DNA of 64,000 nucleotides from positions 620,001-684,000 of the forward strand of contig AP026152.1 of NCBI GenBank assembly GCA_030295235.1, given 5' to 3'. The notes under the pieces are model-generated. The model saw only the letters and a program-made list of their open reading frames with translations, was not told the origin of the DNA and made no database searches. Source of the DNA: Fistulifera solaris (Eukaryota). Of this stretch, positions 1 through 64,000 are shown one piece after another. The number at the start of each line of letters is the position of its first letter. Position 1 is the stretch's first letter. Both the position numbers and the translations under genes were made by a program.

Positions 1-2325
1 GGACGTTCGCCATTTCGGCGACCTGGATACCAAAAGATTCCAAACAGGGACCGGGCTTCACCTGATACAAAAAAGTTAGCCCTTGTCGAGCTTTGTGGGC
101 TGTCACGTGGCAGTTTTGAACAACGGCGTGGCTTTCCTCTAATGCTGTCAGCTCGTGGAAGTGAGTTGCAAAGACAGTGATACAACCAATTTTGTCAATC
201 AGATATTCGGAGATCGCACGCGCCAAACCATAGCCGTCGAACGTACTGGTACCACGGCCCAACTCGTCGATGATAATCAGGCTTCGCTTCGAAGCAATAC
301 GAAGGATGGAGGAAGCTTCGAGCATTTCCGCCATGAATGTGGAAATACCGCGTTCTTGCAAATCACCGGCTCCCACTCGAGCCAATATGTGATGGCAAAT
401 ATTGATCTTTGCCGACGAACATGGAACAAATGAGCCAATCTGTGCCATAGTCACGATGGCGCCAAGAGCGCGAATATAAGTTGACTTTCCACCCACTTGA
501 AGTCGCGAAGAATGTGTGAGATGGCTTCTGAATATTTAGAGAAACGGTTGTACTTACTGTTCGGCCCGGTCACGATTAGAAAGTTGGATTTGTCAAGCAC
601 CAGATTGACATCGTTGGGAATAAATTCAACATTTTCCTGAAGTTCTACACAGGGATGTCGCGCCGCCTTTAGTTCAATACCACCACCCTCTTCAAGATCG
701 GTCAACTGGGGTCGACAATATCCATGGGGACTGTAAGCTGCGACGTTGGCCAAAGCGCACAAAACATCGAGGAGTGCCGTAGCGTCACTCGCTTGCTGCA
801 GAACTTGCTGATACGTAGCGGCTACTTGCAAAGCATCAGCAGCAATTTGCGTCTGGTGGCGATTGTATTCGGCCAGTAAGTCTTGCTGCTGAACGGCCAA
901 TTCGCGGAGACGTTTGGTACTAAAATAGACACCATTTTTTAACAAGCGATGGATCTGCACCTGTGGTAGTTGTTGCTGTAGAATCTTGGAATCATTCGTA
1001 TTCGGTAGTCGAAACTGCCAGCTTTCGCTATCGGACTCGAGCCGTACTGCCCCAGTGTTACCCGTAATACTCGCCCACTTATCGTTCATGTCATCGTGAC
1101 AAGCTTGAAGATCATTTTGTACATTCTTCAGTTCACGAGCAATATCTTCAAGCTCAGGTTGGTAGGAAGCTTGCACCAAGAAGTCGCGCGGCGCTGCGTC
1201 CAGATCGAGAACAGCGGTGGCTAACTCGACCGACTTGGATAAAGCCGACACTGCCTCTTTCAAGGGAGTCACAACTTTGTCTTCCAACAAAGGAGGAAGC
1301 GTGTCAGGGCATTCATTCATAAGTTGTTCCAGCAAAAGAGGCAACTTTTGCGCACTAATTATGTAGAGTTCATACAACGTCTTGAGGGCATCTTTGGTAC
1401 GAAAGGATGCGGTTTCTTCATTGCCATGTCCGTATTCAGCCAATGCCGCCGCCAGTTTACCCAGATCTTGACCTTTGAGCAGTCGCAATCCTTCCGAGCG
1501 TACCGCCTCCAACGCCACCGAATGATGCACCCAGTATTCCACAGCATCTTGTCGGGCCATCAGTGCTTCTAAATTGACTAAAGGCTGCCTTAGCCACATT
1601 TCCAGTAGCCGCTTCGCCATCGGTGTCAAACAGGGCTGACTCAACAAACTGGCAATGGAATTGTTGTGCGCCAAGCCACCCGTGTGCGCCGCCGCTCCTT
1701 CCCCTACGGGAGGCCACAAATGGATGGCTTGAGCAGCGGTCCGATCCAAGTACAGATGCGATTCCAAAACACCCGCTTGCAAGGTCTCTAATTCCACGTT
1801 GGTTTCATCCCACCATCCGTGGGCCTGCAAGAAAAACACCAAACCCTTGGAAACCGCCGAATTCCCGCTGACTTCCGTATCTCCGGCGACTTGCAAATAC
1901 TGTTCTTCCGGCAACATATCTTTCAACACGGCGGGCAAGCGTTCCAGAGCGTTGGAAGACGCGGACCACGATGAATGATACTGAATAATGTTTTCCGCGA
2001 CGGCCTCGTCGTCGGTTGTAACGAGTGAATATTCCGTTTGACGCGATTCGAGCCAGTGCAGTAATTTGGGAACGACAGTGTTGTTTTTGGGCATAGAGTC
2101 GGCGACATGAATGACGGAAATAGGCGCGAGACGGAGCAACAGGGCGTCCGTATGAAGAAAATCTTGTCGCGGATGATCCCAATACGAGTAATACGTCAAA
2201 ATTTTGGCCTGCAGCACACAAAGAGTCACTTGTACGCGTTGACTGTAGAAAGGATCGGCATTATGGGCTCCCGTGGGCTTGGAAAGCACCAATGCGACCG
2301 TAGAATGAGTTGGTGAATCCGTCAT
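1..2325 (-). CDS. MSH2: DNA mismatch repair protein MSH2 (3' end outside window); intron 496-557
   Basis: ORF 451..2325 has [18 protein letters not shown] and [14 protein letters not shown]. Splicing GTAAGT..AAG (557-496) restores the Walker A motif [13 protein letters not shown] followed by [10 protein letters not shown]. The [11 protein letters not shown] and HFHELT motifs follow. Confidence 0.93.
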
Positions 2326-2989
2326 TTTCGAATCTGAATAGCGTCTCTGCCCCGAAAGAATCGAACGTAATTTTTCTTCTTTCTATGCTGTTCCCTTCTT
2401 TCTCTACATTAAGGTGTTGAGAGAGCACTGTAGCTTCACTTTCGCAACGAATTATTGCATTTGTAGATAATACCGAATGCAATGGAGAAAAGTAATGGCT
2501 CTCCCTTTCGCACCTCTCGCGCCGCAAACCTCACTCCATCGTTTTTGGTGGGAAATCTCGCACGCAAGGCTCGTGTTTGTCGCGCCTGTCGGCCCATTTT
2601 GAACCGGCTGAAAGTACGTTGCACGTCAGCATGTCCATCGCGCGGAACGAGGTCCTCCTCCAGTAAGGTTAAAAGTAACAGCTAGGATCAACCTCCCATC
2701 TCCCATCATCGTAAATGCATTCAAATCTCTTTGGAGACTGGAATAACATTATTTGTCACCATAACCTTACTTTTCAATATTGTGAGAGTTACAAAACAGA
2801 AGGACGGAAAAAGGTGTACAAACGTGTGCTACCAATTACGTCGAAGAAAAAAATCATAGTTAATGACAGCGGACTTTCGTCTGATCGATTAAAGACAAAA
2901 AGACGTTGCTCGACAACTTCCCTGACAAATTCAGGCTAAAATACAGTGAAGCAAATTGAGATTCATCGAAGTTGGATCAAGAAAACGGT

Positions 2990-4142
2990 GTGGTCTCTCT
3001 AGCTCTAGCTAAAGACAAATACGGAGTACGGAGTAAAAATTCGTGCCGGTGAGAATTGGAAATCGGTCTACCAAGCAGGCGACCTCGAGAAAGAAGTCAG
3101 AGAAAAAGAGAAGAATCGGTGGGTAGGTTTGTGTTTGTTGGGTTCGAAGTTCGACTTTCGGATTGCGGACTATCCAGTTATGGATCGCCCAGATTGTCTT
3201 CTTTACTTTCCACTATGAAGAAAAAGATACGTTTGTCCTAAAAAAGACGTTGTGTGTGGCTCGATGCCTGCTTGCTGCTTGCAGATTGCTGATTGTTTGA
3301 TGCCTGGATAGGGTCTAATGCAAGACACACGCTGATTCGAGACACTTTGATCGCTTCTTCTTTACTCCGACATCCGAGCTCCGAGCTCCGAGCCCATCAC
3401 AAAGAAAAAAATTATTTTTTATTTTTATTTTTTTTTAAATAAAAAAAAGGCAAAGAGCTATAAGCTAAAAGTCACAAGTAACAAGTACTGTAGGCGGCGA
3501 CAGATGACTCCTCTCACATGACGACTCAGTCACAGTCACAGTATTACAAGGTAAGTATTACCTACAGTATTACCTATTACGGATTACGGAGTACCTATTG
3601 CTCCCTAGATAAACAATTTAACTCATACTCGAAAATTAGATTGTTGATACCGTAGTAGAAACTCTAGAAAAATACCCTAACGAAAAACGAACAACGAACA
3701 CGCCCTAAGGCATTCCGTGTTCCGTGTTCCGTATTTCGTAAGAGGTAAAGGACATAGTAGATATAGTAGGTAGATAGTAGATCATTAGTCATTAAGACCA
3801 ACGGAGTAAAGCGAAAAAGACCGTTTTTCGGTTTTAGGTGTTAGGCTTATTTATATAAGGAGTAGAATGTAGAATCATGGATCATGGATCATGGACCATG
3901 GAATGATTAGTACTACGTAGAATTTAGAACAAGGAACCTGGAACATGGAACATGGAACATGGACACCGTATCGTACATAATGTATTATGGTTACGATGGA
4001 ACATAAAATCGGGACAAAGGACAAAGATACGCGCTAACGCGCTACCCTATAGTCTTACGTGTCACTATACAGTACAGTACACGAGAGAGCCACCAGCCAC
4101 CAGCCACCAAACACCAAAGTGAGAACCTGGAGACTGGAGAGG
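2990..4142. repeat. Intergenic region dense in short tandem stutters (mostly 7-bp period)
   Basis: Examples: (CCGAGCT)x3 at ~3374, (TTCCGTG)x3 at ~3713, (ATCATGG)x4 at ~3874, (GGAACAT)x4 at ~3933, (CCACCAG)x3 at ~4090. An A/T-tract quasi-palindrome lies at 3401-3448. Confidence 0.85.
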
Positions 4143-4253
4143 ACGAGAAAGTGCTGCTTTGGCCCCTCCGATTTCCGATAGACAACTCGACAGCAAAATC
4201 TCATAATTCTTTACTCCAACTCTTTTCCGCCCATCACACTTTTGACGAGAAGC

Positions 4254-7200
4254 ATGCCTCCATTTACCATACAAATCGAAGCTTCGGAGTCGTCGTCAAA
4301 GTCGCTTTCCTCGAGACACGATGGCGTAAGCCTTTCCGACCCATCGCAGTCAAACAACACCAACATACGTTCAGATGGTTCTACATCGAACGGAAGCTTC
4401 ACCAAGGATGAAACCAAGGTCGTCAACCACACCAAGCTGCTTGTGTATGTCAGCCTACTTCTTGCCGGCGTTGCAATATCCATAACGGCCTATTTCTTCG
4501 CGAAAAACAAAGAACAGAACGATTTCGAAGCAGAGGTAAGCAAGACATTTGGTCAGTAAAGTCCTCTGATTTGAAGATGTTCTATACTCAATGAAGTCCT
4601 CGTGTTAACCGAACGACTTAAGTTTCGTGACCTGGCCTTAGAAACCATCGACTTGTCTGAAACAAATGTCGAAAACACAATGGGTCAAGTTCATAGTCTT
4701 GCCATTGCTATATCATCTCATGCGACTACCATGGACCAAGATGCCGTGTGGCCCAACGTCACACTCCCTCACTTCCTCGAGCGCGTCAGTGAAGCCGTAT
4801 CTCTGACAGGATCCGAACTGATTGGTTTCATTCCTATTGTCCCAATCTCCCAGAAGAACTCCTTTGAAGAGTACGCTGCAGCGGAGTGGATTGAACACCA
4901 CGAAGGAGAAATCCCCAAAACGATACACAACGTCAAGGGTGAAGCCGAGAGAGCGGAATCAGAAAAAGATACGACGCTCCATTATGGCAAGTTGCACCCC
5001 AAGCCAGCGATCTAGACATTGTCCTACTAGACATGGCAACTTTCTCCTGGTTTCATCTCCTCGAGCAGGATATTCTCAAGTCAAGCATACGGTCATGTCA
5101 GGTATTGTTGATGTCGAGTACTTGTTAAAAGCTACCCGGCCAATCGAATTGACAGAATGGCATCCACGCTCTGTTATCATGCAAGAGGTTTCCAAGAGCA
5201 TGACAACCGGCGAGAGCGATACCGAAAATAGTAAAGAGCCTGGTGGTTTTGTTTTCGCTGTATTACCATGGAAGCAATTCTTCCAAAATGTCATTCCCCA
5301 CGAGCTGCATGGATTCTTAGTCGAAGTCAATGACCACTCGCGGATCGATCGTCACATACCGGATAGACGGACACGACGCCACCGTCGTAGGAAATGGGAA
5401 CATGCACGACTCCAAATACGACTACTTGCACATGAAGGCAAAGTTTGGCAGTTCCGCCCCAATATGATGGAGTGGAAACTTCAACCGATCACTGTCACTA
5501 CATCATCGATGTGTATCCCACGGACGAGCTCAAGGAGCTGTACACGACGCATACCCCCGATTCTGTTCAAGGCCGGCTATTCTGGGCGTCTTCCTCTTTA
5601 CCATCGGTATCTTCTTCTGCTACGACTGTGCCGGTAGAAAGGCGTCAAAGACGTATAGCGAGTATTGCGGCGTACAAACAACATCGTCAAGTCGCTTTTT
5701 CCCAAAAACGTACAAGAACGCATCATGGCGGAGGCAATAGAAGAGGCGGAAAAGGCGGAACAGGCCGGCAAACTCAAAGGAAAAGGAGCATACCATGTCA
5801 GCATGAAAGACCGGCTGAAAGAAACACTGGCAAGCTCCATGCAAGGTCATCAAGGTGATTATGCGCACAAAAATGTGCCGCCCCATAGCCGATCTTTTCC
5901 CTTCCAGGACAATCATGGTATGTAGCACTAAAGACGAATTAAACGCCGAAAGGTGACATACTGCGCCCAGTCCGCTCACCTTTTAATGATACTGTAATAT
6001 CACACAAGTTCGCAGATTTGGTCGGTATGTATGAAGATTAAGCAGTTTCACAACGTTTTGTGATGTATCTTTCGAAGCTCACATTCTTAACGCTCATCCG
6101 TCAATTTTAAAATAGGCTTCACTGCGTGGAGTTCGATGCGCGAGCCTGCACAAGTCTTCCTACTTCTTGAAACGATCTATTCAGAGTTCGATTTGATCGC
6201 ACATAAAAGACGAAGTCTTCAAGGTCGAGACTGTTGGAGACTGCTATGTCGCTGGCATGTGGTCTTCCGGATCCTCGTCGTGACCATGCTGTTGCCATGG
6301 CCCGCTTCGCTAGAGATTACATTGGGGCCTGACACCGGAGAACTCGGACTGAGAATCGGATTGCACAGTGGACCAGTGACGGTAAGCCTTTTGTATTTTC
6401 TTGATAACTGCCAACCTCGTATTTGCTAAGTTGCCCTGCGCTTCAACGACCATTGACAGGGAGGGCGTTCTTCGAGGGCGACAAGGCACGCCTTCCAGCT
6501 TTTCGGAGACACAATGAATACCACCGCCCGTATCGAAACAACGGGAAAGAAAAACATGATCCACATCTCCGAAACAACGGCCAACATCTTGCAAGCATTC
6601 GGAAAAGGTCACTGGACCAAATTGCGCTGAAGACAAGGTCAATGCCAAAGGCAAAGGAGAAATGACCACGTACTGGCTCGTCAAGACGGACGGGCCAAAG
6701 TCGACATCTTCCGGAATCTCGTCCAGCGACGGTACCGGAACTGGTCAAGAGGACGATGTCGACAGTGTGGACGCAAGAGCAGTTTTACAACACAAACAAG
6801 TCCATCTTTCAGATTCAGGCATTGTAACAGAAAAAGCCCTGCGCCTAGTCAAGTGAAACGCGGATGTCATCGGCAGGATTCTCAAGGATGTCATGCAACG
6901 GCGACAGGCGCTTTATGTCTCGGCCGACCTCGACGCGGTCCGTCGAATAGAAAAGGACGCTTCCATCGGACAGGTTTTCGAAGAAATCACTGAAATCTTG
7001 GACCTTCCAAAATTCGGACGCTGAGGCAACGGCGCGTCAAAGTGCACTCACTCCCATCACGTTAGATCCGAAGGCAGCCGAGCAACTCGAGGCCCACGTC
7101 CACGCGAATTGCCACATTGTACCATGACAACCCGTTCCATAACTTCGAACACGTCAGTCATGTCATCATGTCCGTCACCAAACTTTTTCTCCCGCATTGT

Positions 7201-8168
7201 TGCTCGAGGTCTCCGGAGATAATCGTGCCCTCCATGATCACACCTACGGTATCACATCGGATCCGCTGACGCATTTCGCCGCTGTCTTTGCAGCTCTCAT
7301 CCATGATGTCGACCACCAGGGTGTCACCAACGCCACTCGTCGACGAAAACAATCCCTCGCCACCGTCTACAACAACAAGAGCGTCGCCGAGCAGAACTCG
7401 GTGGACATTGCTTGGTCGCTCCTCATGGACGATGCCTTCATTGATTTCCGCAACTGCATCTACACGACCCCGGCAGAATATCGTCACTTCCGGCAGCTCG
7501 TTGTCAACTTGGTCATGGCGACGGACATCATGGACAAGTCTTTGAGTCAGGCTCGCAAGGACCGTTGGGCCAAGGCTTTTTCCGACAGCAGCGACGAGTA
7601 TGGTAGTTCGTTGAATACCATGGAGGAAGAAATGGAACGCAATGTCAATCGCAAGGCGACCATCGTCCTTGAGCATGTCATTCAGGCGTCGGATGTCTCC
7701 CACACGATGCAACACTGGCATATCTACCGCGAAATGGAACGCGCGTCTCTTTGAAGAGATGATGAAGGCCTACCGTCAAGGACGCACGCAAGTTAACCCA
7801 GCTGATCGTTGGTACGAGGGTAGAAGGGCTTCTTTGACTTTTACATCATTCCTCTAGCGAAGAAGCTGAAGGATTGCGGTGTCTTTGGTGTTTCCAGCGA
7901 AGAATACTTGAATTATGCTGAGACGAATCGCAAAGAGTGGGAAGCAAAGGGTGAAGCGCTTGTTGCAGAGATGGTTGCCAAGCTCGATGCGGAACATTAT
8001 TCCCAAACCGTTCATAAAATAATAGCTCCTTATTCGGCAATTACAGCGACGTCACTTCGGCTGGATGGATATGCTTCACCATTTAGTAAGCAAAAAGATC
8101 CCTTCCTACTTTTTTATAATAAAGCATCATCCAGTGTTAGTAATATCATAAAGCTTGTCTTCAAATGA
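4254..8168 (+). pseudogene. Membrane class III nucleotidyl cyclase fused to cyclic-nucleotide phosphodiesterase; heavily disrupted (pseudogene or poor consensus)
   Basis: N-terminal TM segment. Cyclase motifs FADLVG|FTAWSS, KVETVGDCYVA, LRIGLHSGPVT, FQLFGDTMN, KGKGEMTTYWL. PDE motifs PFHNFEH, LIHDVDH, VMATDI, IQASDVSH, FDFYIIPLA. Introns 4536-4622, 5918-6008, 6025-6115, ~6382-6459. More than 10 frame breaks plus an in-frame TGA at 6854. The 3' end is uncertain. Confidence 0.8.
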
Positions 8169-8251
8169 AAGCATCGCCGTCCAATCAGCGCAATATTTGC
8201 ATCGACTGGACGTTGTTTTGGACCCGCAGTTCCGAAGTAATTGTAAAAAGG

Positions 8252-9062
8252 TTACCAGGATAATGCTATTTCCCTAGCGATGCGAATCGGTAGCTGAAAG
8301 TTTTGTAGCTTCTTGATCGGATGTCGCAACAGCCAGCCTGTAAGAAAAGACAAGAGAACCAAGCAATCTGTGAGTCATGTCCATATTTCAAATATTAAAA
8401 AAAATACAAATTTTCCGTTTCGTACCATTCCCCCCGATCCCGGCCGTGTTCATCTTCAAACTGCACTGCCTGTTCGTACAGAGCATCGAAGTCATCTGAC
8501 AATTGGACACGCGAGTTCTTGGCGAAATAAACGCCTTCATCCCATTGTGAGTAAGTAATTCCCTCTCCACTGACTAATTTTTCAACTTGTCGCATGACGC
8601 TTTTCAAATTCTGCGTACTGAGTTGTTCTTGCGTATGCAAATAGTCTTCCAAATCGTCCATCCACGCCACTTCTTGACGCAATTGCTGACGCTGTTCGGC
8701 GGTGAGGGCCGTCGTATTGTGCACAATACGACGCTTCTTGGTTTTCGCACGAGAAATAGCGCGATCGATGTCTCGATGATCATAATCATTCAGCGCTTGC
8801 AATTGTGTCGGTGTTTTGCTTTGACGCGCACTCCGTCGCACGACGACCGGTGCTTCCTCTTTGACCACAGATCTTTTACGTGTAGAAGGAGACACTGCTT
8901 TCTTTTCAAAAGTGCAAAACTCGCTTGATCCAAGCCTTTGGCTTTCAAATGTTCTTGATTGTATCGAATGTTCGCGGCTCGCATTTCTTCGTACGTGTTG
9001 TAATAAACACCATCTTTGGACAAGTGTTGTTGTGTCGTCGACGCATCGTTTCCAAGAACCAT
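8252..9062 (-). CDS. Hypothetical protein with basic RRSAR linker and C-terminal GRDRGNGWLLRHPIKKL motif
   Basis: ORF 8790..9062 (MVLGND..YEEMRAANIRYNQEHLK) joins ORF 8395..9336 through an A-run frameshift at ~8905. A probable intron at ~8339-8425 leads to exon GWLLRHPIKKLQNFQ. Both ends are approximate. Confidence 0.6.
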
Positions 9063-9269
9063 GATGCAAGCAGGAATAATAAGAAGGGGAACGCACGAGT
9101 AGTCTAGGTTGTAAGTCGAGACGACTAAAGTTTGTTGTTGAGCTCTCCATGAATCTCATGAGCTCTCGTCCATTGACGCAAATAAACTGTTTGGCATTCT
9201 TTACGTCCGTTGCGTCCGCGCGAGCCACGCAAAAAGCATCGCAAGCAAGACACACAAACACGCAAAAAA

Positions 9270-9470
9270 ATTTTCTGTGATCGTCAACATACCACACATC
9301 CAGATTTTCTGGAGAGATAAAAACCACGTCCCCCAATCATTTTCCCACTTTTTAGAAACTAGAACGAAGAATCACTTTTCGCCCAGATTATCTTCCGGAC
9401 ATGTGATCAAATTCCAGGTTTTCTTGCTAGATTTTGTGCGGGGACGTAAAACCACAAACCACTGCAAGTC
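9270..9470 (-). repeat. Degenerate copies of the 33-bp CCAGAAAATGTGGG minisatellite (left flank of the 243-bp array)
   Basis: ATCCAGATTTTCTGGAG and AATCACTTTTCGCCCAGATT resemble the reverse complement of the units at 60933-61275. Confidence 0.5.
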
Positions 9471-9573
9471 ATTACAAAATGTGAGTGAATAGACCACACG
9501 TAACACTAAAAGAAGATGTTTGACGGTTGATTGTTGCTTCGGTCGCTGTGAAAGAGGAAACGAAGCAGAAACA

Positions 9574-10537
9574 TTTACCCGTAATTATAATTTTATTCGC
9601 AGTTGAATGACAATGGACGGATGCGAGAGATGCAAAACGGAACCCTTTGTTGTTCGGTTTATGATTCATGACAACTGTACCATCCAGTCTTGGTTGGCGT
9701 AAACCAACACTCGGTTGCATAGTGAAATTTCACGATGTCGATTTTTCTCTAATTTTCGACGTAAAAATAAAAAACTTTAACACAAGTAGTTCAGAATCAT
9801 CATTGCTGCGACTTTGTTTACCCGTAATTATAATTATATTCGCAGTTGAATGACAATGGACGGATGCGAGAGACGCAAAACGGAACCCTTTGTTGTTCGG
9901 TTTATGATTCATGACTACTGTACCATCCAGTCTTGGCTGGCGTAAACCAACACTCGGTTGCATAGTGAAATTTCACGATGTCGATTTTTCTCTAATTTTC
10001 GACGTAAAAATAAAAAACTTTAACACAAGTAGTTCAAAATCATCATTGCTGCGACTTTATTTACCCGTAATTATAATTATATTCGCAGTTGAATGACAAT
10101 GACAATGGACGGATTCGAGGGACGCAAAACGGAACCCTTTGTTGTTGGGTTTATGATTCATGACTACTGTACCATCCAGTCTTGGCTGGCGTAAACCAAC
10201 ACTCGGTTGCATAGTGAAATTTCACGATGTCGATTTTTCTCTAATTTTCGACGTGAGAATAAAAAACTCTAACACAGGTAGTTCAAAATCATCATTGCTG
10301 CGACTTTATTTACCCGTAATTATAATTATATTCGCAGTTGAATGACAATGGACGGATGCGAGAGACGCAAAACGGAACCCTTTGTTGTTCGGTTTATGAT
10401 TCATGACTACTGTACCATCCAGTCTTGGCTGGCGTAACCAACTCTCGGTTGCATAGTGAAATTTGTTGTTCGGTTCTCGGTTCATGACTACTTTACAATC
10501 CAGTCTTGGCTGGCGTAAACCAACACTCGGTTTCATA
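9574..10537. repeat. Tandem array of a 243-bp AT-rich unit (3.6 copies plus a diverged partial copy)
   Basis: Units start TTTACCCGTAATTATAATT at 9574, 9817, 10060 and 10309; the third unit carries a 6-bp GACAAT duplication. A partial copy spans 10463-10537. Confidence 0.97.
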
Positions 10538-10644
10538 AGGCTTAGTGGAAATTCGAGGTGGGCATGTTCATCGGTCAAGGCAGAGTAGACTAGACCTATA
10601 TCTACTGTTCGGGGTAAAATGATTTGATCTAGCAACGTTCAAAC

Positions 10645-10905
10645 ACATCACGCCAAGATTTTCTGGACAAGCAGTTATTTTTTGTATTGAAGAGGCAAGT
10701 GACATACCGCGCGTGAATCTAAGTGGTAAACCCGCCCGCCCAGATTATCAGGGCGGGCGCAGACACATCTCTTACAGAGTTTCTGTGGATGTAAAACTAA
10801 AACTTGCGCAAATATTCTGTGAACGTGAAAACATCCCACATCCTCATTTTCTGGAACGCGATAACATCCCAAGCGATGACACCGTTTTCAGATTTTCTGG
10901 ATACA
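10645..10905 (-). repeat. Degenerate copies of the 33-bp minisatellite (right flank of the 243-bp array)
   Basis: ACGTGAAAACATC at ~10823 is the exact reverse complement of GATGTTTTCACGT at ~61230. ATTTTCTGGA recurs at ~10658, ~10846 and ~10892. Confidence 0.55.
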
Positions 10906-11090
10906 TAAAAATAAGGGAGGTCAAAGAACGGCACATCATTACTCCATTACTGGTACTGTACTACTAGGGGGGTCTATGTATTTTTTATCGTCCGTGCCCC
11001 TACCCTGGTGTATTTTCACTCCAACAGATGGAAAACAGTATTGCCAGTTTGTCATTCATTCTAAACTCTCCCTGTATAAACTAGTTTCCT

Positions 11091-12888
11091 ATGAAGATAC
11101 GGAGGACTATTATCTTGCGACGGCAATTGACAAGCCGTTTCTTCTCGACCGAACGACAGCGTCGCCTTCCCGACGATGGCAAAGTGTTGCAACACTTTTT
11201 ATCCGATGCCCAAAGTCCGTCTACTGCTACAACTACATCATTGCAACCTTACCGTGGGACGTTTCATATCAAAACGTACGGATGTCAAATGAATGTTAAT
11301 GATACGGACATTGTACGGAGTGTTTTGTTTCAGGCGGGATGGCAGGAAACCTTGCAAGAACATGACGCCACCGTCTTATTGACCAATACATGTGCGATTC
11401 GGGAAAACGCGGAAACGAAAGTATGGGATCGCCTGAAACAGTTGCGAGCACTGCAACGCAAATCTTCTTACAATAGAAATGCCATTGTGGGGGTTCTTGG
11501 TTGCATGGCGGAACGCCTGCAACAGGATTTGCTACACGACAATTTGGCCGATTTAGTCGTCGGGCCCGATGCGTATCGTGATTTGCCTCGTTTGTTGAAT
11601 ACTTTACTCGATGAAGAAGAAGACCAGGCATTTAATGTACAACTCAGTTTGGAAGAGACGTATGCCGATATTCAACCCGTCCGACGATCGAAAGAGGATG
11701 TCAGTGCCTTTGTTTCCATTCAACGGGGATGTGCGAATCGATGTAGTTTCTGTATCGTACCCTTCACCAGAGGACACGAACGCAGTCGGCCGAAGCAGAG
11801 TATCTTAGACGAGATACAACAATTGCATTTTGAAGAAAAGGTTAAAGAAGTCACGTTGTTGGGACAAAATGTTAATTCCTATCATGATACCAGTGAAGCA
11901 GCGCGACTCGCACGTCCCCATCAGGATTATCGCATGTCGAATGAAGGTTTCCGCTCCCGAATTCGACGACAAGATGCCGGGTACTTTTTTGCCGATTTGT
12001 TGGCAGCCGTCAGTGACATTTCTCCCGAATTGCGGGTACGCTTCACATCACCGCATCCCAAAGATTATCCCACTACACTGTTGACACTCATGGCCGAACG
12101 GCCCAATATATGTCAACATCTGCACATGCCGGCGCAGTCGGGATCGACCAGTATGCTGCAACGCATGAAACGCGGCTATACCCGAGAGGCCTATTTGCAA
12201 TTGATGGATGATGTTCACACCATTCTACCCGATGTGGCCATTTCGTCCGATTTCATTGCCGGATTTTTGTGGAGAAACGGAAGAAGAACACGCGGATACG
12301 CTCTCCTTAATGGAACACGTCCGCTACGATCAGGCGTACATGTTTGCGTACAGTATGCGTGAAAAGACGCACGCGCATCGGACGATGCACGACAATGTAC
12401 CGGAGGATGTGAAACAACGGCGTCTCCGTGAAATCATTGATGTTTTTCATCGCACTGTGCAGGCGAAGAATGAAGAACGAGAAGTGGGTCGGCTTCGACT
12501 CGTTTTGGTGGAAGGTGAATCGAAGCGGAGTCAACCGGGCAATTTGCGTTGGCATGGACGGACCGATCAAAATAAGCGGTTGGTGTTTGCGGTGGCGGAG
12601 GATAGACAATGCTGGACTGATGATGATTTGTTTGGGCAAGCAGGATTGTTAAAGGATCAAATCCCGAAAGCGACAGGCCGCATAGTGCCGGGTGACTATG
12701 CTGTTGTGGAAGTGACCGAGGCGAAAGGTCACACCTTACGAGGCAAGCTATTGTGGAAAACCTCGCTCGCTCGGTTCGAGGCATCGGGGCTGTCCGGAAT
12801 CGATAGGGACAGCAAGGAGCGAGCTGCTTCCGTTACGCGTCAACTGAGTCTGCCAACGGAACCTTCCGCTAGGTTGGTGCAGTGTTAG
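11091..12888 (+). CDS. CDK5RAP1: MiaB-type tRNA methylthiotransferase (CDK5RAP1-like); frameshift in T-run ~12265
   Basis: UPF0004 motifs TYGCQMN, NTCAIRE and LGCMAE; radical SAM CxxxCxxC (GCANRCSFCIVP); SDFIAGF|CGETEE; C-terminal TRAM-like region. Confidence 0.93.
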
Positions 12889-13069
12889 AGCATAGCTGTT
12901 AGTAATGAGGACGACTGAGATACAGCTACGCAAGTCATGAATCATGATCTTCCCGAACCAGAGTGTCATTGAAATCTTAACGTTCTGCTGGGTTGTTAAG
13001 CCCCTGATGACGTTGAATACAAATGCATTCATAATTAGCAGCATTTGCGACACCGTCCTATTATATTTT

Positions 13070-13371
13070 ACTATAGGCCCAAAGTGTTGTCCGCCACGAT
13101 TGCATTTCAGTCATGAATCAACTCCATCGTTCCGAGCCAGCCTGTGATTGAAGGTGTGTTCGTTCTACTAGACTAATAAGCCATCGTTGCGTTAAGGCAA
13201 ATGTATTATGCTTGGCAGCATCGGCAAAATGTTCCTTGCTTTTCCAGGTCGGATAACATACCCTTGTGAAGCGATGTTTCCGTCTTTACTATACTCCAAA
13301 GTGTAGATTATTTACTATACTCTAAGTGTCTATTACTATTTGTCCGACTGGATTTTGTTGATAAGTCATGA
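13070..13371 (+). repeat. Cluster of the dispersed bipartite motif (copies 13070-13116, half copy 13288-13306, 13314-13371)
   Basis: ACTATAGGCCCAAAGTGTTG..CCACGATTGCATTTCAGTCATGA and ACTATACTCTAAGTGT..CGACTGGATTTTGTTGATAAGTCATGA. Confidence 0.7.
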
Positions 13372-13500
13372 ATGACATGCCACGTGACGAAAGACGTGAT
13401 GTTTTGATGTTGCGAGATAATGCGAGATCTCTTTATCCTTTCAAAAACACAAAACCAACAGAATAACACAAATCGAGAACCCATTGTTGCGTAAAGCATC

Positions 13501-14322
13501 ATGGTAGCCGCACTACCCGTTCTTTCTTGGATCGGCGCGGCGGTAATAGGCACCGCACTCTTTGACAAGTTCCTGAAACCCAAAGTGCCCTTTTACAAAT
13601 TACAAATCGATCGTTTGCCACGTTTGCGCTACCTGGATGGACAATGGAAGACGCAATTACCGACACGAGTCACACTGTTCAATGAAAATTATGTATCCAT
13701 TGATATTTATGCAGTTTCATTTGATCTATTTTATGCCGATTGGTGGGATGGCAGTTTACATCACCTCGCACGTGTCGAAGATCGCCATCAACAAGTCGCA
13801 ACAAAGGTTGACCTGCCCTGTACATCGGCTTCGACCGACTGTACTTCATCCTCAATAAAACAACCTCCCGTTTGGCAAATACAGCCGCGGTCAGACTTTG
13901 ACTTTCAAGACGACATGTATGTCGTTTTATCGGCTTCTCTGTATGAACTCCTGACATCCTACCTGTTCACCATGACATCCCAATTATGGAAAGGCAGTGG
14001 ACAGCTGGTATTACCTTCTACGGGTGTCGCACACTTGCAAGTCGGCAAGATTCCCGCGACTGTCGCTCTCCTTTGTGACAATGTCGTGAATACCTGGGCC
14101 ATGGCGGTCGAAGCCTTTGAGTGTCAGTTTCAAGACATTCAATTGGCGTGGGCCGATTTGGACGAGACGGCGGAAAAGACCATGCAGAAAGCATTGAATT
14201 GGCCTTTATTTCCAGAAACGGGAGGATTCTTCCTAAAGGAATGGACCACCACGACCGATGATCAACTGGATGCGTTTCGGATCGTCACGCTCGAAGATCC
14301 CGAAGTGGCGGTGCAATACTAA
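13501..14322 (+). CDS. Single-pass membrane protein, LEA_2/HIN1-like
   Basis: Intact 273-aa ORF. An N-terminal hydrophobic helix is followed by PKVP and a VTLFNENYVSIDIYAVSFDLFY (NxN..I) motif. Family call is by eye. Confidence 0.6.
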   Translation: MVAALPVLSWIGAAVIGTALFDKFLKPKVPFYKLQIDRLPRLRYLDGQWKTQLPTRVTLFNENYVSIDIYAVSFDLFYADWWDGSLHHLARVEDRHQQVATKVDLPCTSASTDCTSSSIKQPPVWQIQPRSDFDFQDDMYVVLSASLYELLTSYLFTMTSQLWKGSGQLVLPSTGVAHLQVGKIPATVALLCDNVVNTWAMAVEAFECQFQDIQLAWADLDETAEKTMQKALNWPLFPETGGFFLKEWTTTTDDQLDAFRIVTLEDPEVAVQY

Positions 14323-14457
14323 ACAGTCAATGGACCGGTATAACAAAAGGCCATGAACATAAGTCAAATAATTCTGTATGATAAGCTACCGCAAATAAAA
14401 TGGAACGTGCAACATGCTCTACTAGTTTCATTCATTAAATCGCGCTGCAACACTCAA

Positions 14458-15452
14458 TTAAAGCCCCGCCTCTTTCTTTAGCTTTTCAAACTCATCGTCC
14501 ACTGCCTTGTTGTCACTTTTTGCCGACGATGAACTCGATTCTTCCTTGGCAGGATTGAGCATGCCCTTCAATTTATTCAATTCATCATCGACACTAGACG
14601 CCGCCTCCAGCAGTTTGAATTGATCCTCCAACGACGACTTACTACCGGGAAGTGCCTTGGACATTTCCGACGAAATTTCAGCCGCGGCTTCCAACGCTTC
14701 GACTTTTTCTTCCATTCGTTTGAAAGCATCCATACTGGTCGAGCCCGTCAAACCCGTCAACATGTCGTTGACTTTCTGTGTCGACTGTGCCGTTCGCGCG
14801 CGTGCCACCATTTGTTCCTTCTTCGACTTCGCATCCAATATAGCACTCTCTAACGTTTGCATCCCTTCATATAGTTTATCGATACTGCTCGCCTGTGCAT
14901 CAATTTGTGACTGTAACGATGCCGCTTCGTCCAATTGTTGTTGTCGTCGCGTCAAGGCCTCCTTGGCCAATCCTTCGTTCGACGCCTTGAGGGCAAGTTG
15001 CGCTCGTTTGTACCAATCTTCCGCGACCGCGTCGCATTGTTCTTTTGTTTCAATAAACGACGTTGTGTGGCGGTGACTTCGGCGTACGATTGACGGACAC
15101 TGACCAAGTCTTTCTACAAAGGTGGGTTGAGGGTGGGTCGAACGTGTTGCGGATCGAACAATGAGACAGTTGCCTATGGACGTATAGGAAAGCCCTTGAT
15201 TCATTCGACTACACGTACCTGCATATCTTCTACAGCTTGCGTCATGATCTTTTCGGGATCTTCTAAATTTTTGAGAATATTGTTGAGGTTCGATTTGGCG
15301 ACACGAGTGAATCGATCAAACAAATTCATTTGCAAAGCTGTCGACGACGAAGGAACCGAGACACTTGGTCGAGATACGAAGCTACTGTGCGGAACCACAG
15401 TGAAAGCATTGGCGGTTGCCAACAAGAGCGTTGTCAATCCGAATCGCACCAT
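14458..15452 (-). CDS. VIPP1: Plastid VIPP1/IM30 (PspA family); intron 15114-15218, frameshift ~15045
   Basis: Signal peptide ending ANA-F, then MNLFDRFTRVAKSNLN..LEDPEKIMTQAVEDMQ|KDLVSVRQSYAEV, EDWYKRAQLAL and AFKRMEEKVEALEA. Confidence 0.92.
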
Positions 15453-16216
15453 TTTGAAAGAAGGGAGAACGGATGGGTATGGGTCGTGAAAGGTAAGTCG
15501 ATGGCGTGTAATAGAGAGCTATTTTATAAATCGTCAACAAGACTCTCTCCGGATGCTCTTCCGTGCGGCACAAGATAGAGTCAGATTCTATTGACGCGTG
15601 TTCGAAACAGACAAGAGTGTCAAGTCGTCCTTCCAATAATGGAAACGTTGCAATAACTACTCCGGAGTAACACACAATCGCGACAACGCGATGGCACGCG
15701 ATCGACGACGAGATTTTTTCAAGGCAAGGGGTGATGACGTGGAAGTCCGTGCCGCGTACGTCCGTAAAAAATTTTCGGACACTGCTTACTATCTCTGGAA
15801 GTGTAGTCTTGTGGATTTTCGCATTGAATAATCGAAACCGGACCGACAGTTGATTACAAAATGTATCGTACCGGCACCGCATTCTATCTGAGTGCTATCT
15901 CTACAGGAAGTTCAGTCGTGGTCTACGCAAATCAACATATTGATCCTATAGTGGGTATTGCAGCCTCCCTCATAAAGTACCGTCTACATTCCATCACTCC
16001 GAAAGATACTTTTGGCGTCGCATTATAGTTGCATTTGTTCCGGCGTTTCGATTTCTACGTGTTTTCACGTAGATCGAGTAAGCTTTTCCATTGACACCTC
16101 CCCGATCTTTTTTTCTCGTTCCTTTTGCATTATTGACAGGCTCTCATATTAGTTGCAGGAACTATTGTTCGCTCTGTTGCTTTCAACGACGAAGTCGCTC
16201 GCTCTGCCCTCTCAAC

Positions 16217-16750
16217 ATGATGTCCCCTTTTGCTCGATTTACGGCTACCAAAGTTGCATCCCGGTAAGTGCATGTGTAGAGAGATCTTCGTGAATCTGAT
16301 TTGCAAAGATGTGAATCATCGTTGTCGTTTGTCTTGCCCGTTCAAATTTATCCGGTGCATTCCTACACACATTCTTGTCATTGAAGTATTAGCTTGCTGC
16401 TACTTCATGATGCATGCTGTCATTATTTACTCATCATGCCTTTCCTCATATTTTTTTCTCCAGAGTCGTCGTCGCTACGCGCGCGCAAAGCACTTTGGTA
16501 GCCGTGCCCAAGAAAAACTTTTCAAAGGACTGGTTGAGTGACCCCTCGACGTATCCCTTGATTGCGATCATGTCGATTGCTGCCAGTGGGTGTGCGGGTT
16601 TCATGGCGTACAAGCTGACGTATTGTCCCGATGTTCGTATCACGAACAAGACCAAGGTAAGAGCGAAAACAATCAATGGTCTGTTACTTTTATATACACT
16701 TGTATTCACACTCGTTCTCTCCTCAGGGTAAAGTTCTTCGTGATTGGTAG
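16217..16750 (+). CDS. NDUFA4/B12D-family small mitochondrial membrane protein, copy 1; introns 16264-16463 and 16657-16726
   Basis: Spliced product MMSPFARFTATKVASR|VVVATRAQST..WLSDPSTYPLIAIMSIAASGCAGFMAYKLTYCPDVRITNKTK|GKVLRDW*. The YPL-TM-PDVR pattern is characteristic of the family. Confidence 0.85.
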
Positions 16751-17080
16751 GCATTGCCTGCAATTAACTACATCGTAAGGAAAAACTAGTCAATCAAGTT
16801 GAGTGCACTAATGTTTCTCTTTAATATGTCTATCAATGTGTGCTGTATCCACTAGTTTGGCTGTATTAGACTCCTTTCGTGTCGTGTGACTTGTTATTGA
16901 ACAAACAACTGGTTCTTTCAATGGGCTTGCATTTGGACTGTTAGATTAAGCCTCGAACAAAAGTGCATGAACTGAAACGTTTAGTAGACTTCTTGAATGC
17001 TCGACGCTTCCTTGGATGTTGAATGTCAACGGATGGAATAAGCGAAAGAATTTGTCATTGTTATACTTGTGTGCCTTCTT

Positions 17081-20000
17081 TTATACAGGTCCTCCTGTCT
17101 CGCTGAGAGCATTGCCTAGCACATCCAAATATTGTTTCAGGTCGTCGGCTCCGACACCAAGTGCTATTCGAACGGCATCATAAATTAAGAATTGGAGACT
17201 CACAAGGAGCATATAGAAAACGAGACGTAGAGGCAATCCCCGGAAAAAGCCCGCTGGACCATCCCGTTCCAATACCAGCTGACCGGCCGCCAATGGACTC
17301 ATATTCGACTTGGTCTTTTCATTTGACTGATCGTTACGTCGGCGGGGTTACTGACGATAGCTGCCACGATACCTCCCAAAATTCCACCCACTAAACTAAT
17401 TCCCAACGACAGGTTCAGCTCTTCTTTAGCAGCCGGAAAGACGTTGTACAAGTAGGTTGTGCTCAAGTCGAAAACGGTAAACTTGGCTGCAGCAAATGGG
17501 ATCTCTTTGGCCAACACAACTGGCACAGCAGAAAACAGAGAGAGAAATCCTTCTTCCGCCACCATTCTGTTGTAAACTGCCAAGATATTCGGAGCATAGT
17601 CTTTTTGAAAGACGGATCGGATCCTTACAGCCTCAAAGGGGCTGATGACGAAGGACCCAAGAAATGCTCCGACGGAAGCCGCGGTCAAAATGATTGGGAC
17701 TTCAAGCCCTGCACTCGCTGGACCCGCGAGCTCAAAAAGGAAACGTCTGGTATATTCGGTCAGTGAATATGATATGCCTCCCCATGTTAGAAAGCCCAAT
17801 AACGTCGGTACCCATCCAGTAAAAAAAGCCGGTCGGACCGGAGTCGGCAAGTACGCGCTTGAAGGCTTCGATAACATCCGGGTAGCTCTCCGGATCCGTT
17901 TGGACCTTGACATCCACATGAGAGCAAGAACAAAACATCTAAGCAAGGAGCTCGGGAAGTACATACCTTCGTTTTCACAACGTCAATCGGCGTTAAAGCG
18001 AGATGGACCCCTCCACAACAGATAGCTCCTGAAACAACAAACCGTAGGAATGATCCAGCTCCAAGCTGCATATCTCGCTCGATTGGTGATCTCCCTCGAG
18101 GACCAAAATCGGGTTCGAAGATGACTGACGTGTCTTTCACGAAACTTTTACCGGTGTCACTGTACTCGGGGTCAACAGCTAGAGTGTATCTGTTCAAGTC
18201 GGGTTCAAAAACTAAACCCACTCCACCAGGAAGAAGCTGAAGAATTTGTGTTGACGTTGATCTCGAGTTAGTTCCAAAGGATGGTAAGATATCTTCCAAG
18301 CTACTGTCAGCGGACCTGATGGTACGTGGCTTGTAGATTTCGGCGGCACTCGGATTCGGAATGGCCGAACCACTTTTCAAGATTTTTTGTTTAGCTTGAA
18401 CAAAGTCGTCCTCGGATTGAAAAGCACTAAAAACGTCTTTTTCTGCCACGGGATAGGCTAGGACTTGAACAGGATCATCGTAGCATCCTCTTCCAAAACA
18501 TCCACTGCTACCGCTACCTCGCCTAGCAGCGAAATTTATAATCGATTCCACGGAGTTGGGGTCACTTGGGTTTGGCATTTTCGCCCTCATCTCTTTGGTT
18601 GGTATTGATGTGGCAGGAAGCGGCTGATCTGGGGAGATCACTCGAGCCATGAGAGGATCGTTCATGTTGACACGCGCTGTAAGAGGCGGAGGTTCCACAT
18701 AAACCTCAATAGGTTTCTCGCACGCGTATCCTGTTCCGTTGTTTGTGATTAGAATATCAGAAACTTCATACTCCAACACAGCAGTAGCCGTAGCCGTCAC
18801 TCCCCCGTTTTGCACGGAAGTTTCGGGTGGCGCAATACAAATTCGAATGATTTCTTTTCAGTGTAACCAGAGCCAGGATTCAGTAGCTGAATTCGTTCGA
18901 TACGTCCTTTGTTGGGACCACCACGAAAAAGAAATGCTTTGGCTTCGGCTACTTCTCCTTGTTCTCCACTCTCAAACCGTAGACTAGCAGGTGGGGATAT
19001 TGTTACTTCAGGCGGCTTGGCATAGCCTGCACCCCTGTTGACGACGTCGATCCTCAAGATTTTCCCATTGGGCGATAGAATGGCTCGTCCAGTAGCCGTC
19101 TGGAAGGACTCTCCAGCGTCGGGTGGAGGAAACCGCACCTCGGGAGGACCATAACCAGGGGCGTAGCCGGACCCAGGATCCAAAATACGGACGGAGGAAA
19201 TACTGCCGTTGTCTATAGCTGCCAAAAGTTTGCTGATTTCATCGACTGGTTGGTTTTTCTCCATCAACGCAAACAAAAGCGCAATTTGTCGACGAGCCTC
19301 TTTGATTTCTCGTTCCATCCGCGCCTCCTCTTTTTCAGATAAAGGTGACAAGCCATCTTTCTCTCTGGATTTTCTCAGCGCGTCGGTCGACGGACAATAT
19401 CTTTCCAACAGAGATTGCAAAAGGCGACGAGGTCCGTCGTCTTTGCACGATATTCTTGCAAACCCACTTCGACACTCGCGGAGAATGCGCCAAACTGATT
19501 TAACCGAAATTTGTTGACCTCTTCTTCCGATGCTGTAATAGGAATTATTCTCGCTCGCTCGTACCACCACTTCTGACAGGCCTTGTCGAAGCAAAGAAGA
19601 AAACGACTCAAATATGTGACGAAACGGACATTGTAACCATCTTTTTCCACATCAAATACTGTCACTCCAGTTCTTTTGTTCACAGGGGTGGCTTCCCATT
19701 TTTCTAACGTTGCTGCATTCGCAGCGTCTGTCGCTCCGAGCACACTCGCTGCAGAAATTAGTGACGAGGCAAAGAATAGACGCCGTGATGCAGAGTCCTT
19801 GTTTTTAGGCTCGGGTTTGTTGGAAGAAAATTCCTGGTGGCTTTTAAAAGCATATCTGCAGCTTGAGTAAGCTGATTTGCTGAGAAGTCGTCCTTCTTAT
19901 CTTGCTGAATATCCTCGGTCAGTAACCTGGCTTTCATCGGTATCCATTTCGTCGCACAGCCCCCTCGCTTCATTCGGATCAGTATTCTTTCTTGAAACCT

Positions 20001-20105
20001 TCTTGTTTCGCTCATTGAAGAATGTATGATAGGATGAAGATGACTTTGAGCCGAAAGAAATGCCGTTGCTGATGAAAGAAGACAAAAAGTCATCAAGGAC
20101 AGCAT
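17081..20105 (-). CDS. Mitochondrial-carrier-family (phosphate-carrier-like) protein with long N-terminal extension, predicted plastid-targeted; intron 17906-17966; frameshifts ~19840, ~19445, ~18855, ~17822, ~17310
   Basis: Three carrier signatures: TPIDVVKTK|VQ, SPFEAVRIR and NPADVTISQM. PiC-like GAICCGGVHLAL and KEIPFAAAKF. N-terminus MLSLMTFCLLSSATA-FL. Confidence 0.82.
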
Positions 20106-20586
20106 GGCCAAGCGCACCCTATGAGTATCAGCAGGATTGACTTTACAGCCTGCCCTCAAATCCAGCCGCCGTCTCATGGTAGACTGTTACCCCTTTTCAA
20201 ACAATTGTTCACTGCTTGGAATGCCGACTTTCTCACAAACAAGTTCTTTTTGCGCTGCAGTCGTAGGTCTCTCGTCGAAGATCGGTGTTTATTGTGTTTT
20301 GCTTTCTTGCGTGTTGTGGCACTGTGCCGACGTAGCTGCAACGGTCACAAAACACGAGTCACACCTACAGTTTATTTGGGTATGGAATTGTTATTTAACG
20401 GTTGTTTACCGCTTTCGCTAATAAAATAACGCGATCGATTCGGTGTGACTACTTTATGCAGGATAGAAAATTACAGCCACGTGTCACGTCGTCACGCCAT
20501 TTTGGGCTAGAGTTTAGCTATGAAAGCAATTTAATCACCGTACTCCGTAGTCACCTGTATTTGATTCAAGACAAGTTCAAATCGAT

Positions 20587-22044
20587 TTAGCGCACTGTTA
20601 CGTCCTCCTCCGCGGGAATTCGCTCTATTTCAATCCGAGGCATCCTTATACCTGATTCCGACGACTCGACCACCTCTGTGACTTCAATGTCATCCTCTGT
20701 TTCTTCTGCTGCTTTTCCAGTGGTTGCGTCCAATTCTGGCCACCAAAGTGGTAAGTATGGCAAATATCTATATTCACGATCTCCAATCCTAATTTTGTTT
20801 GTATGTGACCATTGGCCACCCTCCAAAAGACCCACAGCTTCGAGGCGCATCAGGGCCAAGACAACATTCGTCCCCTTCACTGGAGGACTGATGATTTTAC
20901 CTATTGTTTTGTCAGTAGCCGTGTCCACCAATTTCGCCCCCGCTGTACAATCTTCTTCAATTTCTTTGACGCGCTGTCGCGATCTCTCCAACGCTACTTT
21001 CAGTTCCATGGCCGCTTTCTCGTCCACAGCGTCGGTCGACGGTTCAATCGATCCAGTGGCGATCGCCACGAGGTTTCCTGCCGTGAGAACGGAGAGGCGG
21101 GGAAGACGAGTGGGTAAATACTGCAATTCCTCGGGTGTAAATTTGCTCCGCTCTCGGCCTTCTTGTAAATTTGCCGCAACTCGCCATGGAGATGGAACAT
21201 CCGTATGAGGATCCAATAGCATGAGAGGCATGATTCGTTTGCGCAGAACGCCCGTATGATGCACTCGAGCCGTCAGTTCCTGACCCAGATAACAGCCCTT
21301 ATCAAAACTCACAGCGTTCAAATGTTCCTGATTGGATTCCAAGGCAACCAAACCCTTCAATTCGGAGCCTTCGGCGACACCTGCTAAACGACGAACCAGT
21401 TCGTAATTCCCGGGCATGGAAGGAAACGTACTCTTCGCAAGGGCATCGGAAAATTGTTGCACGGTGATATGGCGCGGACTCTGATCTCCTGGCAGCTGCA
21501 ACACTCGCATTCCCAAACTGGGATGGCGCGGGTCGAGTCCGGCCAAGAATCCGTCCGGTGTGCCTTGACTATTCAATGTTCCGTAAATGACGGCCGCGGC
21601 CATGTCTTCCGTCCGATCGGTAATTTCTACCTTAGTTCGTCGCATTTTGAACAGTTTCATATGCTCCAGTAGTTCATGAACAGTGTCATTGCTGACTTCG
21701 ACGTAATATTGTTCTTCATTCAACTTCCACAGTAACGAATCCGTGACAATCCGACCTTTATTATCGAGAAAGCAAGTGGCGCGGAGTTGATCGGTGAATT
21801 GCACATCGGGATCTGTTTCGGGCTGCATATGACGCGGAATACCCGGACGGATTGTACCCTTCTTCTCGGGCCGAGGAGGATTGGGTGCGCTTCGCAAATC
21901 GGAAGTCACCAAGTTCTGCAAGAACGATGTAGCGCCAGTGCCCGCGACCGACAAAATGCGACGGTAATGAGGCTCCAAAATTTCGTGTCCTCGTCCCCAG
22001 AGGCGACCAAAATTGCCAGTAACTGTTGTAATGGAAGGAGGCAT
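20587..22044 (-). CDS. IBA57: IBA57/CAF17/YgfZ Fe-S cluster maturation factor
   Basis: Intact 485-aa ORF with FLQNLVTSD, FLDNKGRIV and the family signature SFDKGCYLGQELTAR. Confidence 0.93.
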   Translation of the reverse strand: MPPSITTVTGNFGRLWGRGHEILEPHYRRILSVAGTGATSFLQNLVTSDLRSAPNPPRPEKKGTIRPGIPRHMQPETDPDVQFTDQLRATCFLDNKGRIVTDSLLWKLNEEQYYVEVSNDTVHELLEHMKLFKMRRTKVEITDRTEDMAAAVIYGTLNSQGTPDGFLAGLDPRHPSLGMRVLQLPGDQSPRHITVQQFSDALAKSTFPSMPGNYELVRRLAGVAEGSELKGLVALESNQEHLNAVSFDKGCYLGQELTARVHHTGVLRKRIMPLMLLDPHTDVPSPWRVAANLQEGRERSKFTPEELQYLPTRLPRLSVLTAGNLVAIATGSIEPSTDAVDEKAAMELKVALERSRQRVKEIEEDCTAGAKLVDTATDKTIGKIISPPVKGTNVVLALMRLEAVGLLEGGQWSHTNKIRIGDREYRYLPYLPLWWPELDATTGKAAEETEDDIEVTEVVESSESGIRMPRIEIERIPAEEDVTVR

Positions 22045-22504
22045 CCTTTATTTAAGTTTAAAGCTGTAATATCGCACGGATACCTGAGACTATGAATGAT
22101 AAAAGGATGAATGAGATGTTATTGTTGTGATCGAGAGGAACGATCAAGAACAAGAACACTATATACTGTACAAAAGGGCGGAGGTTCGTCGTGCGCCCGT
22201 CCGTTGCTCGTTTGCGGGCTCGTCGGTCGTCACTGTCGCACTACGAATGACCAATCAAGGTGAAAGTTCCGTTGTAGCGCGTGACGTCAGTAAAACTACA
22301 CATCCACCTACAGTCGGGAAAACTTCGTTCCGTGGCCGCTGTAAACGTCATCATTTTTCGCCTTTTCACTTTGGTTGGTGACCACGTTGACCCGCAAAAG
22401 ACTTGCCACCGTCGGCATTCGGCATCTGCTCTTGCCTTTCGTCGAACAATTGCTGCTTATTGTTATTTTCCAGACGATACCATTTAAAGACATTTAATAG
22501 CATC

Positions 22505-22949
22505 ATGAACGCCTTGACTCGTGCCGCAACCACCACTCTTCCTCGGTACGTTCGATATATCTTGCAGTAGGGATTTGTCGGAATTTTGCGTTCTTCGCTT
22601 TTATTTATTTATCACGAACGATCGCTTGCATTCTCGTGTATTCGTTGATGGCTCGAGAGAACAAGTAACTCATCACACTAAGAACTCCTCTATACTCCTT
22701 CACTCACTTATTGCAATATCCTTCTTTTAATGACACAGAGCCCGCAGTGCCGTGCGCATGCAGAGCACCATGCCCCAAGCCGAGTCGTTCCAAAAGACCT
22801 GGTTGAGTGATCCTTCGACGTACCCCATCATGGTGATTCTCGGTGGAGCTGTTACGGGATGCACGGCCTTTGCCACCAACAAGTTTGCGACCGATGGTAA
22901 TGTGCGTGTCTCCAGCAAGGCCAAGGGCAAGGTCATTCGCACCTGGTGA
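22505..22949 (+). CDS. NDUFA4/B12D-family protein, copy 2; intron 22546-22738
   Basis: Spliced product MNALTRAATTTLPR|ARSAVRMQST..WLSDPSTYPIMVILGGAVTGCTAFATNKFATDGNVRVSSKAKGKVIRTW*. Clearly homologous to the gene at 16217-16750. Confidence 0.85.
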
Positions 22950-23577
22950 AGAAAACGCACAATGCTTCTGGGTAAACGGATGTTACGAAATAAGCAGTAA
23001 TAATTCTGTGGTTGTAGATGAAATCATTAGCGACCAGTCAGTTCGTTCCGTGCAGCTCATGTTGTGTCGCTTCCTCGTATTTGATCGGCTTTTGCGACGA
23101 CTAGCTAGTTAGTTAGCACATGGAATACATAAGTCAGTCCCTCTTTTCACATCACGATGACTCGCAAAGTAAATGGTGATTGAGGTCTGCAGCATCAAGT
23201 GAAATGAAGTAGACTAGAGCGAATCATGTTGCATCGACACTCGTCTCCACGAATACAATAATTCTGGGATCTACGTCTATCCACCGTGGTGGAAATCGTA
23301 GAAAGACATTTTTATATCCCGGATTATACTCTTACAACCATCAACAGCTATCGTATTCGGCATCACAGTGTAAAATGTTGTTCGTCAAAGTTTTTACGCT
23401 AAATTTCATCTCTTTCTAAGGATCCCATTGTCTTCTTCATTTCAAACGGATGAATCATTTGATATCGTGTAGAATTTGGCAAGGAAAACTTGCCATGACA
23501 AAGCTTTTGTGAAGCAGTGATCCGGGACAAAAAGTAGTCAAGAAAAGGGTTGGGTGGTCGAACAATACTGTCACTTT

Positions 23578-24005
23578 CCAATCAGAGTCGATTATTGCTC
23601 TATGACATGCATTAGCGATGTAGGGCAATGTAATGTAGACATTGGTGTCCAAAAAGACGCGAAAAAGGGTGTGCTCGAAAATACACAATCTCCGGGTTTC
23701 CCCTCTGTCGATAAATTTCCCTACGAGAGCTACGTGAAAGTACGTACACATTCCAAGCGTTGCATCATTCGTTCCATCAACGTTTTCTTTCCAAGTCGAA
23801 AACAATTATTGCTTTTTGATACAAACCAAATACGGTGGAAAAAGAAACGTTGGCATCTGGCCACTTGAGAGGCAAGAATTGGTTGATGAGGGAAAACACA
23901 ATATCCGGGTATCCCTGCAGAGATAAATTTCCTACGACGGCTACGTAAATTACGCGTAGGCATCGGAAGCGTTGTAAATTTTTATTGTTTCATGTTTCAC
24001 TGTGT
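23578..24005 (+). repeat. Solo copy of the ~424-bp dimeric repeat, inverted relative to the array at 56.7-57.66 kb
   Basis: The reverse complement matches 56875-57300 along its whole length (e.g. CCGGGTTTCCCCTCTGTCGATAAATTTCCCTACGAG). Confidence 0.93.
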
Positions 24006-24224
24006 CGATCATCGTCGATTGATCGTTGACCCCCCTCTGTCTCCATCGCTCATGACTCATGACTGAAATCCAGTCCTGACATTTTTTTTGCTTGTGCATA
24101 AAATGGCGACCATGATGAAAAGACAAAAAGGCGAGTGAGTGTTTACAAGAAGGAAGGTATAGCGTCAAAAGAAAAAAGACCGAAGCATCATTTAACTGCA
24201 TTCTTACCAAAATTATTTCGAAGA

Positions 24225-26120
24225 ATGCTTGACGTGACACTGATTCGACAGCAATTACTGGAGTTCGCCGGAGTGAGTCCTTCCTCGCATTGGCTGGAAG
24301 ATTGTCGTGCGGCTTTGCAAGTCAGCGGCCAAGAACAAATTACCGACTCGTATTTGCATCAAATTCTTTATCATGATCTCCGAGATGTTGTACGAGAATT
24401 AGATGAACAAGAGAACTACGGTCCTTTGTCGGAAGTCGCCATCGCTTTGCGACAAGCGCAAGCTCAGTCGATGCAAGCGTCACATCAATACAAAGCTTTA
24501 CTTCCTTCTTCTTTCCGTCTTTTAGTACAACTAGAAGAAATCTTGGATGTCAGTGTCAATGCACAAGCGCGTTACGAAAACGGACCCGCATCGAATGCGT
24601 CTCCCACGCCCGTCGGCAATCAACAAAAACGATGTCTTAAAATGGTATACTCGGACGGGTACGATTCGAACGAAATACTGGTGGCCACCGAAACATCACC
24701 GATTCCTTCCCTTTCGGTGCAGTCGAGGGCGGGCTGTAAAGTCATTTTAATGGGACCTATTCAATTGCGGCATGGTATGGCTCTGTGGAATAGTACTACG
24801 ACCTTGGTTCTCGGTGGAGAAGTGGAAGCGCTAGTCCAAATACAAAAGGCTGCTATTGAACAAGCCAAGCGGGTGGCGGGAGTAGGAATTGACCCAACCA
24901 TCAAAGCTCTTATATGGAATAATCAACAGCCTATTGGTGAAGATGGAGAACCACAAGGTACGATAGAATTAACTTTTTGTTGTGAAAGGGTAGATCATCG
25001 ATACGCTCGCTTACAACTTTATCCGTCCCACACTACAGATGAAGCCGAGTTCGAAAGTCGGGATCTGCCTCCTTCTGTACCTCCTACTTTGAATACAGGT
25101 ACCGGAAACGGATCGTCAAGTATGCAAACTATGAATGGAGCCCAACATAGCAATTTATCTCGTCCTGGTTTAGAGACTCTGCCTACATCGCGCGCGTCTT
25201 CCCGTTCGACGAGCCCAGTTCCTTTACCATCCGCACAAATAGGTCGCCCTCTTTCTCATGCTCCACCACAGCAACCTGCATCAAATAATAGTACTGGTCT
25301 TCAAAACTTTACCACCCAGTCAAATCGGTCCACTGGGTCAACACAATCGAGAAATCCCTACGCCAGCAATCACAACAATCGACACGGACATGCTCTTAAA
25401 AGCACCAACACGTCGCCTGTCCCCTCGTCCAACTCCAACAACTACGTGGATCTCGTGGATTTGACCGATTCGGTGGAATCGTCACATGGTACGAATGACC
25501 TTTCTGAGGTTAATACCAATGGTGCTGTGAATACCCCTTTACAAATGACGACCAATGTCACAAGTGAAAGCATACCTTACAATCAACTGCTGGAAATCAT
25601 TCAATTGGCGATCCGCGATCCAGAGGCGTATCGACGAGCGTTTGGAATGACATGGAACGTGGAATTGCAGCAAGTTGGCACCAAGGATTATTTCAACATC
25701 GAAAAACGAAAGAATCGTGCAAAGGGAGATGAGAAGAAGGTACGTGAGCCGCGAGTGCTTGTGAGTCTCTTGGCGTGTCCCTCAACGTTGTGTGGTCAGC
25801 ACGAATACGTGGTTACCGCAAAGTTCAAATGCCCCGGGGACGGTATACCCATTTCTTTCAAGATTGACTCTGCAACAATTGTAGAGCCGTACTTTCAATT
25901 GTCCCCATCGGATATGCGTCAACTCCGAAAAGATGATAAAGAACGAGCCAACACATTGGTCCGAGATGGAGGCAAATTATTGCAAGCCGACATGTATCAA
26001 TTGCGGTTGTATCAAGTGTCATTACTGCTATCACCGGAAGAATTCTTTCAGGATCGAACGGCTCCAGCAACACTCGATGGGCCAACGCCACTATTGCTGT
26101 TGGCCAAGAAGAAAAATTGA
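24225..26120 (+). CDS. RMI1: RMI1-like OB-fold protein; probable in-frame introns 24958-25038 and 25740-25799
   Basis: HWLEDC, QILYHDLR, LLVQLEEILDVS, KRCLKMVYSDG and ATETSPIPSL..GCKVILMGPIQLRHGMALWN..LGGEVEAL match the RMI1 N-terminal OB pattern. Confidence 0.8.
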   Translation: MLDVTLIRQQLLEFAGVSPSSHWLEDCRAALQVSGQEQITDSYLHQILYHDLRDVVRELDEQENYGPLSEVAIALRQAQAQSMQASHQYKALLPSSFRLLVQLEEILDVSVNAQARYENGPASNASPTPVGNQQKRCLKMVYSDGYDSNEILVATETSPIPSLSVQSRAGCKVILMGPIQLRHGMALWNSTTTLVLGGEVEALVQIQKAAIEQAKRVAGVGIDPTIKALIWNNQQPIGEDGEPQGTIELTFCCERVDHRYARLQLYPSHTTDEAEFESRDLPPSVPPTLNTGTGNGSSSMQTMNGAQHSNLSRPGLETLPTSRASSRSTSPVPLPSAQIGRPLSHAPPQQPASNNSTGLQNFTTQSNRSTGSTQSRNPYASNHNNRHGHALKSTNTSPVPSSNSNNYVDLVDLTDSVESSHGTNDLSEVNTNGAVNTPLQMTTNVTSESIPYNQLLEIIQLAIRDPEAYRRAFGMTWNVELQQVGTKDYFNIEKRKNRAKGDEKKVREPRVLVSLLACPSTLCGQHEYVVTAKFKCPGDGIPISFKIDSATIVEPYFQLSPSDMRQLRKDDKERANTLVRDGGKLLQADMYQLRLYQVSLLLSPEEFFQDRTAPATLDGPTPLLLLAKKKN

Positions 26121-26957
26121 ACTGGCATCACTTTTGGCTATCCGAGGCTACCCCCATCGATTACACGCTTCGGAATTCGCTGTCGAAATCAATATACGGA
26201 TCGTTTCATACGTCACACATTAGGCAGCAGCATGTATTTTTAATAGCTCTTAATGAAAGACAGGCTTCCGTCGATCACATTCTCACTTTCATTTCCTTGT
26301 CTGCTTCATTGCTTTCGAAAAGTCGTCGATCGAATTCGTTGCCACCACCCGAGCATGAGCTGGATCGTTCGTTCATTTCTTGAGCTCGCATGACAATCTC
26401 TTTTGTGTTGTAACATTTTACGATGATGTTGTGAGGCTCGTTATGTTGTATGTTGTTGTGTCCGTCATAAATAATAGACTACAAAAATGTTGGGAGGTCT
26501 TGACTTCAAGTCACTGGTTGACGGCACTGCTGTTTCGGTTTCGGTCACGGGATGATGGTCATTGTGGGTCATTTTGGTCACTTTTGATACGGTAAAATGA
26601 AAGGTGCGCGACACAGACATGGCAAAATTCAACCTGCCCAGTACTGCGAGGTTTTGTCTTTAACCAAAGTCACACGAACGAGAAGCCCGATCGTCTCTAC
26701 AATACACAGTCCTGGCATCCGGTCCCGCTCACGTATCGAGCGTACAGTTTATTGTATAGTAGGATTTACAGCGGCACTCGTTCTCCAGGACTTCTTGCTT
26801 CTTGCTCATCAGCCCACACGCAACATGACATGGTCGACCGCTGCATCGTCCTCCTCCTCCTCCGAAGAATGGAAGCATTCTATATTGCAAGGACTAATAC
26901 AAATCTCCAGCGTTAACACAAGAGAAACACACTCAAGTAAATGCTCTCTGTAAGAAT

Positions 26958-29900
26958 ATGAATACACTATCACCAGGTTCGGCGAGCGAAACTGCGACGA
27001 ACAATGTCGGAAAAGATGTCACGTCGTCCTCCAACACACCGACGACGTCGCAACGACGGCGGACCGTTTCGTTTACTTCCGGAAAAATTGACTGGCACAA
27101 AGACATTTCGTATGCTGTTAAATCCGGTCGGTTCGAAACCGTCCGAGGGCATTTGAGTTTACAGTTGTCGGTTTCTTCGAATACGTCCGAACGACACGAC
27201 GAGAGGAGTCATCACAAACATGCATCCAAGGGAGGTTTTTGGAGTCGCTTGTCCGGATTGAGTTTCATTGACAGCTCCAAAGATAGTACCGGATTATTGA
27301 CGCTCGACGAGGATGGGAGAACTCCACTGCATGTCGCATTAACCAGTCGGAAGACGCCTCCCGACATAATATTGTCCATGATTCGCGTCGAACCAAAAGC
27401 CGTGGCGGTGGCCAATGGACGCGGACGATTTCCACTACACTTTGCCGTAGTTCATAAACAACACATTCAAGTGATTGCCGAACTGATTGATACCTTCCCG
27501 GCAGCTTTGTCGGCGCAGGATACCAAAGACATGTCACCCTTGGCGTACGCGCTCGATGGGGCCCGTCGGGAAACGAATTTAAGTGAAGCTCCTTCGACCT
27601 TTTGGATGCCGGCAACCGATGATTCCGCGGAAGCGCAATGGCAAGAAGAACAAGGAGAACGGTGGGGAATTGTGCACTGGTTGCTGTTGTCGTCGGCGAC
27701 CTATCCGCAAACCAGTTTGTCGGTGGGGGTAAAAAACCAATGTTGGTCGATGCACTGATTTATGCGGCTCCACCGGCGGTCATATCTTTGCTGATCGGAG
27801 CTTCCGTCGTGCTCTTGTCACATGCCAATCGCGCTACGGCATTTGCCGGATCGACCTTGTATTCCTGTATTGCCCGACATTATCCACTGACGATTTTGAT
27901 GAGTCTGGTGTCTCAGTGCCCGAAAGATGTACACAAAGTCCGAGATGAGACCGGGATGGGCTTGATCTCATCACAATTCATTTCGGGCTGCTTCAAACAA
28001 AATAGGAAAACGCACGAATGGAGTGTTTCGGGGGCGCTGTACTCGACACTGCTCGAGGCGATCGACGACGAGTTTTTGCGTGAGGATGATCCGGCGTTTT
28101 TGGATTGGTGGAAAAAGATTGAATATCTGATAGCGTTCAGCACGGGTGCCAATCATCCCGAAAAATTTCCCAAAAATCAATTACTGCATGCCGCGTTGAA
28201 GAATATCGACACGCCTCCATTGGTGGTTCGAATGTTATTGGCTTTGTATCCGCAATCTATACAATTAGTCGACCAAGAAACACTGGCACATCCACTCTAC
28301 ATTGCGGCTTCGAGGCCGGAGTACATTCCCCGCAAGTACGAAGTCGAAATGTGCGGCAGAGAAAGCATTCTGGAAATCGTCCTGTCTCACGAAAAACGTC
28401 TGATCAACAAGCGGCATGAACTTCGATTACCCATTCACGCGGCAATCAGTTCGGGAAGAGTGTATTCCGACTACAGATGCTTAGTTACATCGCATCCGGA
28501 ATTTCTTTTACAACGTGATCCGGAAACGGGTCTTTATCCGTTCCTCCAGGCCGCTGCCGTGCGTCAAAAGTTGGGGCATTTTCGATTGGCGTGTGTCGCT
28601 CGAAACAAATATTCCTATGCGGAATGGACGAATATGTCGGATTTGGAAAAGGCCAATGCGATTCAACAAGTGACGGAAGAAGAGGAACGGGCTTTATTTG
28701 AAAGTATTTACCAATTGCTACGGTTAGAGCCGTCGGTTGTAGAACGACTGCATATATCGCGACGACGCCCTCCAATAGAAGGTCCAAATTTGCAGGGTAC
28801 GGATATGGTATCATCCCACTTCATTTCCTGGTTGTATGAAGAGAATGAAATGGGAGAATGGGTTACAAACGAAACAAACAGTCAATTTCTTCAAAAGATT
28901 ATTAACGGTACCGTGTCTATTGCTGAACTTTCCGCTCCTTGGGAGACTTGGTGGACGATAATGAAGGATTGTATCCGACAGTGTTGTCCAAATAAGCTTC
29001 CAAATGATAATCGAAAGCTTACCATTCCGGATGACGACGAGCAATACTTACTACACGCCGCTCTTCTGAACTGCGACACACCACCTCCGGTTGTGTCGAT
29101 ATTGTTAACATTTTATCCACTGGCGGCATCGATGTGTTTACCCGGAACTTCGTTGCTACCATTACACATCGCCGCATCGACTACTGAATACGCTTCACGA
29201 AATTTTGAAATCCGTGGACCACAATCACTGGAACTTGTCAATACTGCGCATCCCGATGCAGCATCCAAAAAGGTAGAGGGTTTCCTTCCCCTTCATATAG
29301 CCATTCGCAGCGGAAAAAACTGGAGTAGCTTTCGTGAGCTGGTGAAGGCTTACCCTGAAAGTTTGAATGAAAAGGATCCTATCACAAATATGTATCCTTT
29401 TCAACTCGTCGCGATGGACCGTGATCTAACACCAGATCTTAGATGCTACTTTCAATGCGCGGCTCGAAATAAGTATGCCGAATCCACATGGAAAGCGCTG
29501 ACACCTTTTCATCAATCTAAGCAAATCCGACAGCTACAGAAGAAATACAAGAAAGCCGCTTTGGATACAATTTTTGAAATCCTTCGGAAAAGCGCTTCGA
29601 TCGTGGGAGATTTGATGAATAGTGCTGATGAGAAAGGCGGAAGGGCTTTCGAGCTCGAGGGCAACCGAAAATTCCGGCGTTTGCCCAATCTCACGCCGCA
29701 CTAGCCGTCCTCGAAAGTGGCTACGACGACAAAGGCGGCTGGGATACCTCCGAAAATGAAACATTTGCGGATGGAACTGAGTTTTCGTACGATGGGGATG
29801 GAAGTGTGACCACGGCAACACAATCTGTGGATGACACTTCGTCCATCTTACAACGTAGAACACGGTCGTTGATGAAGCACCTCACACGTAGCAAATCACA

Positions 29901-31980
29901 TCAGGGGAAGGCAGATGTATTTGAATGCGATACGTCAGTTCTATCGAATGTCGATGTCTTATCAGTCATGTCTAGCTCCCTGCATACTGGGCGAGGGGAA
30001 CATGGCCAGAGAACTGCAAGTCAGAGGCGATTGATGGGTCTAGATTCCGGCATGAGCGCTGTAGAATGCCACGAAGGATCACAATCGGAGTCAGACTTCG
30101 GGGGCAGCGATCATTCAGATGTATCGTACGCGGGAAGCGAGGAATCGTCAAGTACAGCTGAGTTTGCGGAGGAATCTTTGTCGGATATCAGAGTCTCTGA
30201 TATGGGCGGGTTGAAAGATGGTAGTGGGGATGATGGATACCCTTCTTCGCACAGCCGAAATAAAGTAGATTCATCACCAGACGATGTTATGAACGAAGAC
30301 GAGGATGAAGATTTGATTGTGACGTTTGTCGTAAGACGGCAGCCGCGATTTAAAACAAGGAATGATCGCGACGTCAAGCTTTCGGTGAAACTTAGTAAAA
30401 AGACAACCAAGTCGGAACTTAGTTTTTCGGCTCATGGAAAGCCTACCATTGGTGCTGATGCGCAAAGATTATTACAATCTTCTTCTTCGCACTCGGTGAG
30501 TAGCTACCGCTCCATGGATCCGGAAGCAAAAAATAAGTTGCAGGAGAAGAAAGAGCAGTTATGGACTTCGAATCAGCTTACGCAGTATAATAATCCACTG
30601 GGAGCCATGAACCAGTCTATATCCGAATCGAGCGGTGTAACATTCCAGGACCCGACAGAAGGCAGTCTGGAGGAAGATATAGTTGGAACGAAGCAACTCT
30701 TACTTGGGGCTTTGGATGATTCCGAAGAAGCTGGTCTTCCTATTGGGACTCCTCCGTCGAACAAAAAGAAATCTAATAGGGGAGGACTGTCCAGAATTAC
30801 CAGCGAAGACAGGCAGCAAAAACTGCCTGGTATCGCAGCTTATCTGTCATCATCGAAGTCACAGCTGACAAAGGGGAGAGAAGATACATCTGTGTTTTCC
30901 AACACCCCTTCCACATTGTCTTTTCTGGCAGATGGTTCACAATTTGCTGAAGCTAGCACTGATCGATCGAGTGTTATGGCGACGGATATTGATAACACGT
31001 CGTTTTCTAACTCATTCAACGACCTCAATGCATCAGATCCTTGTCGTGTTAACCCCGACGGCAGTTTCTCTAGCGGCACAAAGGCTCTGGAAGTCAGCGC
31101 AACGTTCTCCATACCAGAGGATAACGAAGAAGCCATTTTAGAACATGATAAAGGCGTGTCGTCTTCGTCTCAAACCTCAACAGAAGGTCCAACTGCACCG
31201 CATGATCTTAGCATCACATGGACGCGCAACGCGGCAGCTGTAGCAGTTGCAAGAAAAACGGTTGTTAACTCACAAGAGCCGAAACTAGAAGCCGATCTTG
31301 TCATGGACGATATAGTCCAAGGATCCGAATTGGCGAAAAAGCAGTCTAATTCCGGAGATGGGGAGATAGTTAGCGAAGTAGACCAAATCAATCTTTCTTT
31401 TGATGAGAAAGCTTCGAAACGAGTAATTCGCGAAGACGCCGAAACACATAATGCAGTTATCGCCAACTCGACTGTCCAGAACATTAGCGCCTCCCCTTCG
31501 GTTAAAACGGGCGATGTTCAACAAAACCAAATGTATTTCGACAAGAAGGCAATGCGATGGAGGGTACGTTCCGACGTCATTGAAGGGATTCAGTCTCCGC
31601 CTACGGTCGATGTTGTGAAGCCGAGTCAAACATCGAAGCAGTCGCACCCAACAAAGCCAAGCAAGTCGCCTCGCGTTGGTATGCCATTTGTCGATGTTAT
31701 GACTAGAGATGAAATCAAACGCCGCAACGCAAGAATCCGTGGCATCCAGAAAACTAAGACACCAAGCAATCGTGAGTTGCGTAGTCAATGGCGACACATG
31801 TTCGATGTCGCGGAAAAGAAACTGGGCTGTCTCCTTTGCGACAATAATAGCAGGGAGGTTCTAATGGTACCTTGCAGGCACCTCGCTATTTGCAGAAAAT
31901 GCTCTTCCAGAAATAAGCACATTTCGTCCTGCCCACTATGCAATAAGCCCTCCACCGACAGAATGATACTCTTCCAATGA
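26958..31980 (+). CDS. Large ankyrin-like repeat protein with C-terminal RING finger, probably one gene (breaks at ~27730 and ~29630-29700)
   Basis: Ankyrin motifs DEDGRTPLHVAL, GRFPLHFAV, LPLHIAA and LPLHIAI. The frame of ORF 29806..31980 stays open back to ~29635 and overlaps the previous ORF. C-terminal RING CLLC..VPCRHLAICRKC..CPLC. Confidence 0.72.
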
Positions 31981-32184
31981 CTTTAAAAAACCACAAGCTC
32001 ATTGTGGTGCTCACAAAAAGTTGCGAAGAGTCATCTTTAACCATGCTAGATCCATTCATAGAATAGAACTCATAGATAGCTGTTTAATGAGTTACCGTGT
32101 CTACCCCCTCATTACTAATGCAACAAACTACTTATGACGTTACGATCTGCGCAGTATCATGCTGGTTTAGTTGAGAAACGGCCG

Positions 32185-34658
32185 TTATGTATTCTCACGA
32201 ACAAGTCCTAGCAGTTGCTGCGCTTCCTCTACCAGAGCATCACTGAAAGTGGACGACGTGGCACACATTTCTAAGCACTCTATTTGCTTTTCCCCGGAGA
32301 GCTTCTTTTTGTATTTTTCGGATTCGGTGACCATAGCAACTAAAATGTCGATGCAAGTCGAAGCAATAACTTCTGACCACTGATAATTTCTCATAGTTTC
32401 TACAAGGTCATCCACAATTTCCGGCTGGCCAGTTCGCGCTTCTACCAAAGATGGACCGACTCGCATACTTGCTCCTCCAAGGACTGATCTTCAGCCGAAC
32501 ATATTTGAATGCGCTCGATTAAGAGCATGGCATCGGTCCTGGCCCCGGCAAACTCTTGTGCTTTCATGAGAAGGTCCAGCATTGACTCGCTCTTGGATAT
32601 CATTCGAAGATTGGATTGTTCGAAAGACAAATTTTTCAGGGCAAAGCAAGCACTAGCCTGAACTGTCGCATCTTGTTGATGTTCTCTCATCGCCGCTTCA
32701 ATCACCATAGTAGCACTTCTGTCCACCGGAGAAACATTCTGATTATCGACGTCCACTGCCAGATTGGATAATAAGGAACAGCCATCCGTTTGAATAGATA
32801 CCGACATCATGTTACAGTGCATCACTTCCACCACTGTTTCGGAGATGCGGAGTTCGTCCATTCGTTCGGCACCTTCTCTGTCGCAAGAGAGCGCCCGCAA
32901 AGCCTTGATCGCAAACGCCACCATTTTCTCTTCGGCCAGATATCGATGCAGAGCGCTATCAATCAAGGTGCATGCTCCTTCTTGCAGCAGCATGGCTCGA
33001 GTACTTTGCCGCAATGCCAAGTTGGCCAAAGCCTCCAAACTCTTTTCTTGCACGCATAACGAATTGGGAAAATTATTCATCGCCGCCATGATACTTTTGT
33101 GACCATTCGCCGTAAAGAGTTGCGTGCAGTCCACCGAAGTGTCGGCCGACAGTTCGGCAATGCGACCAATGCAAAGACACTGAATATCTTGTACCTTGAC
33201 ATGCGAGTCCATTGAATCGACCAAGACGTCAATGATCAGGTCGGGATCTTGTACATCTTTCATATCCGCCAACAAATTCTCCACATTACCCAGAAAGGTA
33301 TTGTCCGAAGAGGGCGAAGTGGACTGTCGAATGTTCTCTTCGTCACTTTCAAAGCTCCCCATGGAACCGGTCGAGTTGGTGCGAGCCGATAAATGCCGCG
33401 AGACTTCCGGACGCTTCACAAAGGATGGATTGCGCGTCGCCCGGCGTCTCGTTGACACCATGGCCGGATCTCGAATGTGTATGTGACTTTCTTCCGAAGT
33501 CGAAGGCAATTCCGTCAATTCGGAAGAAAAACTATCTTCGAGCGACTTTCGAGTCGGAAAGCGTCGACCGCGGACGGGTCTTCGGTAGCCGTCATCGGAA
33601 CCATCGGTCGAATCTGTGCGATTCAACGACAAATTTCTACCGTTCGTGTGGTGATACGAGACGTCTTCGTCCAGAGAAGCAACCGAATCGACCTTAAACG
33701 AAGGATGCCCCGAGAAAGAGTCGACGGAATCGACGCTACGGAAACTCGAGTGACCGTCGACTTGAAAGCTCCGCTGACTCGATTGTCGAGCGCCCAAGCT
33801 GTTTTGACTACTCGAGTGTCGATCTTTGAACGAATCTTGTTGAAAAGATTGACAGGAACCCAAGGAACCGATGCTGCGAAAACTCAATTCTCGATCGGTG
33901 AGTCGACCGGGCCGACCAAAGTTCCGCAGACTGGATTGTCGTTCCATATCGCGGTTGCTTCCTTCACCACCATCTTGACTCGTCAAGCTGGTCGACCGAC
34001 CTTGTACGGGCGGTCGAACGATTTGTCGCGGAATACCGCTGTGCGGACTCCGCAATGGACCCGTGGAGTCCCTGCTGCGCGGCATGACTTTCGAAGCCGA
34101 ATGAAACGAATCTTGTCGTGCTTCGGCCGTCCGTGGAGCTATACGCGACTCACTGACAGCACGATCGACGGTTCGACCCGCCGCGGGGGGAGCCTGTACG
34201 GTAATAAAGTTTTTCGACGCCAAGGAAGCCGCGGAAGTCGTGGAAGCAAACGACCGCGTCGAAGTATCCGATTTTCCCGACCAATTCGATACTTCCGATT
34301 TCCCCGAACGACCCGAATGATCCGAATCTTTCTGCAAGGCATCTTTCCGCGTGAGTTCCCGCTTACTGTGATCTCGATTGAGTGCAGGATTGCATTTGAC
34401 ACACCACCCGTTGAGACTTTGACCTTCAATCGTTTGCGGTTTCTTTTGAATCCACAACGGATTTAATCGCGATTTCTTGATTTCGAATAACTTCGACGGA
34501 GTCCCCGGACATGTCAAGCAATAACCTTCTTTCTCTCGTATCGCGCGTTTCTTCTCTTTCGAAATAATTCTCCCCGTTTTGTCGAGTGAACTGGCTTGAT
34601 AGGAAAGCTCGTAGGGATCGTGTCCCGAACCGGATATTATGACATCGGCGTGGCTCAT
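32185..34658 (-). CDS. ARM-repeat protein with N-terminal CxxC-CxxC motif, paralogue A; frameshift ~32452
   Basis: 738-aa ORF plus a 3' continuation. Repeats of the type AMNNFPNSLCVQEKSLEALANL, IQTDGCSLLSNL and VQASACFALKNL. Confidence 0.8.
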
Positions 34659-35353
34659 TGCTGTTGTTTCTCTATCTTGTGATTGGTTAGGAAATCAAAT
34701 CAGTTGATTATTGTTGATTATGTTAGATAAAACAACACCTGGTAGGGACGAGGGAGTAAAAAAAATAATAAACGATCGAGGTCCATAAAATAATGCAACT
34801 GTGGAGTGAGCGACGAGAAATCGCGAAAACGACGAGCAAGGGGGGCAAGTGGGGATTTTTTAGTTTGCCCAGAGTCTTTGAGGGAATGATGGTGTACACT
34901 GTATTATAGACTAAATAAATTTAGCTTTCGACTATAGAACATAGAGTTAGTTTATGGTCATTGGCCATTGGTCATCTGCCGGACTCCGTCAAGGGTACAG
35001 TATTTGGATACAGTCCCGTGACAGACAGTAGTCAGTGATTAGTGACACATTATAGTGCAAAAAGACATAGAGCATCAGATTTAGAGAGAAGGACATTGTA
35101 CGTTAGGCGGGCTCGAATATCTACGACGTCTCATGTTGCCCTCACCTTGGCCCTCACAAAATAAAAAAGAAGGCCTTACAATCCAAAGGACTAGAGCCAG
35201 AGACAATGGTCGGAAAGCTTTACAAAATGAATATCTCAAATGGTTCGACATTAATTAATTGATATGCTTTTCGTCGCGCCAGAGCAGGACCTGGTATGCA
35301 CGATCTTCCACAAACTGCTAGAGATTCCTTGTAACCGACCTACAATAACCGCA

Positions 35354-37425
35354 TCAATCGCGACTCAAATCGGATCCTTTACGAGATCGTGGACGTGATT
35401 CCCTTTTCCGTGATGATCTTCGGTCGCGAGAGTCTACCGAATAGCTTCCTGAGGAAGAAGAGGAGGAGCTATACTGTCGCCTCTTCTTTCTTCGAGAATA
35501 CGAAGACCGACTGGACGACGATGAAGAGCTGTAGGAGCTTCTGCTGGAACGAGAACTCCTTGATGACCCCGATGATGACGACGAGGAGGAAGACGAGGAA
35601 GAAGATGACGAGGAGCTGCTAGAACTTAATGACGACGATGTTGAGGTCGATGAATCATCATCCTTCTTTGATTGTTGCAGTTGGCTTGCTTGTGCCATAA
35701 TGATTTTAGGCGCATTCTTCAGAAAGTCACGCAAATCATCGGTAAGGGGGCCTAGCCCAATCGAAGTAAAGAAATTGATTGCGTAACGTGTATTTCGAAC
35801 ATTGTCTTTTGGGAACATACCCGAATACCAGCTTTGTTGTTCAGGATCCTGACTTTCAAATCGTTGCTTCAATTTTGCGATACCCAACGCTTCGGCAATT
35901 TCTTGAATGAGAATTTTGATGAAAATGCGACTGGATGACGTCGTTTCCTCTTCGTTGATGCGTATCGTTGACAAGACACTCCACGGCATGGAATCCGAGT
36001 GAAGTAAGTGCGCAAAGAGCTTGGCGACATTTCGCAATTTATTCGTTTCCAGTCGATGAATCGTGTTGTATTGGGAAACGAATGCTGCAATAAATGCGTC
36101 TCTCCAGCGATCGTCCATGAGACAAAACCTAGCGGAGATCAGACCGTAATAACGTAGAAATGTCCGTTCCTGAGAACAACACTCAATCAACATGTTTACT
36201 AACTCTTCCTCACGACCCGGAGGAATATTGATTCTCGCCAGCTTGTGAGCGCATTCCTCAAAAGTGGCACTCGACATGATGGTCAGGTAAATGGTACGGC
36301 GTAAATGAACAAGATCCGCTTCCGACAGGTCGTGCACGACCAATTGATTTGCCGCTGGTGCTGCTTCTTCTCTCCCTTTATCGTCATCACCATCTTCGGA
36401 TTCATCGTCGTTACTTTCGTCGTTTTCACTATCATCCGTTTCGCTCTCGCCGTCATCGTCACTGTTAAGGCCTAGAATTTCCGCTTTAATTTTGCTCCAC
36501 ACTTTCTCATTCTCCAAGTATTGCGGATCCAAGTCAAAGATATCCAGATGATCGTCGCGCTTGATATCAGGATCATCCAAATCAATTTCGAACGTAATTT
36601 GATCACTCTCTTCGACGAGATCCAGGTCATCAGGAATGGGATTCTCTAAATCACGGAAACCATTCTTCCGCATGGCCAACAAGTGTTCCATTTTGACCTC
36701 AACGCGTTTGCTGAGACTGCCTTCGTGAAGGAGTGCTCTCAACCTTTCCAAAACCGCCCGCACACCCGCCGGAGACACTTCCAGCAGCGTACGGCCGGTC
36801 GTTGTCAATAACTGAATTGCCACTTCGACCGAATCATCGGTCGGATCTCCGTCCAGCAAGACGGATAGAATCTGCAACAGAACCAATTCGTGTACTACTG
36901 ATTGATGGAATAGATGACCGAGGAAAACAGCAACCGCGGAACAATTTGCCTTTTCGCGTCGGCGAAAATGTCTCCGAAAAGCCAGAATCGTGCGATGCAC
37001 CACCAACTCCCCCACTTCCGGCAACTTGCTGTTGATGACCGCCAAAAAGGAAGCATATACGGGAGCATAAACAGGAGCACTCACCGCTGCCAACAGCAAC
37101 GACTTGGCCAGAACTCCACGGAGACGAATCAAATTGACCTTTTCCATAATCTCATGAATGAGAGGTTTCAACGTGGTGGCATTCAATCGATTGATGGTTC
37201 CGTGAATTACACGCGTTTGTTCTTCCCACGTACTCCTCTGAATATGTAGACTATCCGGTGCTTTTGCCGCATCTTTCAAGGCTTGCTGGCGCTCGAATTC
37301 CAATTGACGGCGTTTGGCGGGTGGAAGGTACACGCCGTCTCGGCGGCCGCCATCCAGCTGCGCTTGTGGCGATCCATTTGTTCCTCAGGTCTCTCGTTGG
37401 CCGTTTCTATCGGGCTTCCGGCCAT
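35354..37425 (-). CDS. CWC22: Pre-mRNA splicing factor CWC22; frameshift ~37380
   Basis: GVYLPPAK, MIF4G PTDDSVEVA, MA3 LRRTIYLTIMSS..ECAHKL, ETTSSSRIFIKILIQE and RYAINFFTSIGLGPLT; Ser/Arg-rich tail. Confidence 0.95.
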
Positions 37426-37584
37426 TATTTTGAGGATGAATGCTTTGCTTTCAATAGATACGTTTATAATTTGAGACGGTTTCGTTTGCCAGAGACAACA
37501 AATTATTAAGACGGAATGAAAAATTGCGGAGCAATGAAAACAACAAAAAAGGGCAAAGAGGTCGTCGGATGGTATGCCAGACTG

Positions 37585-37640
37585 ACTATAGGTCGAAAGT
37601 GTTGTCCCTTTTCTCCACGACTGGACTCATTCATGAGTCA
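37585..37640 (+). repeat. Solo copy of the dispersed bipartite motif, upstream of CWC22
   Basis: ACTATAGGTCGAAAGTGTTGTCC..CCACGACTGGACTCATTCATGAGTCA. Confidence 0.7.
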
Positions 37641-38041
37641 CAACTAGCAACTTAGCTGATGAAGGTATCCAACAGTCCGGTTCATTGCCTGATTTTTAGG
37701 AGAGGTGAACACAATACGACTCTTCAACAGCTATTGTTGACTACGTCGCTTGTCACTCAATAACGATTTATCTGCAATAATCATGTCATGAGCGATCAAT
37801 CTTTTCTACCGGCCTTGGGTGCTAGAGTAGGTGCACCTCTACGATCACGCAACTAAGACTACACAGCACTAGTGTATGTGTTTTAGTGCAGAGTAATGCG
37901 TCCTCGATGGAACGTTTCAACGTAGCATCGATGGTATGCCATTCAAATGGGGCTATGTATTGAAGTGTCGTAGAAAACAAAACGATCAAAATCAATTTAC
38001 TTACTAATACCAACGTAGAGATACAAGCGGAAAACTCCGTG

Positions 38042-38884
38042 TTACACAACCAAGGGTGCGGTGGGAGGATGGCCTGTTTTTGACAAGTACACGCCGGGAT
38101 AAGTCTCGTATTCTCCCGTATGACGCAACATTTGAGCCGTGGCGCAGAAAGAGCACCAAACGGCACAACAGAGATCTTCACACCCGATACAATGTTGCTG
38201 ATCAATTTGGTAGCGTGCTCGGACGTTTTGTCGCGTACGATACAGTGAATAGACCGACCATGCAGTGAATAAAAACCCGCCAATATTGCGTAATAGGGGA
38301 ATAGCGACAGGTTCTTCACCCGGAGGATACGGCCACGCCGCGAGTTCCAGCGCCATGGAATAACAGACATAACAGGTCACCAAAACGAGTACAATACGAA
38401 ATGCTTTCTGTGTTTGCATCAGAGACCCAGGTTCACCGAGCCACGTCAATTGCATTCGACTGATGACTTGTCCCATGGCAATTTGTGTGCACAGCAAGGA
38501 ACACCACGTCGAAGGATGACAAAATCCTACGTTAAGAAAGTCAAACAATCCATCTTTCCATGCCCCCGTGGGAGCTTTCAGTCGTTCGCCGCTGTAACTA
38601 GAAGGAAGAGGAACCAGGAATATTTGTCCCTCTTCGACACCTCCTCCGGGCTTTACAAAGAAAGGGAATCGCTTGGGTGAGTTGAGAAGTCAAGTGCAAT
38701 CTACTTCACTATCCACTCTACTCACCACTTCGCAATTGAAAGCTTTTCGACTGTCTCCGTTAATTTCTGCTTCGAAAGTATAGCCAGCCGGCAAATTCGC
38801 TGGCGCAATCAAATGGACCATCATCGGAAGTGCCCCTTCTTCCTGCGAAGGATTTAAAGGTTCGGATGTTGCTGCTTTCTTCAT
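38042..38884 (-). CDS. PLAC8-family Cys-rich membrane protein; intron 38651-38725
   Basis: APANLPAGYTFEA..EV|PGGGVEEGQIF, WKDGLFD, RQNVRARYQI and CEDLCCAVWCSFCATAQMLRH. Confidence 0.87.
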
Positions 38885-39387
38885 TGCTACTGCTTCTTGC
38901 GTTTCATGCGCGTGGCAGCTTGTCTCGTAATCGAAATGGAGAAATAATGAAGAAACAAGAAAACGGAAAGAACAGACCCGGCCCTGGTCAAAAGTAAATT
39001 ATTTATCGAATGAAGGGCGGCGGACTTTTCAATTTTGAATTATCAACGGAGATGTCAGTGTGAAGCTTGTGTACGGGTAGGCGCGCACAGAAAGCCAGCC
39101 GATCTTATCCCAACTTTCAGCTAGGTAGTTTCAAAAAATAGTCTGTCGCAATCTTCTAATCGGAAATTCGCAACTCGATTCTATTGATAGCCGATAGACC
39201 TAGTAGAGAGCTAGGCTAACTTATTGGAGGGGAAATCCTAGAAACTAGATTTTCTTCAGTTGAGTTTCAAACAGAAGCAACCAGCTTCGGTATTCGAAGC
39301 GAGCAACAATTGATCCTAGCTAGTCAATAAAAAATATGTCTTTAGATAGTCAAGAACAACAGATCAGACTCGTCTACTATTTTTTAT

Positions 39388-40402
39388 TTAGTTAGGAGGA
39401 TAGACAGGTCGACTCGGTAGCTGGGGCGGCGACATAGCTTGGGGCGGACCCGGCGGCGGAGCCGTCAGCCCCTGAGGCCAGGCGGTTTGGGGTGTCAATA
39501 CCTGGGGAATGATAGTGGGATAACGAGGATCGCTTCGTAATTGCCGTACGTCCGCAAAGTTGTCCACTACCACATCGCCGGGGCCCTCATCGTCGCTGTA
39601 TTCAAGGGGACGGCGACGACTTCGGTCAAGCCGTCTTCGACAAATTTGTTGTTGACAATACGGATCGTTCCTCCTCCGGGCATTTCGCAGATGAAATGGT
39701 ATGGTTGACTTCCACCACCACACTTTAGGTCAAACTCTTGTGGCGTGTTATTGGGTCCTTGCAATACTTGTACTTTCAAATTGAACGACTTTTTACCGAC
39801 ATAAAACGACCATATGACGAGCTGCACACTTTTCACACTGGCGTCAAACGACCACGTGCGAACCGCACCTCCACCTTTCGGTTTGATGTTACCTCCTTGC
39901 ACTTTCGTTTTGACGCTATTTTCCCACACCGCATCCGTGTAGGCGGCAATGGCCTTGTTCCGCTCCTTTCCTGCGGGCATGACACCCGCGTACATTGGGA
40001 ACTCCGGATCGAATGTGCTGACTTTGACAACTTGCGGGGGTACATTTTCTTGAACTTGAGTACAGCACGGAAAGGGAATTTAATTCCATCTTCCGAGTCA
40101 ATCACCATCGTGTGTGTCGTTCGCAAAGGTCCACACCAGAGTTCTACCTTGGCCTTGAGCGGACGGCCTTCGGTCGTAAAGTACAGTTGGCATCGCTCTA
40201 CACCAGGAGGCATCTGGAAGGTTCGAACCGTGTTTCCACCGTCAAGGCGTTGTAACGGCATGTCAGGAACTAATTCAAAGGGAATGGCTTGCAATGGCGA
40301 AGCCGATGTTTTTGTCGGAGTCGTCTGAATAAGAAAAGCGACTGCCCCCATCATATAGGAAGCAAAGACGCATATTCCGAAGACTTCGCGGGTAAATTTC
40401 AT
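39388..40402 (-). CDS. Uncharacterised protein with signal peptide, two internal homologous domains and a Pro-rich tail; frameshifts ~40045 and ~39600
   Basis: Three overlapping ORFs join into one. GGNTVRTFQM..VERCQL..VELWCGP aligns with GGGAVRTWSF..VKSVQL..VQVLQGP. Presequence ends AVA-F. Confidence 0.7.
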
Positions 40403-40939
40403 CTTGGAAGTTGATTGTATTATGAAAAAAGCAGTCTGTCGAGGATCGGATTCCGATGTGCAGCAAATAAACGAACTGTTTGTGATTGTGATGGATTTCA
40501 GTGATGGATTGGTGGATGAACCGATCCTTGATGAAAGTCCGTGCGTACTTTGTGAGCGTTGGAAACAAAATCCGAAGTTTTCTCGGTGGGCTTACTATAG
40601 GTTTGAGTGAACGATTGAGTAACGGGTGAGACATCAACATCCAATGCGCCAAATGACGTATGTTTTTCTCAGAAAAACGATCCATCACTGTAAAGTCGAT
40701 AAGTAGCGTGGTTGGCACTGTGACTTGTAATGTACCGAACACGGAACGGCGCTTGTGAACCTGGCTTCATCACTTTTTGAAACGAACGATCGATCTAGGG
40801 AGGTAATGGTAGTCTATAACTGCCTGGTAAAAGGGCACGCGTAACAAACTAGAGAGCCATGAGATAGGCTAGGAGGAAGAGGTGTATACCGTAGAAAGAA
40901 AGAAGCACCATTCATCGAAAACTATTGCTAATTATCGAT

Positions 40940-43276
40940 CTATCCATAATGAGCAACCATAGTTTCGATTTGTTCCAAAAGTTTGTGACATATCTCTCCG
41001 CACTGATCAGGAAAATTGCTAGAGGCTGTCTGAGCAAGCTCCGAAACGTTTGACGCTTGCATTGCCTTGAGGTTCTCGTGAATCGCAAGTTCGTAGAGAA
41101 CTTCGCACGCGTGTTGCTGAACCTCCACTTGGTGACTGTACAAGACCATTGCCAATACAATAGCGTCCAGTCCTTCTTCCTCGACGATGCGGACTTTGCA
41201 TGTCTGATCGATGGCGAGGTTCGTCAGTAAAGCGCAGCCCATCTCCTGAACAACAGCAGAGTTATCAACGTGCGCTTGCATGGCATTGATGATGGCAGCG
41301 ATTCCGCCTACGTCAACAATGAGTCGCGAATTCTTTTCTTGAAGCGCCAACGTAAAGAGAGCGCGGCAACACCATTCCAAAACACCCACAGCGTCAGCAT
41401 GGACCCACATGGCTCTCACGAGAACATCTACACCTCCGCACTCTCCAATCAACGCACAGCTACCGGGGATCCCCGCGAGGTTCGACAACGTCCAAGCCCC
41501 CGCCTCTTGTACACCAACAGCATCCCTATGAATTTGCAGAGCCGCAATGGTCGCATCAATACCCCCAATGTTCGTTATCTCAACCTTATTCTCGTCACAG
41601 TTGGCGGAAAGGTTTCGAAGTCCTCTCAAAGCCTTTTCTTGCAATTCGGAACTCGGTGAATGCATTACCATAGCGATGGTCAACGCATTACCGCCTCCAT
41701 CGTCCATGATCTTCCTTTTCATGGATGAAGGATGTGACGAAAGATTTGCTATGACAAGGCATCCTTTCATCAGAATGAGTATATCATCGCTGTGTTTGGT
41801 CATCGAATTCACCACTTGTCTCACAACGCCGCGTTCCACCATCAATTCAACATTCAACTGTAAGGCTGCAAGATTGGCTAACGCAGCTAGGGCTTGCTCC
41901 TGAAGGTCCGCATTTTCGATAAAAATTTCCAAATTGCGAAGCAAAATGTCGATAGCTCCAGCGTCCACAAAAGCGTGTTGATTTTGTGGTATTCCGGTCG
42001 CGTTCCATATCGCCCCGCAACCGTAGACTTGTAAATCCGCCGACGACGCGAACGCGGTCATTGATTCCACAATGACTTCGATTCCGCCAACGTGCGATAA
42101 GGTGTTGCTCTCCTCTTCTGAAAAATGTATTTGCGAAAGTTTCCGCAGTCCTGCGAATATCACGTTTGTATTACCTTCATAATGTCTCATAATGCTTAAA
42201 ATTCCGACAAAGTCGGATCCCATGTTTTCGATCTGATCGACACCCGCAGTATCGGATTCTTGATTCGACATAACCTCATGAATGGCGACAGGTACCTCTT
42301 CGTCGTAATGATGGCTTTCCGAATGTTGCTCTAGATCGGTCTCCACGTGTACATCCAGCATCGACTGGGCATAGGTGAAGGAAGTGGCGTCATCCGATAT
42401 TCCCGACCCGATAGATCGCGAACTTCCGACTCTGAGACTACGACTGCTTCGACTGTATCGCCCTCCGGAACCATCCGATGCAGCAGGAGAATGAGGAACG
42501 AACGCCCCACCTCGATTCAGTACTCGTTGCGCTTGTCGCTCCATAAAAAGCGCTTCCTCGGTCGCTATTTGATCCAGCTGCTCCTGACTCAGGTCCGAAG
42601 GCATCCACATGTCGATCTCATCCTGCGAATGACTGGGTTGGATGTTATGGATTTGATTGCGAAGATCGCTGGGTAGATGATGATGATGCGGCGGTCGAGA
42701 TGATTCTGTGCCGGCCCCAATTCCCACCGGCGTCGAAAACGCCCGAGGTACTCCTCGAACCGGGCCTCGCGTAATGAAGGACCCATCGGATTGCTCGTCT
42801 CCATTCATCCGAGCCGATGAACCGGAATGCGAGGAAACACTCTGCGAACTCGGAGATATCATAGGTCCGGACATTGTTTGGCGGATCACGCGATTGGCGG
42901 GTGATTGTGTACTGCGAAAGCTACTCGGCGCGGGGGCCGTCCGTGAGGTCGACCCAAACGAGCGCTCGGAACGTCCTAAATTCAGTTGCGACAGATTGAA
43001 TCGTTCCAAGTCTTCATCGGTGGCTCTTCGTGAAACTGCCGGAATATCTTCACCGTCGCTCGCACTATCTTTGGATGACAAAGGATGACAATTCAGGCAA
43101 CGTCCCTTGAGTACTAATCCGTGTTCGGTAATCGGTATGGATTTGAACAGCTTTTTCTGAAAGCACTTTCTTCCGCACGTAATACATTCACCTCGTTTAC
43201 GTCGTTGCTCTTCCAACTGATCGCGGCTCATGACGGAGCCTGTGGCGCTGTCGAACGCATTCCCAAAGCCATCCAT
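40940..43276 (-). CDS. ARM-repeat protein with N-terminal CxxC-CxxC motif, paralogue B
   Basis: Intact ORF with about 7 ARM repeats (GGIEVIVESM..LQVYGCGAIWN, VQEAGAWTLSNL, VQEMGCALLTNL). Start codon uncertain. Confidence 0.85.
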   Translation of the reverse strand: MDGFGNAFDSATGSVMSRDQLEEQRRKRGECITCGRKCFQKKLFKSIPITEHGLVLKGRCLNCHPLSSKDSASDGEDIPAVSRRATDEDLERFNLSQLNLGRSERSFGSTSRTAPAPSSFRSTQSPANRVIRQTMSGPMISPSSQSVSSHSGSSARMNGDEQSDGSFITRGPVRGVPRAFSTPVGIGAGTESSRPPHHHHLPSDLRNQIHNIQPSHSQDEIDMWMPSDLSQEQLDQIATEEALFMERQAQRVLNRGGAFVPHSPAASDGSGGRYSRSSRSLRVGSSRSIGSGISDDATSFTYAQSMLDVHVETDLEQHSESHHYDEEVPVAIHEVMSNQESDTAGVDQIENMGSDFVGILSIMRHYEGNTNVIFAGLRKLSQIHFSEEESNTLSHVGGIEVIVESMTAFASSADLQVYGCGAIWNATGIPQNQHAFVDAGAIDILLRNLEIFIENADLQEQALAALANLAALQLNVELMVERGVVRQVVNSMTKHSDDILILMKGCLVIANLSSHPSSMKRKIMDDGGGNALTIAMVMHSPSSELQEKALRGLRNLSANCDENKVEITNIGGIDATIAALQIHRDAVGVQEAGAWTLSNLAGIPGSCALIGECGGVDVLVRAMWVHADAVGVLEWCCRALFTLALQEKNSRLIVDVGGIAAIINAMQAHVDNSAVVQEMGCALLTNLAIDQTCKVRIVEEEGLDAIVLAMVLYSHQVEVQQHACEVLYELAIHENLKAMQASNVSELAQTASSNFPDQCGEICHKLLEQIETMVAHYG

Positions 43277-43906
43277 TCTTGCTGAAATATGCAATGCCAG
43301 TTTTCACAGACTTTTCCTCTCAATCAACCGCTACTGTAGTTTGTTGCTTCTGTCGCCTTTTCTGTTTCCTTTTGTTAAGTTTGCTTGGAATCAATGCAAG
43401 TCGATGTTCGAATAATGATCGCAGAGATAGGCACTCGCGGACTTGTGGCTGTTCCCATGGTCACAGCTGTGTGTCTCGGATCTTCGCTTCATGTCTCCCC
43501 CTCGCGCAGTGTAAGTTGACCTCCTCGATGGTCTTCCTACTGATTGTTCTATACTTCTGGGGGGAAACAGGACCAAAAGCGACGCCGTCGCACAGTTCGT
43601 CACGCGGTGCGACCGCGCGCGCCCGACACCCATTTGTACTCTTTTGTTGGATCATTCTTGTATTCATGTTAGCTAGTAAGTATCGTTACGACATGGTTTT
43701 AGGGCGATGTCTTTCACTGTGACTGAGATTTATGGGAGGAACCTGGGACTGCGTTCCAGACGAAAAACGAAATGACTGGAGCGAAACTCCATCAAACTTA
43801 TTACGGTATGCTTCACCAACACAACATAGAACGCCAATCCATGCTCTCACCGCCTTACTTTACGCTCATGCGAATAAAACAAATTACTAGTTCCTTATTG
43901 AGTCTA

Positions 43907-45581
43907 TTAGGGACACTTTCGGTTGACGATCGCCGATCCCCATTCTTCGTATTCTTGTTTCGAAATCCACATTTCGTGAAAGTTTCCCAAACTCCCTAAT
44001 ATACTTCCCCCCTAACCAACTTAGGATGGCCCGCTCGGACAAGGAAGGTGTCAGCAAGCGCACCCTCCAACCCGGTGTGTGAGCATGAATCAAGGATTCA
44101 ATTTGATCGCGCAAATAATCCGGGACAGCCTGTTCGGTGGGACCCAAACAGGAGCCTCCTCCGCCCAATACGACGTTTCCCAACAGCGCGGCTTGTTGTT
44201 CCCGGTCACAGCGGTACGCGGCGTCGCATACCATCGAAGCAAGTGGTGAGGCCGTCAACTGATCGTCCAAAAGTGTTTGTAAGTGTTTCGTGCAAGCGCG
44301 ATTCAGTTGTCGATTGGAAAAGAGCCGGCTGGATAGTTGTTTTTGTTTCTGTGTTGCTGGCTGTTTGCTGCGGCGCTTTGACAAGCCAACGGCGGCTTCC
44401 TCGGAGAATTTGTCATCCTTCTCTGACTTTTCTTCCTCATCGTCGTCATTGTCGTCATATTGCGACTTCTCAATGATTTTCTTCAAATTCGATCGACAAT
44501 CTTCCAAATGCATCTCCCGCAATTCGACCGTTGCCGGTGAATAACCCAACATCAAATCCGCCGCCGCAAAACGATCCACGGAGGGAACATCCAGGACGGT
44601 TCCGTCCGGCAGTGTGAAGGATTTGCTGGGCGCATGGAACGCCGTATCGGTAATGTTGACTGCGGCTCCCGCTCCAAACTCCCGACATTCCCTCGCCAAT
44701 TCCATCCGTGCCGCAAAATGGATCGATGGACGCCGTTGCGGACGCGGCAGGGACTGTCCTTCCGGATCGACATACTGCTGTACCGGTCGCACTTGATACA
44801 GAGGTCGAATACCATCGTGCGCAGCCGGTTGTTTCGTTTTGTACAAGGCATCCAGTCGTTCTAGTATCAATCGATCCATTGCATGAACACCCGTGGGAGA
44901 CCGACGGATCCCCTTGGTTTCGGCAAATCCCTCAAAGACGGGTGTCACGGTGGTTCCGGAATGTCCAATGTCTATCACCGTCGCCGTCGTGCGACCACAT
45001 CCGTAACACATCAAGACAGCATCCTTCGCGATGAACGCGGCGGGGACGTTCATTTCTTCCATTAAGCATTCGAGCGTTTGCTGTCGAATCGCGGGTGTAT
45101 TGTAGGATCGCTCAATCATCAAAAAAGGATGCTCTTCGATTTTGGCTTGTTGCAATGCCGTACTGTATCCATGGTGTAAGAAATCGCGGAGCAAATCAAA
45201 GCCATCCGCGCCTTGCGTTGAATCCGGGTCGTACATGAGTCCGGATGTAGGATCGATGGGATTGCAGGTTTCCCAATTTCCGTCATCAAATGTTTTGCGT
45301 TGAATCGGATGAGTATAAAAATCGTGACAAACTCCTTGAATTCTCCGTGACTTGTCTCCTTGACGCAACACAGCTACATTCTAATATATAAATGAGGGTT
45401 TTATACGATGATGAGTACTCCAACACGATTCAAAGAAAAATGCGAGAATGAACAGAAGGATACGCACCGACGGAAAGTAACTTCGCGGAGCGTCATCGCC
45501 AGCCCAGCCAATCTTGGTCGAATAATGACCAATCTCGGCAACTACAGCTCCTATATCATCACCTCCTGCAAAAGCTGCCAT
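43907..45581 (-). CDS. ARP4: Actin-related protein, ARP4-like; intron 45381-45467, frameshift in C-run ~44008
   Basis: [43 protein letters not shown] and [10 protein letters not shown]. Frame-corrected C-terminus [31 protein letters not shown]. Confidence 0.88.
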
Positions 45582-45768
45582 TGTCTTTGATTGTTGATGA
45601 TTCTGATGGATCTGCGATGAAAGAAAGGGATGAATTTTTGAATTTGGTTTTGTCAAAATGCGAGGCGCGGTTTCATCCGCAGTCCGCAGTTTGCGTTATA
45701 TGCTGCGCGCCGCTTGACGGTCGACGCAGGGGCCGCCAGAAAAACCAGAGCGACATAGAATCGCCAGT

Positions 45769-46816
45769 ACTATCATACCAAGTGTAGATGACTTTTTTCA
45801 CGACTGGATTTTTAGTCACGAGCTGAAACGAGTTTGTCTGGACTCGAATAACAATTCTCAGAATTATTCTTGTCCCTGATGAATGTGTGGTGTCTGCAAG
45901 GGGAAACCACCTTGGTGTCTGGAAAACATATCTATTTTTTATAATGAGCCGAGGCTGAGTGTCAGTGCGTGTGTTTGTCCAAGTGTGTGTCAAGGGAGGA
46001 ACTTTTTTTGCCGCTTTTTTCCTTTTTTTTCTTGGTCGAGTAGTCTTGCAAACCCGCCAAGCGCCAACACCGAAGTACCTGGTAAGCTTTACCACCTACG
46101 GGTTCACTCACTCTGTTTGTCTTTTCTTTTTTCCACGAAAAGCGAGCCCCCCGCTTCCGCTTGCGGGAAGGGCGAGAACGAAAAAACTTCGCAGGGGGCT
46201 AGTCTGCCGCAGGCGAAAACATACAATAGTAGATCCAAAGCTGTTTATGCTCTCACCTTGGAATTTCGCGCAATTGCGATTTCAGCCGGCAATGTCTTCG
46301 AGTCCTGACTTCATGTTTTTACTACGATGCAAACAGTAGGTTGTACAATCCACGACTGGATTTTAGTCATGAGACTGCATCAATCCTTTTGTACAAGCAG
46401 CCTGCAGCGCGAATTTTTTTCTCCTTTTCGCGTTTGATTAAAGTTTCATTACAATAATAGATGTAAAGCTAATTATGCTCACACCTTGGAATTTCGCGCA
46501 ATTGCGATTTCAGCCGGCAAGGTTCTCGAATCCTGACCTTTATGTTTTAACTATGACGCAAACAGTTGGTTGTACCGATCCACGACTGGATTTCTGTCAT
46601 GACGAGACACTGCATCAATCCTTTTGTACATGCAACCTGCAGCGCGAAAAAAAGCTCCCGCAGGCGGCTAGTCTTTAAATTTATAGAGTATTTACAAACA
46701 CGTTTATTGCGTTGCTTGATCAGTTTGCGATGCTAGTTGTTCCGGACCCTCGATGGAGTATTGACTATAGGCTCAAAGTGTTGGTTGTAGGGCAACACGA
46801 CTGGAACTCAGTCATG
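45769..46816 (+). repeat. Intergenic repeat region: 228-bp tandem duplication (46222-46448, 46450-46675) and four copies of the bipartite motif (45769, 46321, 46550, 46764)
   Basis: CACCTTGGAATTTCGCGCAATTGCGATTTCAGCCGGCAA occurs twice, 228 bp apart. CACGACTGGA occurs at ~45799, 46351, 46581 and 46796. Confidence 0.9.
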
Positions 46817-47177
46817 GGCTACAATGTTTTATTGCTGATTATGCTGCGTAATAAAATTTTGTTGTTGCGATGATCAAGGACTACTTGATCAAACAATCGT
46901 CATTGTTACAATATACGAAGGTGCAATTCTACTTGTCTAGTTATTAAATAGGAAACATGAGCAGATTGATTCGTCTTGCGCGATTGGAGCGGTTTTCTTT
47001 TGTGAAAACGGCAAGTTGAAAGCGTTTACGAAAACCGCACCTTGAAACCGTTTCCACCATGATAAAACGGCACCTTCACGAATCAAAAATGGCTTCTCCC
47101 AAACTCAAAATGATCTCACAAAATATTCATTCGAGCAATCGAAAACATCACAACACACAAGAAGCTCTCGATTCATC

Positions 47178-50100
47178 ATGAAGTTCTTTTCTTTGCTCAT
47201 CACCATGGCATCCGCCGCTCCGATTCCTCTCGATCGCTTTCAAGCGATGCTGCAGACCGAAGTTCAGCACGAGTTCTCTCATCCTCACAGTCGTCAGCTA
47301 CAAGACAACTTGTGGGATGCCGCCTTGCAACATGAACTCCATGTTGCAGCGGAACGCGAAGCCCTCGAGCATACTCCGTCACCCTTTTTGGTGTGCGATT
47401 TCACCCTCGGCAAGACGGGTGATTTGTGCCGCGCCGACATGGTCGCTCAGTTGAAGACAGACGATCTAATGCCGGTCATCAACAAGTTCGATCAAACGTG
47501 CTTTATTGTGGAAGCACTCCCATCGGTCATTGCGGAGCTCACCTACTTGGCCGCCATTCCTCTCACGGCCGAAATGAAAATGGGGCTCAATTTGGTCGAC
47601 CAAATCGAGCAACGACAAATTCAACGCATCGATGCTACCTTCTGCCTCGGACAGGTGCAAACTGAGGACGAAGCGCAGGGTTTGGCGGCCCGTGTGCTAT
47701 CGGCCGGCGAACGTCACTTGTCGGCCTTTGTGGAAGGTCGTGTGCACCGTTCGGCAGACCGACAAAGCTTTTGGCGTCGGCGATTGCAAGAAGATATGGA
47801 CCCGACTATCTGTGAAAGCATTCATTCCGAGATGGAGTTAGATATCAGTACGTACAGTCTTTCCATCGAGTTTACGGAGGAGCACACGCATTATTCGGAA
47901 TGCCTTCATGCTCTTGTTGTGCAGCTTGCTACACAGCCGGAAATTTGCTTTGTGGGCGGTTATCAACGAATTCAATTACTAAATGATATAGCCAGTGGCC
48001 TTGTGCAAGATGGTGCAAGGAAGAACAAATTGTTTTATCAGCGGGGTTTGAATGGAACTGGTCAAGTGGTCGCAATGAGTGACACTGGTAAGTCATGATT
48101 GCTGTGTTATCTCAGAATGAACATTGACTGGGTCGCTCACATAAGTCGTGTTTTCTTCAGGTGTCGATATCGATAATTGCTATTTTTACGATCCTCAAAC
48201 AACTGTCATGAAGACAAGAAGCATCCGTTTTGATCCATCGGCTCGCAAAATCGTACAGTACTATACCTTTGGCGATGGCTTTGAGGAGCCCAGTGGTCAT
48301 GGAACGCACGTTGCTGGAACAATCGTAGGACATCGTGGAGACGGAAGACACGGTCGTGGAGATGGAATTGCCAAAGGAGCCAAACTCGCTGTTTTTGACA
48401 TGCAAGGACCCGAAGGTATGCGAAGACCGCACGTGCTCGAAATGTTCGAACCAGGCTACGTCGCCGGAGCTCGCATTCATTCTGCTAGCTGGGGCATTCC
48501 CAACGAAAATCGTTACACTGGTTTTGACCGTGACATTGATCGATATTTATACGATCACCCTGATTTCCTGTTCGTAGTGGCGGCTGGTAATTCTGGAAGC
48601 GGTAACGTCCGTCATACCGTTGCTTCTCCGGCCACAACGAAAAATGGCATTGCTGTCGGTGCAACGGACAGTTCAATAGGCGGTATTCTCGCCGAATTTT
48701 CGAGCCGTGGGCCTACCGCAGATGGTCGCATGAAGCCTGATGTGGTTGCACCAGGCCTGATGATAACTTCGGCGAGATCTGATCCGTCGCTTCGTGGAGA
48801 GTGTGACGAGTCAAGTGGGCTTGTTCAAATGTCCGGAACTTCGATGGCTACACCTCTTGTAGCAGGCGTGGCTGCGATTATTCGTCAATACTTTGCTGAA
48901 GGATGGTACGAAGACGGATCAAAAAATCAGATGATCGGCTACGAGCCCCGTGCGAGTTTAGTCAAGGCTATCCTTATCAACAGTGGAGAAAATCTGCGTG
49001 GAGTTAGCGGATCATATCCGACGGAATCTTATGACATGCAGCAAGGCTTTGGTCGCGTCAACATGAAGTCATCGTTGCCACTTGGTGGTGACAGAAGCGA
49101 CATGAAAGCCATTTTCGTCAACGCTCAGCGCATCTCCAGTGGTGATGAAATTACCTACAACGTGAAAATACAGGATACTGCCGTGTGCAGTGGCCCACTC
49201 AGTGTTACGTTGGTTTGGACAGATCCTGCTGGTGCTCCCTTTTGCAACATGGGGTGCGTACTGAATGACCTGGACTTGTACCTAACGCGTAAAGGCAGGG
49301 AAGGAAAGATCTTTCCAAACAATCTTAATCATGCTGATTCCACCAACAATGCCGAACGCGTGAGAATCGAAAATCCACTGCCCGGTGATACTTACACTGT
49401 CCACGTGCAAGGAATCGAGCTTCTGGCAACGCAAGAATACTCGCTTGTTATTTCTGGCTGTTTCACCGATAAAATAACGAAGGATGACGCTATCAATAAA
49501 ATAGACTTGATCGAGGAAGATTCTGATTGTGAAGATGGCTTCGGTCTCATCAGCATCAATGACAACGCGATGAAGAACTGCAGTTGGTTGTCTGCAAACA
49601 TTGACGAATACGAGTTTTTATGCTCATACACTGATGTTGTGTCAGAGTGCCCTTCCACTTGCAATCGGTGCTCTTTCAAACAATTGGAGACCGGGCGTGG
49701 ATTCATCACAGCAAATCTTGATGCAGGTGCTGCCCCACTCCGTTGGTATGGCACCACATTTGATTTGAAAACCCGAACTTCATTGACTTTCCAAGGATTG
49801 AGCTTGTATCTAAGTTCCAAAGAAGCATTCCGGGTTCAGGTTTCGATAAGCAACGGTGACCGTAGTGCGGTCGGAAAGAATCCTCTTGCTACATGGACTC
49901 CCGTGTGCGATGCCGTCGTTACAGGCGCAGGGACAGGAAAAGAAATAAAAATTGAGGGGTCAGAGTACTGCCATCCGTTTTTCATGAACGAAAACTCGTT
50001 TTTCACGATCCAAGTTGAGGTCGAGGGCACCAGACCGGGGCTGATTCTGTCGAAATACAATGATGGTGTGGATCACGTAGTACATGCGAATGAGCACATG

Positions 50101-50361
50101 TTAATTCGTTCTGGTGGCGCCGCGTATGGCAACGAAAGGGAGCAAGTCGAAGGATATACCTTGGATGGCTCGGTGTTATACACTACATCAGATGATGATA
50201 ACTGTAGGGATAATTCTGGAAAAGTGGAAATTCAGGAAGTAGGAGCAAAGAGTTGTGCCTGGCTTGAAATGAATCTTCACAGATTTCGTCATCTTTGCGA
50301 CACAACTCAAGTAGCAAGTCACTGCCCACGGACTTGCGGCGTGTGCACCGAGAAACAATAG
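47178..50361 (+). CDS. Secreted subtilisin-like serine protease (S8, KP-43/TagC-like) with Cys-rich ShK-like modules; intron 48088-48160
   Basis: Signal peptide; catalytic triad SDTG|VD, GHGTHVAGT and GTSMATP; oxyanion AAGN; LSVTLVWTDP..NDLDL; two C-x-W..C..CP-x-TC-x-x-C modules. Confidence 0.92.
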
Positions 50362-50449
50362 AATTATTTTTCAGCAACAAAGGATTAAATCATATCGCAA
50401 TAAACTTTAAGACAACAAAGTAAATAACCGAAAGATTTAGTCGTATGGA

Positions 50450-53338
50450 TTAGTCCCTCCATGGCCCTTCCATTCGCACTTTCACGTCCACCGGCGGCAT
50501 TTCCTTGCAAACGACCGTAACTTGCAACTTCGTAAGAACCTCGATTTCGAGTGAATCCCATTCAAGAGTTCCCTCACATGGGCGGCCGTCCTGAAACCTT
50601 CTTTGCAAAAGAATTCGCTTTGAACCGTCGCGCGCCTCATCGCTCGCATATGTGACCATGTCCTTGTGCTCTTGTAAAAATAACTTCACATTTACACCCA
50701 AAGCAGGTACGAAAACAGAAAACGTTGACTGTCCCACAGACAAAACAATACCAAGCTGTCCGTGCATGGGTTTGCTCTTGACGTACAACGAAAGAAAAAT
50801 GACATCGCACCTCTCTTGAGCATTTTTGGAACCCATCCTTTTTCGTTTGCATGCTCGCAAATTTGCTGTATTTCTTCTGGCTTCAAATGAAAGTTTTCAA
50901 CAGCCTCTGCACCCTCTATCGTTGCTTGCAGAAGGCGATGGACCATTACATCAGGGTACCTTCTTATAGGGCTTGTGAAGTGGGTGTAATACGGAATGTT
51001 AAGGGCAAAATGTCTCCATAGCTCCTTATCTTCTTCACTTCCTGCCGCAAAATATTCGGCCGCTTTGAATGGATTCATTAGCATCTGAGTGATGCATTGC
51101 AATATCAACGGTTGGTCACTGTACTCGCGGTTGAGGTGCACTAAAGACCGATGTAAATCTTCGCTAGATGAAACATTCAATTCTTGCCCTGTCGCAGCAA
51201 ACACAACAGCAGCAAGCTCACTCAAACCATCTATTTCGGGTTCTTTGTGACAACGGAGAACGGCCCGACTTTCGGCATGCATTATGAGCTTTTGTGCTAC
51301 AAGGTAGTTGGCGAGTAGCATGTATTCTTCAACGAGCCGATTGGAGTCTCGAATGGGATACGGGGCCGTAAGAAGTGGAGTTTGTCCATCCGCATCCATC
51401 ATAAATGTTAACTTAATTCCGTTGAGAGCGAGGGCACCATTTTCGAAACGGAGACGTCTCCTGGCCATCGCCACACGATGCATCAAGCGCACGTCAGCGG
51501 CAACTTGATCCACTGTATGAGTTCCCTTCGGCCGCCTGTCCACTGGCCACTGCTCGCTGTCCATTTCTGATTCCGCTTCACCCGTTGCAACTTTATTTTC
51601 AATAATATTCTGTGCTGTCAAATAGTCCAACCGAGCGCACGACTTGATCACCGTTCGCCCATACCAAATAGAATCCTTCGAGCGTACCATGGTACCATCA
51701 AGATTCATTCTCCAAACACACGAGAAAGCTAGTCGCTCTACGTTTTCATTGAGACTACAAGCGACTTCACATAAAGGTCTAGGGAGCATTGGAATCGTTC
51801 TGTCAACGAGGTAGATGGTTGTGGAACGTCGAATTGCCTCTTCATCCACAGCCGTTCCAGGACGAACGAAGAATGAAACGTCGGCGATGTGCACTCCGAC
51901 TTCCACCGTACCATCGTCCAGCATCTTGATATGAAGAGCATCGTCCAAGTCTTTGGCAGTGGTGGGATCAATCGTAAAAATACGTTCGCTTCGATAATCC
52001 CTTCGACCAGCATACATGCTTGGAGTTGGCTTCCAACCCAATTGATTCTTTTCACCGGAACTCGCATCTTCTGTGTAATACAGACCACTTTGTACCGCTT
52101 CATCCACATCCCGTAAAACTTGTGGAGGATGATCTCCGTGATTGACATCAAACTCGGAAAGTAAAGCCGTTATCTCATCTTCCAATACACACGCCGATCC
52201 AATTTTGACGATACGAGTACAAGGCGGCCACTTGTGCGTTTCTTGCCAGCTTCCATACTCATACTGCGCTTGGAAATAAGTCGTAAGAGCCACATCTACC
52301 ATTTTCTTACTGGAGTTGCCATCCTCCTCCCTCTTGAGTTGCTCCTCTTCACGGAGTTTCGTCAAGACGCCACGTGTCGACGCCGTAGGACATCGGAATT
52401 GCGGCAGTGATTTGTTGTTTGGAGTCAAGAGAATGGTGCTGTCATTCACTACTTTGAGTGTACCGACAATACGACGCGTCGCACGACGTTCCGTTCGTGG
52501 CGCTGTGGTAGACTGCTTAATTTCCGAATGAATGTCTTTGGGCGGAACAATGCAGACAACCGTTCCCTTGGGTTGCTTTAACGCCTTTTTCTTCTTTGAG
52601 CCGACGACGATCCTCGCCTTCACGAATATTTACCGCCTTTTTGACAGGACGAGGAATGGTGACGAGCGGATTCCACAAATCGACTTGCTGCGGATCTTCT
52701 TGCCAGGTTGTTGGAGGATCATCCTGCAGAGCGACATTCTGAAATTGCGACGTGATTTCGTCTTCCAAATTGATCGTGTCCTCCTTGTTGTCATCGTCAT
52801 TCTCGGTACTGGGTTCCAAAATGCGCACAAATACAATATCTCCGTCCAAAGCACGATTGCGATCGAGTTCTGAAGGAATACAGATATCTTGCAAATGCAA
52901 TCCTCGATCACACGTCACAAACGATGTAGAAGTAGCGGCTCCGCCAGCCGAGAATGGCAAGACCCGCAGTCTTCCTCGTACTAAAGTTCCTTCTGCGTAC
53001 AGCTTCATGCATTCTTCGAGAGATAAATGCGAAGGGTAGGGAACGAAAGGTGATGAAGAAGATGAGTTGCTTCTCGCGTACCGCTTGTTGTTATTCTTAT
53101 TGCCGTTGTGACCGTTTCTGTTTCCCTCATTGTTCCCATTACGACTGTTGTTTCCAGCTCTATTGTTCTTCTTCTTGTTTGCCGCGTTGTTGGGTGTAGT
53201 TGACGATTCGTTAGCATCCGTTCCTGGCGCATCTTTCGAGGTCTCTTTCTTCGGTTTTCGTGAACGACGATTTCCTCCGGAACGCGGCCTTGTGACTTGA
53301 TTTCGCGCGCTCTGATCGTTCTCCGTTTCCTTTGTCAT
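50450..53338 (-). CDS. DIS3L2: DIS3-like exonuclease 2 (RNase II/RNB family); frameshifts ~52600 and ~50840
   Basis: RNRALDGDIV cold-shock motif, catalytic TIDPTTAKDLDDAL, VHIADVS and YYTHFTSPIRRYPD; no PIN domain visible. Confidence 0.9.
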
Positions 53339-53886
53339 AATCTCTTTGTGAAATTGAAAGTAGCGACTACGTAGGTATATCTTGTTGTTTATGATGGCAA
53401 TCAAAGAGGACGATCGATACGAGCAGCATCATCGCGGATCGCAAAATAAAGAAAGGGCATCACGTCTGCGCGCAACGATAAGGATAAGGCTCGTGACTGA
53501 TGCGCAGTCTAGGAAAATTTGAGCTTACTTCTGATCTAGAGTACATAGGGAAGAAAGCTATCCTCCACTCATCGTTATACATGCTATTCCATACGGAGTA
53601 ACATTTTAGTACGGAAGAAGCAAATTCAAGACTGTATCAAAGACACATGTCGTTCGCCGGAAAAGGATAATGAAAGCGAGGACGACGGAAGCGACTACGA
53701 GCACGATGAGAACGGAAATGGTTAAATTGAATTGATTTGATTGATGCAGACAACCTTCCACCTTCCGTAACTTGTTCACTTTCACGTGAGAGAAACCAAT
53801 ACAATTCTCTTATACGTAGTACAAACGATCCTTATGTAAACGAGTTTGTTTATTCGCCTCTGTTCTTCTTTTGACCACATTCATTT

Positions 53887-54944
53887 TCAGTCTTGCTCAG
53901 CAAATCCAAACTCGCGTTGAAATTCACGTCCCATCTCTTCCTTTTCACGATCCAGTTCACTTTCGACAGCCATACTTTCTTGATCAGCCGCGGCCTTTTC
54001 TGCTCGACGCAAAGCCTTGTTCTTTCGTCCACCCATCTTTTCAACGTTTTGTTTCTCCAAATGTAAACGTCCCATCGTTTCTCCAAAAATAGTAGTTGTC
54101 TTGTTCTTGTTCTTTTCGGTCTTCTTCTTGCGAAGTTCAGCCGGTTGACGACGTGCCGCCTTGGCCAAGTCCGAATCAGCCCACATCGTTCGGCGCAAAA
54201 CGAAATCGAAATCAGGACCGCACGGTTGCAGCAACGGTACGGGCACTTTGCTGGAGAGATCTTTGGGATTCTTTTTCAATTGAATGTGATAGGTGCGTTG
54301 ATGAATCAACACAGTGCCCTGTGCCGGGGCTATCGTAAAGACAATCATGTGATCAATGCCCGTAGCCAATATCTTATCCACCACTTGTCCTCGGTAGAAA
54401 TCGGTCAATAAATTTTGCAAGTTTGGATAATCGATCGTCGAATATTGCTGCCACAAGTCGCCTTGAAACATGAGCAATGGTTTCGTGCCGATCCGTTTCT
54501 TGAAGACTTGTCCACCATAATCGCGAAGACTGCTCTTGAACCGCAGAATTCCCAGTTCTGCCATATCAAGTACTTGATGATCAAAAGTCCGACCGATCAC
54601 GAGATTGTTGGGTCGTTTCTTGTTGTGTGACGCCACGGCAAAGAGAGCACAATCGTTTTTGGTCGAAAGAAATTCCAACGATTGCTGATCTTCAAACGGA
54701 ACAATTTGGTTCTTTTGTTCAACAACTTAACTCTCGGAGCCTGCAAAGCACGAAGTTCCTGTAATACGCGACTCATGGCTTCGGAAGCTTTGATTCCTTT
54801 CAACAGAAGCGTGTTTTTGCCATCTTCTTTCAATTTCGATTCGGTCGATTTGAGGTATCTCTGAACGCGTGCATTTGGCACTTTTTTGCTTCCGCTAAGC
54901 TCTTTGGTGCGCGATGCCTTGCGCTGCTGTTCTGTGGGAGCCAT
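53887..54944 (-). CDS. RPF2: Ribosome production factor RPF2 (Brix domain); frameshift ~54715
   Basis: LEFLSTKNDCALF..SHNKKRPNNLVIGRTFDHQVLDMAELG, GPDFDFVLRR and GETMGRLHLEKQ. Confidence 0.93.
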
Positions 54945-55335
54945 TGTTGTGTAATTATATCCAATAAACGCAAGCAAAAGGCAAAGGACGAATGTTATTT
55001 GTCAATGCATTTATCGCAAAACGAAAAAGAAAAAAATTGCATTTGAATTTTGAATGGCTCTGGAAGAGGGAATCCGGAATCCGTGTGTTTGCTTGTTGCC
55101 GCTGGTGCTTTCATGACATTCGTGACAGTCAATCACGAACTGAAGGCAACAAAGTTTTGCTCTCTGAGACGACTTGAGACTTGACTTCAGTGTAGCTAAC
55201 TCGAGACCGATGAGCGCGTTAATCATAACCAGTTCAGTAAAAACAGTCTAGCTAGTGCGATTATGGCAAATTAAAAAGCTATTTCGACAATCAGCGCAAG
55301 ATTTTCTGCAAGCGATTGAAGTCTTGTTATACTCG

Positions 55336-56364
55336 TTAACTCATTTCGATTTCGGTACCGATACCGAGCTCTCGTGCTTTCTTCACAACTACACTGGCTG
55401 TCATAACATCTTGAATGGCTGTCCCCACGGATTTGAAAAATGTACACGGCAGTTGGGTCTCAGCGGGTTCGTAGTCTTGCTGTAACACTTCTCCCAACAG
55501 AGTGACGGGATGTTCGGATGGCAAATCCTTCAAATCACCCACCGCCCTCGCTTCTGGTGTATCTATCCAGACGCGACATTGACGAATGGTTGTTTCGGTT
55601 GGGATTTCTTGCATGTCTGGCGTATAACTACCGATCGAATTGAGATGACAACCAGCGGGCAGTACTATATTGCCATCAAACAGCGGTGTCGCCGTATTGG
55701 TACAAGTCACAATACAAGAAGCTGTAGAAAGAGCTTGTGCAATCTGCGCCGTATCGTCGAGTGCTAGAATCTGACAGTGCGCAATCTTGTCAAATGCTAT
55801 TTTACCTTCCGCACACATGGATTGAATCTTGTTCCACAAAGCAACAGCACGCTCCGGCGTCCGATTCACAATTGTCAATTGAGATAAAAGTCGTTGCGGC
55901 AAAGCTTCCGCAATCATTTGTATGTGCAATTCAGCTTGTAAGCCCGCACCAAACACCATTAAATGTTGCACTTCTTTACCTTGCCACGCCAAGGCCGTGG
56001 CCAACGCACTCCCGGCAGCAGTACGAGCCGCTGTCAAAGAAGTACCATCCAACACAGCATCTACGCGACCCGTTTCCGCATTTAAATGCAGAATCGTAGC
56101 CGGAACCAACGGTAAACCCTTGGCGGGATTGTTACTGCGCACACTCACAATTTTACATCCCATCGTATCCGACGTGGCGGCTGGTTTGAATAACGTCCAA
56201 TCGGGTGTAGTTCCTTCCGTAGAAACAGAATGATACGGAAGACCCAAACGAGAAGGTACAGTCGCTTGTCCTTGAGCCAGCGCAATGAAGGCTTGTCGAT
56301 TGACTTCCAAACACTCACGTAAATGAAGACATTGATGGACTTGTTGTTCGTTTAAAATCAACAT
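55336..56364 (-). CDS. Ornithine cyclodeaminase / mu-crystallin family protein
   Basis: GCKIVSV..NPAKGLP, LTAARTAAGS, GAGLQA Rossmann motif and FFKSVGTAIQD; intronless. Confidence 0.9.
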   Translation of the reverse strand: MLILNEQQVHQCLHLRECLEVNRQAFIALAQGQATVPSRLGLPYHSVSTEGTTPDWTLFKPAATSDTMGCKIVSVRSNNPAKGLPLVPATILHLNAETGRVDAVLDGTSLTAARTAAGSALATALAWQGKEVQHLMVFGAGLQAELHIQMIAEALPQRLLSQLTIVNRTPERAVALWNKIQSMCAEGKIAFDKIAHCQILALDDTAQIAQALSTASCIVTCTNTATPLFDGNIVLPAGCHLNSIGSYTPDMQEIPTETTIRQCRVWIDTPEARAVGDLKDLPSEHPVTLLGEVLQQDYEPAETQLPCTFFKSVGTAIQDVMTASVVVKKARELGIGTEIEMS

Positions 56365-56699
56365 TCTTTGGAATCTCACCAATGTAGAGCGCATTACTTT
56401 AATCGCATTTCCTGTTCTTTGTCGCAAAATACGCGTCTTTTCCAGAAAGGCCCGGAAAGAACTAATATTTCGTTCAACGACGTGCCGTAACAGCGGTTGT
56501 CGTTCAACGATTCAAAGAAAAAGTCACCTCACCAACAACTTCGATTCCTTTCCAGACACTTTCTTTTAAGGATGCCACTCATATACAACCAAGATTTACA
56601 ACAACAGCTAGCAGAAAAGTAGGCAGTTCATATTCTTTCTTATCATTGCGTTTTTTTTCGTTGCAACAATAAAAAGGTCGTTGCGCTAAAAAGGACGTG

Positions 56700-57658
56700 C
56701 GGCGGTGCTTCGAACGCCTACGTAATTTCACGTAGCTCTCGTTGGGAAATTTATCGACAGAGGGAGACCCGGATTTTGTGTAATTTCGATCACACCCTTT
56801 TTCGCGTCTTTTCAACACCAATGCCAACATTACTTTGCCCGACATCGCAAATGCATACTATAGAGCAATATTCGACCCTGATTGCACTGTGAAACATGAA
56901 GCAGTACAACAATGCAACGCTTCGAATGTCTACGCGTGATTTACGTAGCCGCCGTAGGAAATTCATCTCTGTAGGGGTACCCGGATATTGTGTTTCCCTC
57001 ATCAACCAATTCTTGCCTCTCAAGTGCCCAGATGCCAACGTTTCTTTTTCCAACGTATTCGCTTTGTATCAAAAAAGCAATAATCGCCATTGATTTAAAA
57101 ATGAAACGTTGATGGAACGAATGATGCAACACATCGAATATCTACGTACTTTCACGTGGCCCTCGTAGGGAAATTTATCGACAGAGGGGAAACCCGGAGA
57201 TTGTGTATTTTCGATCACACCCTTTTCGCGTCTTTTGGACACCAATACCAACATTACCTTGCCCGACATCGCTAATGCGTGCTATAGAGCAATATTCGAC
57301 CCTGAGTGGACTGTGAAACATGAAATAATACAACGATGCAACGCTTCGAATGTCTACGCGTAACTAACGTAGCCGCCGTAGGAAATTTATCTCTGCAGGG
57401 GTACCCGGATATTGTGTTTCCCGTCATCGTCCGATTCTGGCCTCGAAAGTGCACAGATGCCAACGTTTCTTTTTCCACCCTATTTGCTTCGTATCGAATC
57501 GCAATAATCGCCATTGATTTAAAAATGAAACGTTGATGGAACGAATGATGCAACACATCGAATATCTACGTACTTTCACGTAGCTTTCGTACGGAAATTT
57601 ATCGACAGAGGGGAAACCCGGATATATTGTATTTTCGAGCACACCCTTTTTCGCGTCT
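56700..57658 (-). repeat. Tandem array of a ~424-bp unit built of two diverged ~212-bp monomers (about 2.2 units)
   Basis: AAATTTATCGACAGAGGG at ~56747, ~57171 and ~57595 alternates with AAATTyATCTCTGyAGGGGTACCCGG at ~56959 and ~57383. Confidence 0.95.
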
Positions 57659-57857
57659 AAGGGAATCCCGGATGTCTAGCATCACTATGTACTATGTTTA
57701 TCGCTTCTCATCTCTCAGCGATACACTTAGATTCCTTTGCCTTATGCAAAGAAGATGATTGTTACTTCTCCTTTATGTCGAGCTAGGAGAAACAATATCG
57801 AGTATGTGTCGTATTACGTAGTATCAGCGTCATTACGTCATTACAGGCCTAAATTAC

Positions 57858-57908
57858 TAAAGGCGTAGTAGATACCGTATCTTTGATAAAGGCGTAGTAG
57901 ATACCGTA
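57858..57908. repeat. Short direct duplication TAAAGGCGTAGTAGATACCGTA (29-bp period)
   Basis: An identical 22-mer starts at 57858 and 57887. Confidence 0.8.
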
Positions 57909-58137
57909 CCGATGGCTTATATCTTTGATGTCTCATCGACGAACGTACGAACAAGTCTCACTGCCAAACATAGAAGAAATTGTCAATCAGTTCGATGATT
58001 CATTACGGAATGAATGTTGCAAGTGTGTCCCCTAGGGTCCAAGCCCGACGGCGACAAATGAAAACACGTTCAGCTGTTTGAGTAACACATATCTTCATCA
58101 CGGACGGTAAAATTCAGCTAACTCAATTGTTGACGTC

Positions 58138-58632
58138 TCATTTTAGTTCTAGAAAAATCTTGACCGCTGCATGATTGGCGTAACCGGGCCTTCCCAAGAC
58201 ATCCTGGAGAAATTGGGACAAGCGTTCTTGCCGAGTCGCGGCAAAATGATCGTCTTGCCGGTGAAAGAAAAAGGGACATGTTCCGGAAGGCATTTCGATG
58301 GGTTGGGTAGTCGTAGTAACGGAATGCGATGGTAATATCGTTAAAGGATGCGATTTTATTTGTTGATAAAGCCACCAAAAGTGACTGTATCTTCTTTGAA
58401 TGATCCGTTTGTCATGTTCCCGACAAACCGTAATCGAATAATAGTATGCCGGAAGACTGGTCTTGCCTTGCATCTCAGAAGGAACGTCGGGTGGGTTGTC
58501 TTTAATCAGCGCAAAGCCATTGCAATGAATCGTATAAAAAGTAGCGTTGTAGCGGGGCGACCAATGATTCTCCGGAAGATACATCAGCGGAGCATTCTCA
58601 TTCATTGCTTCGTGCCGTCTTACTTCCGTCAT
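58138..58632 (-). CDS. Small PX (Phox) domain protein
   Basis: YYYSITV..IQRRYSHFWWLYQQI..MPSG..RQERLSQFLQDVL..VKIFLEL follows the PX consensus. Confidence 0.85.
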   Translation of the reverse strand: MTEVRRHEAMNENAPLMYLPENHWSPRYNATFYTIHCNGFALIKDNPPDVPSEMQGKTSLPAYYYSITVCREHDKRIIQRRYSHFWWLYQQIKSHPLTILPSHSVTTTTQPIEMPSGTCPFFFHRQDDHFAATRQERLSQFLQDVLGRPGYANHAAVKIFLELK

Positions 58633-58773
58633 TTCCGAAATTTTGCGTCAATCTCTTGCGTATGTATAAACTCGTTAATTACTGATCAAGAGAACTAATG
58701 CAATTCTCCGACTTGATCATTTCAGATTATTATGAGTTCGCACGCAGACAGGTGCTGCCGTGCGCAAATAAAC

Positions 58774-59270
58774 TCCAGAATTTCTGGACAATCCACAGAA
58801 TTTCTGTCTGACGATATCGCGTTTTCCAGAATTTCTGGAATTTTTCGCAGAAACGCTGTTTGTTGAAAAACACCGTGTCCAGATTATTCTGGAAACAGAA
58901 AGGAATATCTGTATGATCCAGAACAACGACGCTCAAAGTCTCTTGAACGCGCGAATCATTTTTGTGAGATGATAACAGCTGGTCCAGAATTTCTGGACCA
59001 TCCACAGAATTTCTGTCTCACGATATCGCGTTTTCCAGAATTTCTGGAATTTACACAGAAACGCTGTTTAGCAGCAAAGAATTTCTGTATGATCCAGAAC
59101 AAGGACACTCAAAGTCCCTTGAACGCGCGAATCATTTTTGTGAGATGATAACATGTGGTCCAGAATTTCGGGACCATCCACAGACTTTCTGTATGACGAT
59201 ATCGCGTTCTCCAGAATTTCTGGAATTTACACAGAAACGCTGTTTATCGTGTCCAGATTTTTACTGGAAA
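58774..59270. repeat. Tandem array (units ~209, ~176 and ~110 bp) rich in TCCAGAATTTCTGGA palindromes
   Basis: Units start at ~58775, 58984 and 59160 and share CCACAGAATTTCTGT..GATATCGCGTTTTCCAGAATTTCTGGAATTT. Confidence 0.93.
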
Positions 59271-59384
59271 CACCCGGTTTAGCACTTGTGTAAACGAAAC
59301 ATTACAATTAAACAATCCATCAAAGTCGTATCGGTCATTTTCTCTAGTTCCGTTGTTTAAAGTATTTATGAAAACGGAACAGTC

Positions 59385-60708
59385 CTACATACTGTAAAAC
59401 GACAATTCCCGTTCTCGATTGTTGACCGCTCTCTTGTACGCTTCATCAAAGTCCTTCGGAAGCACGACATATCGATTCTCTCGGACCGCTCGCAAGCCGG
59501 CTTCCGTACAGATCGCCGCAATATCCGCACTGCTCACTTTTTCCGAGCGATTGACATAATCTTCCAAATCCAACTCTTCTGACAAATTCATTTTCGAAGT
59601 CGCCGCCTGAAAGACCATGCGCTTTTGTCGGCGATCGGGATTGGGGAATTCAATTTTACGATCCAATCGTCCCGGACGCAACAATGCCGGATCCAAAGTA
59701 TCGGCGCGATTCGTGGCCATGATGACTTTGATGTTGGTCGTCTGATCAAAACCATCCATCTGATTCAACAATTCAAGCAGAATGCGTTGAACTTCACGAT
59801 CGGCTCCGGTCTGAGCATCGAAACGCTTGGTCGCAATTGCATCGACTTCATCAATAAACACAATGCAGGGCGAGTTTTCACGCGCCAATCGAAAAACATC
59901 TCGCACCATGCGGGGCCCTTCTCCGAGATATTTCTGCACAAACTCGGAACCGACCATGCTGATAAAGGTCGCTTCGGTCGCATTCGCGACAGCCTTGGCC
60001 ATCATGGTCTTTTCCCGTCCCGGGCGGACCGTACAACAAGACACCTCGCGGTGGATCAATGCCAATTTGTTGATAAAGATGATGCTGAATGAGTGGCAAT
60101 TCGATGGCTTCGCGGACTTCTTGTTTTTGCATGTCCATGCCACCAATGTCTTTGTACGTGACATCGGGTTTTTCGGCCATGAGTTTGACAGTACTATCGG
60201 ACTCGGGCGGCAATATATCGACGACCGAATGACTGTGTCGATGCAAGGCAATGCTCGTGTTGGGTTTGAGCAATTCTCGATCGAGGGTACTGAGGACACG
60301 CACGTAATAATTGGAGCCCGCCGTCGAACTGACAATCCCGTAATTGACATCAATCATTTCATTGAATTGACCAATAACTAAAGGAACACTTTGGATACGA
60401 CGAATCTCTTCTTTCGCGCGAAGCAATTCGCGTTGCAAGTGACGCATTTCGTCTTTGAGATATTCTTCTTGCAGTTCAACAAATTCGAGTTGCTTTTCCA
60501 AGGCTTTGACTTCATGAAAGAGATCGGGAGGATTTGACGATGTTTCGGCTGATTCAAGTTCATCGTTTAATAATGCGGTAGACGACTGTGAGGGGAGCAT
60601 AGCAGTGATTGAGTAAGAATACGATGCAAAGCAAAAGGAATTGAAAGGAGACAAGCGACTACTTACCTTTTCGAGGATCGGAGCACTCATTACCGCAGCA
60701 GATGCCAT
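59385..60708 (-). CDS. RPT3: 26S proteasome AAA-ATPase RPT3 (PSMC4); intron 60586-60666, frameshift ~60012
   Basis: [35 protein letters not shown] and [31 protein letters not shown]. Confidence 0.96.
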
Positions 60709-60932
60709 TTTGTTGTAATTCAAAGATCAGTTAAGCGATGAAGACTCAAGAAACTAGTTTATTTGATTATTGAGCGACAGGTAGTAGAGTTGCGTTGTGC
60801 TTTGATTGTTATATTTCATTCGATTATATCGTGTGTCATGGTCAAGCAAAAAGCAAAACGATGAACGCCGAACGACGTCGAAAGATGCAGATCGCATTCG
60901 CACCGGTTAACCACAGTACAAAGTTTACATAG

Positions 60933-61275
60933 CCAGAAACTGTGGGTACGTGTTATTATCACGTGCCCAGAAATGTGAGCGCGTGTTTTTATCACGAATC
61001 CAGAAAATGTGGGTATGTATTATTGTCACGTGTCCAGAAATTGTGGGTGAGTGATTTTTCACTTCTCCAGAAAAAATGTTGGAGTGTGTTTTTATTACCT
61101 GGTACGTCTCCAGAAAATGTGAGTACGTGTTATTATCACGTGTTCAGAAAATGTGGGCGAGTGATTTTTCACATATCCAGAAAATGTGGGGTCGCGATGT
61201 TCTCAAATCTCCAGAAATTGTGGGCGAGTGATGTTTTCACGTTTCCAGAAAATGTGGGGAAGTGGTTTTTGACGT
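60933..61275 (+). repeat. Minisatellite, about 10 copies of ~33 bp (CCAGAAAATGTGGG..GTG(W)nTCAC..), in the RPT3/SET divergent intergenic region
   Basis: CCAGAAA recurs every 33-34 bp (one 43-bp unit); units are diverged but alignable. Confidence 0.9.
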
Positions 61276-61388
61276 CTTCGCGTGTGCATCGAACGTCAAC
61301 AACACGCAATCAATCGTCATTCTAATTGACATTCTTATCTTCGTTAAATTGCATCTCACAAGCTTCGATATCCTATCACAACTACAAG

Positions 61389-62495
61389 ATGCACTTCTTT
61401 ACACAAGTCATCACAGCCGCATTTGCCTTGCAATACAGACACCATTCTTGTCGGTCTCATCACAACATTCCGTCGACATCCTATCGTCTCTCCTTGTCAT
61501 CCGAGAGCCACACTGACAACCAAAAATACCAAGACATGCTCGAATGGCTAAAATCAAAAGGTGCCGATATCAATTCAAAGATAGAAATACGTCCCAGTAC
61601 ACGACAGGGCAGTGGTTACGGAGTGTTTGTCAATGATGCAGTGGACGCCGATGAACTCCTTTTCACCATTCCAAGATCGGCATGTATTACGTTAGATCAA
61701 GCCTTACAAGATGAAGCGTGCGGAAAAATCTTTCAAAAGATCATTGATCAGGCGGGTCCGGGTGGTGCCACGGTCGCCATGGCGGGATTTATGGCCAAGG
61801 AATGGTTGTTGACACCCACGGACAGCAACCCCACGCAGGACACACCGTTTGGACCGTATCTGAGGACATTGCCGTGGGCTCGGGGTGTCAACAATCAAGA
61901 ACACATTCTATTTTGGTCCAATCAAGAGATTGAAACGTCTTTAAAAGGATCTATGTGTTATTCGGAAGCAACGGCTTTGCGAGAAGAAGTCAAATTGGCC
62001 ATTCGTGTATTGAATGGGATTGTAAAGCCACCCATCGAAGCAGAGCGACGAAAAGAACGGGGAGAAGAAGAAGAACAAAAGAGTGGTTTTACATGGCCGT
62101 GGCAAGCCGAGTCGTCAAACGAGGATACGACTAGTATTTTAGAAGGATTGCCCGAAGCGGTCAAAGGGGCTTTTGTTTGCTTATTAACACGAGCGTTTGA
62201 AGATGAAGGGGATGCCGAAAAGTTAGTTCCCATGTTGGATATGATGCAACACAGTGAAGATCCTTCCATTTCTCATGTCATGCGCAAATCGGATGGTAGT
62301 GTGCAAGTCCGAGCGCGGAAAGCATTGGAGGGTGGTGAAGAACTTTTCAATCAGTATCGTTCCGAGTTGGAAGAAAGCATGCCGTATCATCGTTTCTTTA
62401 CACGGTATGGCTTTGTTCCCGGAGTAGAAGAAGATATGATGAATTTGTTACAAGACAAATCTTCTATCTTCTTTGCTCAAACAGCCGAAGTTTAA
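61389..62495 (+). CDS. SET-domain protein (Rubisco LSMT/SETD3-like), possibly plastid-targeted
   Basis: MLEWLKSKGA..GYGVF..LFTIP, FGPYLRTLP, LLTRAF, LVPMLDMMQH, GEELFNQY and FFTRYGFV. Confidence 0.87.
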   Translation: MHFFTQVITAAFALQYRHHSCRSHHNIPSTSYRLSLSSESHTDNQKYQDMLEWLKSKGADINSKIEIRPSTRQGSGYGVFVNDAVDADELLFTIPRSACITLDQALQDEACGKIFQKIIDQAGPGGATVAMAGFMAKEWLLTPTDSNPTQDTPFGPYLRTLPWARGVNNQEHILFWSNQEIETSLKGSMCYSEATALREEVKLAIRVLNGIVKPPIEAERRKERGEEEEQKSGFTWPWQAESSNEDTTSILEGLPEAVKGAFVCLLTRAFEDEGDAEKLVPMLDMMQHSEDPSISHVMRKSDGSVQVRARKALEGGEELFNQYRSELEESMPYHRFFTRYGFVPGVEEDMMNLLQDKSSIFFAQTAEV

Positions 62496-63202
62496 CGTTG
62501 TAAAGTAATTCTTGATTTCGAAAGAATTTTTGGTGCGTCGGCGTTTGTCATGTCATAAACAATTTCGAGTCCTTCCACTACTAGGTCGTTGTTATTGCTG
62601 TTATTGTCACCGACCTTCCATTTCGTCACCACACGCCGTGGAAAGATCACCGGAATACCCCGATCATCTTCTTGTGTGACCAATTGAAACTCCGAGCTAA
62701 ACACGGTCGATTCCGTACGTTCGGTGGCCCGTTTGGTCACTTTCATTTCTTTTGTTTTCCCATTGTTGTATTCCATTCGCAAGACGTTGGGATTCGATGC
62801 CGACCACTGTGACGATCGTACCGTATTAGCAGTTATCGAATTTTCTAAATTGCCTTGATTGAAAGCACGATCGGCAATGACGATGTCCTCGTCGAATAAA
62901 AGGAAACGAACGGGATATTCCAATAGTGTTGTTTGTTCGTCACTGCTACCAAATGATACTTGTCGACGCATGTTCCAAGTCCCCTGCCACGAAACAGGAT
63001 AATAGACATCCGGAGCTCCATAACCAGGAATTTTGGCTGAAGCACGACGCAATGTTGTTTCGGGAGGCGGTAAGAGAACAAAAAGTGACTGTTGCAGCAT
63101 ATCGCGTCGAGCCAGACTGTGGACTGTCGTCGTCCAAGCCGAGATGAATGGTAAGAAGAAACTGCTGAATAGACATATTGTCAGGCTGGATGTTAGCCTC
63201 AT
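62492..63202 (-). CDS. Uncharacterised plastid protein with RR motif (thylakoid-lumen type, DUF6816-like)
   Basis: Signal peptide ending ISA-W, LARRDMLQQSL motif, DVYYPVSWQGTW, YPVRF, IADRAFN and NPNVLRM. Family call is from memory. Confidence 0.7.
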   Translation of the reverse strand: MRLTSSLTICLFSSFFLPFISAWTTTVHSLARRDMLQQSLFVLLPPPETTLRRASAKIPGYGAPDVYYPVSWQGTWNMRRQVSFGSSDEQTTLLEYPVRFLLFDEDIVIADRAFNQGNLENSITANTVRSSQWSASNPNVLRMEYNNGKTKEMKVTKRATERTESTVFSSEFQLVTQEDDRGIPVIFPRRVVTKWKVGDNNSNNNDLVVEGLEIVYDMTNADAPKILSKSRITLQR

Positions 63203-63865
63203 GATAGTGATACGAGATGCTAAGAAAAGCAATTGTACCAGGTAAGTTGTTGTTGTCGTCAAAAGTGAACGAGAAAAGTGAGTCAGTCGTCACTCTTGTC
63301 ACAACTCGTGACTTGGACCTTGTAAGTAAGTTACCCTCATCCCTTATCATGTTTCGTACTATGAGCTGGTAAGAACTTTTTGTGAGTCAAAAGGGCGACG
63401 TGGCCCAGGATCGGCATCTTTTGACTTTTGACACGGACGGAAAGTTCAATGGGGATAAAGAACGCGCACCGAAGTCTTCTGGAGTCGTGAGTCAGTAGTA
63501 TTTGCAAGACAAGATTTCTGGCGGCAAGATACCACGACGTCATACTACAGCATGGAACAAAGTAAGTTCATTGGAACCTGACGCAGATGTAGGTCACTCT
63601 ACGAAATTCTGACCCATTCTGACGAAATTCGCACGATGGCGGGTTCCGATGCGCCACCAACTCACTCTCGATGAACAGTACAACTCCAAGTGGTACCGGT
63701 ACTCCGAACTCCGTACCTTTTGTACTGCGAATTCCAACTCAGCGCGATCCGATTGAATTCTCAAGAAGAAGAAAAAAAATCTCACAAAAGAGCAACCAAG
63801 CGATCACTCTTCTTTTATTGTTCTTGCTGTTATTGAATGAATCATCATCATTAGCCTACATCATC

Positions 63866-64000
63866 ATGAAAACTTCTTCGACGAATAATACAAGGACTGT
63901 GTATTGTGGCAGAAGCGTACCTTGTGTCTATTCTGCACTCCTTCTTCTTCTTTTCCTGCTTTCCTCATTTACAACACTCCAAGCCTACGTGACATCTCCC
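63866..64000 (+). CDS. Possible 5' end of a signal-peptide-bearing protein (truncated by window)
   Basis: Open frame MKTSSTNNTRTVYCGRSVPCVYSALLLLLFLLSSFTTLQAYVTSP with a hydrophobic core and an LQA-Y site. Confidence 0.4.
   Translation, partial: MKTSSTNNTRTVYCGRSVPCVYSALLLLLFLLSSFTTLQAYVTSP

Follow-up and report, generated by a model that had tools for sequence, protein, structure and literature searches.

A 58-bp motif as the conserved part of a family of ~220-bp intergenic repeats in Fistulifera solaris

In a 64,000-nt stretch of Fistulifera solaris DNA (contig AP026152.1, positions 620,001 to 684,000, hereafter the window), a short two-part motif recurs both in tandem arrays and as solo intergenic copies, and the question is what it is and how it spread. 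The original prediction took it for the only part shared by otherwise unrelated arrays and offered three readings: (a) the terminus of a rolling-circle mobile element that captures DNA, (b) the head of a tRNA-derived SINE, and (c) a composite protein-binding site.

Every copy listed in that prediction was found at its place, and the list was correct in its entries and incomplete in that three copies had been missed (Table 1). The motif lies far above chance. Precisely, three exact patterns had 89, 140 and 126 matches in the genome, against 0 for each reversed pattern, and a profile run on 200 kb of unselected sequence gave 13 distinct matches of at least 12 bits, where ~1 Mb of reversed or shuffled sequence gave 0; from the profile we estimated roughly 3,000 copies in the genome. 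None of 235 copies was inside called coding DNA, which represented 60% of the unselected sequence, and the intergenic location claimed for them is hence confirmed. The motif is a real and common intergenic repeat in this species. There were 0 matches in viral contigs, 0 in prokaryotic genomes, 2 in plasmids (in flank) and 4 in metagenomes (the best two at 16-19 bits and lacking the right arm), the plasmid and metagenome matches being taken as chance. We found no published description of the motif family; the unnamed repeats between tandem genes in Fig. S16 of bioRxiv 10.1101/2021.11.10.468027 may, from the part of that source available, bear on its novelty.

Table 1. Copies of the motif and associated elements in the window (+, forward strand; -, reverse strand)
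Feature	Position	Strand	Remarks
243-bp subfamily array	9573..10537	-	3.7 units and an 81-bp deleted unit; five motif copies
Motifs of the 243-bp array	9663-9727, 9906-9970, 10155-10219, 10398-10461, 10479-10537	-	Widened 12-nt core
Worn motif copy	12911..12940	+	Left-arm remnant and AGTCATGA, then a 7-bp repeat; missed in the original prediction
Motif copy	13066..13119	+	7-nt deletion in spacer; also in homoeolog
Monomer body	13120..13287	+	Family homology: leave-one-out 25.7 bits, best shuffle -0.7
Duplicated first half (13288, 13314) and palindrome	13288..13373	+	14-nt core; palindrome also in homoeolog
Motif copy without right arm	15907..15955	-	31.7 bits; absent from homoeolog; missed in the original prediction
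Palindrome only	24054..24081	-	Right arm duplicated (7 bp)
Solo motif	37581..37639	+	Also in homoeolog
First motif of old pair	45769..45823	+	Pair 233-234 bp apart in homoeolog
Non-autonomous canonical Helitron	45931..46671	+	A|TC ... CTAG|T; inner CTAG at 46199
228-bp subfamily array	46222..46648	+	Within the Helitron; motifs 46319-46373, 46546-46602
Second motif of old pair	46760..46816	+	46.5 bits; the 'tRNA-like' copy of the original prediction
Worn motif copy	53491..53542	-	Also in homoeolog, there second of a 218-bp pair; missed in the original prediction

The 243-bp array is absent from the homoeolog, and a related dimer, 82-85% identical, is found at about 1,220.8 kb of G000:C13 (L157). 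Rolling-circle elements have moved in this genome: the Helitron of Table 1 is a separate element, inserted into a monomer and absent from the homoeolog, with related ends seen in L037, L043 and L046, while the 228-bp array that it carries has copies 87% identical in L024 and L030.

The unit consists of a body, a TTTACGTCGA box, TTTACTAT-N-CAAAGTGT, 14 nt and CACGACT-G(C/G)ATTTC-AGTCATGA, and the motif is 58 bp in length. The spacing had been given loosely (N8-15, for example) and is in fact tighter, the gap from AAGTGT to CACGACT being 14 nt in 38 of the 49 copies measured. In 94/107 copies the left arm is 30-33 nt away from ACTAT, and the core of the palindrome, conserved and asymmetric, is 7 nt in 105/124. 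The arms of the proposed 7-bp stem CACGACT/AGTCATG are present and pair over ~8 bp with a mismatch, the third pair being C.A in 82/108 copies, and the expected covariation did not appear, since no compensatory change was seen in the palindrome. With no covariation and a retained mismatch, the palindrome is unlike a selected hairpin. The right arm (7 bp) is repeated in 26/128 copies, against a background of 1%, and the young subfamily has TATGG in its first box. Reading (c) is supported as an account of the motif's recognition, given its fixed spacing, missing covariation and constrained boxes, and in that sense the motif may be described as a putative composite protein-binding site.

From the homology of the DNA between its copies, the motif is the best-conserved stretch of a single diverged family of ~220-bp monomers, and not the core of unrelated arrays. 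In a leave-one-out profile test, 18 of the 26 inter-motif clusters were homologous, with 19.9-72.5 bits and a best shuffle of 8.0. That only the motif is shared holds for the 243-bp against the 228-bp units, both of which failed this test (0.6 bits and no match), and fails for the family as a whole; the family's TTTACGTCGA box is retained at the matching place in the 243-bp unit. The idea of captured DNA is not borne out, the DNA between motifs being mostly this one family. In 20 of 87 pairs, near-identical spacers were on bodies no more alike than background. Helical phasing of the monomer length (10.5 bp) had a p of 0.03 at 90% dereplication and about 0.11 at 80%, and we do not claim it. A shared 'leader' upstream of some arrays was discarded, being a piece of another repeat family; this other family occurs within 300 bp of 7/23 longer arrays, 12/94 short runs and 12/156 control points.

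Runs usually start and finish with the motif. The original prediction expected a sharp boundary at CTATAG|T, and the sharper edge is instead just after AGTCATGA, beyond the palindrome: 27 of 49 runs have their right end at +16 to +35, and 68 of 111 profile matches finish within ~10 nt of the right arm. The left ends of the 49 runs were at the left arm (19), at ACTAT (11) or spread from -50 to -206 (19), ACTAT (on the minus strand ATAG|T, ~32 nt from the hairpin) being a secondary boundary only. The clustering of boundaries at the palindrome is partly due to the conservation of the palindrome itself. The array at 542 kb of C32 has its right boundary in the middle of an older monomer; the one at 1,035 kb of C13 finishes on a motif that also stands at that place in the homoeolog, where another unit lies upstream of it; and arrays L034, L038, L042 and L116 open with a motif whose spacer is of another type. 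Read by eye, right boundaries were not followed by T runs (the T|T rule) and no target duplication was seen at boundaries. There was no poly(A), neither TATGG nor GTCTTC marked the array ends, and no subterminal inverted-repeat pair (at least 11 bp, at most 2 mismatches) was common to the six monomers tested.

Young arrays are missing from homoeologous chromosomes, hence the family moves. A young 230-bp unit was matched at 130 places (40 of 307 candidates scored), and the chromosomes paired with C1, C3, C13 and C32 (C2, C4, C14 and C33, respectively) had none of these; for 3/5 young arrays the homoeologous site had no motif, and several motif sites are present in one subgenome only. A clean empty site was not obtained. 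One old, still-moving family of short intergenic repeats is thus supported, and of reading (a) the mobility stood, whereas the polarity did not. At nine orthologous pairs the boxes diverge by 9.9% (21/212), a conservation inflated by the requirement that both copies be detectable, against 28.7% for the spacers (P 1e-5) and 22.2% (709/3190) for silent sites (P 2e-6).

For the observed family, abundance, mobility, boundary pattern and box constraint, the explanation that we place first, and hold tentatively, is that the motif is the terminus of a non-autonomous rolling-circle-type element, often inserting at its own kind. The cut site, the targeting and the class of enzyme we infer as follows. 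The ~220-bp monomer would be the unit of a non-autonomous DNA element and the motif its protein-recognised terminus; a transposase made elsewhere, most likely of rolling-circle type (HUH, Helentron/Helitron2-like), would bind the boxes as DNA, cut at or just after the right arm, and copy upstream DNA of varying length, be it a fraction of one unit or several units of an array or circle; the copy would be joined to a target, often a motif already in place or a short sequence resembling TCATGA. Such a scheme would give one sharp and one variable end, short arrays bounded by motifs, solo motifs and renewed DNA upstream of old sites. The mobility, the sharp right end and the variable left end speak for it, as do the signs of own-kind targeting (the C13 array, the first motifs with another spacer type, and the near-identical spacers on unlike bodies), the likeness to HINE 3′ ends and to the oyster HINE arrays described below, and the past movement of rolling-circle elements in this genome. 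Against it are the palindrome without covariation, the boundary of the C32 array, the lack of a clean empty site, and the boxes conserved in place, since a neutral inserted copy should not show such conservation. In the absence of a shared inverted-repeat pair and of the T|T rule, two defining Helentron features fail. Nor did linkage to a Rep/helicase ORF, a check suggested in the original prediction, emerge: the 128 ORFs beside motif sites had no transposase domain, and an insensitive first look for RepHel (PF14214) gave 0 candidates, as it did in control genomes.

The same palindrome could, with low probability, be the core site of a tyrosine recombinase (8-bp arms, asymmetric 7-bp spacer), its first half an accessory site three helical turns off, with ~220-bp circles integrating and popping out through a Crypton-type recombinase. 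Its conserved asymmetric core, the near-constant distance of ACTAT from the left arm and the missing covariation agree with this, and the available part of PMC3212892 describes recombinase sites as a pair of 11-13-bp inverted repeats with 6-8 bp between them. The motif is at both ends of runs, with 19/49 left and most right boundaries at the palindrome, but left ends are spread, the upstream half is often replaced, which is not expected from a crossover in the core, and for 3/5 young arrays the homoeolog lacks a site. Moreover, neither short repeat reported for Cryptons (TATGG, GTCTTC) marks the array ends, monomer lengths have no clear 10.5-bp phasing after dereplication, and no linked recombinase gene was found, PF00589 and PF16787 giving 0 candidates each in insensitive first looks. 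A junction pattern guessed for Cryptons had 35 sites (12 in the control) and was also rejected, its best palindrome being ordinary intergenic DNA.

We give the same low weight to retention of the motif by the host: it would be a composite protein-binding site in promoter-side gaps, serving transcription, chromatin or replication, and the arrays would be local duplications or passengers. The constrained boxes and fixed spacing argue for it, and at least one gene start bordered the gap in 100/105 runs, against 175/214 control gaps (by count, the control not being length-weighted). The distance from motif run to gene start is, however, not fixed, ranging from 21 to 3,035 bp, and the orientation bias is small: 79/105 runs face a gene start and 70/105 back onto one (23/33 and 26/33, respectively, in unselected DNA). 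The genes adjoining the sites are unrelated, several sites are in a single subgenome, and the detectability requirement again weakens the box comparison. In runs X3 and X4, guessed to be RNA, the neighbouring gene was covered and the array was not, which is no evidence either way.

Somewhat less probable again, the ~220-bp non-coding units, with a lox-like site and an accessory box, may be self-targeting mini-cassettes, added, swapped or removed at ~3,000 sites by a trans-acting recombinase or nickase, the sites being kept by repeated renewal or host selection as a standing promoter-proximal network of recombination sites.

An RNA-copied element (retrozyme-like, Penelope-like or a LINE-tail SINE), whose 3′ end, read by a reverse transcriptase, would be the motif and whose copies would be 5′-truncated or in tandem arrays, seems improbable. 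Sharp 3′ and variable 5′ ends would suit it, and the repeated right arm is like template slippage; non-LTR retrozymes are likewise dispersed monomers, dimers and short intergenic arrays, as far as the available part of bioRxiv 10.64898/2026.07.22.740005 goes. However, no RNA structure was conserved among 17 monomers, whichever strand was taken (consensus energies -0.7 and 0.0; mean z -0.6). With no consensus structure, an HDV-like, twister or hammerhead ribozyme, considered from consensus features, was rejected, and an E-value search of monomers from five loci against Rfam gave no tRNA or ribozyme match. Nine non-LTR loci were extended to 10 kb, and none had the motif at its end; seven non-LTR 3′ ends scored at background, as did a supposed likeness of the motif to a CRE-like 3′ UTR; poly(A) is absent and target duplication was not seen by eye. 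The suggested linkage to an RT ORF also failed, RVT_1 having 28 matches with an array within the locus only at L137, 64 bp from the 5′ break and on the strand opposite to the match. Reading (b), the tRNA-derived SINE head, is dismissed as most improbable, since the D-arm likeness of the copy at 46764, superficial and noted only in the original prediction, depends on non-conserved spacer letters, ARAGORN and Rfam found 0 in the window, the monomers were unmatched in Rfam, and a B-box is in 8/272 copy-strands against 6 shuffled.

If the motif ends a non-autonomous rolling-circle element, it would be a further repeat family without a description, which should interest transposon specialists for the failed Helentron hallmarks and the terminal motif in every monomer. 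Less ordinary are the conservation of the boxes at orthologous sites across two diverged subgenomes and the new arrays often lying on old sites. Enzyme and site, if identified, would make up a diatom's own system of targeted integration, and would account for the birth and renewal of dispersed short arrays.

Among known systems, TRIMs and other small LTR elements have TG...CA repeats, a primer site, a polypurine tract and a 5-bp target duplication, and none of these was seen by eye on either strand. Canonical Helitron1 elements start with TC, end in a hairpin and CTRR and insert at A|T; those of this genome (A|TC...CTAG|T) have other ends than the motif family, which excludes the motif as a canonical end, and they insert into monomers. 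The likeness is that rolling-circle elements can form tandem arrays, and one here carries the 228-bp array. Replitrons are HUH elements flanked by direct repeats, with a hairpin at the right end; their repeats are short (6 bp in Replitron-1), unlike the 58-bp motif, and no Replitron was found in diatoms (PMC10288648). With Crypton (CryptonS) and lox-like sites the motif shares inverted arms around a 7-bp asymmetric core and, in the young subfamily, the TATGG of its first box, and integration of circles would give site-bounded arrays; however, in the available part of PMC3212892 the direct repeats that bound Cryptons are 4-6 bp long (in CryptonS often TATGG), whereas the arrays are bounded by the 58-bp motif, and its arms are 8 bp, with no recombinase linked. 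Non-LTR retrozymes, in the part of the preprint cited above, similarly have one conserved module per unit, but theirs is a type I hammerhead, and the family has neither a hammerhead nor a conserved RNA structure. Unlike HINE/HLE2 elements, the family has no subterminal inverted-repeat pair or T|T insertion rule, its terminal motif is in every monomer and does not flank a central array, its palindrome is without covariation, and no RepHel partner was found. Like HINE/DINE-1 and the Helitron2/HLE2 minisatellite arrays, as far as the available parts of PMC4067079, PMC7492417, PMC11417382 and PMC12001565 describe them, it is non-coding, lies among genes and forms short arrays of 140-250-bp monomers (those of oyster HINEs, in the available part of PMC7492417, being short dispersed arrays of 140-180-bp monomers), and like HINE/HLE2 it has a conserved box ~40-60 bp from a sharp end, then a short palindrome, with no target duplication seen. 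In HINE 3′ ends the box is 38-60 bp and the palindrome 8-35 bp from the end (PMC4067079), against ~40-58 bp from the common boundary for the first half of the motif and only 0-5 bp for the end of its palindrome, a geometry that partly resembles theirs.

The motif occurs in the genome above chance: three exact patterns gave 89, 140 and 126 matches in the 51.7 Mb (62 contigs) examined, and each pattern gave none when reversed. A profile made from 24 non-redundant copies found 13 distinct matches of at least 12 bits in 200 kb of DNA taken irrespective of the motif and no such match in roughly 1 Mb of sequence that had been reversed or shuffled; extrapolated from this 200-kb scan, there are roughly 3,000 copies genome-wide (Poisson range about 1,800-5,700). 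Every copy listed in the original prediction is present in the window (contig C32, 620001-684000), together with three others (see the table). The motif is intergenic, as had been claimed, with 0 of 235 copies in called coding DNA, which represents 60% of the unselected sequence. Single motifs make up 65 of the 107 runs, i.e. chains of neighbouring motifs.

The consensus of 136 dereplicated copies was TTTACTAT-(about 5)-CAAAGTGT-(14)-CACGACT-G(C/G)ATTTC-AGTCATGA. The gap before the palindrome was 14 nt in 38 of the 49 copies measured, the palindrome core 7 nt in 105/124, and the distance from ACTAT to the left arm 30-33 nt in 94/107, while the spacer is free to vary in sequence and sorts into subtypes. 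Of 128 copies (8 lacking the right arm were left out), 26 have this arm repeated as a 7-bp unit, against a background of 1%. Covariation, proposed as a check on the predicted stem, did not appear: across eight stem pairs, the 108 copies with a 7-nt core gave a single double change into a different standard pair, their paired-state counts equalled the independent expectation, and the third pair was C.A in 82 of them. Compensatory double changes were also absent from a 20-copy alignment, and 17 full monomers had no consensus RNA structure on either strand. Because of this lack of covariation and of monomer structure, we take the motif to be read by its sequence, with the spacing fixed; there is no sign of selection for a hairpin or for RNA folding.

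Of 94 intervals between neighbouring motifs, 77 measured 210-239 bp. When the DNA between motifs was grouped in 26 clusters, leave-one-out profiles showed homology for 18, which scored 19.9-72.5 bits against 8.0 for the best shuffle and have common boxes including TTCCGAGC, GCAGC, TTTACGTCGAA and GTTGTCTTC. The original view of unrelated arrays sharing only the motif therefore does not hold for the family, and was correct for the window's 243-bp and 228-bp units, since both are among the 8 clusters that fail. The 243-bp unit retains TTTACGTCGA at the position matching the family and has a relative on contig C13 (locus L157).

Runs usually have a motif at both start and end, the right end being sharp and the left one variable. 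Precisely, among 49 runs of at least two motifs, 27 have their right boundary at +16 to +35 and 7 within the palindrome; on the left, 19 begin at the left arm, 11 near ACTAT and 19 further upstream. As for monomer-profile matches, 68/111 ended no more than about 10 nt from the right arm and 46/111 started around ACTAT; in the young 230-bp unit, 11 terminal pieces stopped at unit positions 56-58, immediately past AGTCATGAAT. This clustering arises in part because the motif is the best conserved stretch, and the C32 542-kb array is a counter-example, stopping mid-way in an older monomer.

New copies frequently land on existing motifs. The first motif of a run often differs in spacer subtype from those further in. 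In 20 of 87 pairs, spacers with a likeness of 85% or more belonged to bodies whose likeness was just 46-55% (all-pairs median, 51%). At 14 candidate orthologous sites (five pairs chosen by exact palindrome, one pairing spurious) mean identity was highest in the palindrome (about 0.91), with about 0.62 upstream and 0.72 downstream; unrelated DNA gives about 0.5-0.6. In two loci (L008 and L011, near 1,440-1,520) two motif copies face each other, joined by their ACTAT ends, and the middle is deleted from one. In two others (L033, L034) a short insert containing CTCCGT splits the TA of ACTATA, which we take to resemble a cut-and-paste footprint.

The repeat family moves. In the homoeologous contig pairs C1/C2, C3/C4, C13/C14 and C32/C33 (blocks 85-90% identical), the young 230-bp unit, with 130 matching places, had none on C2, C4, C14 or C33 (40 of 307 candidates scored). 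Five young arrays were compared with the homoeologous site: for three the motif was missing there, for a fourth the corresponding gap contained a worn half-motif, and the fifth ended on a motif that also stands at that place in the homoeolog, with a different upstream unit. The clean empty site sought for a mobile element was not found among these five, because intergenic divergence is high. Window sites 13070/13343, 37585, 45769/46764 and 53498 are common to C33, whose corresponding positions lack the 243-bp array and the motif copies at 15.9 kb and 24.1 kb. Beside the 53498 copy, C33 has a further 1.8-kb segment that probably contains a gene and includes one more motif.

The window also contains a non-autonomous canonical Helitron, which starts A|TC, ends CTAG|T and encloses the 228-bp array; the homoeolog lacks it and has 233 bp between the 45769 and 46764 motifs. 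Related non-autonomous Helitrons interrupt 220-bp arrays at A|T in L037, L043 and L046. With the window, this Helitron family sits inside monomers at four loci, and two of the insertions share one monomer position. In L043, the copy has a 389-aa ORF lacking a Pfam match, whose look-alikes are Helitron-like (a lead only). Canonical Helitron ends are thus present in this genome in a form other than the motif, which is evidence against the suggested end of a hairpin followed by CTATAG|T.

Other repeats lie nearby. CCAGA(A/T)nTCTGG palindromes, a second abundant family, form ladders often abutting 220-bp arrays. A 1.06-kb repeat has a GGGGAG|TG junction, which resembles the purine tract preceding LTRs; its TCATGACT-7-AGTCATGA palindrome is perfect and has a core unlike the motif's. 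The available text of bioRxiv 10.1101/2021.11.10.468027 reports three centromere/ARS motifs, none being the present one, and places unnamed repeats in its supplement; by eye, these motifs resemble the ORF end and 3' UTR of CRE-like elements, with a common GGAAAATTCAGTCGAATGTCAA box, and from this likeness may be retrotransposon tails.

Coordinates of features in the window and in comparison loci (L-numbers) of the same genome
Feature	Position	Remark
Motif copy	12911-12940	window; absent from original list
Motif copy	15907-15955	window; absent from original list
Motif copy	53491-53542	window; absent from original list
Canonical Helitron	45931-46671	window
CCAGA(A/T)nTCTGG family	9268-9313, 10622-10855, 58774-59246, 60933-61258	window; also L004, L041, L044, L046, L151
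424-bp tandem unit	56718-57658	window
Inverted copy of 424-bp unit	23571-24004	window; 33 kb away, 86% identity
1.8-kb segment	L057 (G000:C33 ~685.1-686.9 kb)	missing from window 53568-53604
CRE-like non-LTR 3' ends	L147:6730-7085, L150:4396-4750, L148, L154	
5'-truncated CRE-like piece	L024:1780-2100	directly follows 228-type array
5'-truncated CRE-like piece	L147:4990-5060	64 bp from another array
1.06-kb head-to-tail repeat	L062-L067 (G000:C1 ~1,575 kb and 2,643 kb; also C5, C36)	

In nine orthologous pairs, not chosen by exact match on both sides, differences were 21/212 in boxes and 37/129 in spacers, with 709/3190 at four-fold silent sites of 13 window genes; the box constraint is overstated by some amount, because both copies had to be detectable. 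This in-place conservation is the chief finding left over if the family is read as a plain dead transposon; it fits either host selection or incoming copies that renew the sites. A directional promoter was also considered; the lack of a fixed distance to gene starts and the nearly even orientation argue against it, as do the unrelated neighbouring genes.

The data establish one family, its abundance and mobility, the polarity of its ends, frequent landing on motifs and boxes at fixed spacing. We infer that an enzyme acting in trans would cut at the right arm, with copying then proceeding leftwards. A rolling-circle transposase gives the best fit to this polarity and to the HINE-like (Helentron-associated interspersed element) geometry, and we favour it tentatively. 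A tyrosine recombinase acting on the motif would match a site of 8-7-8 layout and runs bounded by the motif, and is rather unlikely, as is, to a similar degree, a host binding site, which the in-place constraint would suit. First-look, insensitive family searches of the genome gave no candidates for PF00589, PF16787 or PF14214, and no transposase domain was found among 128 ORFs neighbouring motif sites, which were unrelated host genes or had no assignment. An RNA-copied element would account for the polarity and the 7-bp right-arm repeats, but has neither conserved structure nor partner and is improbable; the suggested linkage to a reverse-transcriptase ORF was not seen, none of 28 such matches having the motif as its end where checkable.

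No match to the family was found in Rfam or in viral, prokaryotic or plasmid collections, nor any description in the available text of PMC3212892, PMC10288648, PMC7492417, PMC11417382, PMC12001565, PMC4067079 and bioRxiv 10.64898/2026.07.22.740005, a comparison outside Repbase and Dfam. The family is a real, abundant, mobile, dispersed non-autonomous tandem repeat. We do not class it as HINE/Helitron2, because two membership features, the inverted-repeat pair and the T|T site, fail; nevertheless, it works like a dispersed minisatellite of the HINE/Helitron2 type.

What the first reader, a model, noticed from the sequence alone, without database searches (positions are those of the whole stretch)
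17081..20105. Carrier-family transporter with plastid presequence, twin-arginine-like signal and four GxGY repeats
Seen: about 700 extra N-terminal residues precede a phosphate-carrier-like domain. They include a signal peptide ending ATA-F, then SRRLFFASSLISAASVLGATDAANA-A (~19790-19715; RR, hydrophobic stretch, AxA site). Four repeats lie at ~18680-19205: VRILDPGSGYAPGYGPPEVRFPPP, IDVVNRGAGYAKPPEVTISPP, IQLLNPGSGYTEK..IAPP and ILITNNGTGYACEKPIEVYVEPPP. Established: SLC25 carriers are ~300 aa, and RR-hydrophobic-AxA is the thylakoid TAT signal pattern. From memory, IxIxNxGxGY..PxVxI repeats are common in T4-like cyanophage structural proteins. Inference: a thylakoid-membrane carrier with a large lumenal repeat domain, possibly of viral or bacterial origin. 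The fusion depends on bridging about five frameshifts.
Basis: partly seen in the sequence, partly recalled or inferred. Interest (0 to 1): 0.7.

Follow-up and report, generated by a model that had tools for sequence, protein, structure and literature searches.

The report
Thylakoid-targeted mitochondrial-type carrier in algae
This diatom gene encodes a mitochondrial-type transport protein that carries a conserved address for the inside of the photosynthetic membranes and a large extra domain partly like phage coat proteins, and it has lost the residues that bind phosphate, so it is probably an unstudied algal thylakoid transporter with a new cargo.

Summary
The fusion is real. One gene (minus strand, about 20177-17081, one intron) is broken in this assembly by five single-base indels. 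An intact Fistulifera solaris protein covers it at 81-99% identity, and public contigs correct the indels. It is the orthologue of Phaeodactylum Phatr3_J11866, listed in print as a plastid 'phosphate transporter' and named among high-light CRISPR hits.

Layout: signal peptide, transit peptide, twin-arginine signal, unnamed helical domain A, phage-like beta-repeat module, Cys pair, SLC25 carrier. The twin-arginine signal is in 158 of 174 relatives (shuffled mean 2.6). Relatives occur in ochrophytes, dinoflagellates, chromerids and a haptophyte. The repeats are optional: a sister clade lacks them.

Both carrier gates are intact. Gln86, Lys90, Met275 and Asp124 of phosphate carriers are each kept in 0 of 106 members, so the phosphate label fails.

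Best reading (0.55): a thylakoid carrier with a lumenal regulatory domain that moves a small organic solute, probably with H+. Location and substrate are inferred, not shown. No description of this architecture was found in the searched literature.

The parts
17081..20177 (-). Whole gene, orthologue of Phatr3_J11866; about 988-1012 aa once the intron and five assembly indels are allowed for
   Evidence: tblastn of intact P0001; contigs laid; orthology via paper supplement; length arithmetic
20058..20105 (-). ER-type signal peptide ending ATA, followed by Phe (diatom bipartite plastid signal); a further in-frame ATG at 20177
   Evidence: sequence; same pattern by eye in most of 50 full-length orthologues listed; no predictor could be run
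19789..20057 (-). Transit-peptide-like, poorly conserved stretch; contains the indel near 19845
   Evidence: mean column identity 0.29 over the part covered by P0001
19714..19788 (-). Twin-arginine (Tat)-type signal: S-R-R-x-F-F, uncharged hydrophobic core, A-x-A site
   Evidence: 158 of 174 relatives vs shuffled mean 2.6, max 7; AxA in 109 of 158 vs shuffled mean 64, max 76; consensus from PMC7317946 passages
19208..19686 (-). Domain A: all-helical, no named family, shared by every family member; contains the indel near 19440
   Evidence: AlphaFold pLDDT about 80-93; column identity 0.75; no Pfam or PDB sequence hit
18678..19207 (-). Domain B: beta-rich module holding the four GxGY repeats, like phage virion structural repeats; contains the indel at 18854
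   Evidence: pLDDT mostly above 90; PHROG 701, 19630, 2885 at E 1e-8 to 1e-13; BFVD E 2.5e-9; Atlas 0.95 to viral clusters
18477..18503 (-). CxGRxCYD motif, a possible lumenal disulfide or metal site
   Evidence: 68 of 69 close orthologues; 27 of 57 repeat-bearing and 0 of 49 repeat-less members
18063..18260 (-). Domain D: short helix, beta-hairpin and Gly/Pro linker just before transmembrane helix 1
   Evidence: column identity 0.68
17159..18059 (-). SLC25 carrier domain, three repeats, gates intact, phosphate contact residues replaced; indels at 17821 and 17315
   Evidence: PF00153 x3, E 1.4e-38; Foldseek to UCP1 TM 0.76; residue tables
17906..17966 (-). 61-nt GT..AG intron in carrier repeat 1
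   Evidence: splicing not seen in the laid contigs
17081..17158 (-). Conserved C-terminal tail, predicted short helix, then the stop codon
   Evidence: column identity 0.83, the highest of any part; motif in 54 of 57 and 39 of 49 members, 0 of 5 rows without domain A

Best explanation
A phosphate-carrier-derived SLC25 protein re-addressed to the thylakoid membrane of algae with complex red plastids, where it carries a small organic solute other than phosphate. Steps. (1) Shown: one gene, one fused protein, conserved signal + transit + twin-arginine presequence. (2) Inferred: after plastid import the Tat system moves the folded domains A-B-D into the lumen and the six helices insert into the thylakoid membrane. 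Carrier N- and C-termini lie on the cytoplasmic-state side, so that side faces the acidic lumen, the same orientation to the proton gradient as in mitochondria. (3) Shown: both salt-bridge gates are kept, the phosphate contacts are gone, and an acidic residue has moved from position 124 to its neighbour 176 in the repeat-bearing clade. (4) Inferred: that acid couples one H+ to a monovalent carboxylate or amino acid, so in the light the carrier exports solute plus H+ from lumen to stroma (for example amino acids released by lumenal proteolysis during photosystem II repair). (5) Inferred: domain A and the C-terminal tail form a lumenal lid that regulates the carrier, as in the ATP-Mg/Pi and aspartate/glutamate carriers, with the beta module and Cys pair as add-ons. 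My odds: thylakoid location 0.75; working carrier given that 0.9; not phosphate 0.8. No single named substrate exceeds about 0.3.
For: Fusion: 65 of the 120 listed homologues are full-length with the carrier, including transcript-derived models marked complete (P0011, P0049). Tat-type signal in 158 of 174, with S/T/N/D before RR and F/A/L at +2, matching the S-R-R-x-F-L-K consensus. Gates: Px[DE]xx[KR] and [DE]xx[KR] positions near invariant in 106 members and like the Galdieria phosphate carrier P0384. Phosphate contacts Gln86, Lys90, Met275 kept in 0 of 106; Gln176 in 2 of 57 and 47 of 49; each single Ala change removed arsenate uptake by yeast Pic2 (PMC7924939 passages). Asp124 contacts Gln176 in that model; an acid at 176 is found in 50 of 57 repeat-bearing members. 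H+-symport carriers carry an acid in the site, and R[DE] at contact point II marks amino-acid carriers. Orthologue J11866: HECTAR chloroplast, co-expressed with photosynthesis genes, named among transporter hits in the high-light discussion of a genome-wide CRISPR screen. Some dinoflagellate members have an EF-hand pair where the diatom has domain B, which fits a regulatory position.
Against: No localisation, topology or transport data; J11866 is listed as not localised, and ASAFind called it 'Other'. The plastid enrichment in print is weak support: most carriers were enriched in that fraction, and the gene is written J11886 there. The Tat review passages describe polytopic Tat substrates with helices before the signal, none with six helices after the passenger. 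Contact point III is Phe, not the Arg usual in amino-acid carriers, and contact point II is Lys-Glu in most members rather than Arg-Glu. The repeat-less clade has an acid at neither position (1 of 49), so H+ coupling would not be family-wide. The signal was missed in 16 of 174, and found in only 27 of 39 repeat-less full carriers. His33 is replaced in 18 of 57 repeat-bearing members. Co-regulated genes listed for J11866 are tRNA ligases, lipid enzymes and Zn/Mg transporters, not repair proteases.
Confidence: 0.55

Rival explanations
1. It is a thylakoid phosphate/H+ carrier with a remodelled site that returns phosphate from lumen to stroma, doing the job of plant PHT4;1 in lineages that lack it.
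For: Descends from phosphate carriers: 33% identity, E 3e-58 to P0384; best Arabidopsis hit AT2G17270. His33, Thr44, Gln47, Gly268, Lys183 and Arg272 are kept. A review states PHT4 homologues were found in green and red algae but not other groups.
Against: 55 of 57 repeat-bearing members keep none of the four phosphate contacts; single changes there abolished arsenate uptake in Pic2.
Confidence: 0.14
2. It sits in a plastid envelope membrane and shuttles malate or another reductant carrier towards mitochondria, as the CRISPR preprint suggests; the RR segment would then be a relic or an anchor.
For: Named as a malate-shuttle candidate. Another diatom SLC25 protein, MCFc, is reported at the plastid envelope.
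Against: The twin-arginine, hydrophobic core and AxA pattern is conserved across distant algae, unlike a relic. The site lacks the Arg at contact point III. Mean correlation of J11866 with mitochondrial genes is -0.14.
Confidence: 0.13
3. It is a thylakoid metal carrier (Cu, Zn or Mn) that kept the copper site of PIC2-type carriers while losing phosphate transport.
For: Cys29 and His33, the proposed Cu site, are kept in P0001 and in 46 and 48 of 49 repeat-less members; a Cys at position 28 is in 56 of 57 repeat-bearing members. K90A and M275A lose phosphate but keep Ag+/Cu transport in Pic2. ZupT and two MgtE genes are listed as co-regulated.
Against: Diatoms use cytochrome c6 rather than plastocyanin per a review, so lumenal Cu demand is low. 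Cys29 is kept in only 20 and His33 in 39 of 57 repeat-bearing members. The cavity keeps invariant Lys183 and Arg272.
Confidence: 0.1
4. It mainly acts as a structural strut or scaffold: the carrier is an anchor and the A-B rod spaces thylakoid membranes or holds a lumenal partner.
For: Domain B resembles phage structural repeats. Domains A and B are as conserved as the carrier (0.75, 0.71, 0.72). Some paralogues have large insertions inside the carrier.
Against: Both gates and several cavity residues are near invariant, which an anchor would not need. A whole clade lacks domain B.
Confidence: 0.06
5. Two neighbouring genes or an assembly chimera.
For: Five frame breaks in the window; no single contig spans the whole stretch and no spliced joint was seen.
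Against: Intact single ORFs in many diatoms and other algae; indels corrected in public contigs.
Confidence: 0.02

Closest known systems
Phatr3_J11866 of Phaeodactylum tricornutum (Liu 2022 atlas PMC9546453; bioRxiv 2024.12.16.628690; bioRxiv 2025.09.15.676419)
   Same: The orthologue: same 1057-aa protein as P0087 apart from a few residues; the Attheya homologue P0113 is its reciprocal best hit; Fistulifera has two copies.
   Different: In what I read it is only a plastid-predicted 'phosphate transporter' or malate-shuttle candidate, not localised. No mention of the twin-arginine signal, domains A/B/D, the lost phosphate contacts or the wider family.
Mitochondrial phosphate/copper carriers PiC (SLC25A3), yeast MIR1 and PIC2
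   Same: Nearest carrier type by sequence; same degenerate third matrix motif; His33, Thr44, Gln47, Gly268 kept.
   Different: Gln86, Lys90, Asp124, Met275 lost in all 106 members; 300-700 extra N-terminal residues with plastid and Tat-type signals.
ATP-Mg/Pi carrier (APC) and aspartate/glutamate carrier (AGC)
   Same: Works like them in layout: N-terminal soluble domain, carrier, and a short conserved terminal helix.
   Different: Their domain is EF-hand and senses cytosolic Ca2+; here it is an unnamed helical domain plus a phage-like beta module, predicted in the thylakoid lumen. EF-hands occur only in some dinoflagellate members.
Arabidopsis thylakoid ATP/ADP carrier TAAC and thylakoid phosphate transporter PHT4;1
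   Same: Thylakoid solute carriers; TAAC is also SLC25 and is needed in photosystem II repair.
   Different: TAAC is a nucleotide carrier, restricted to green plants by a paper title (PMC3355511, listing only). This protein has Lys-Glu, not G[IVLM], at contact point II. PHT4;1 belongs to a different transporter family (recalled).
Diatom MCFc (Phatr3_J46742)
   Same: A plastid-located SLC25 protein of diatoms with a photosynthetic phenotype.
   Different: A 40-kDa envelope protein of another subfamily, with no large N-terminal domain.
GxGY beta repeats of T4-like and cyanophage virion proteins (PHROG 701, 19630, 2885, 460)
   Same: Sequence and predicted fold of domain B.
   Different: Here four copies sit inside a eukaryotic membrane carrier; best identity is about 40% over 78 residues, so no donor can be named.

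Membership tests
SLC25 / mitochondrial carrier family | Three PF00153 repeats | tested here: met
   Three stretches, E 1.4e-38 for P0001
SLC25 / mitochondrial carrier family | Six-helix three-fold carrier fold | tested here: met
   AlphaFold model matches UCP1 and ADP/ATP carriers, TM up to 0.76, E 7e-10
SLC25 / mitochondrial carrier family | Matrix and cytoplasmic salt-bridge motifs | tested here: met
   Near invariant in 106 members; third matrix motif degenerate as in the Galdieria phosphate carrier
SLC25 / mitochondrial carrier family | Solute transport | not testable with these tools
   Needs reconstitution
Phosphate carriers PiC/MIR1/PIC2 | Contact residues Gln86, Lys90, Gln176, Met275 | tested here: not met
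   P0001 has Trp, Ser, Glu, Phe; 0, 0, 49 and 0 of 106 members keep them; reference P0384 keeps all four. Pic2 numbers were mapped through P0384 by motif spacing, since the Pic2 sequence itself was not in hand
Phosphate carriers PiC/MIR1/PIC2 | Asp124 | tested here: not met
   0 of 106
Phosphate carriers PiC/MIR1/PIC2 | Cys29, His33, Thr/Cys44, Gln47, Gly268 | tested here: met
   All present in P0001; His33 in 87 of 106, Cys29 in 66 of 106
Phosphate carriers PiC/MIR1/PIC2 | Branches within the PiC clade | tested here: inconclusive
   Family is one side of a 100/99 branch against five PiC-like rows; no other carrier subfamily was in that tree
Tat (twin-arginine) substrates | S/T-R-R-x-F-L-type motif followed by an uncharged hydrophobic region | tested here: met
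   158 of 174; shuffled mean 2.6; 12 of 68 in the 85 residues further upstream
Tat (twin-arginine) substrates | A-x-A processing site | tested here: met
   109 of 158 vs shuffled mean 64, max 76
Tat (twin-arginine) substrates | Tat-dependent transport into the lumen | not testable with these tools
   Needs localisation and RR-to-KK tests
Diatom plastid proteins with bipartite signal | Signal peptide followed by Phe (ASAFAP type) | tested here: inconclusive
   Seen by eye in the window and most listed orthologues; published predictors split for J11866, HECTAR chloroplast and ASAFind Other; no predictor available here
Amino-acid carriers of SLC25 | R[DE] at contact point II | tested here: inconclusive
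   Lys in 39 and Arg in 16 of 57, then Glu in 48 and Asp in 2; rule from PMC6769469 passages
Amino-acid carriers of SLC25 | Arg at contact point III | tested here: not met
   Phe in 48 of 57, Arg in 1; glutamate carriers also lack it
Nucleotide carriers such as TAAC | G[IVLM] at contact point II | tested here: not met
   Lys-Glu or Arg-Gln
Diatom MCFc subfamily | One of J46742, J42874, J46612; about 40 kDa | tested here: not met
   Orthologue is J11866, 1057 aa
Phage virion GxGY beta repeat | Profile and fold similarity | tested here: met
   PHROG E down to 1e-16 for P0207; 34 BFVD matches at E up to 0.001; 66 phage records, 65 of them cyanophages
Phage virion GxGY beta repeat | Transfer from a phage donor | not tested
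   No tree of the repeat was built; similarity too low to name a donor

The most novel reading that the evidence does not exclude
This family is the missing thylakoid ascorbate (or ascorbate/dehydroascorbate) carrier of algae with complex red plastids, feeding the lumenal de-epoxidase that drives photoprotection. It would be built by an undescribed route, Tat export of a 60-kDa lumenal domain followed by six membrane helices, and gated by a redox- or pH-sensing lumenal domain that took up a phage virion repeat. It fits the loss of one positive contact, the gain of aromatic residues in the site, the known spread in lineages with lumenal de-epoxidases (recalled), the high-light phenotype and the precedent of PHT4;4. 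A review lists further ascorbate transporters as an open question. No result here points to ascorbate specifically.
Probability: 0.14. Interest if true: 0.9.

Novelty: new variant of a known kind. Interest (0 to 1): 0.72.

Why it matters
Diatoms and related algae reportedly lack the thylakoid phosphate and ATP carriers known from plants (passages; listing), and little is known of how solutes cross their thylakoid membrane. A conserved, multi-paralogue carrier family with a lumen-targeting signal gives a direct candidate, in a model diatom where the gene already scores in a high-light knockout screen. It also changes how that hit should be read: thylakoid rather than envelope shuttle, and not phosphate. 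If the topology holds, it is an unusual Tat substrate (soluble passenger first, six helices after) and a case of a phage-type structural repeat inside a eukaryotic transporter.

Tried and rejected
No whole genome is held for this window, so paralogues and the ordinary phosphate carrier of this strain were not examined; Galdieria P0384 served as reference. No RNA holder listed; X1 and X3 are only guessed to be RNA and show no spliced joint, so expression in this strain is untested. Domain A: no usable Atlas hit; shorter-protein search gave 44 hits, none named as non-algal and many probably cut-off gene pieces; no PDB sequence hit below E 0.07; no Pfam hit below E 0.04; 13 and 23 pattern matches in prokaryote and viral contigs, none confirmed. 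These scans used one short pattern each and are weak. Structure searches with the 605-residue N-terminal model gave no PDB match at E 0.001 and best Z 6.2 and 5.6 to generic helical bundles; domain B touched T4-type tail sheath chains at Z 4.2-4.8 only. The domains were not folded singly, so these blanks do not show a new fold. The first repeat count used a wrong pattern and was redone. The first tree (95 of 111 rows, quick method) left the deep split open; the second used 36 hand-picked rows of the 111 plus two further PiC-like proteins, and its bootstrap had not quite settled. No red-algal, green-algal or cryptophyte member with domain A was named among the hits, but only the best 150 of 9366 hits were listed and most have no taxon, so absence is not shown. 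Identity with MCFc rejected. No complex prediction was run. Earlier scan notes: nothing found. Passage searches of three proteomics papers gave nothing on this protein.
Full report
1. Observation. The locus lies on the minus strand between an IBA57/YgfZ-like gene and a PspA/VIPP1 gene in ordinary diatom nuclear DNA. A search with the repeat region found 230 proteins among 7797 candidates (120 listed), the best being F. solaris FisN_14Lh315 (P0001, 931 aa, one ORF). P0001 tiles the window in order at 81-99% identity, with five frame changes and one 61-nt GT..AG intron. Contigs of four public runs supply the missing or extra base at four breaks and span the fifth with one gap and no substitution. 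The breaks are assembly errors. P0001 starts at the Met at 19937 and so lacks the signal peptide that the window has in frame upstream. The window is F. solaris or a very close relative, perhaps the second homoeologue; the atlas lists two Fistulifera copies. Of the 120 listed homologues, 65 are full length with the carrier.

2. Anatomy. AlphaFold models of P0001 (mean pLDDT 75) and of the N-terminal part P0016 (74) give a helical domain A (P0001 about 95-243), a beta domain B (244-420), low-confidence linkers with a CxGRxCYD motif, a small domain D and a carrier (627-906) with a short tail helix. The carrier matches UCP1 and ADP/ATP carrier structures. Domains A and B are as conserved as the carrier among 69 diatom orthologues, and the tail is the most conserved part. 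The only hydrophobic peak before the carrier is the segment after RR. Four repeats occur in 48 of 69 orthologues, and two or more never in 5000 shuffles. Domain A has no named relative in the searches made.

3. Family. A profile search of 1.84 billion representatives (best 150 of 9366 listed) and a search with a brown-algal member show two layouts. A+B+carrier occurs in diatoms (several paralogues), Chattonella and Chrysoparadoxa. A+carrier without B occurs in brown algae, pelagophytes, a Thalassiosira, dinoflagellates, Chromera, Vitrella and the haptophyte Chrysotila. On the carrier domain alone the two layouts form separate branches (99/97 and 100/99), together set off from five PiC-like rows (100/99, 38 hand-picked rows). 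So the repeats are a later addition or were lost once; the root does not decide. Two dinoflagellate members have an EF-hand pair at the same place.

4. Targeting. From 422 stored proteins, 315 had the domain A motif; 203 remained after dereplication and 174 had at least 85 upstream residues. Of these, 158 have RR followed by a 13-residue uncharged hydrophobic window, 44-98 residues before the motif. Shuffling the same segments gave a mean of 2.6 (max 7); the next segment upstream gave 12 of 68. The flanks match the Tat consensus S-R-R-x-F-L-K, and AxA follows in 109 of 158 (shuffled mean 64). Several of the 16 misses show RK or KR, or RR further upstream. Most full-length orthologues also show a signal peptide followed by Phe, judged by eye. 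That a signal + transit + RR presequence directs diatom proteins to the thylakoid lumen is established knowledge recalled, not tested here.

5. The carrier site. Pic2 residue numbers from PMC7924939 (passages) were mapped through the Galdieria phosphate carrier P0384, whose spacings fit and which keeps all contacts. Among 106 family carriers complete enough to align (57 with B, 49 without), Gln86, Lys90, Asp124 and Met275 are each kept in none. Gln176 is kept in 47 of 49 without B but is Glu or Asp in 50 of 57 with B. In Pic2 each of Q86A, K90A, Q176A and M275A removed arsenate uptake; K90A and M275A kept Ag+ uptake. Both gates, Thr44, Gln47, Lys183, Gly268 and Arg272 are near invariant. So it looks like a working carrier that no longer binds phosphate in the known way. 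Asp124 touches Gln176 in the Pic2 model, so the change to Ser124/Glu176 may keep a proton-binding acid in the same pocket (inference).

6. What is in print. The orthologue is Phatr3_J11866. The 2022 atlas lists it as a plastid carrier, HECTAR chloroplast, ASAFind Other, not localised (PMC9546453; passages and supplement rows). A census calls it a plastid phosphate transporter co-expressed with photosynthesis genes (bioRxiv 2024.12.16.628690; parts 1-2 of 5 and passages). A CRISPR preprint names it among transporter genes identified, in its discussion of the high-light-depleted set, as malate-shuttle candidates (bioRxiv 2025.09.15.676419; outline, sections 6, 7, 12 and passages). Supplements of both preprints were closed, so the effect size and any domain notes there are unseen. 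MCFc is another protein (PMC12645085; part 1 of 8 and passages). Passages only were read of PMC7611774, PMC5948301, PMC6769469, PMC7317946, PMC9916717, PMC11181951, PMC6683858 and bioRxiv 2023.10.26.564148; PMC3355511 was seen as a listing only. Searches (top 20-30 rows listed where more matched) showed no paper on the twin-arginine signal, the N-terminal domains or the family. The library lacks most subscription journals.

7. Mechanism. Carrier N-terminal domains lie on the cytosolic side (for AGC). If Tat puts domains A-B-D in the lumen, the cytoplasmic-state cavity opens to the acidic side, as in mitochondria. An acid in the site would then couple H+ to a monovalent organic solute and drive it from lumen to stroma in the light. 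Lys-Glu at contact point II leans to an amino acid, the Arg-Gln of the repeat-less clade to a carboxylate. Domain A and the tail, shared by both clades and on the same side, are the likely regulatory lid. The gene model and residue pattern are shown, and the fold is predicted; location, topology, coupling, substrate and regulation are inferred. Against this reading: no localisation, no described Tat substrate of this layout in the passages read, no Arg at contact point III, no acid in the repeat-less clade, and a co-regulation list that points to metal transporters rather than repair. Rivals are a remodelled phosphate carrier (0.14), an envelope shuttle (0.13), a metal carrier (0.10), a scaffold (0.06) and an artefact (0.02).

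8. Verdict. A true SLC25 member, derived from phosphate carriers but failing their residue test. The gene is catalogued and has a screen phenotype; its architecture, probable thylakoid address and family were not found described. New variant of a known kind, interest 0.72.

Noticed in passing
P0379, P0382 (dinoflagellate relatives): An EF-hand pair sits between domains A and D, where diatom members carry the beta repeats: possibly Ca2+-regulated thylakoid carriers.
   Followed up: partly
P0240, P0245, P0247, P0251, P0253, P0260, P0262, P0264: A long-branch paralogue clade of about 1000 aa with large insertions inside the carrier and Arg in place of His33 in those inspected; taxa mostly unnamed.
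   Followed up: partly
window 16411-16763 (-) and 22734-22949 (+): Two small, divergently oriented ORFs share a motif and flank the locus; they look like NDUFA4/B12D-type paralogues by recall, not tested.
   Followed up: no
window 14458-15518 (-): PspA/IM30 (VIPP1-like) gene with a bipartite plastid presequence, about 1.5 kb downstream; probably a chance neighbour.
   Followed up: partly
window 20587-22047 (-): IBA57/YgfZ-like folate-binding gene directly upstream.
   Followed up: partly
P0001 (FisN_14Lh315): The public gene model begins at an internal Met and lacks the signal peptide present in frame in the window, so it would be missed by plastid predictors.
   Followed up: yes
P0218: An unnamed 3120-aa protein with about 20 stretches matching the repeat profile and no domain A; a possible reference for the repeat fold.
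   Followed up: no
whole window: Other long ORFs are ordinary eukaryotic genes (MutS, radical SAM, RMI1 on the + strand at 24102-26120, RING, MIF4G/MA3, ARM, actin-related, subtilase, RNB, Brix, AAA, SET, DUF6816); several overlap in shifted frames, which suggests more indel errors.
   Followed up: partly
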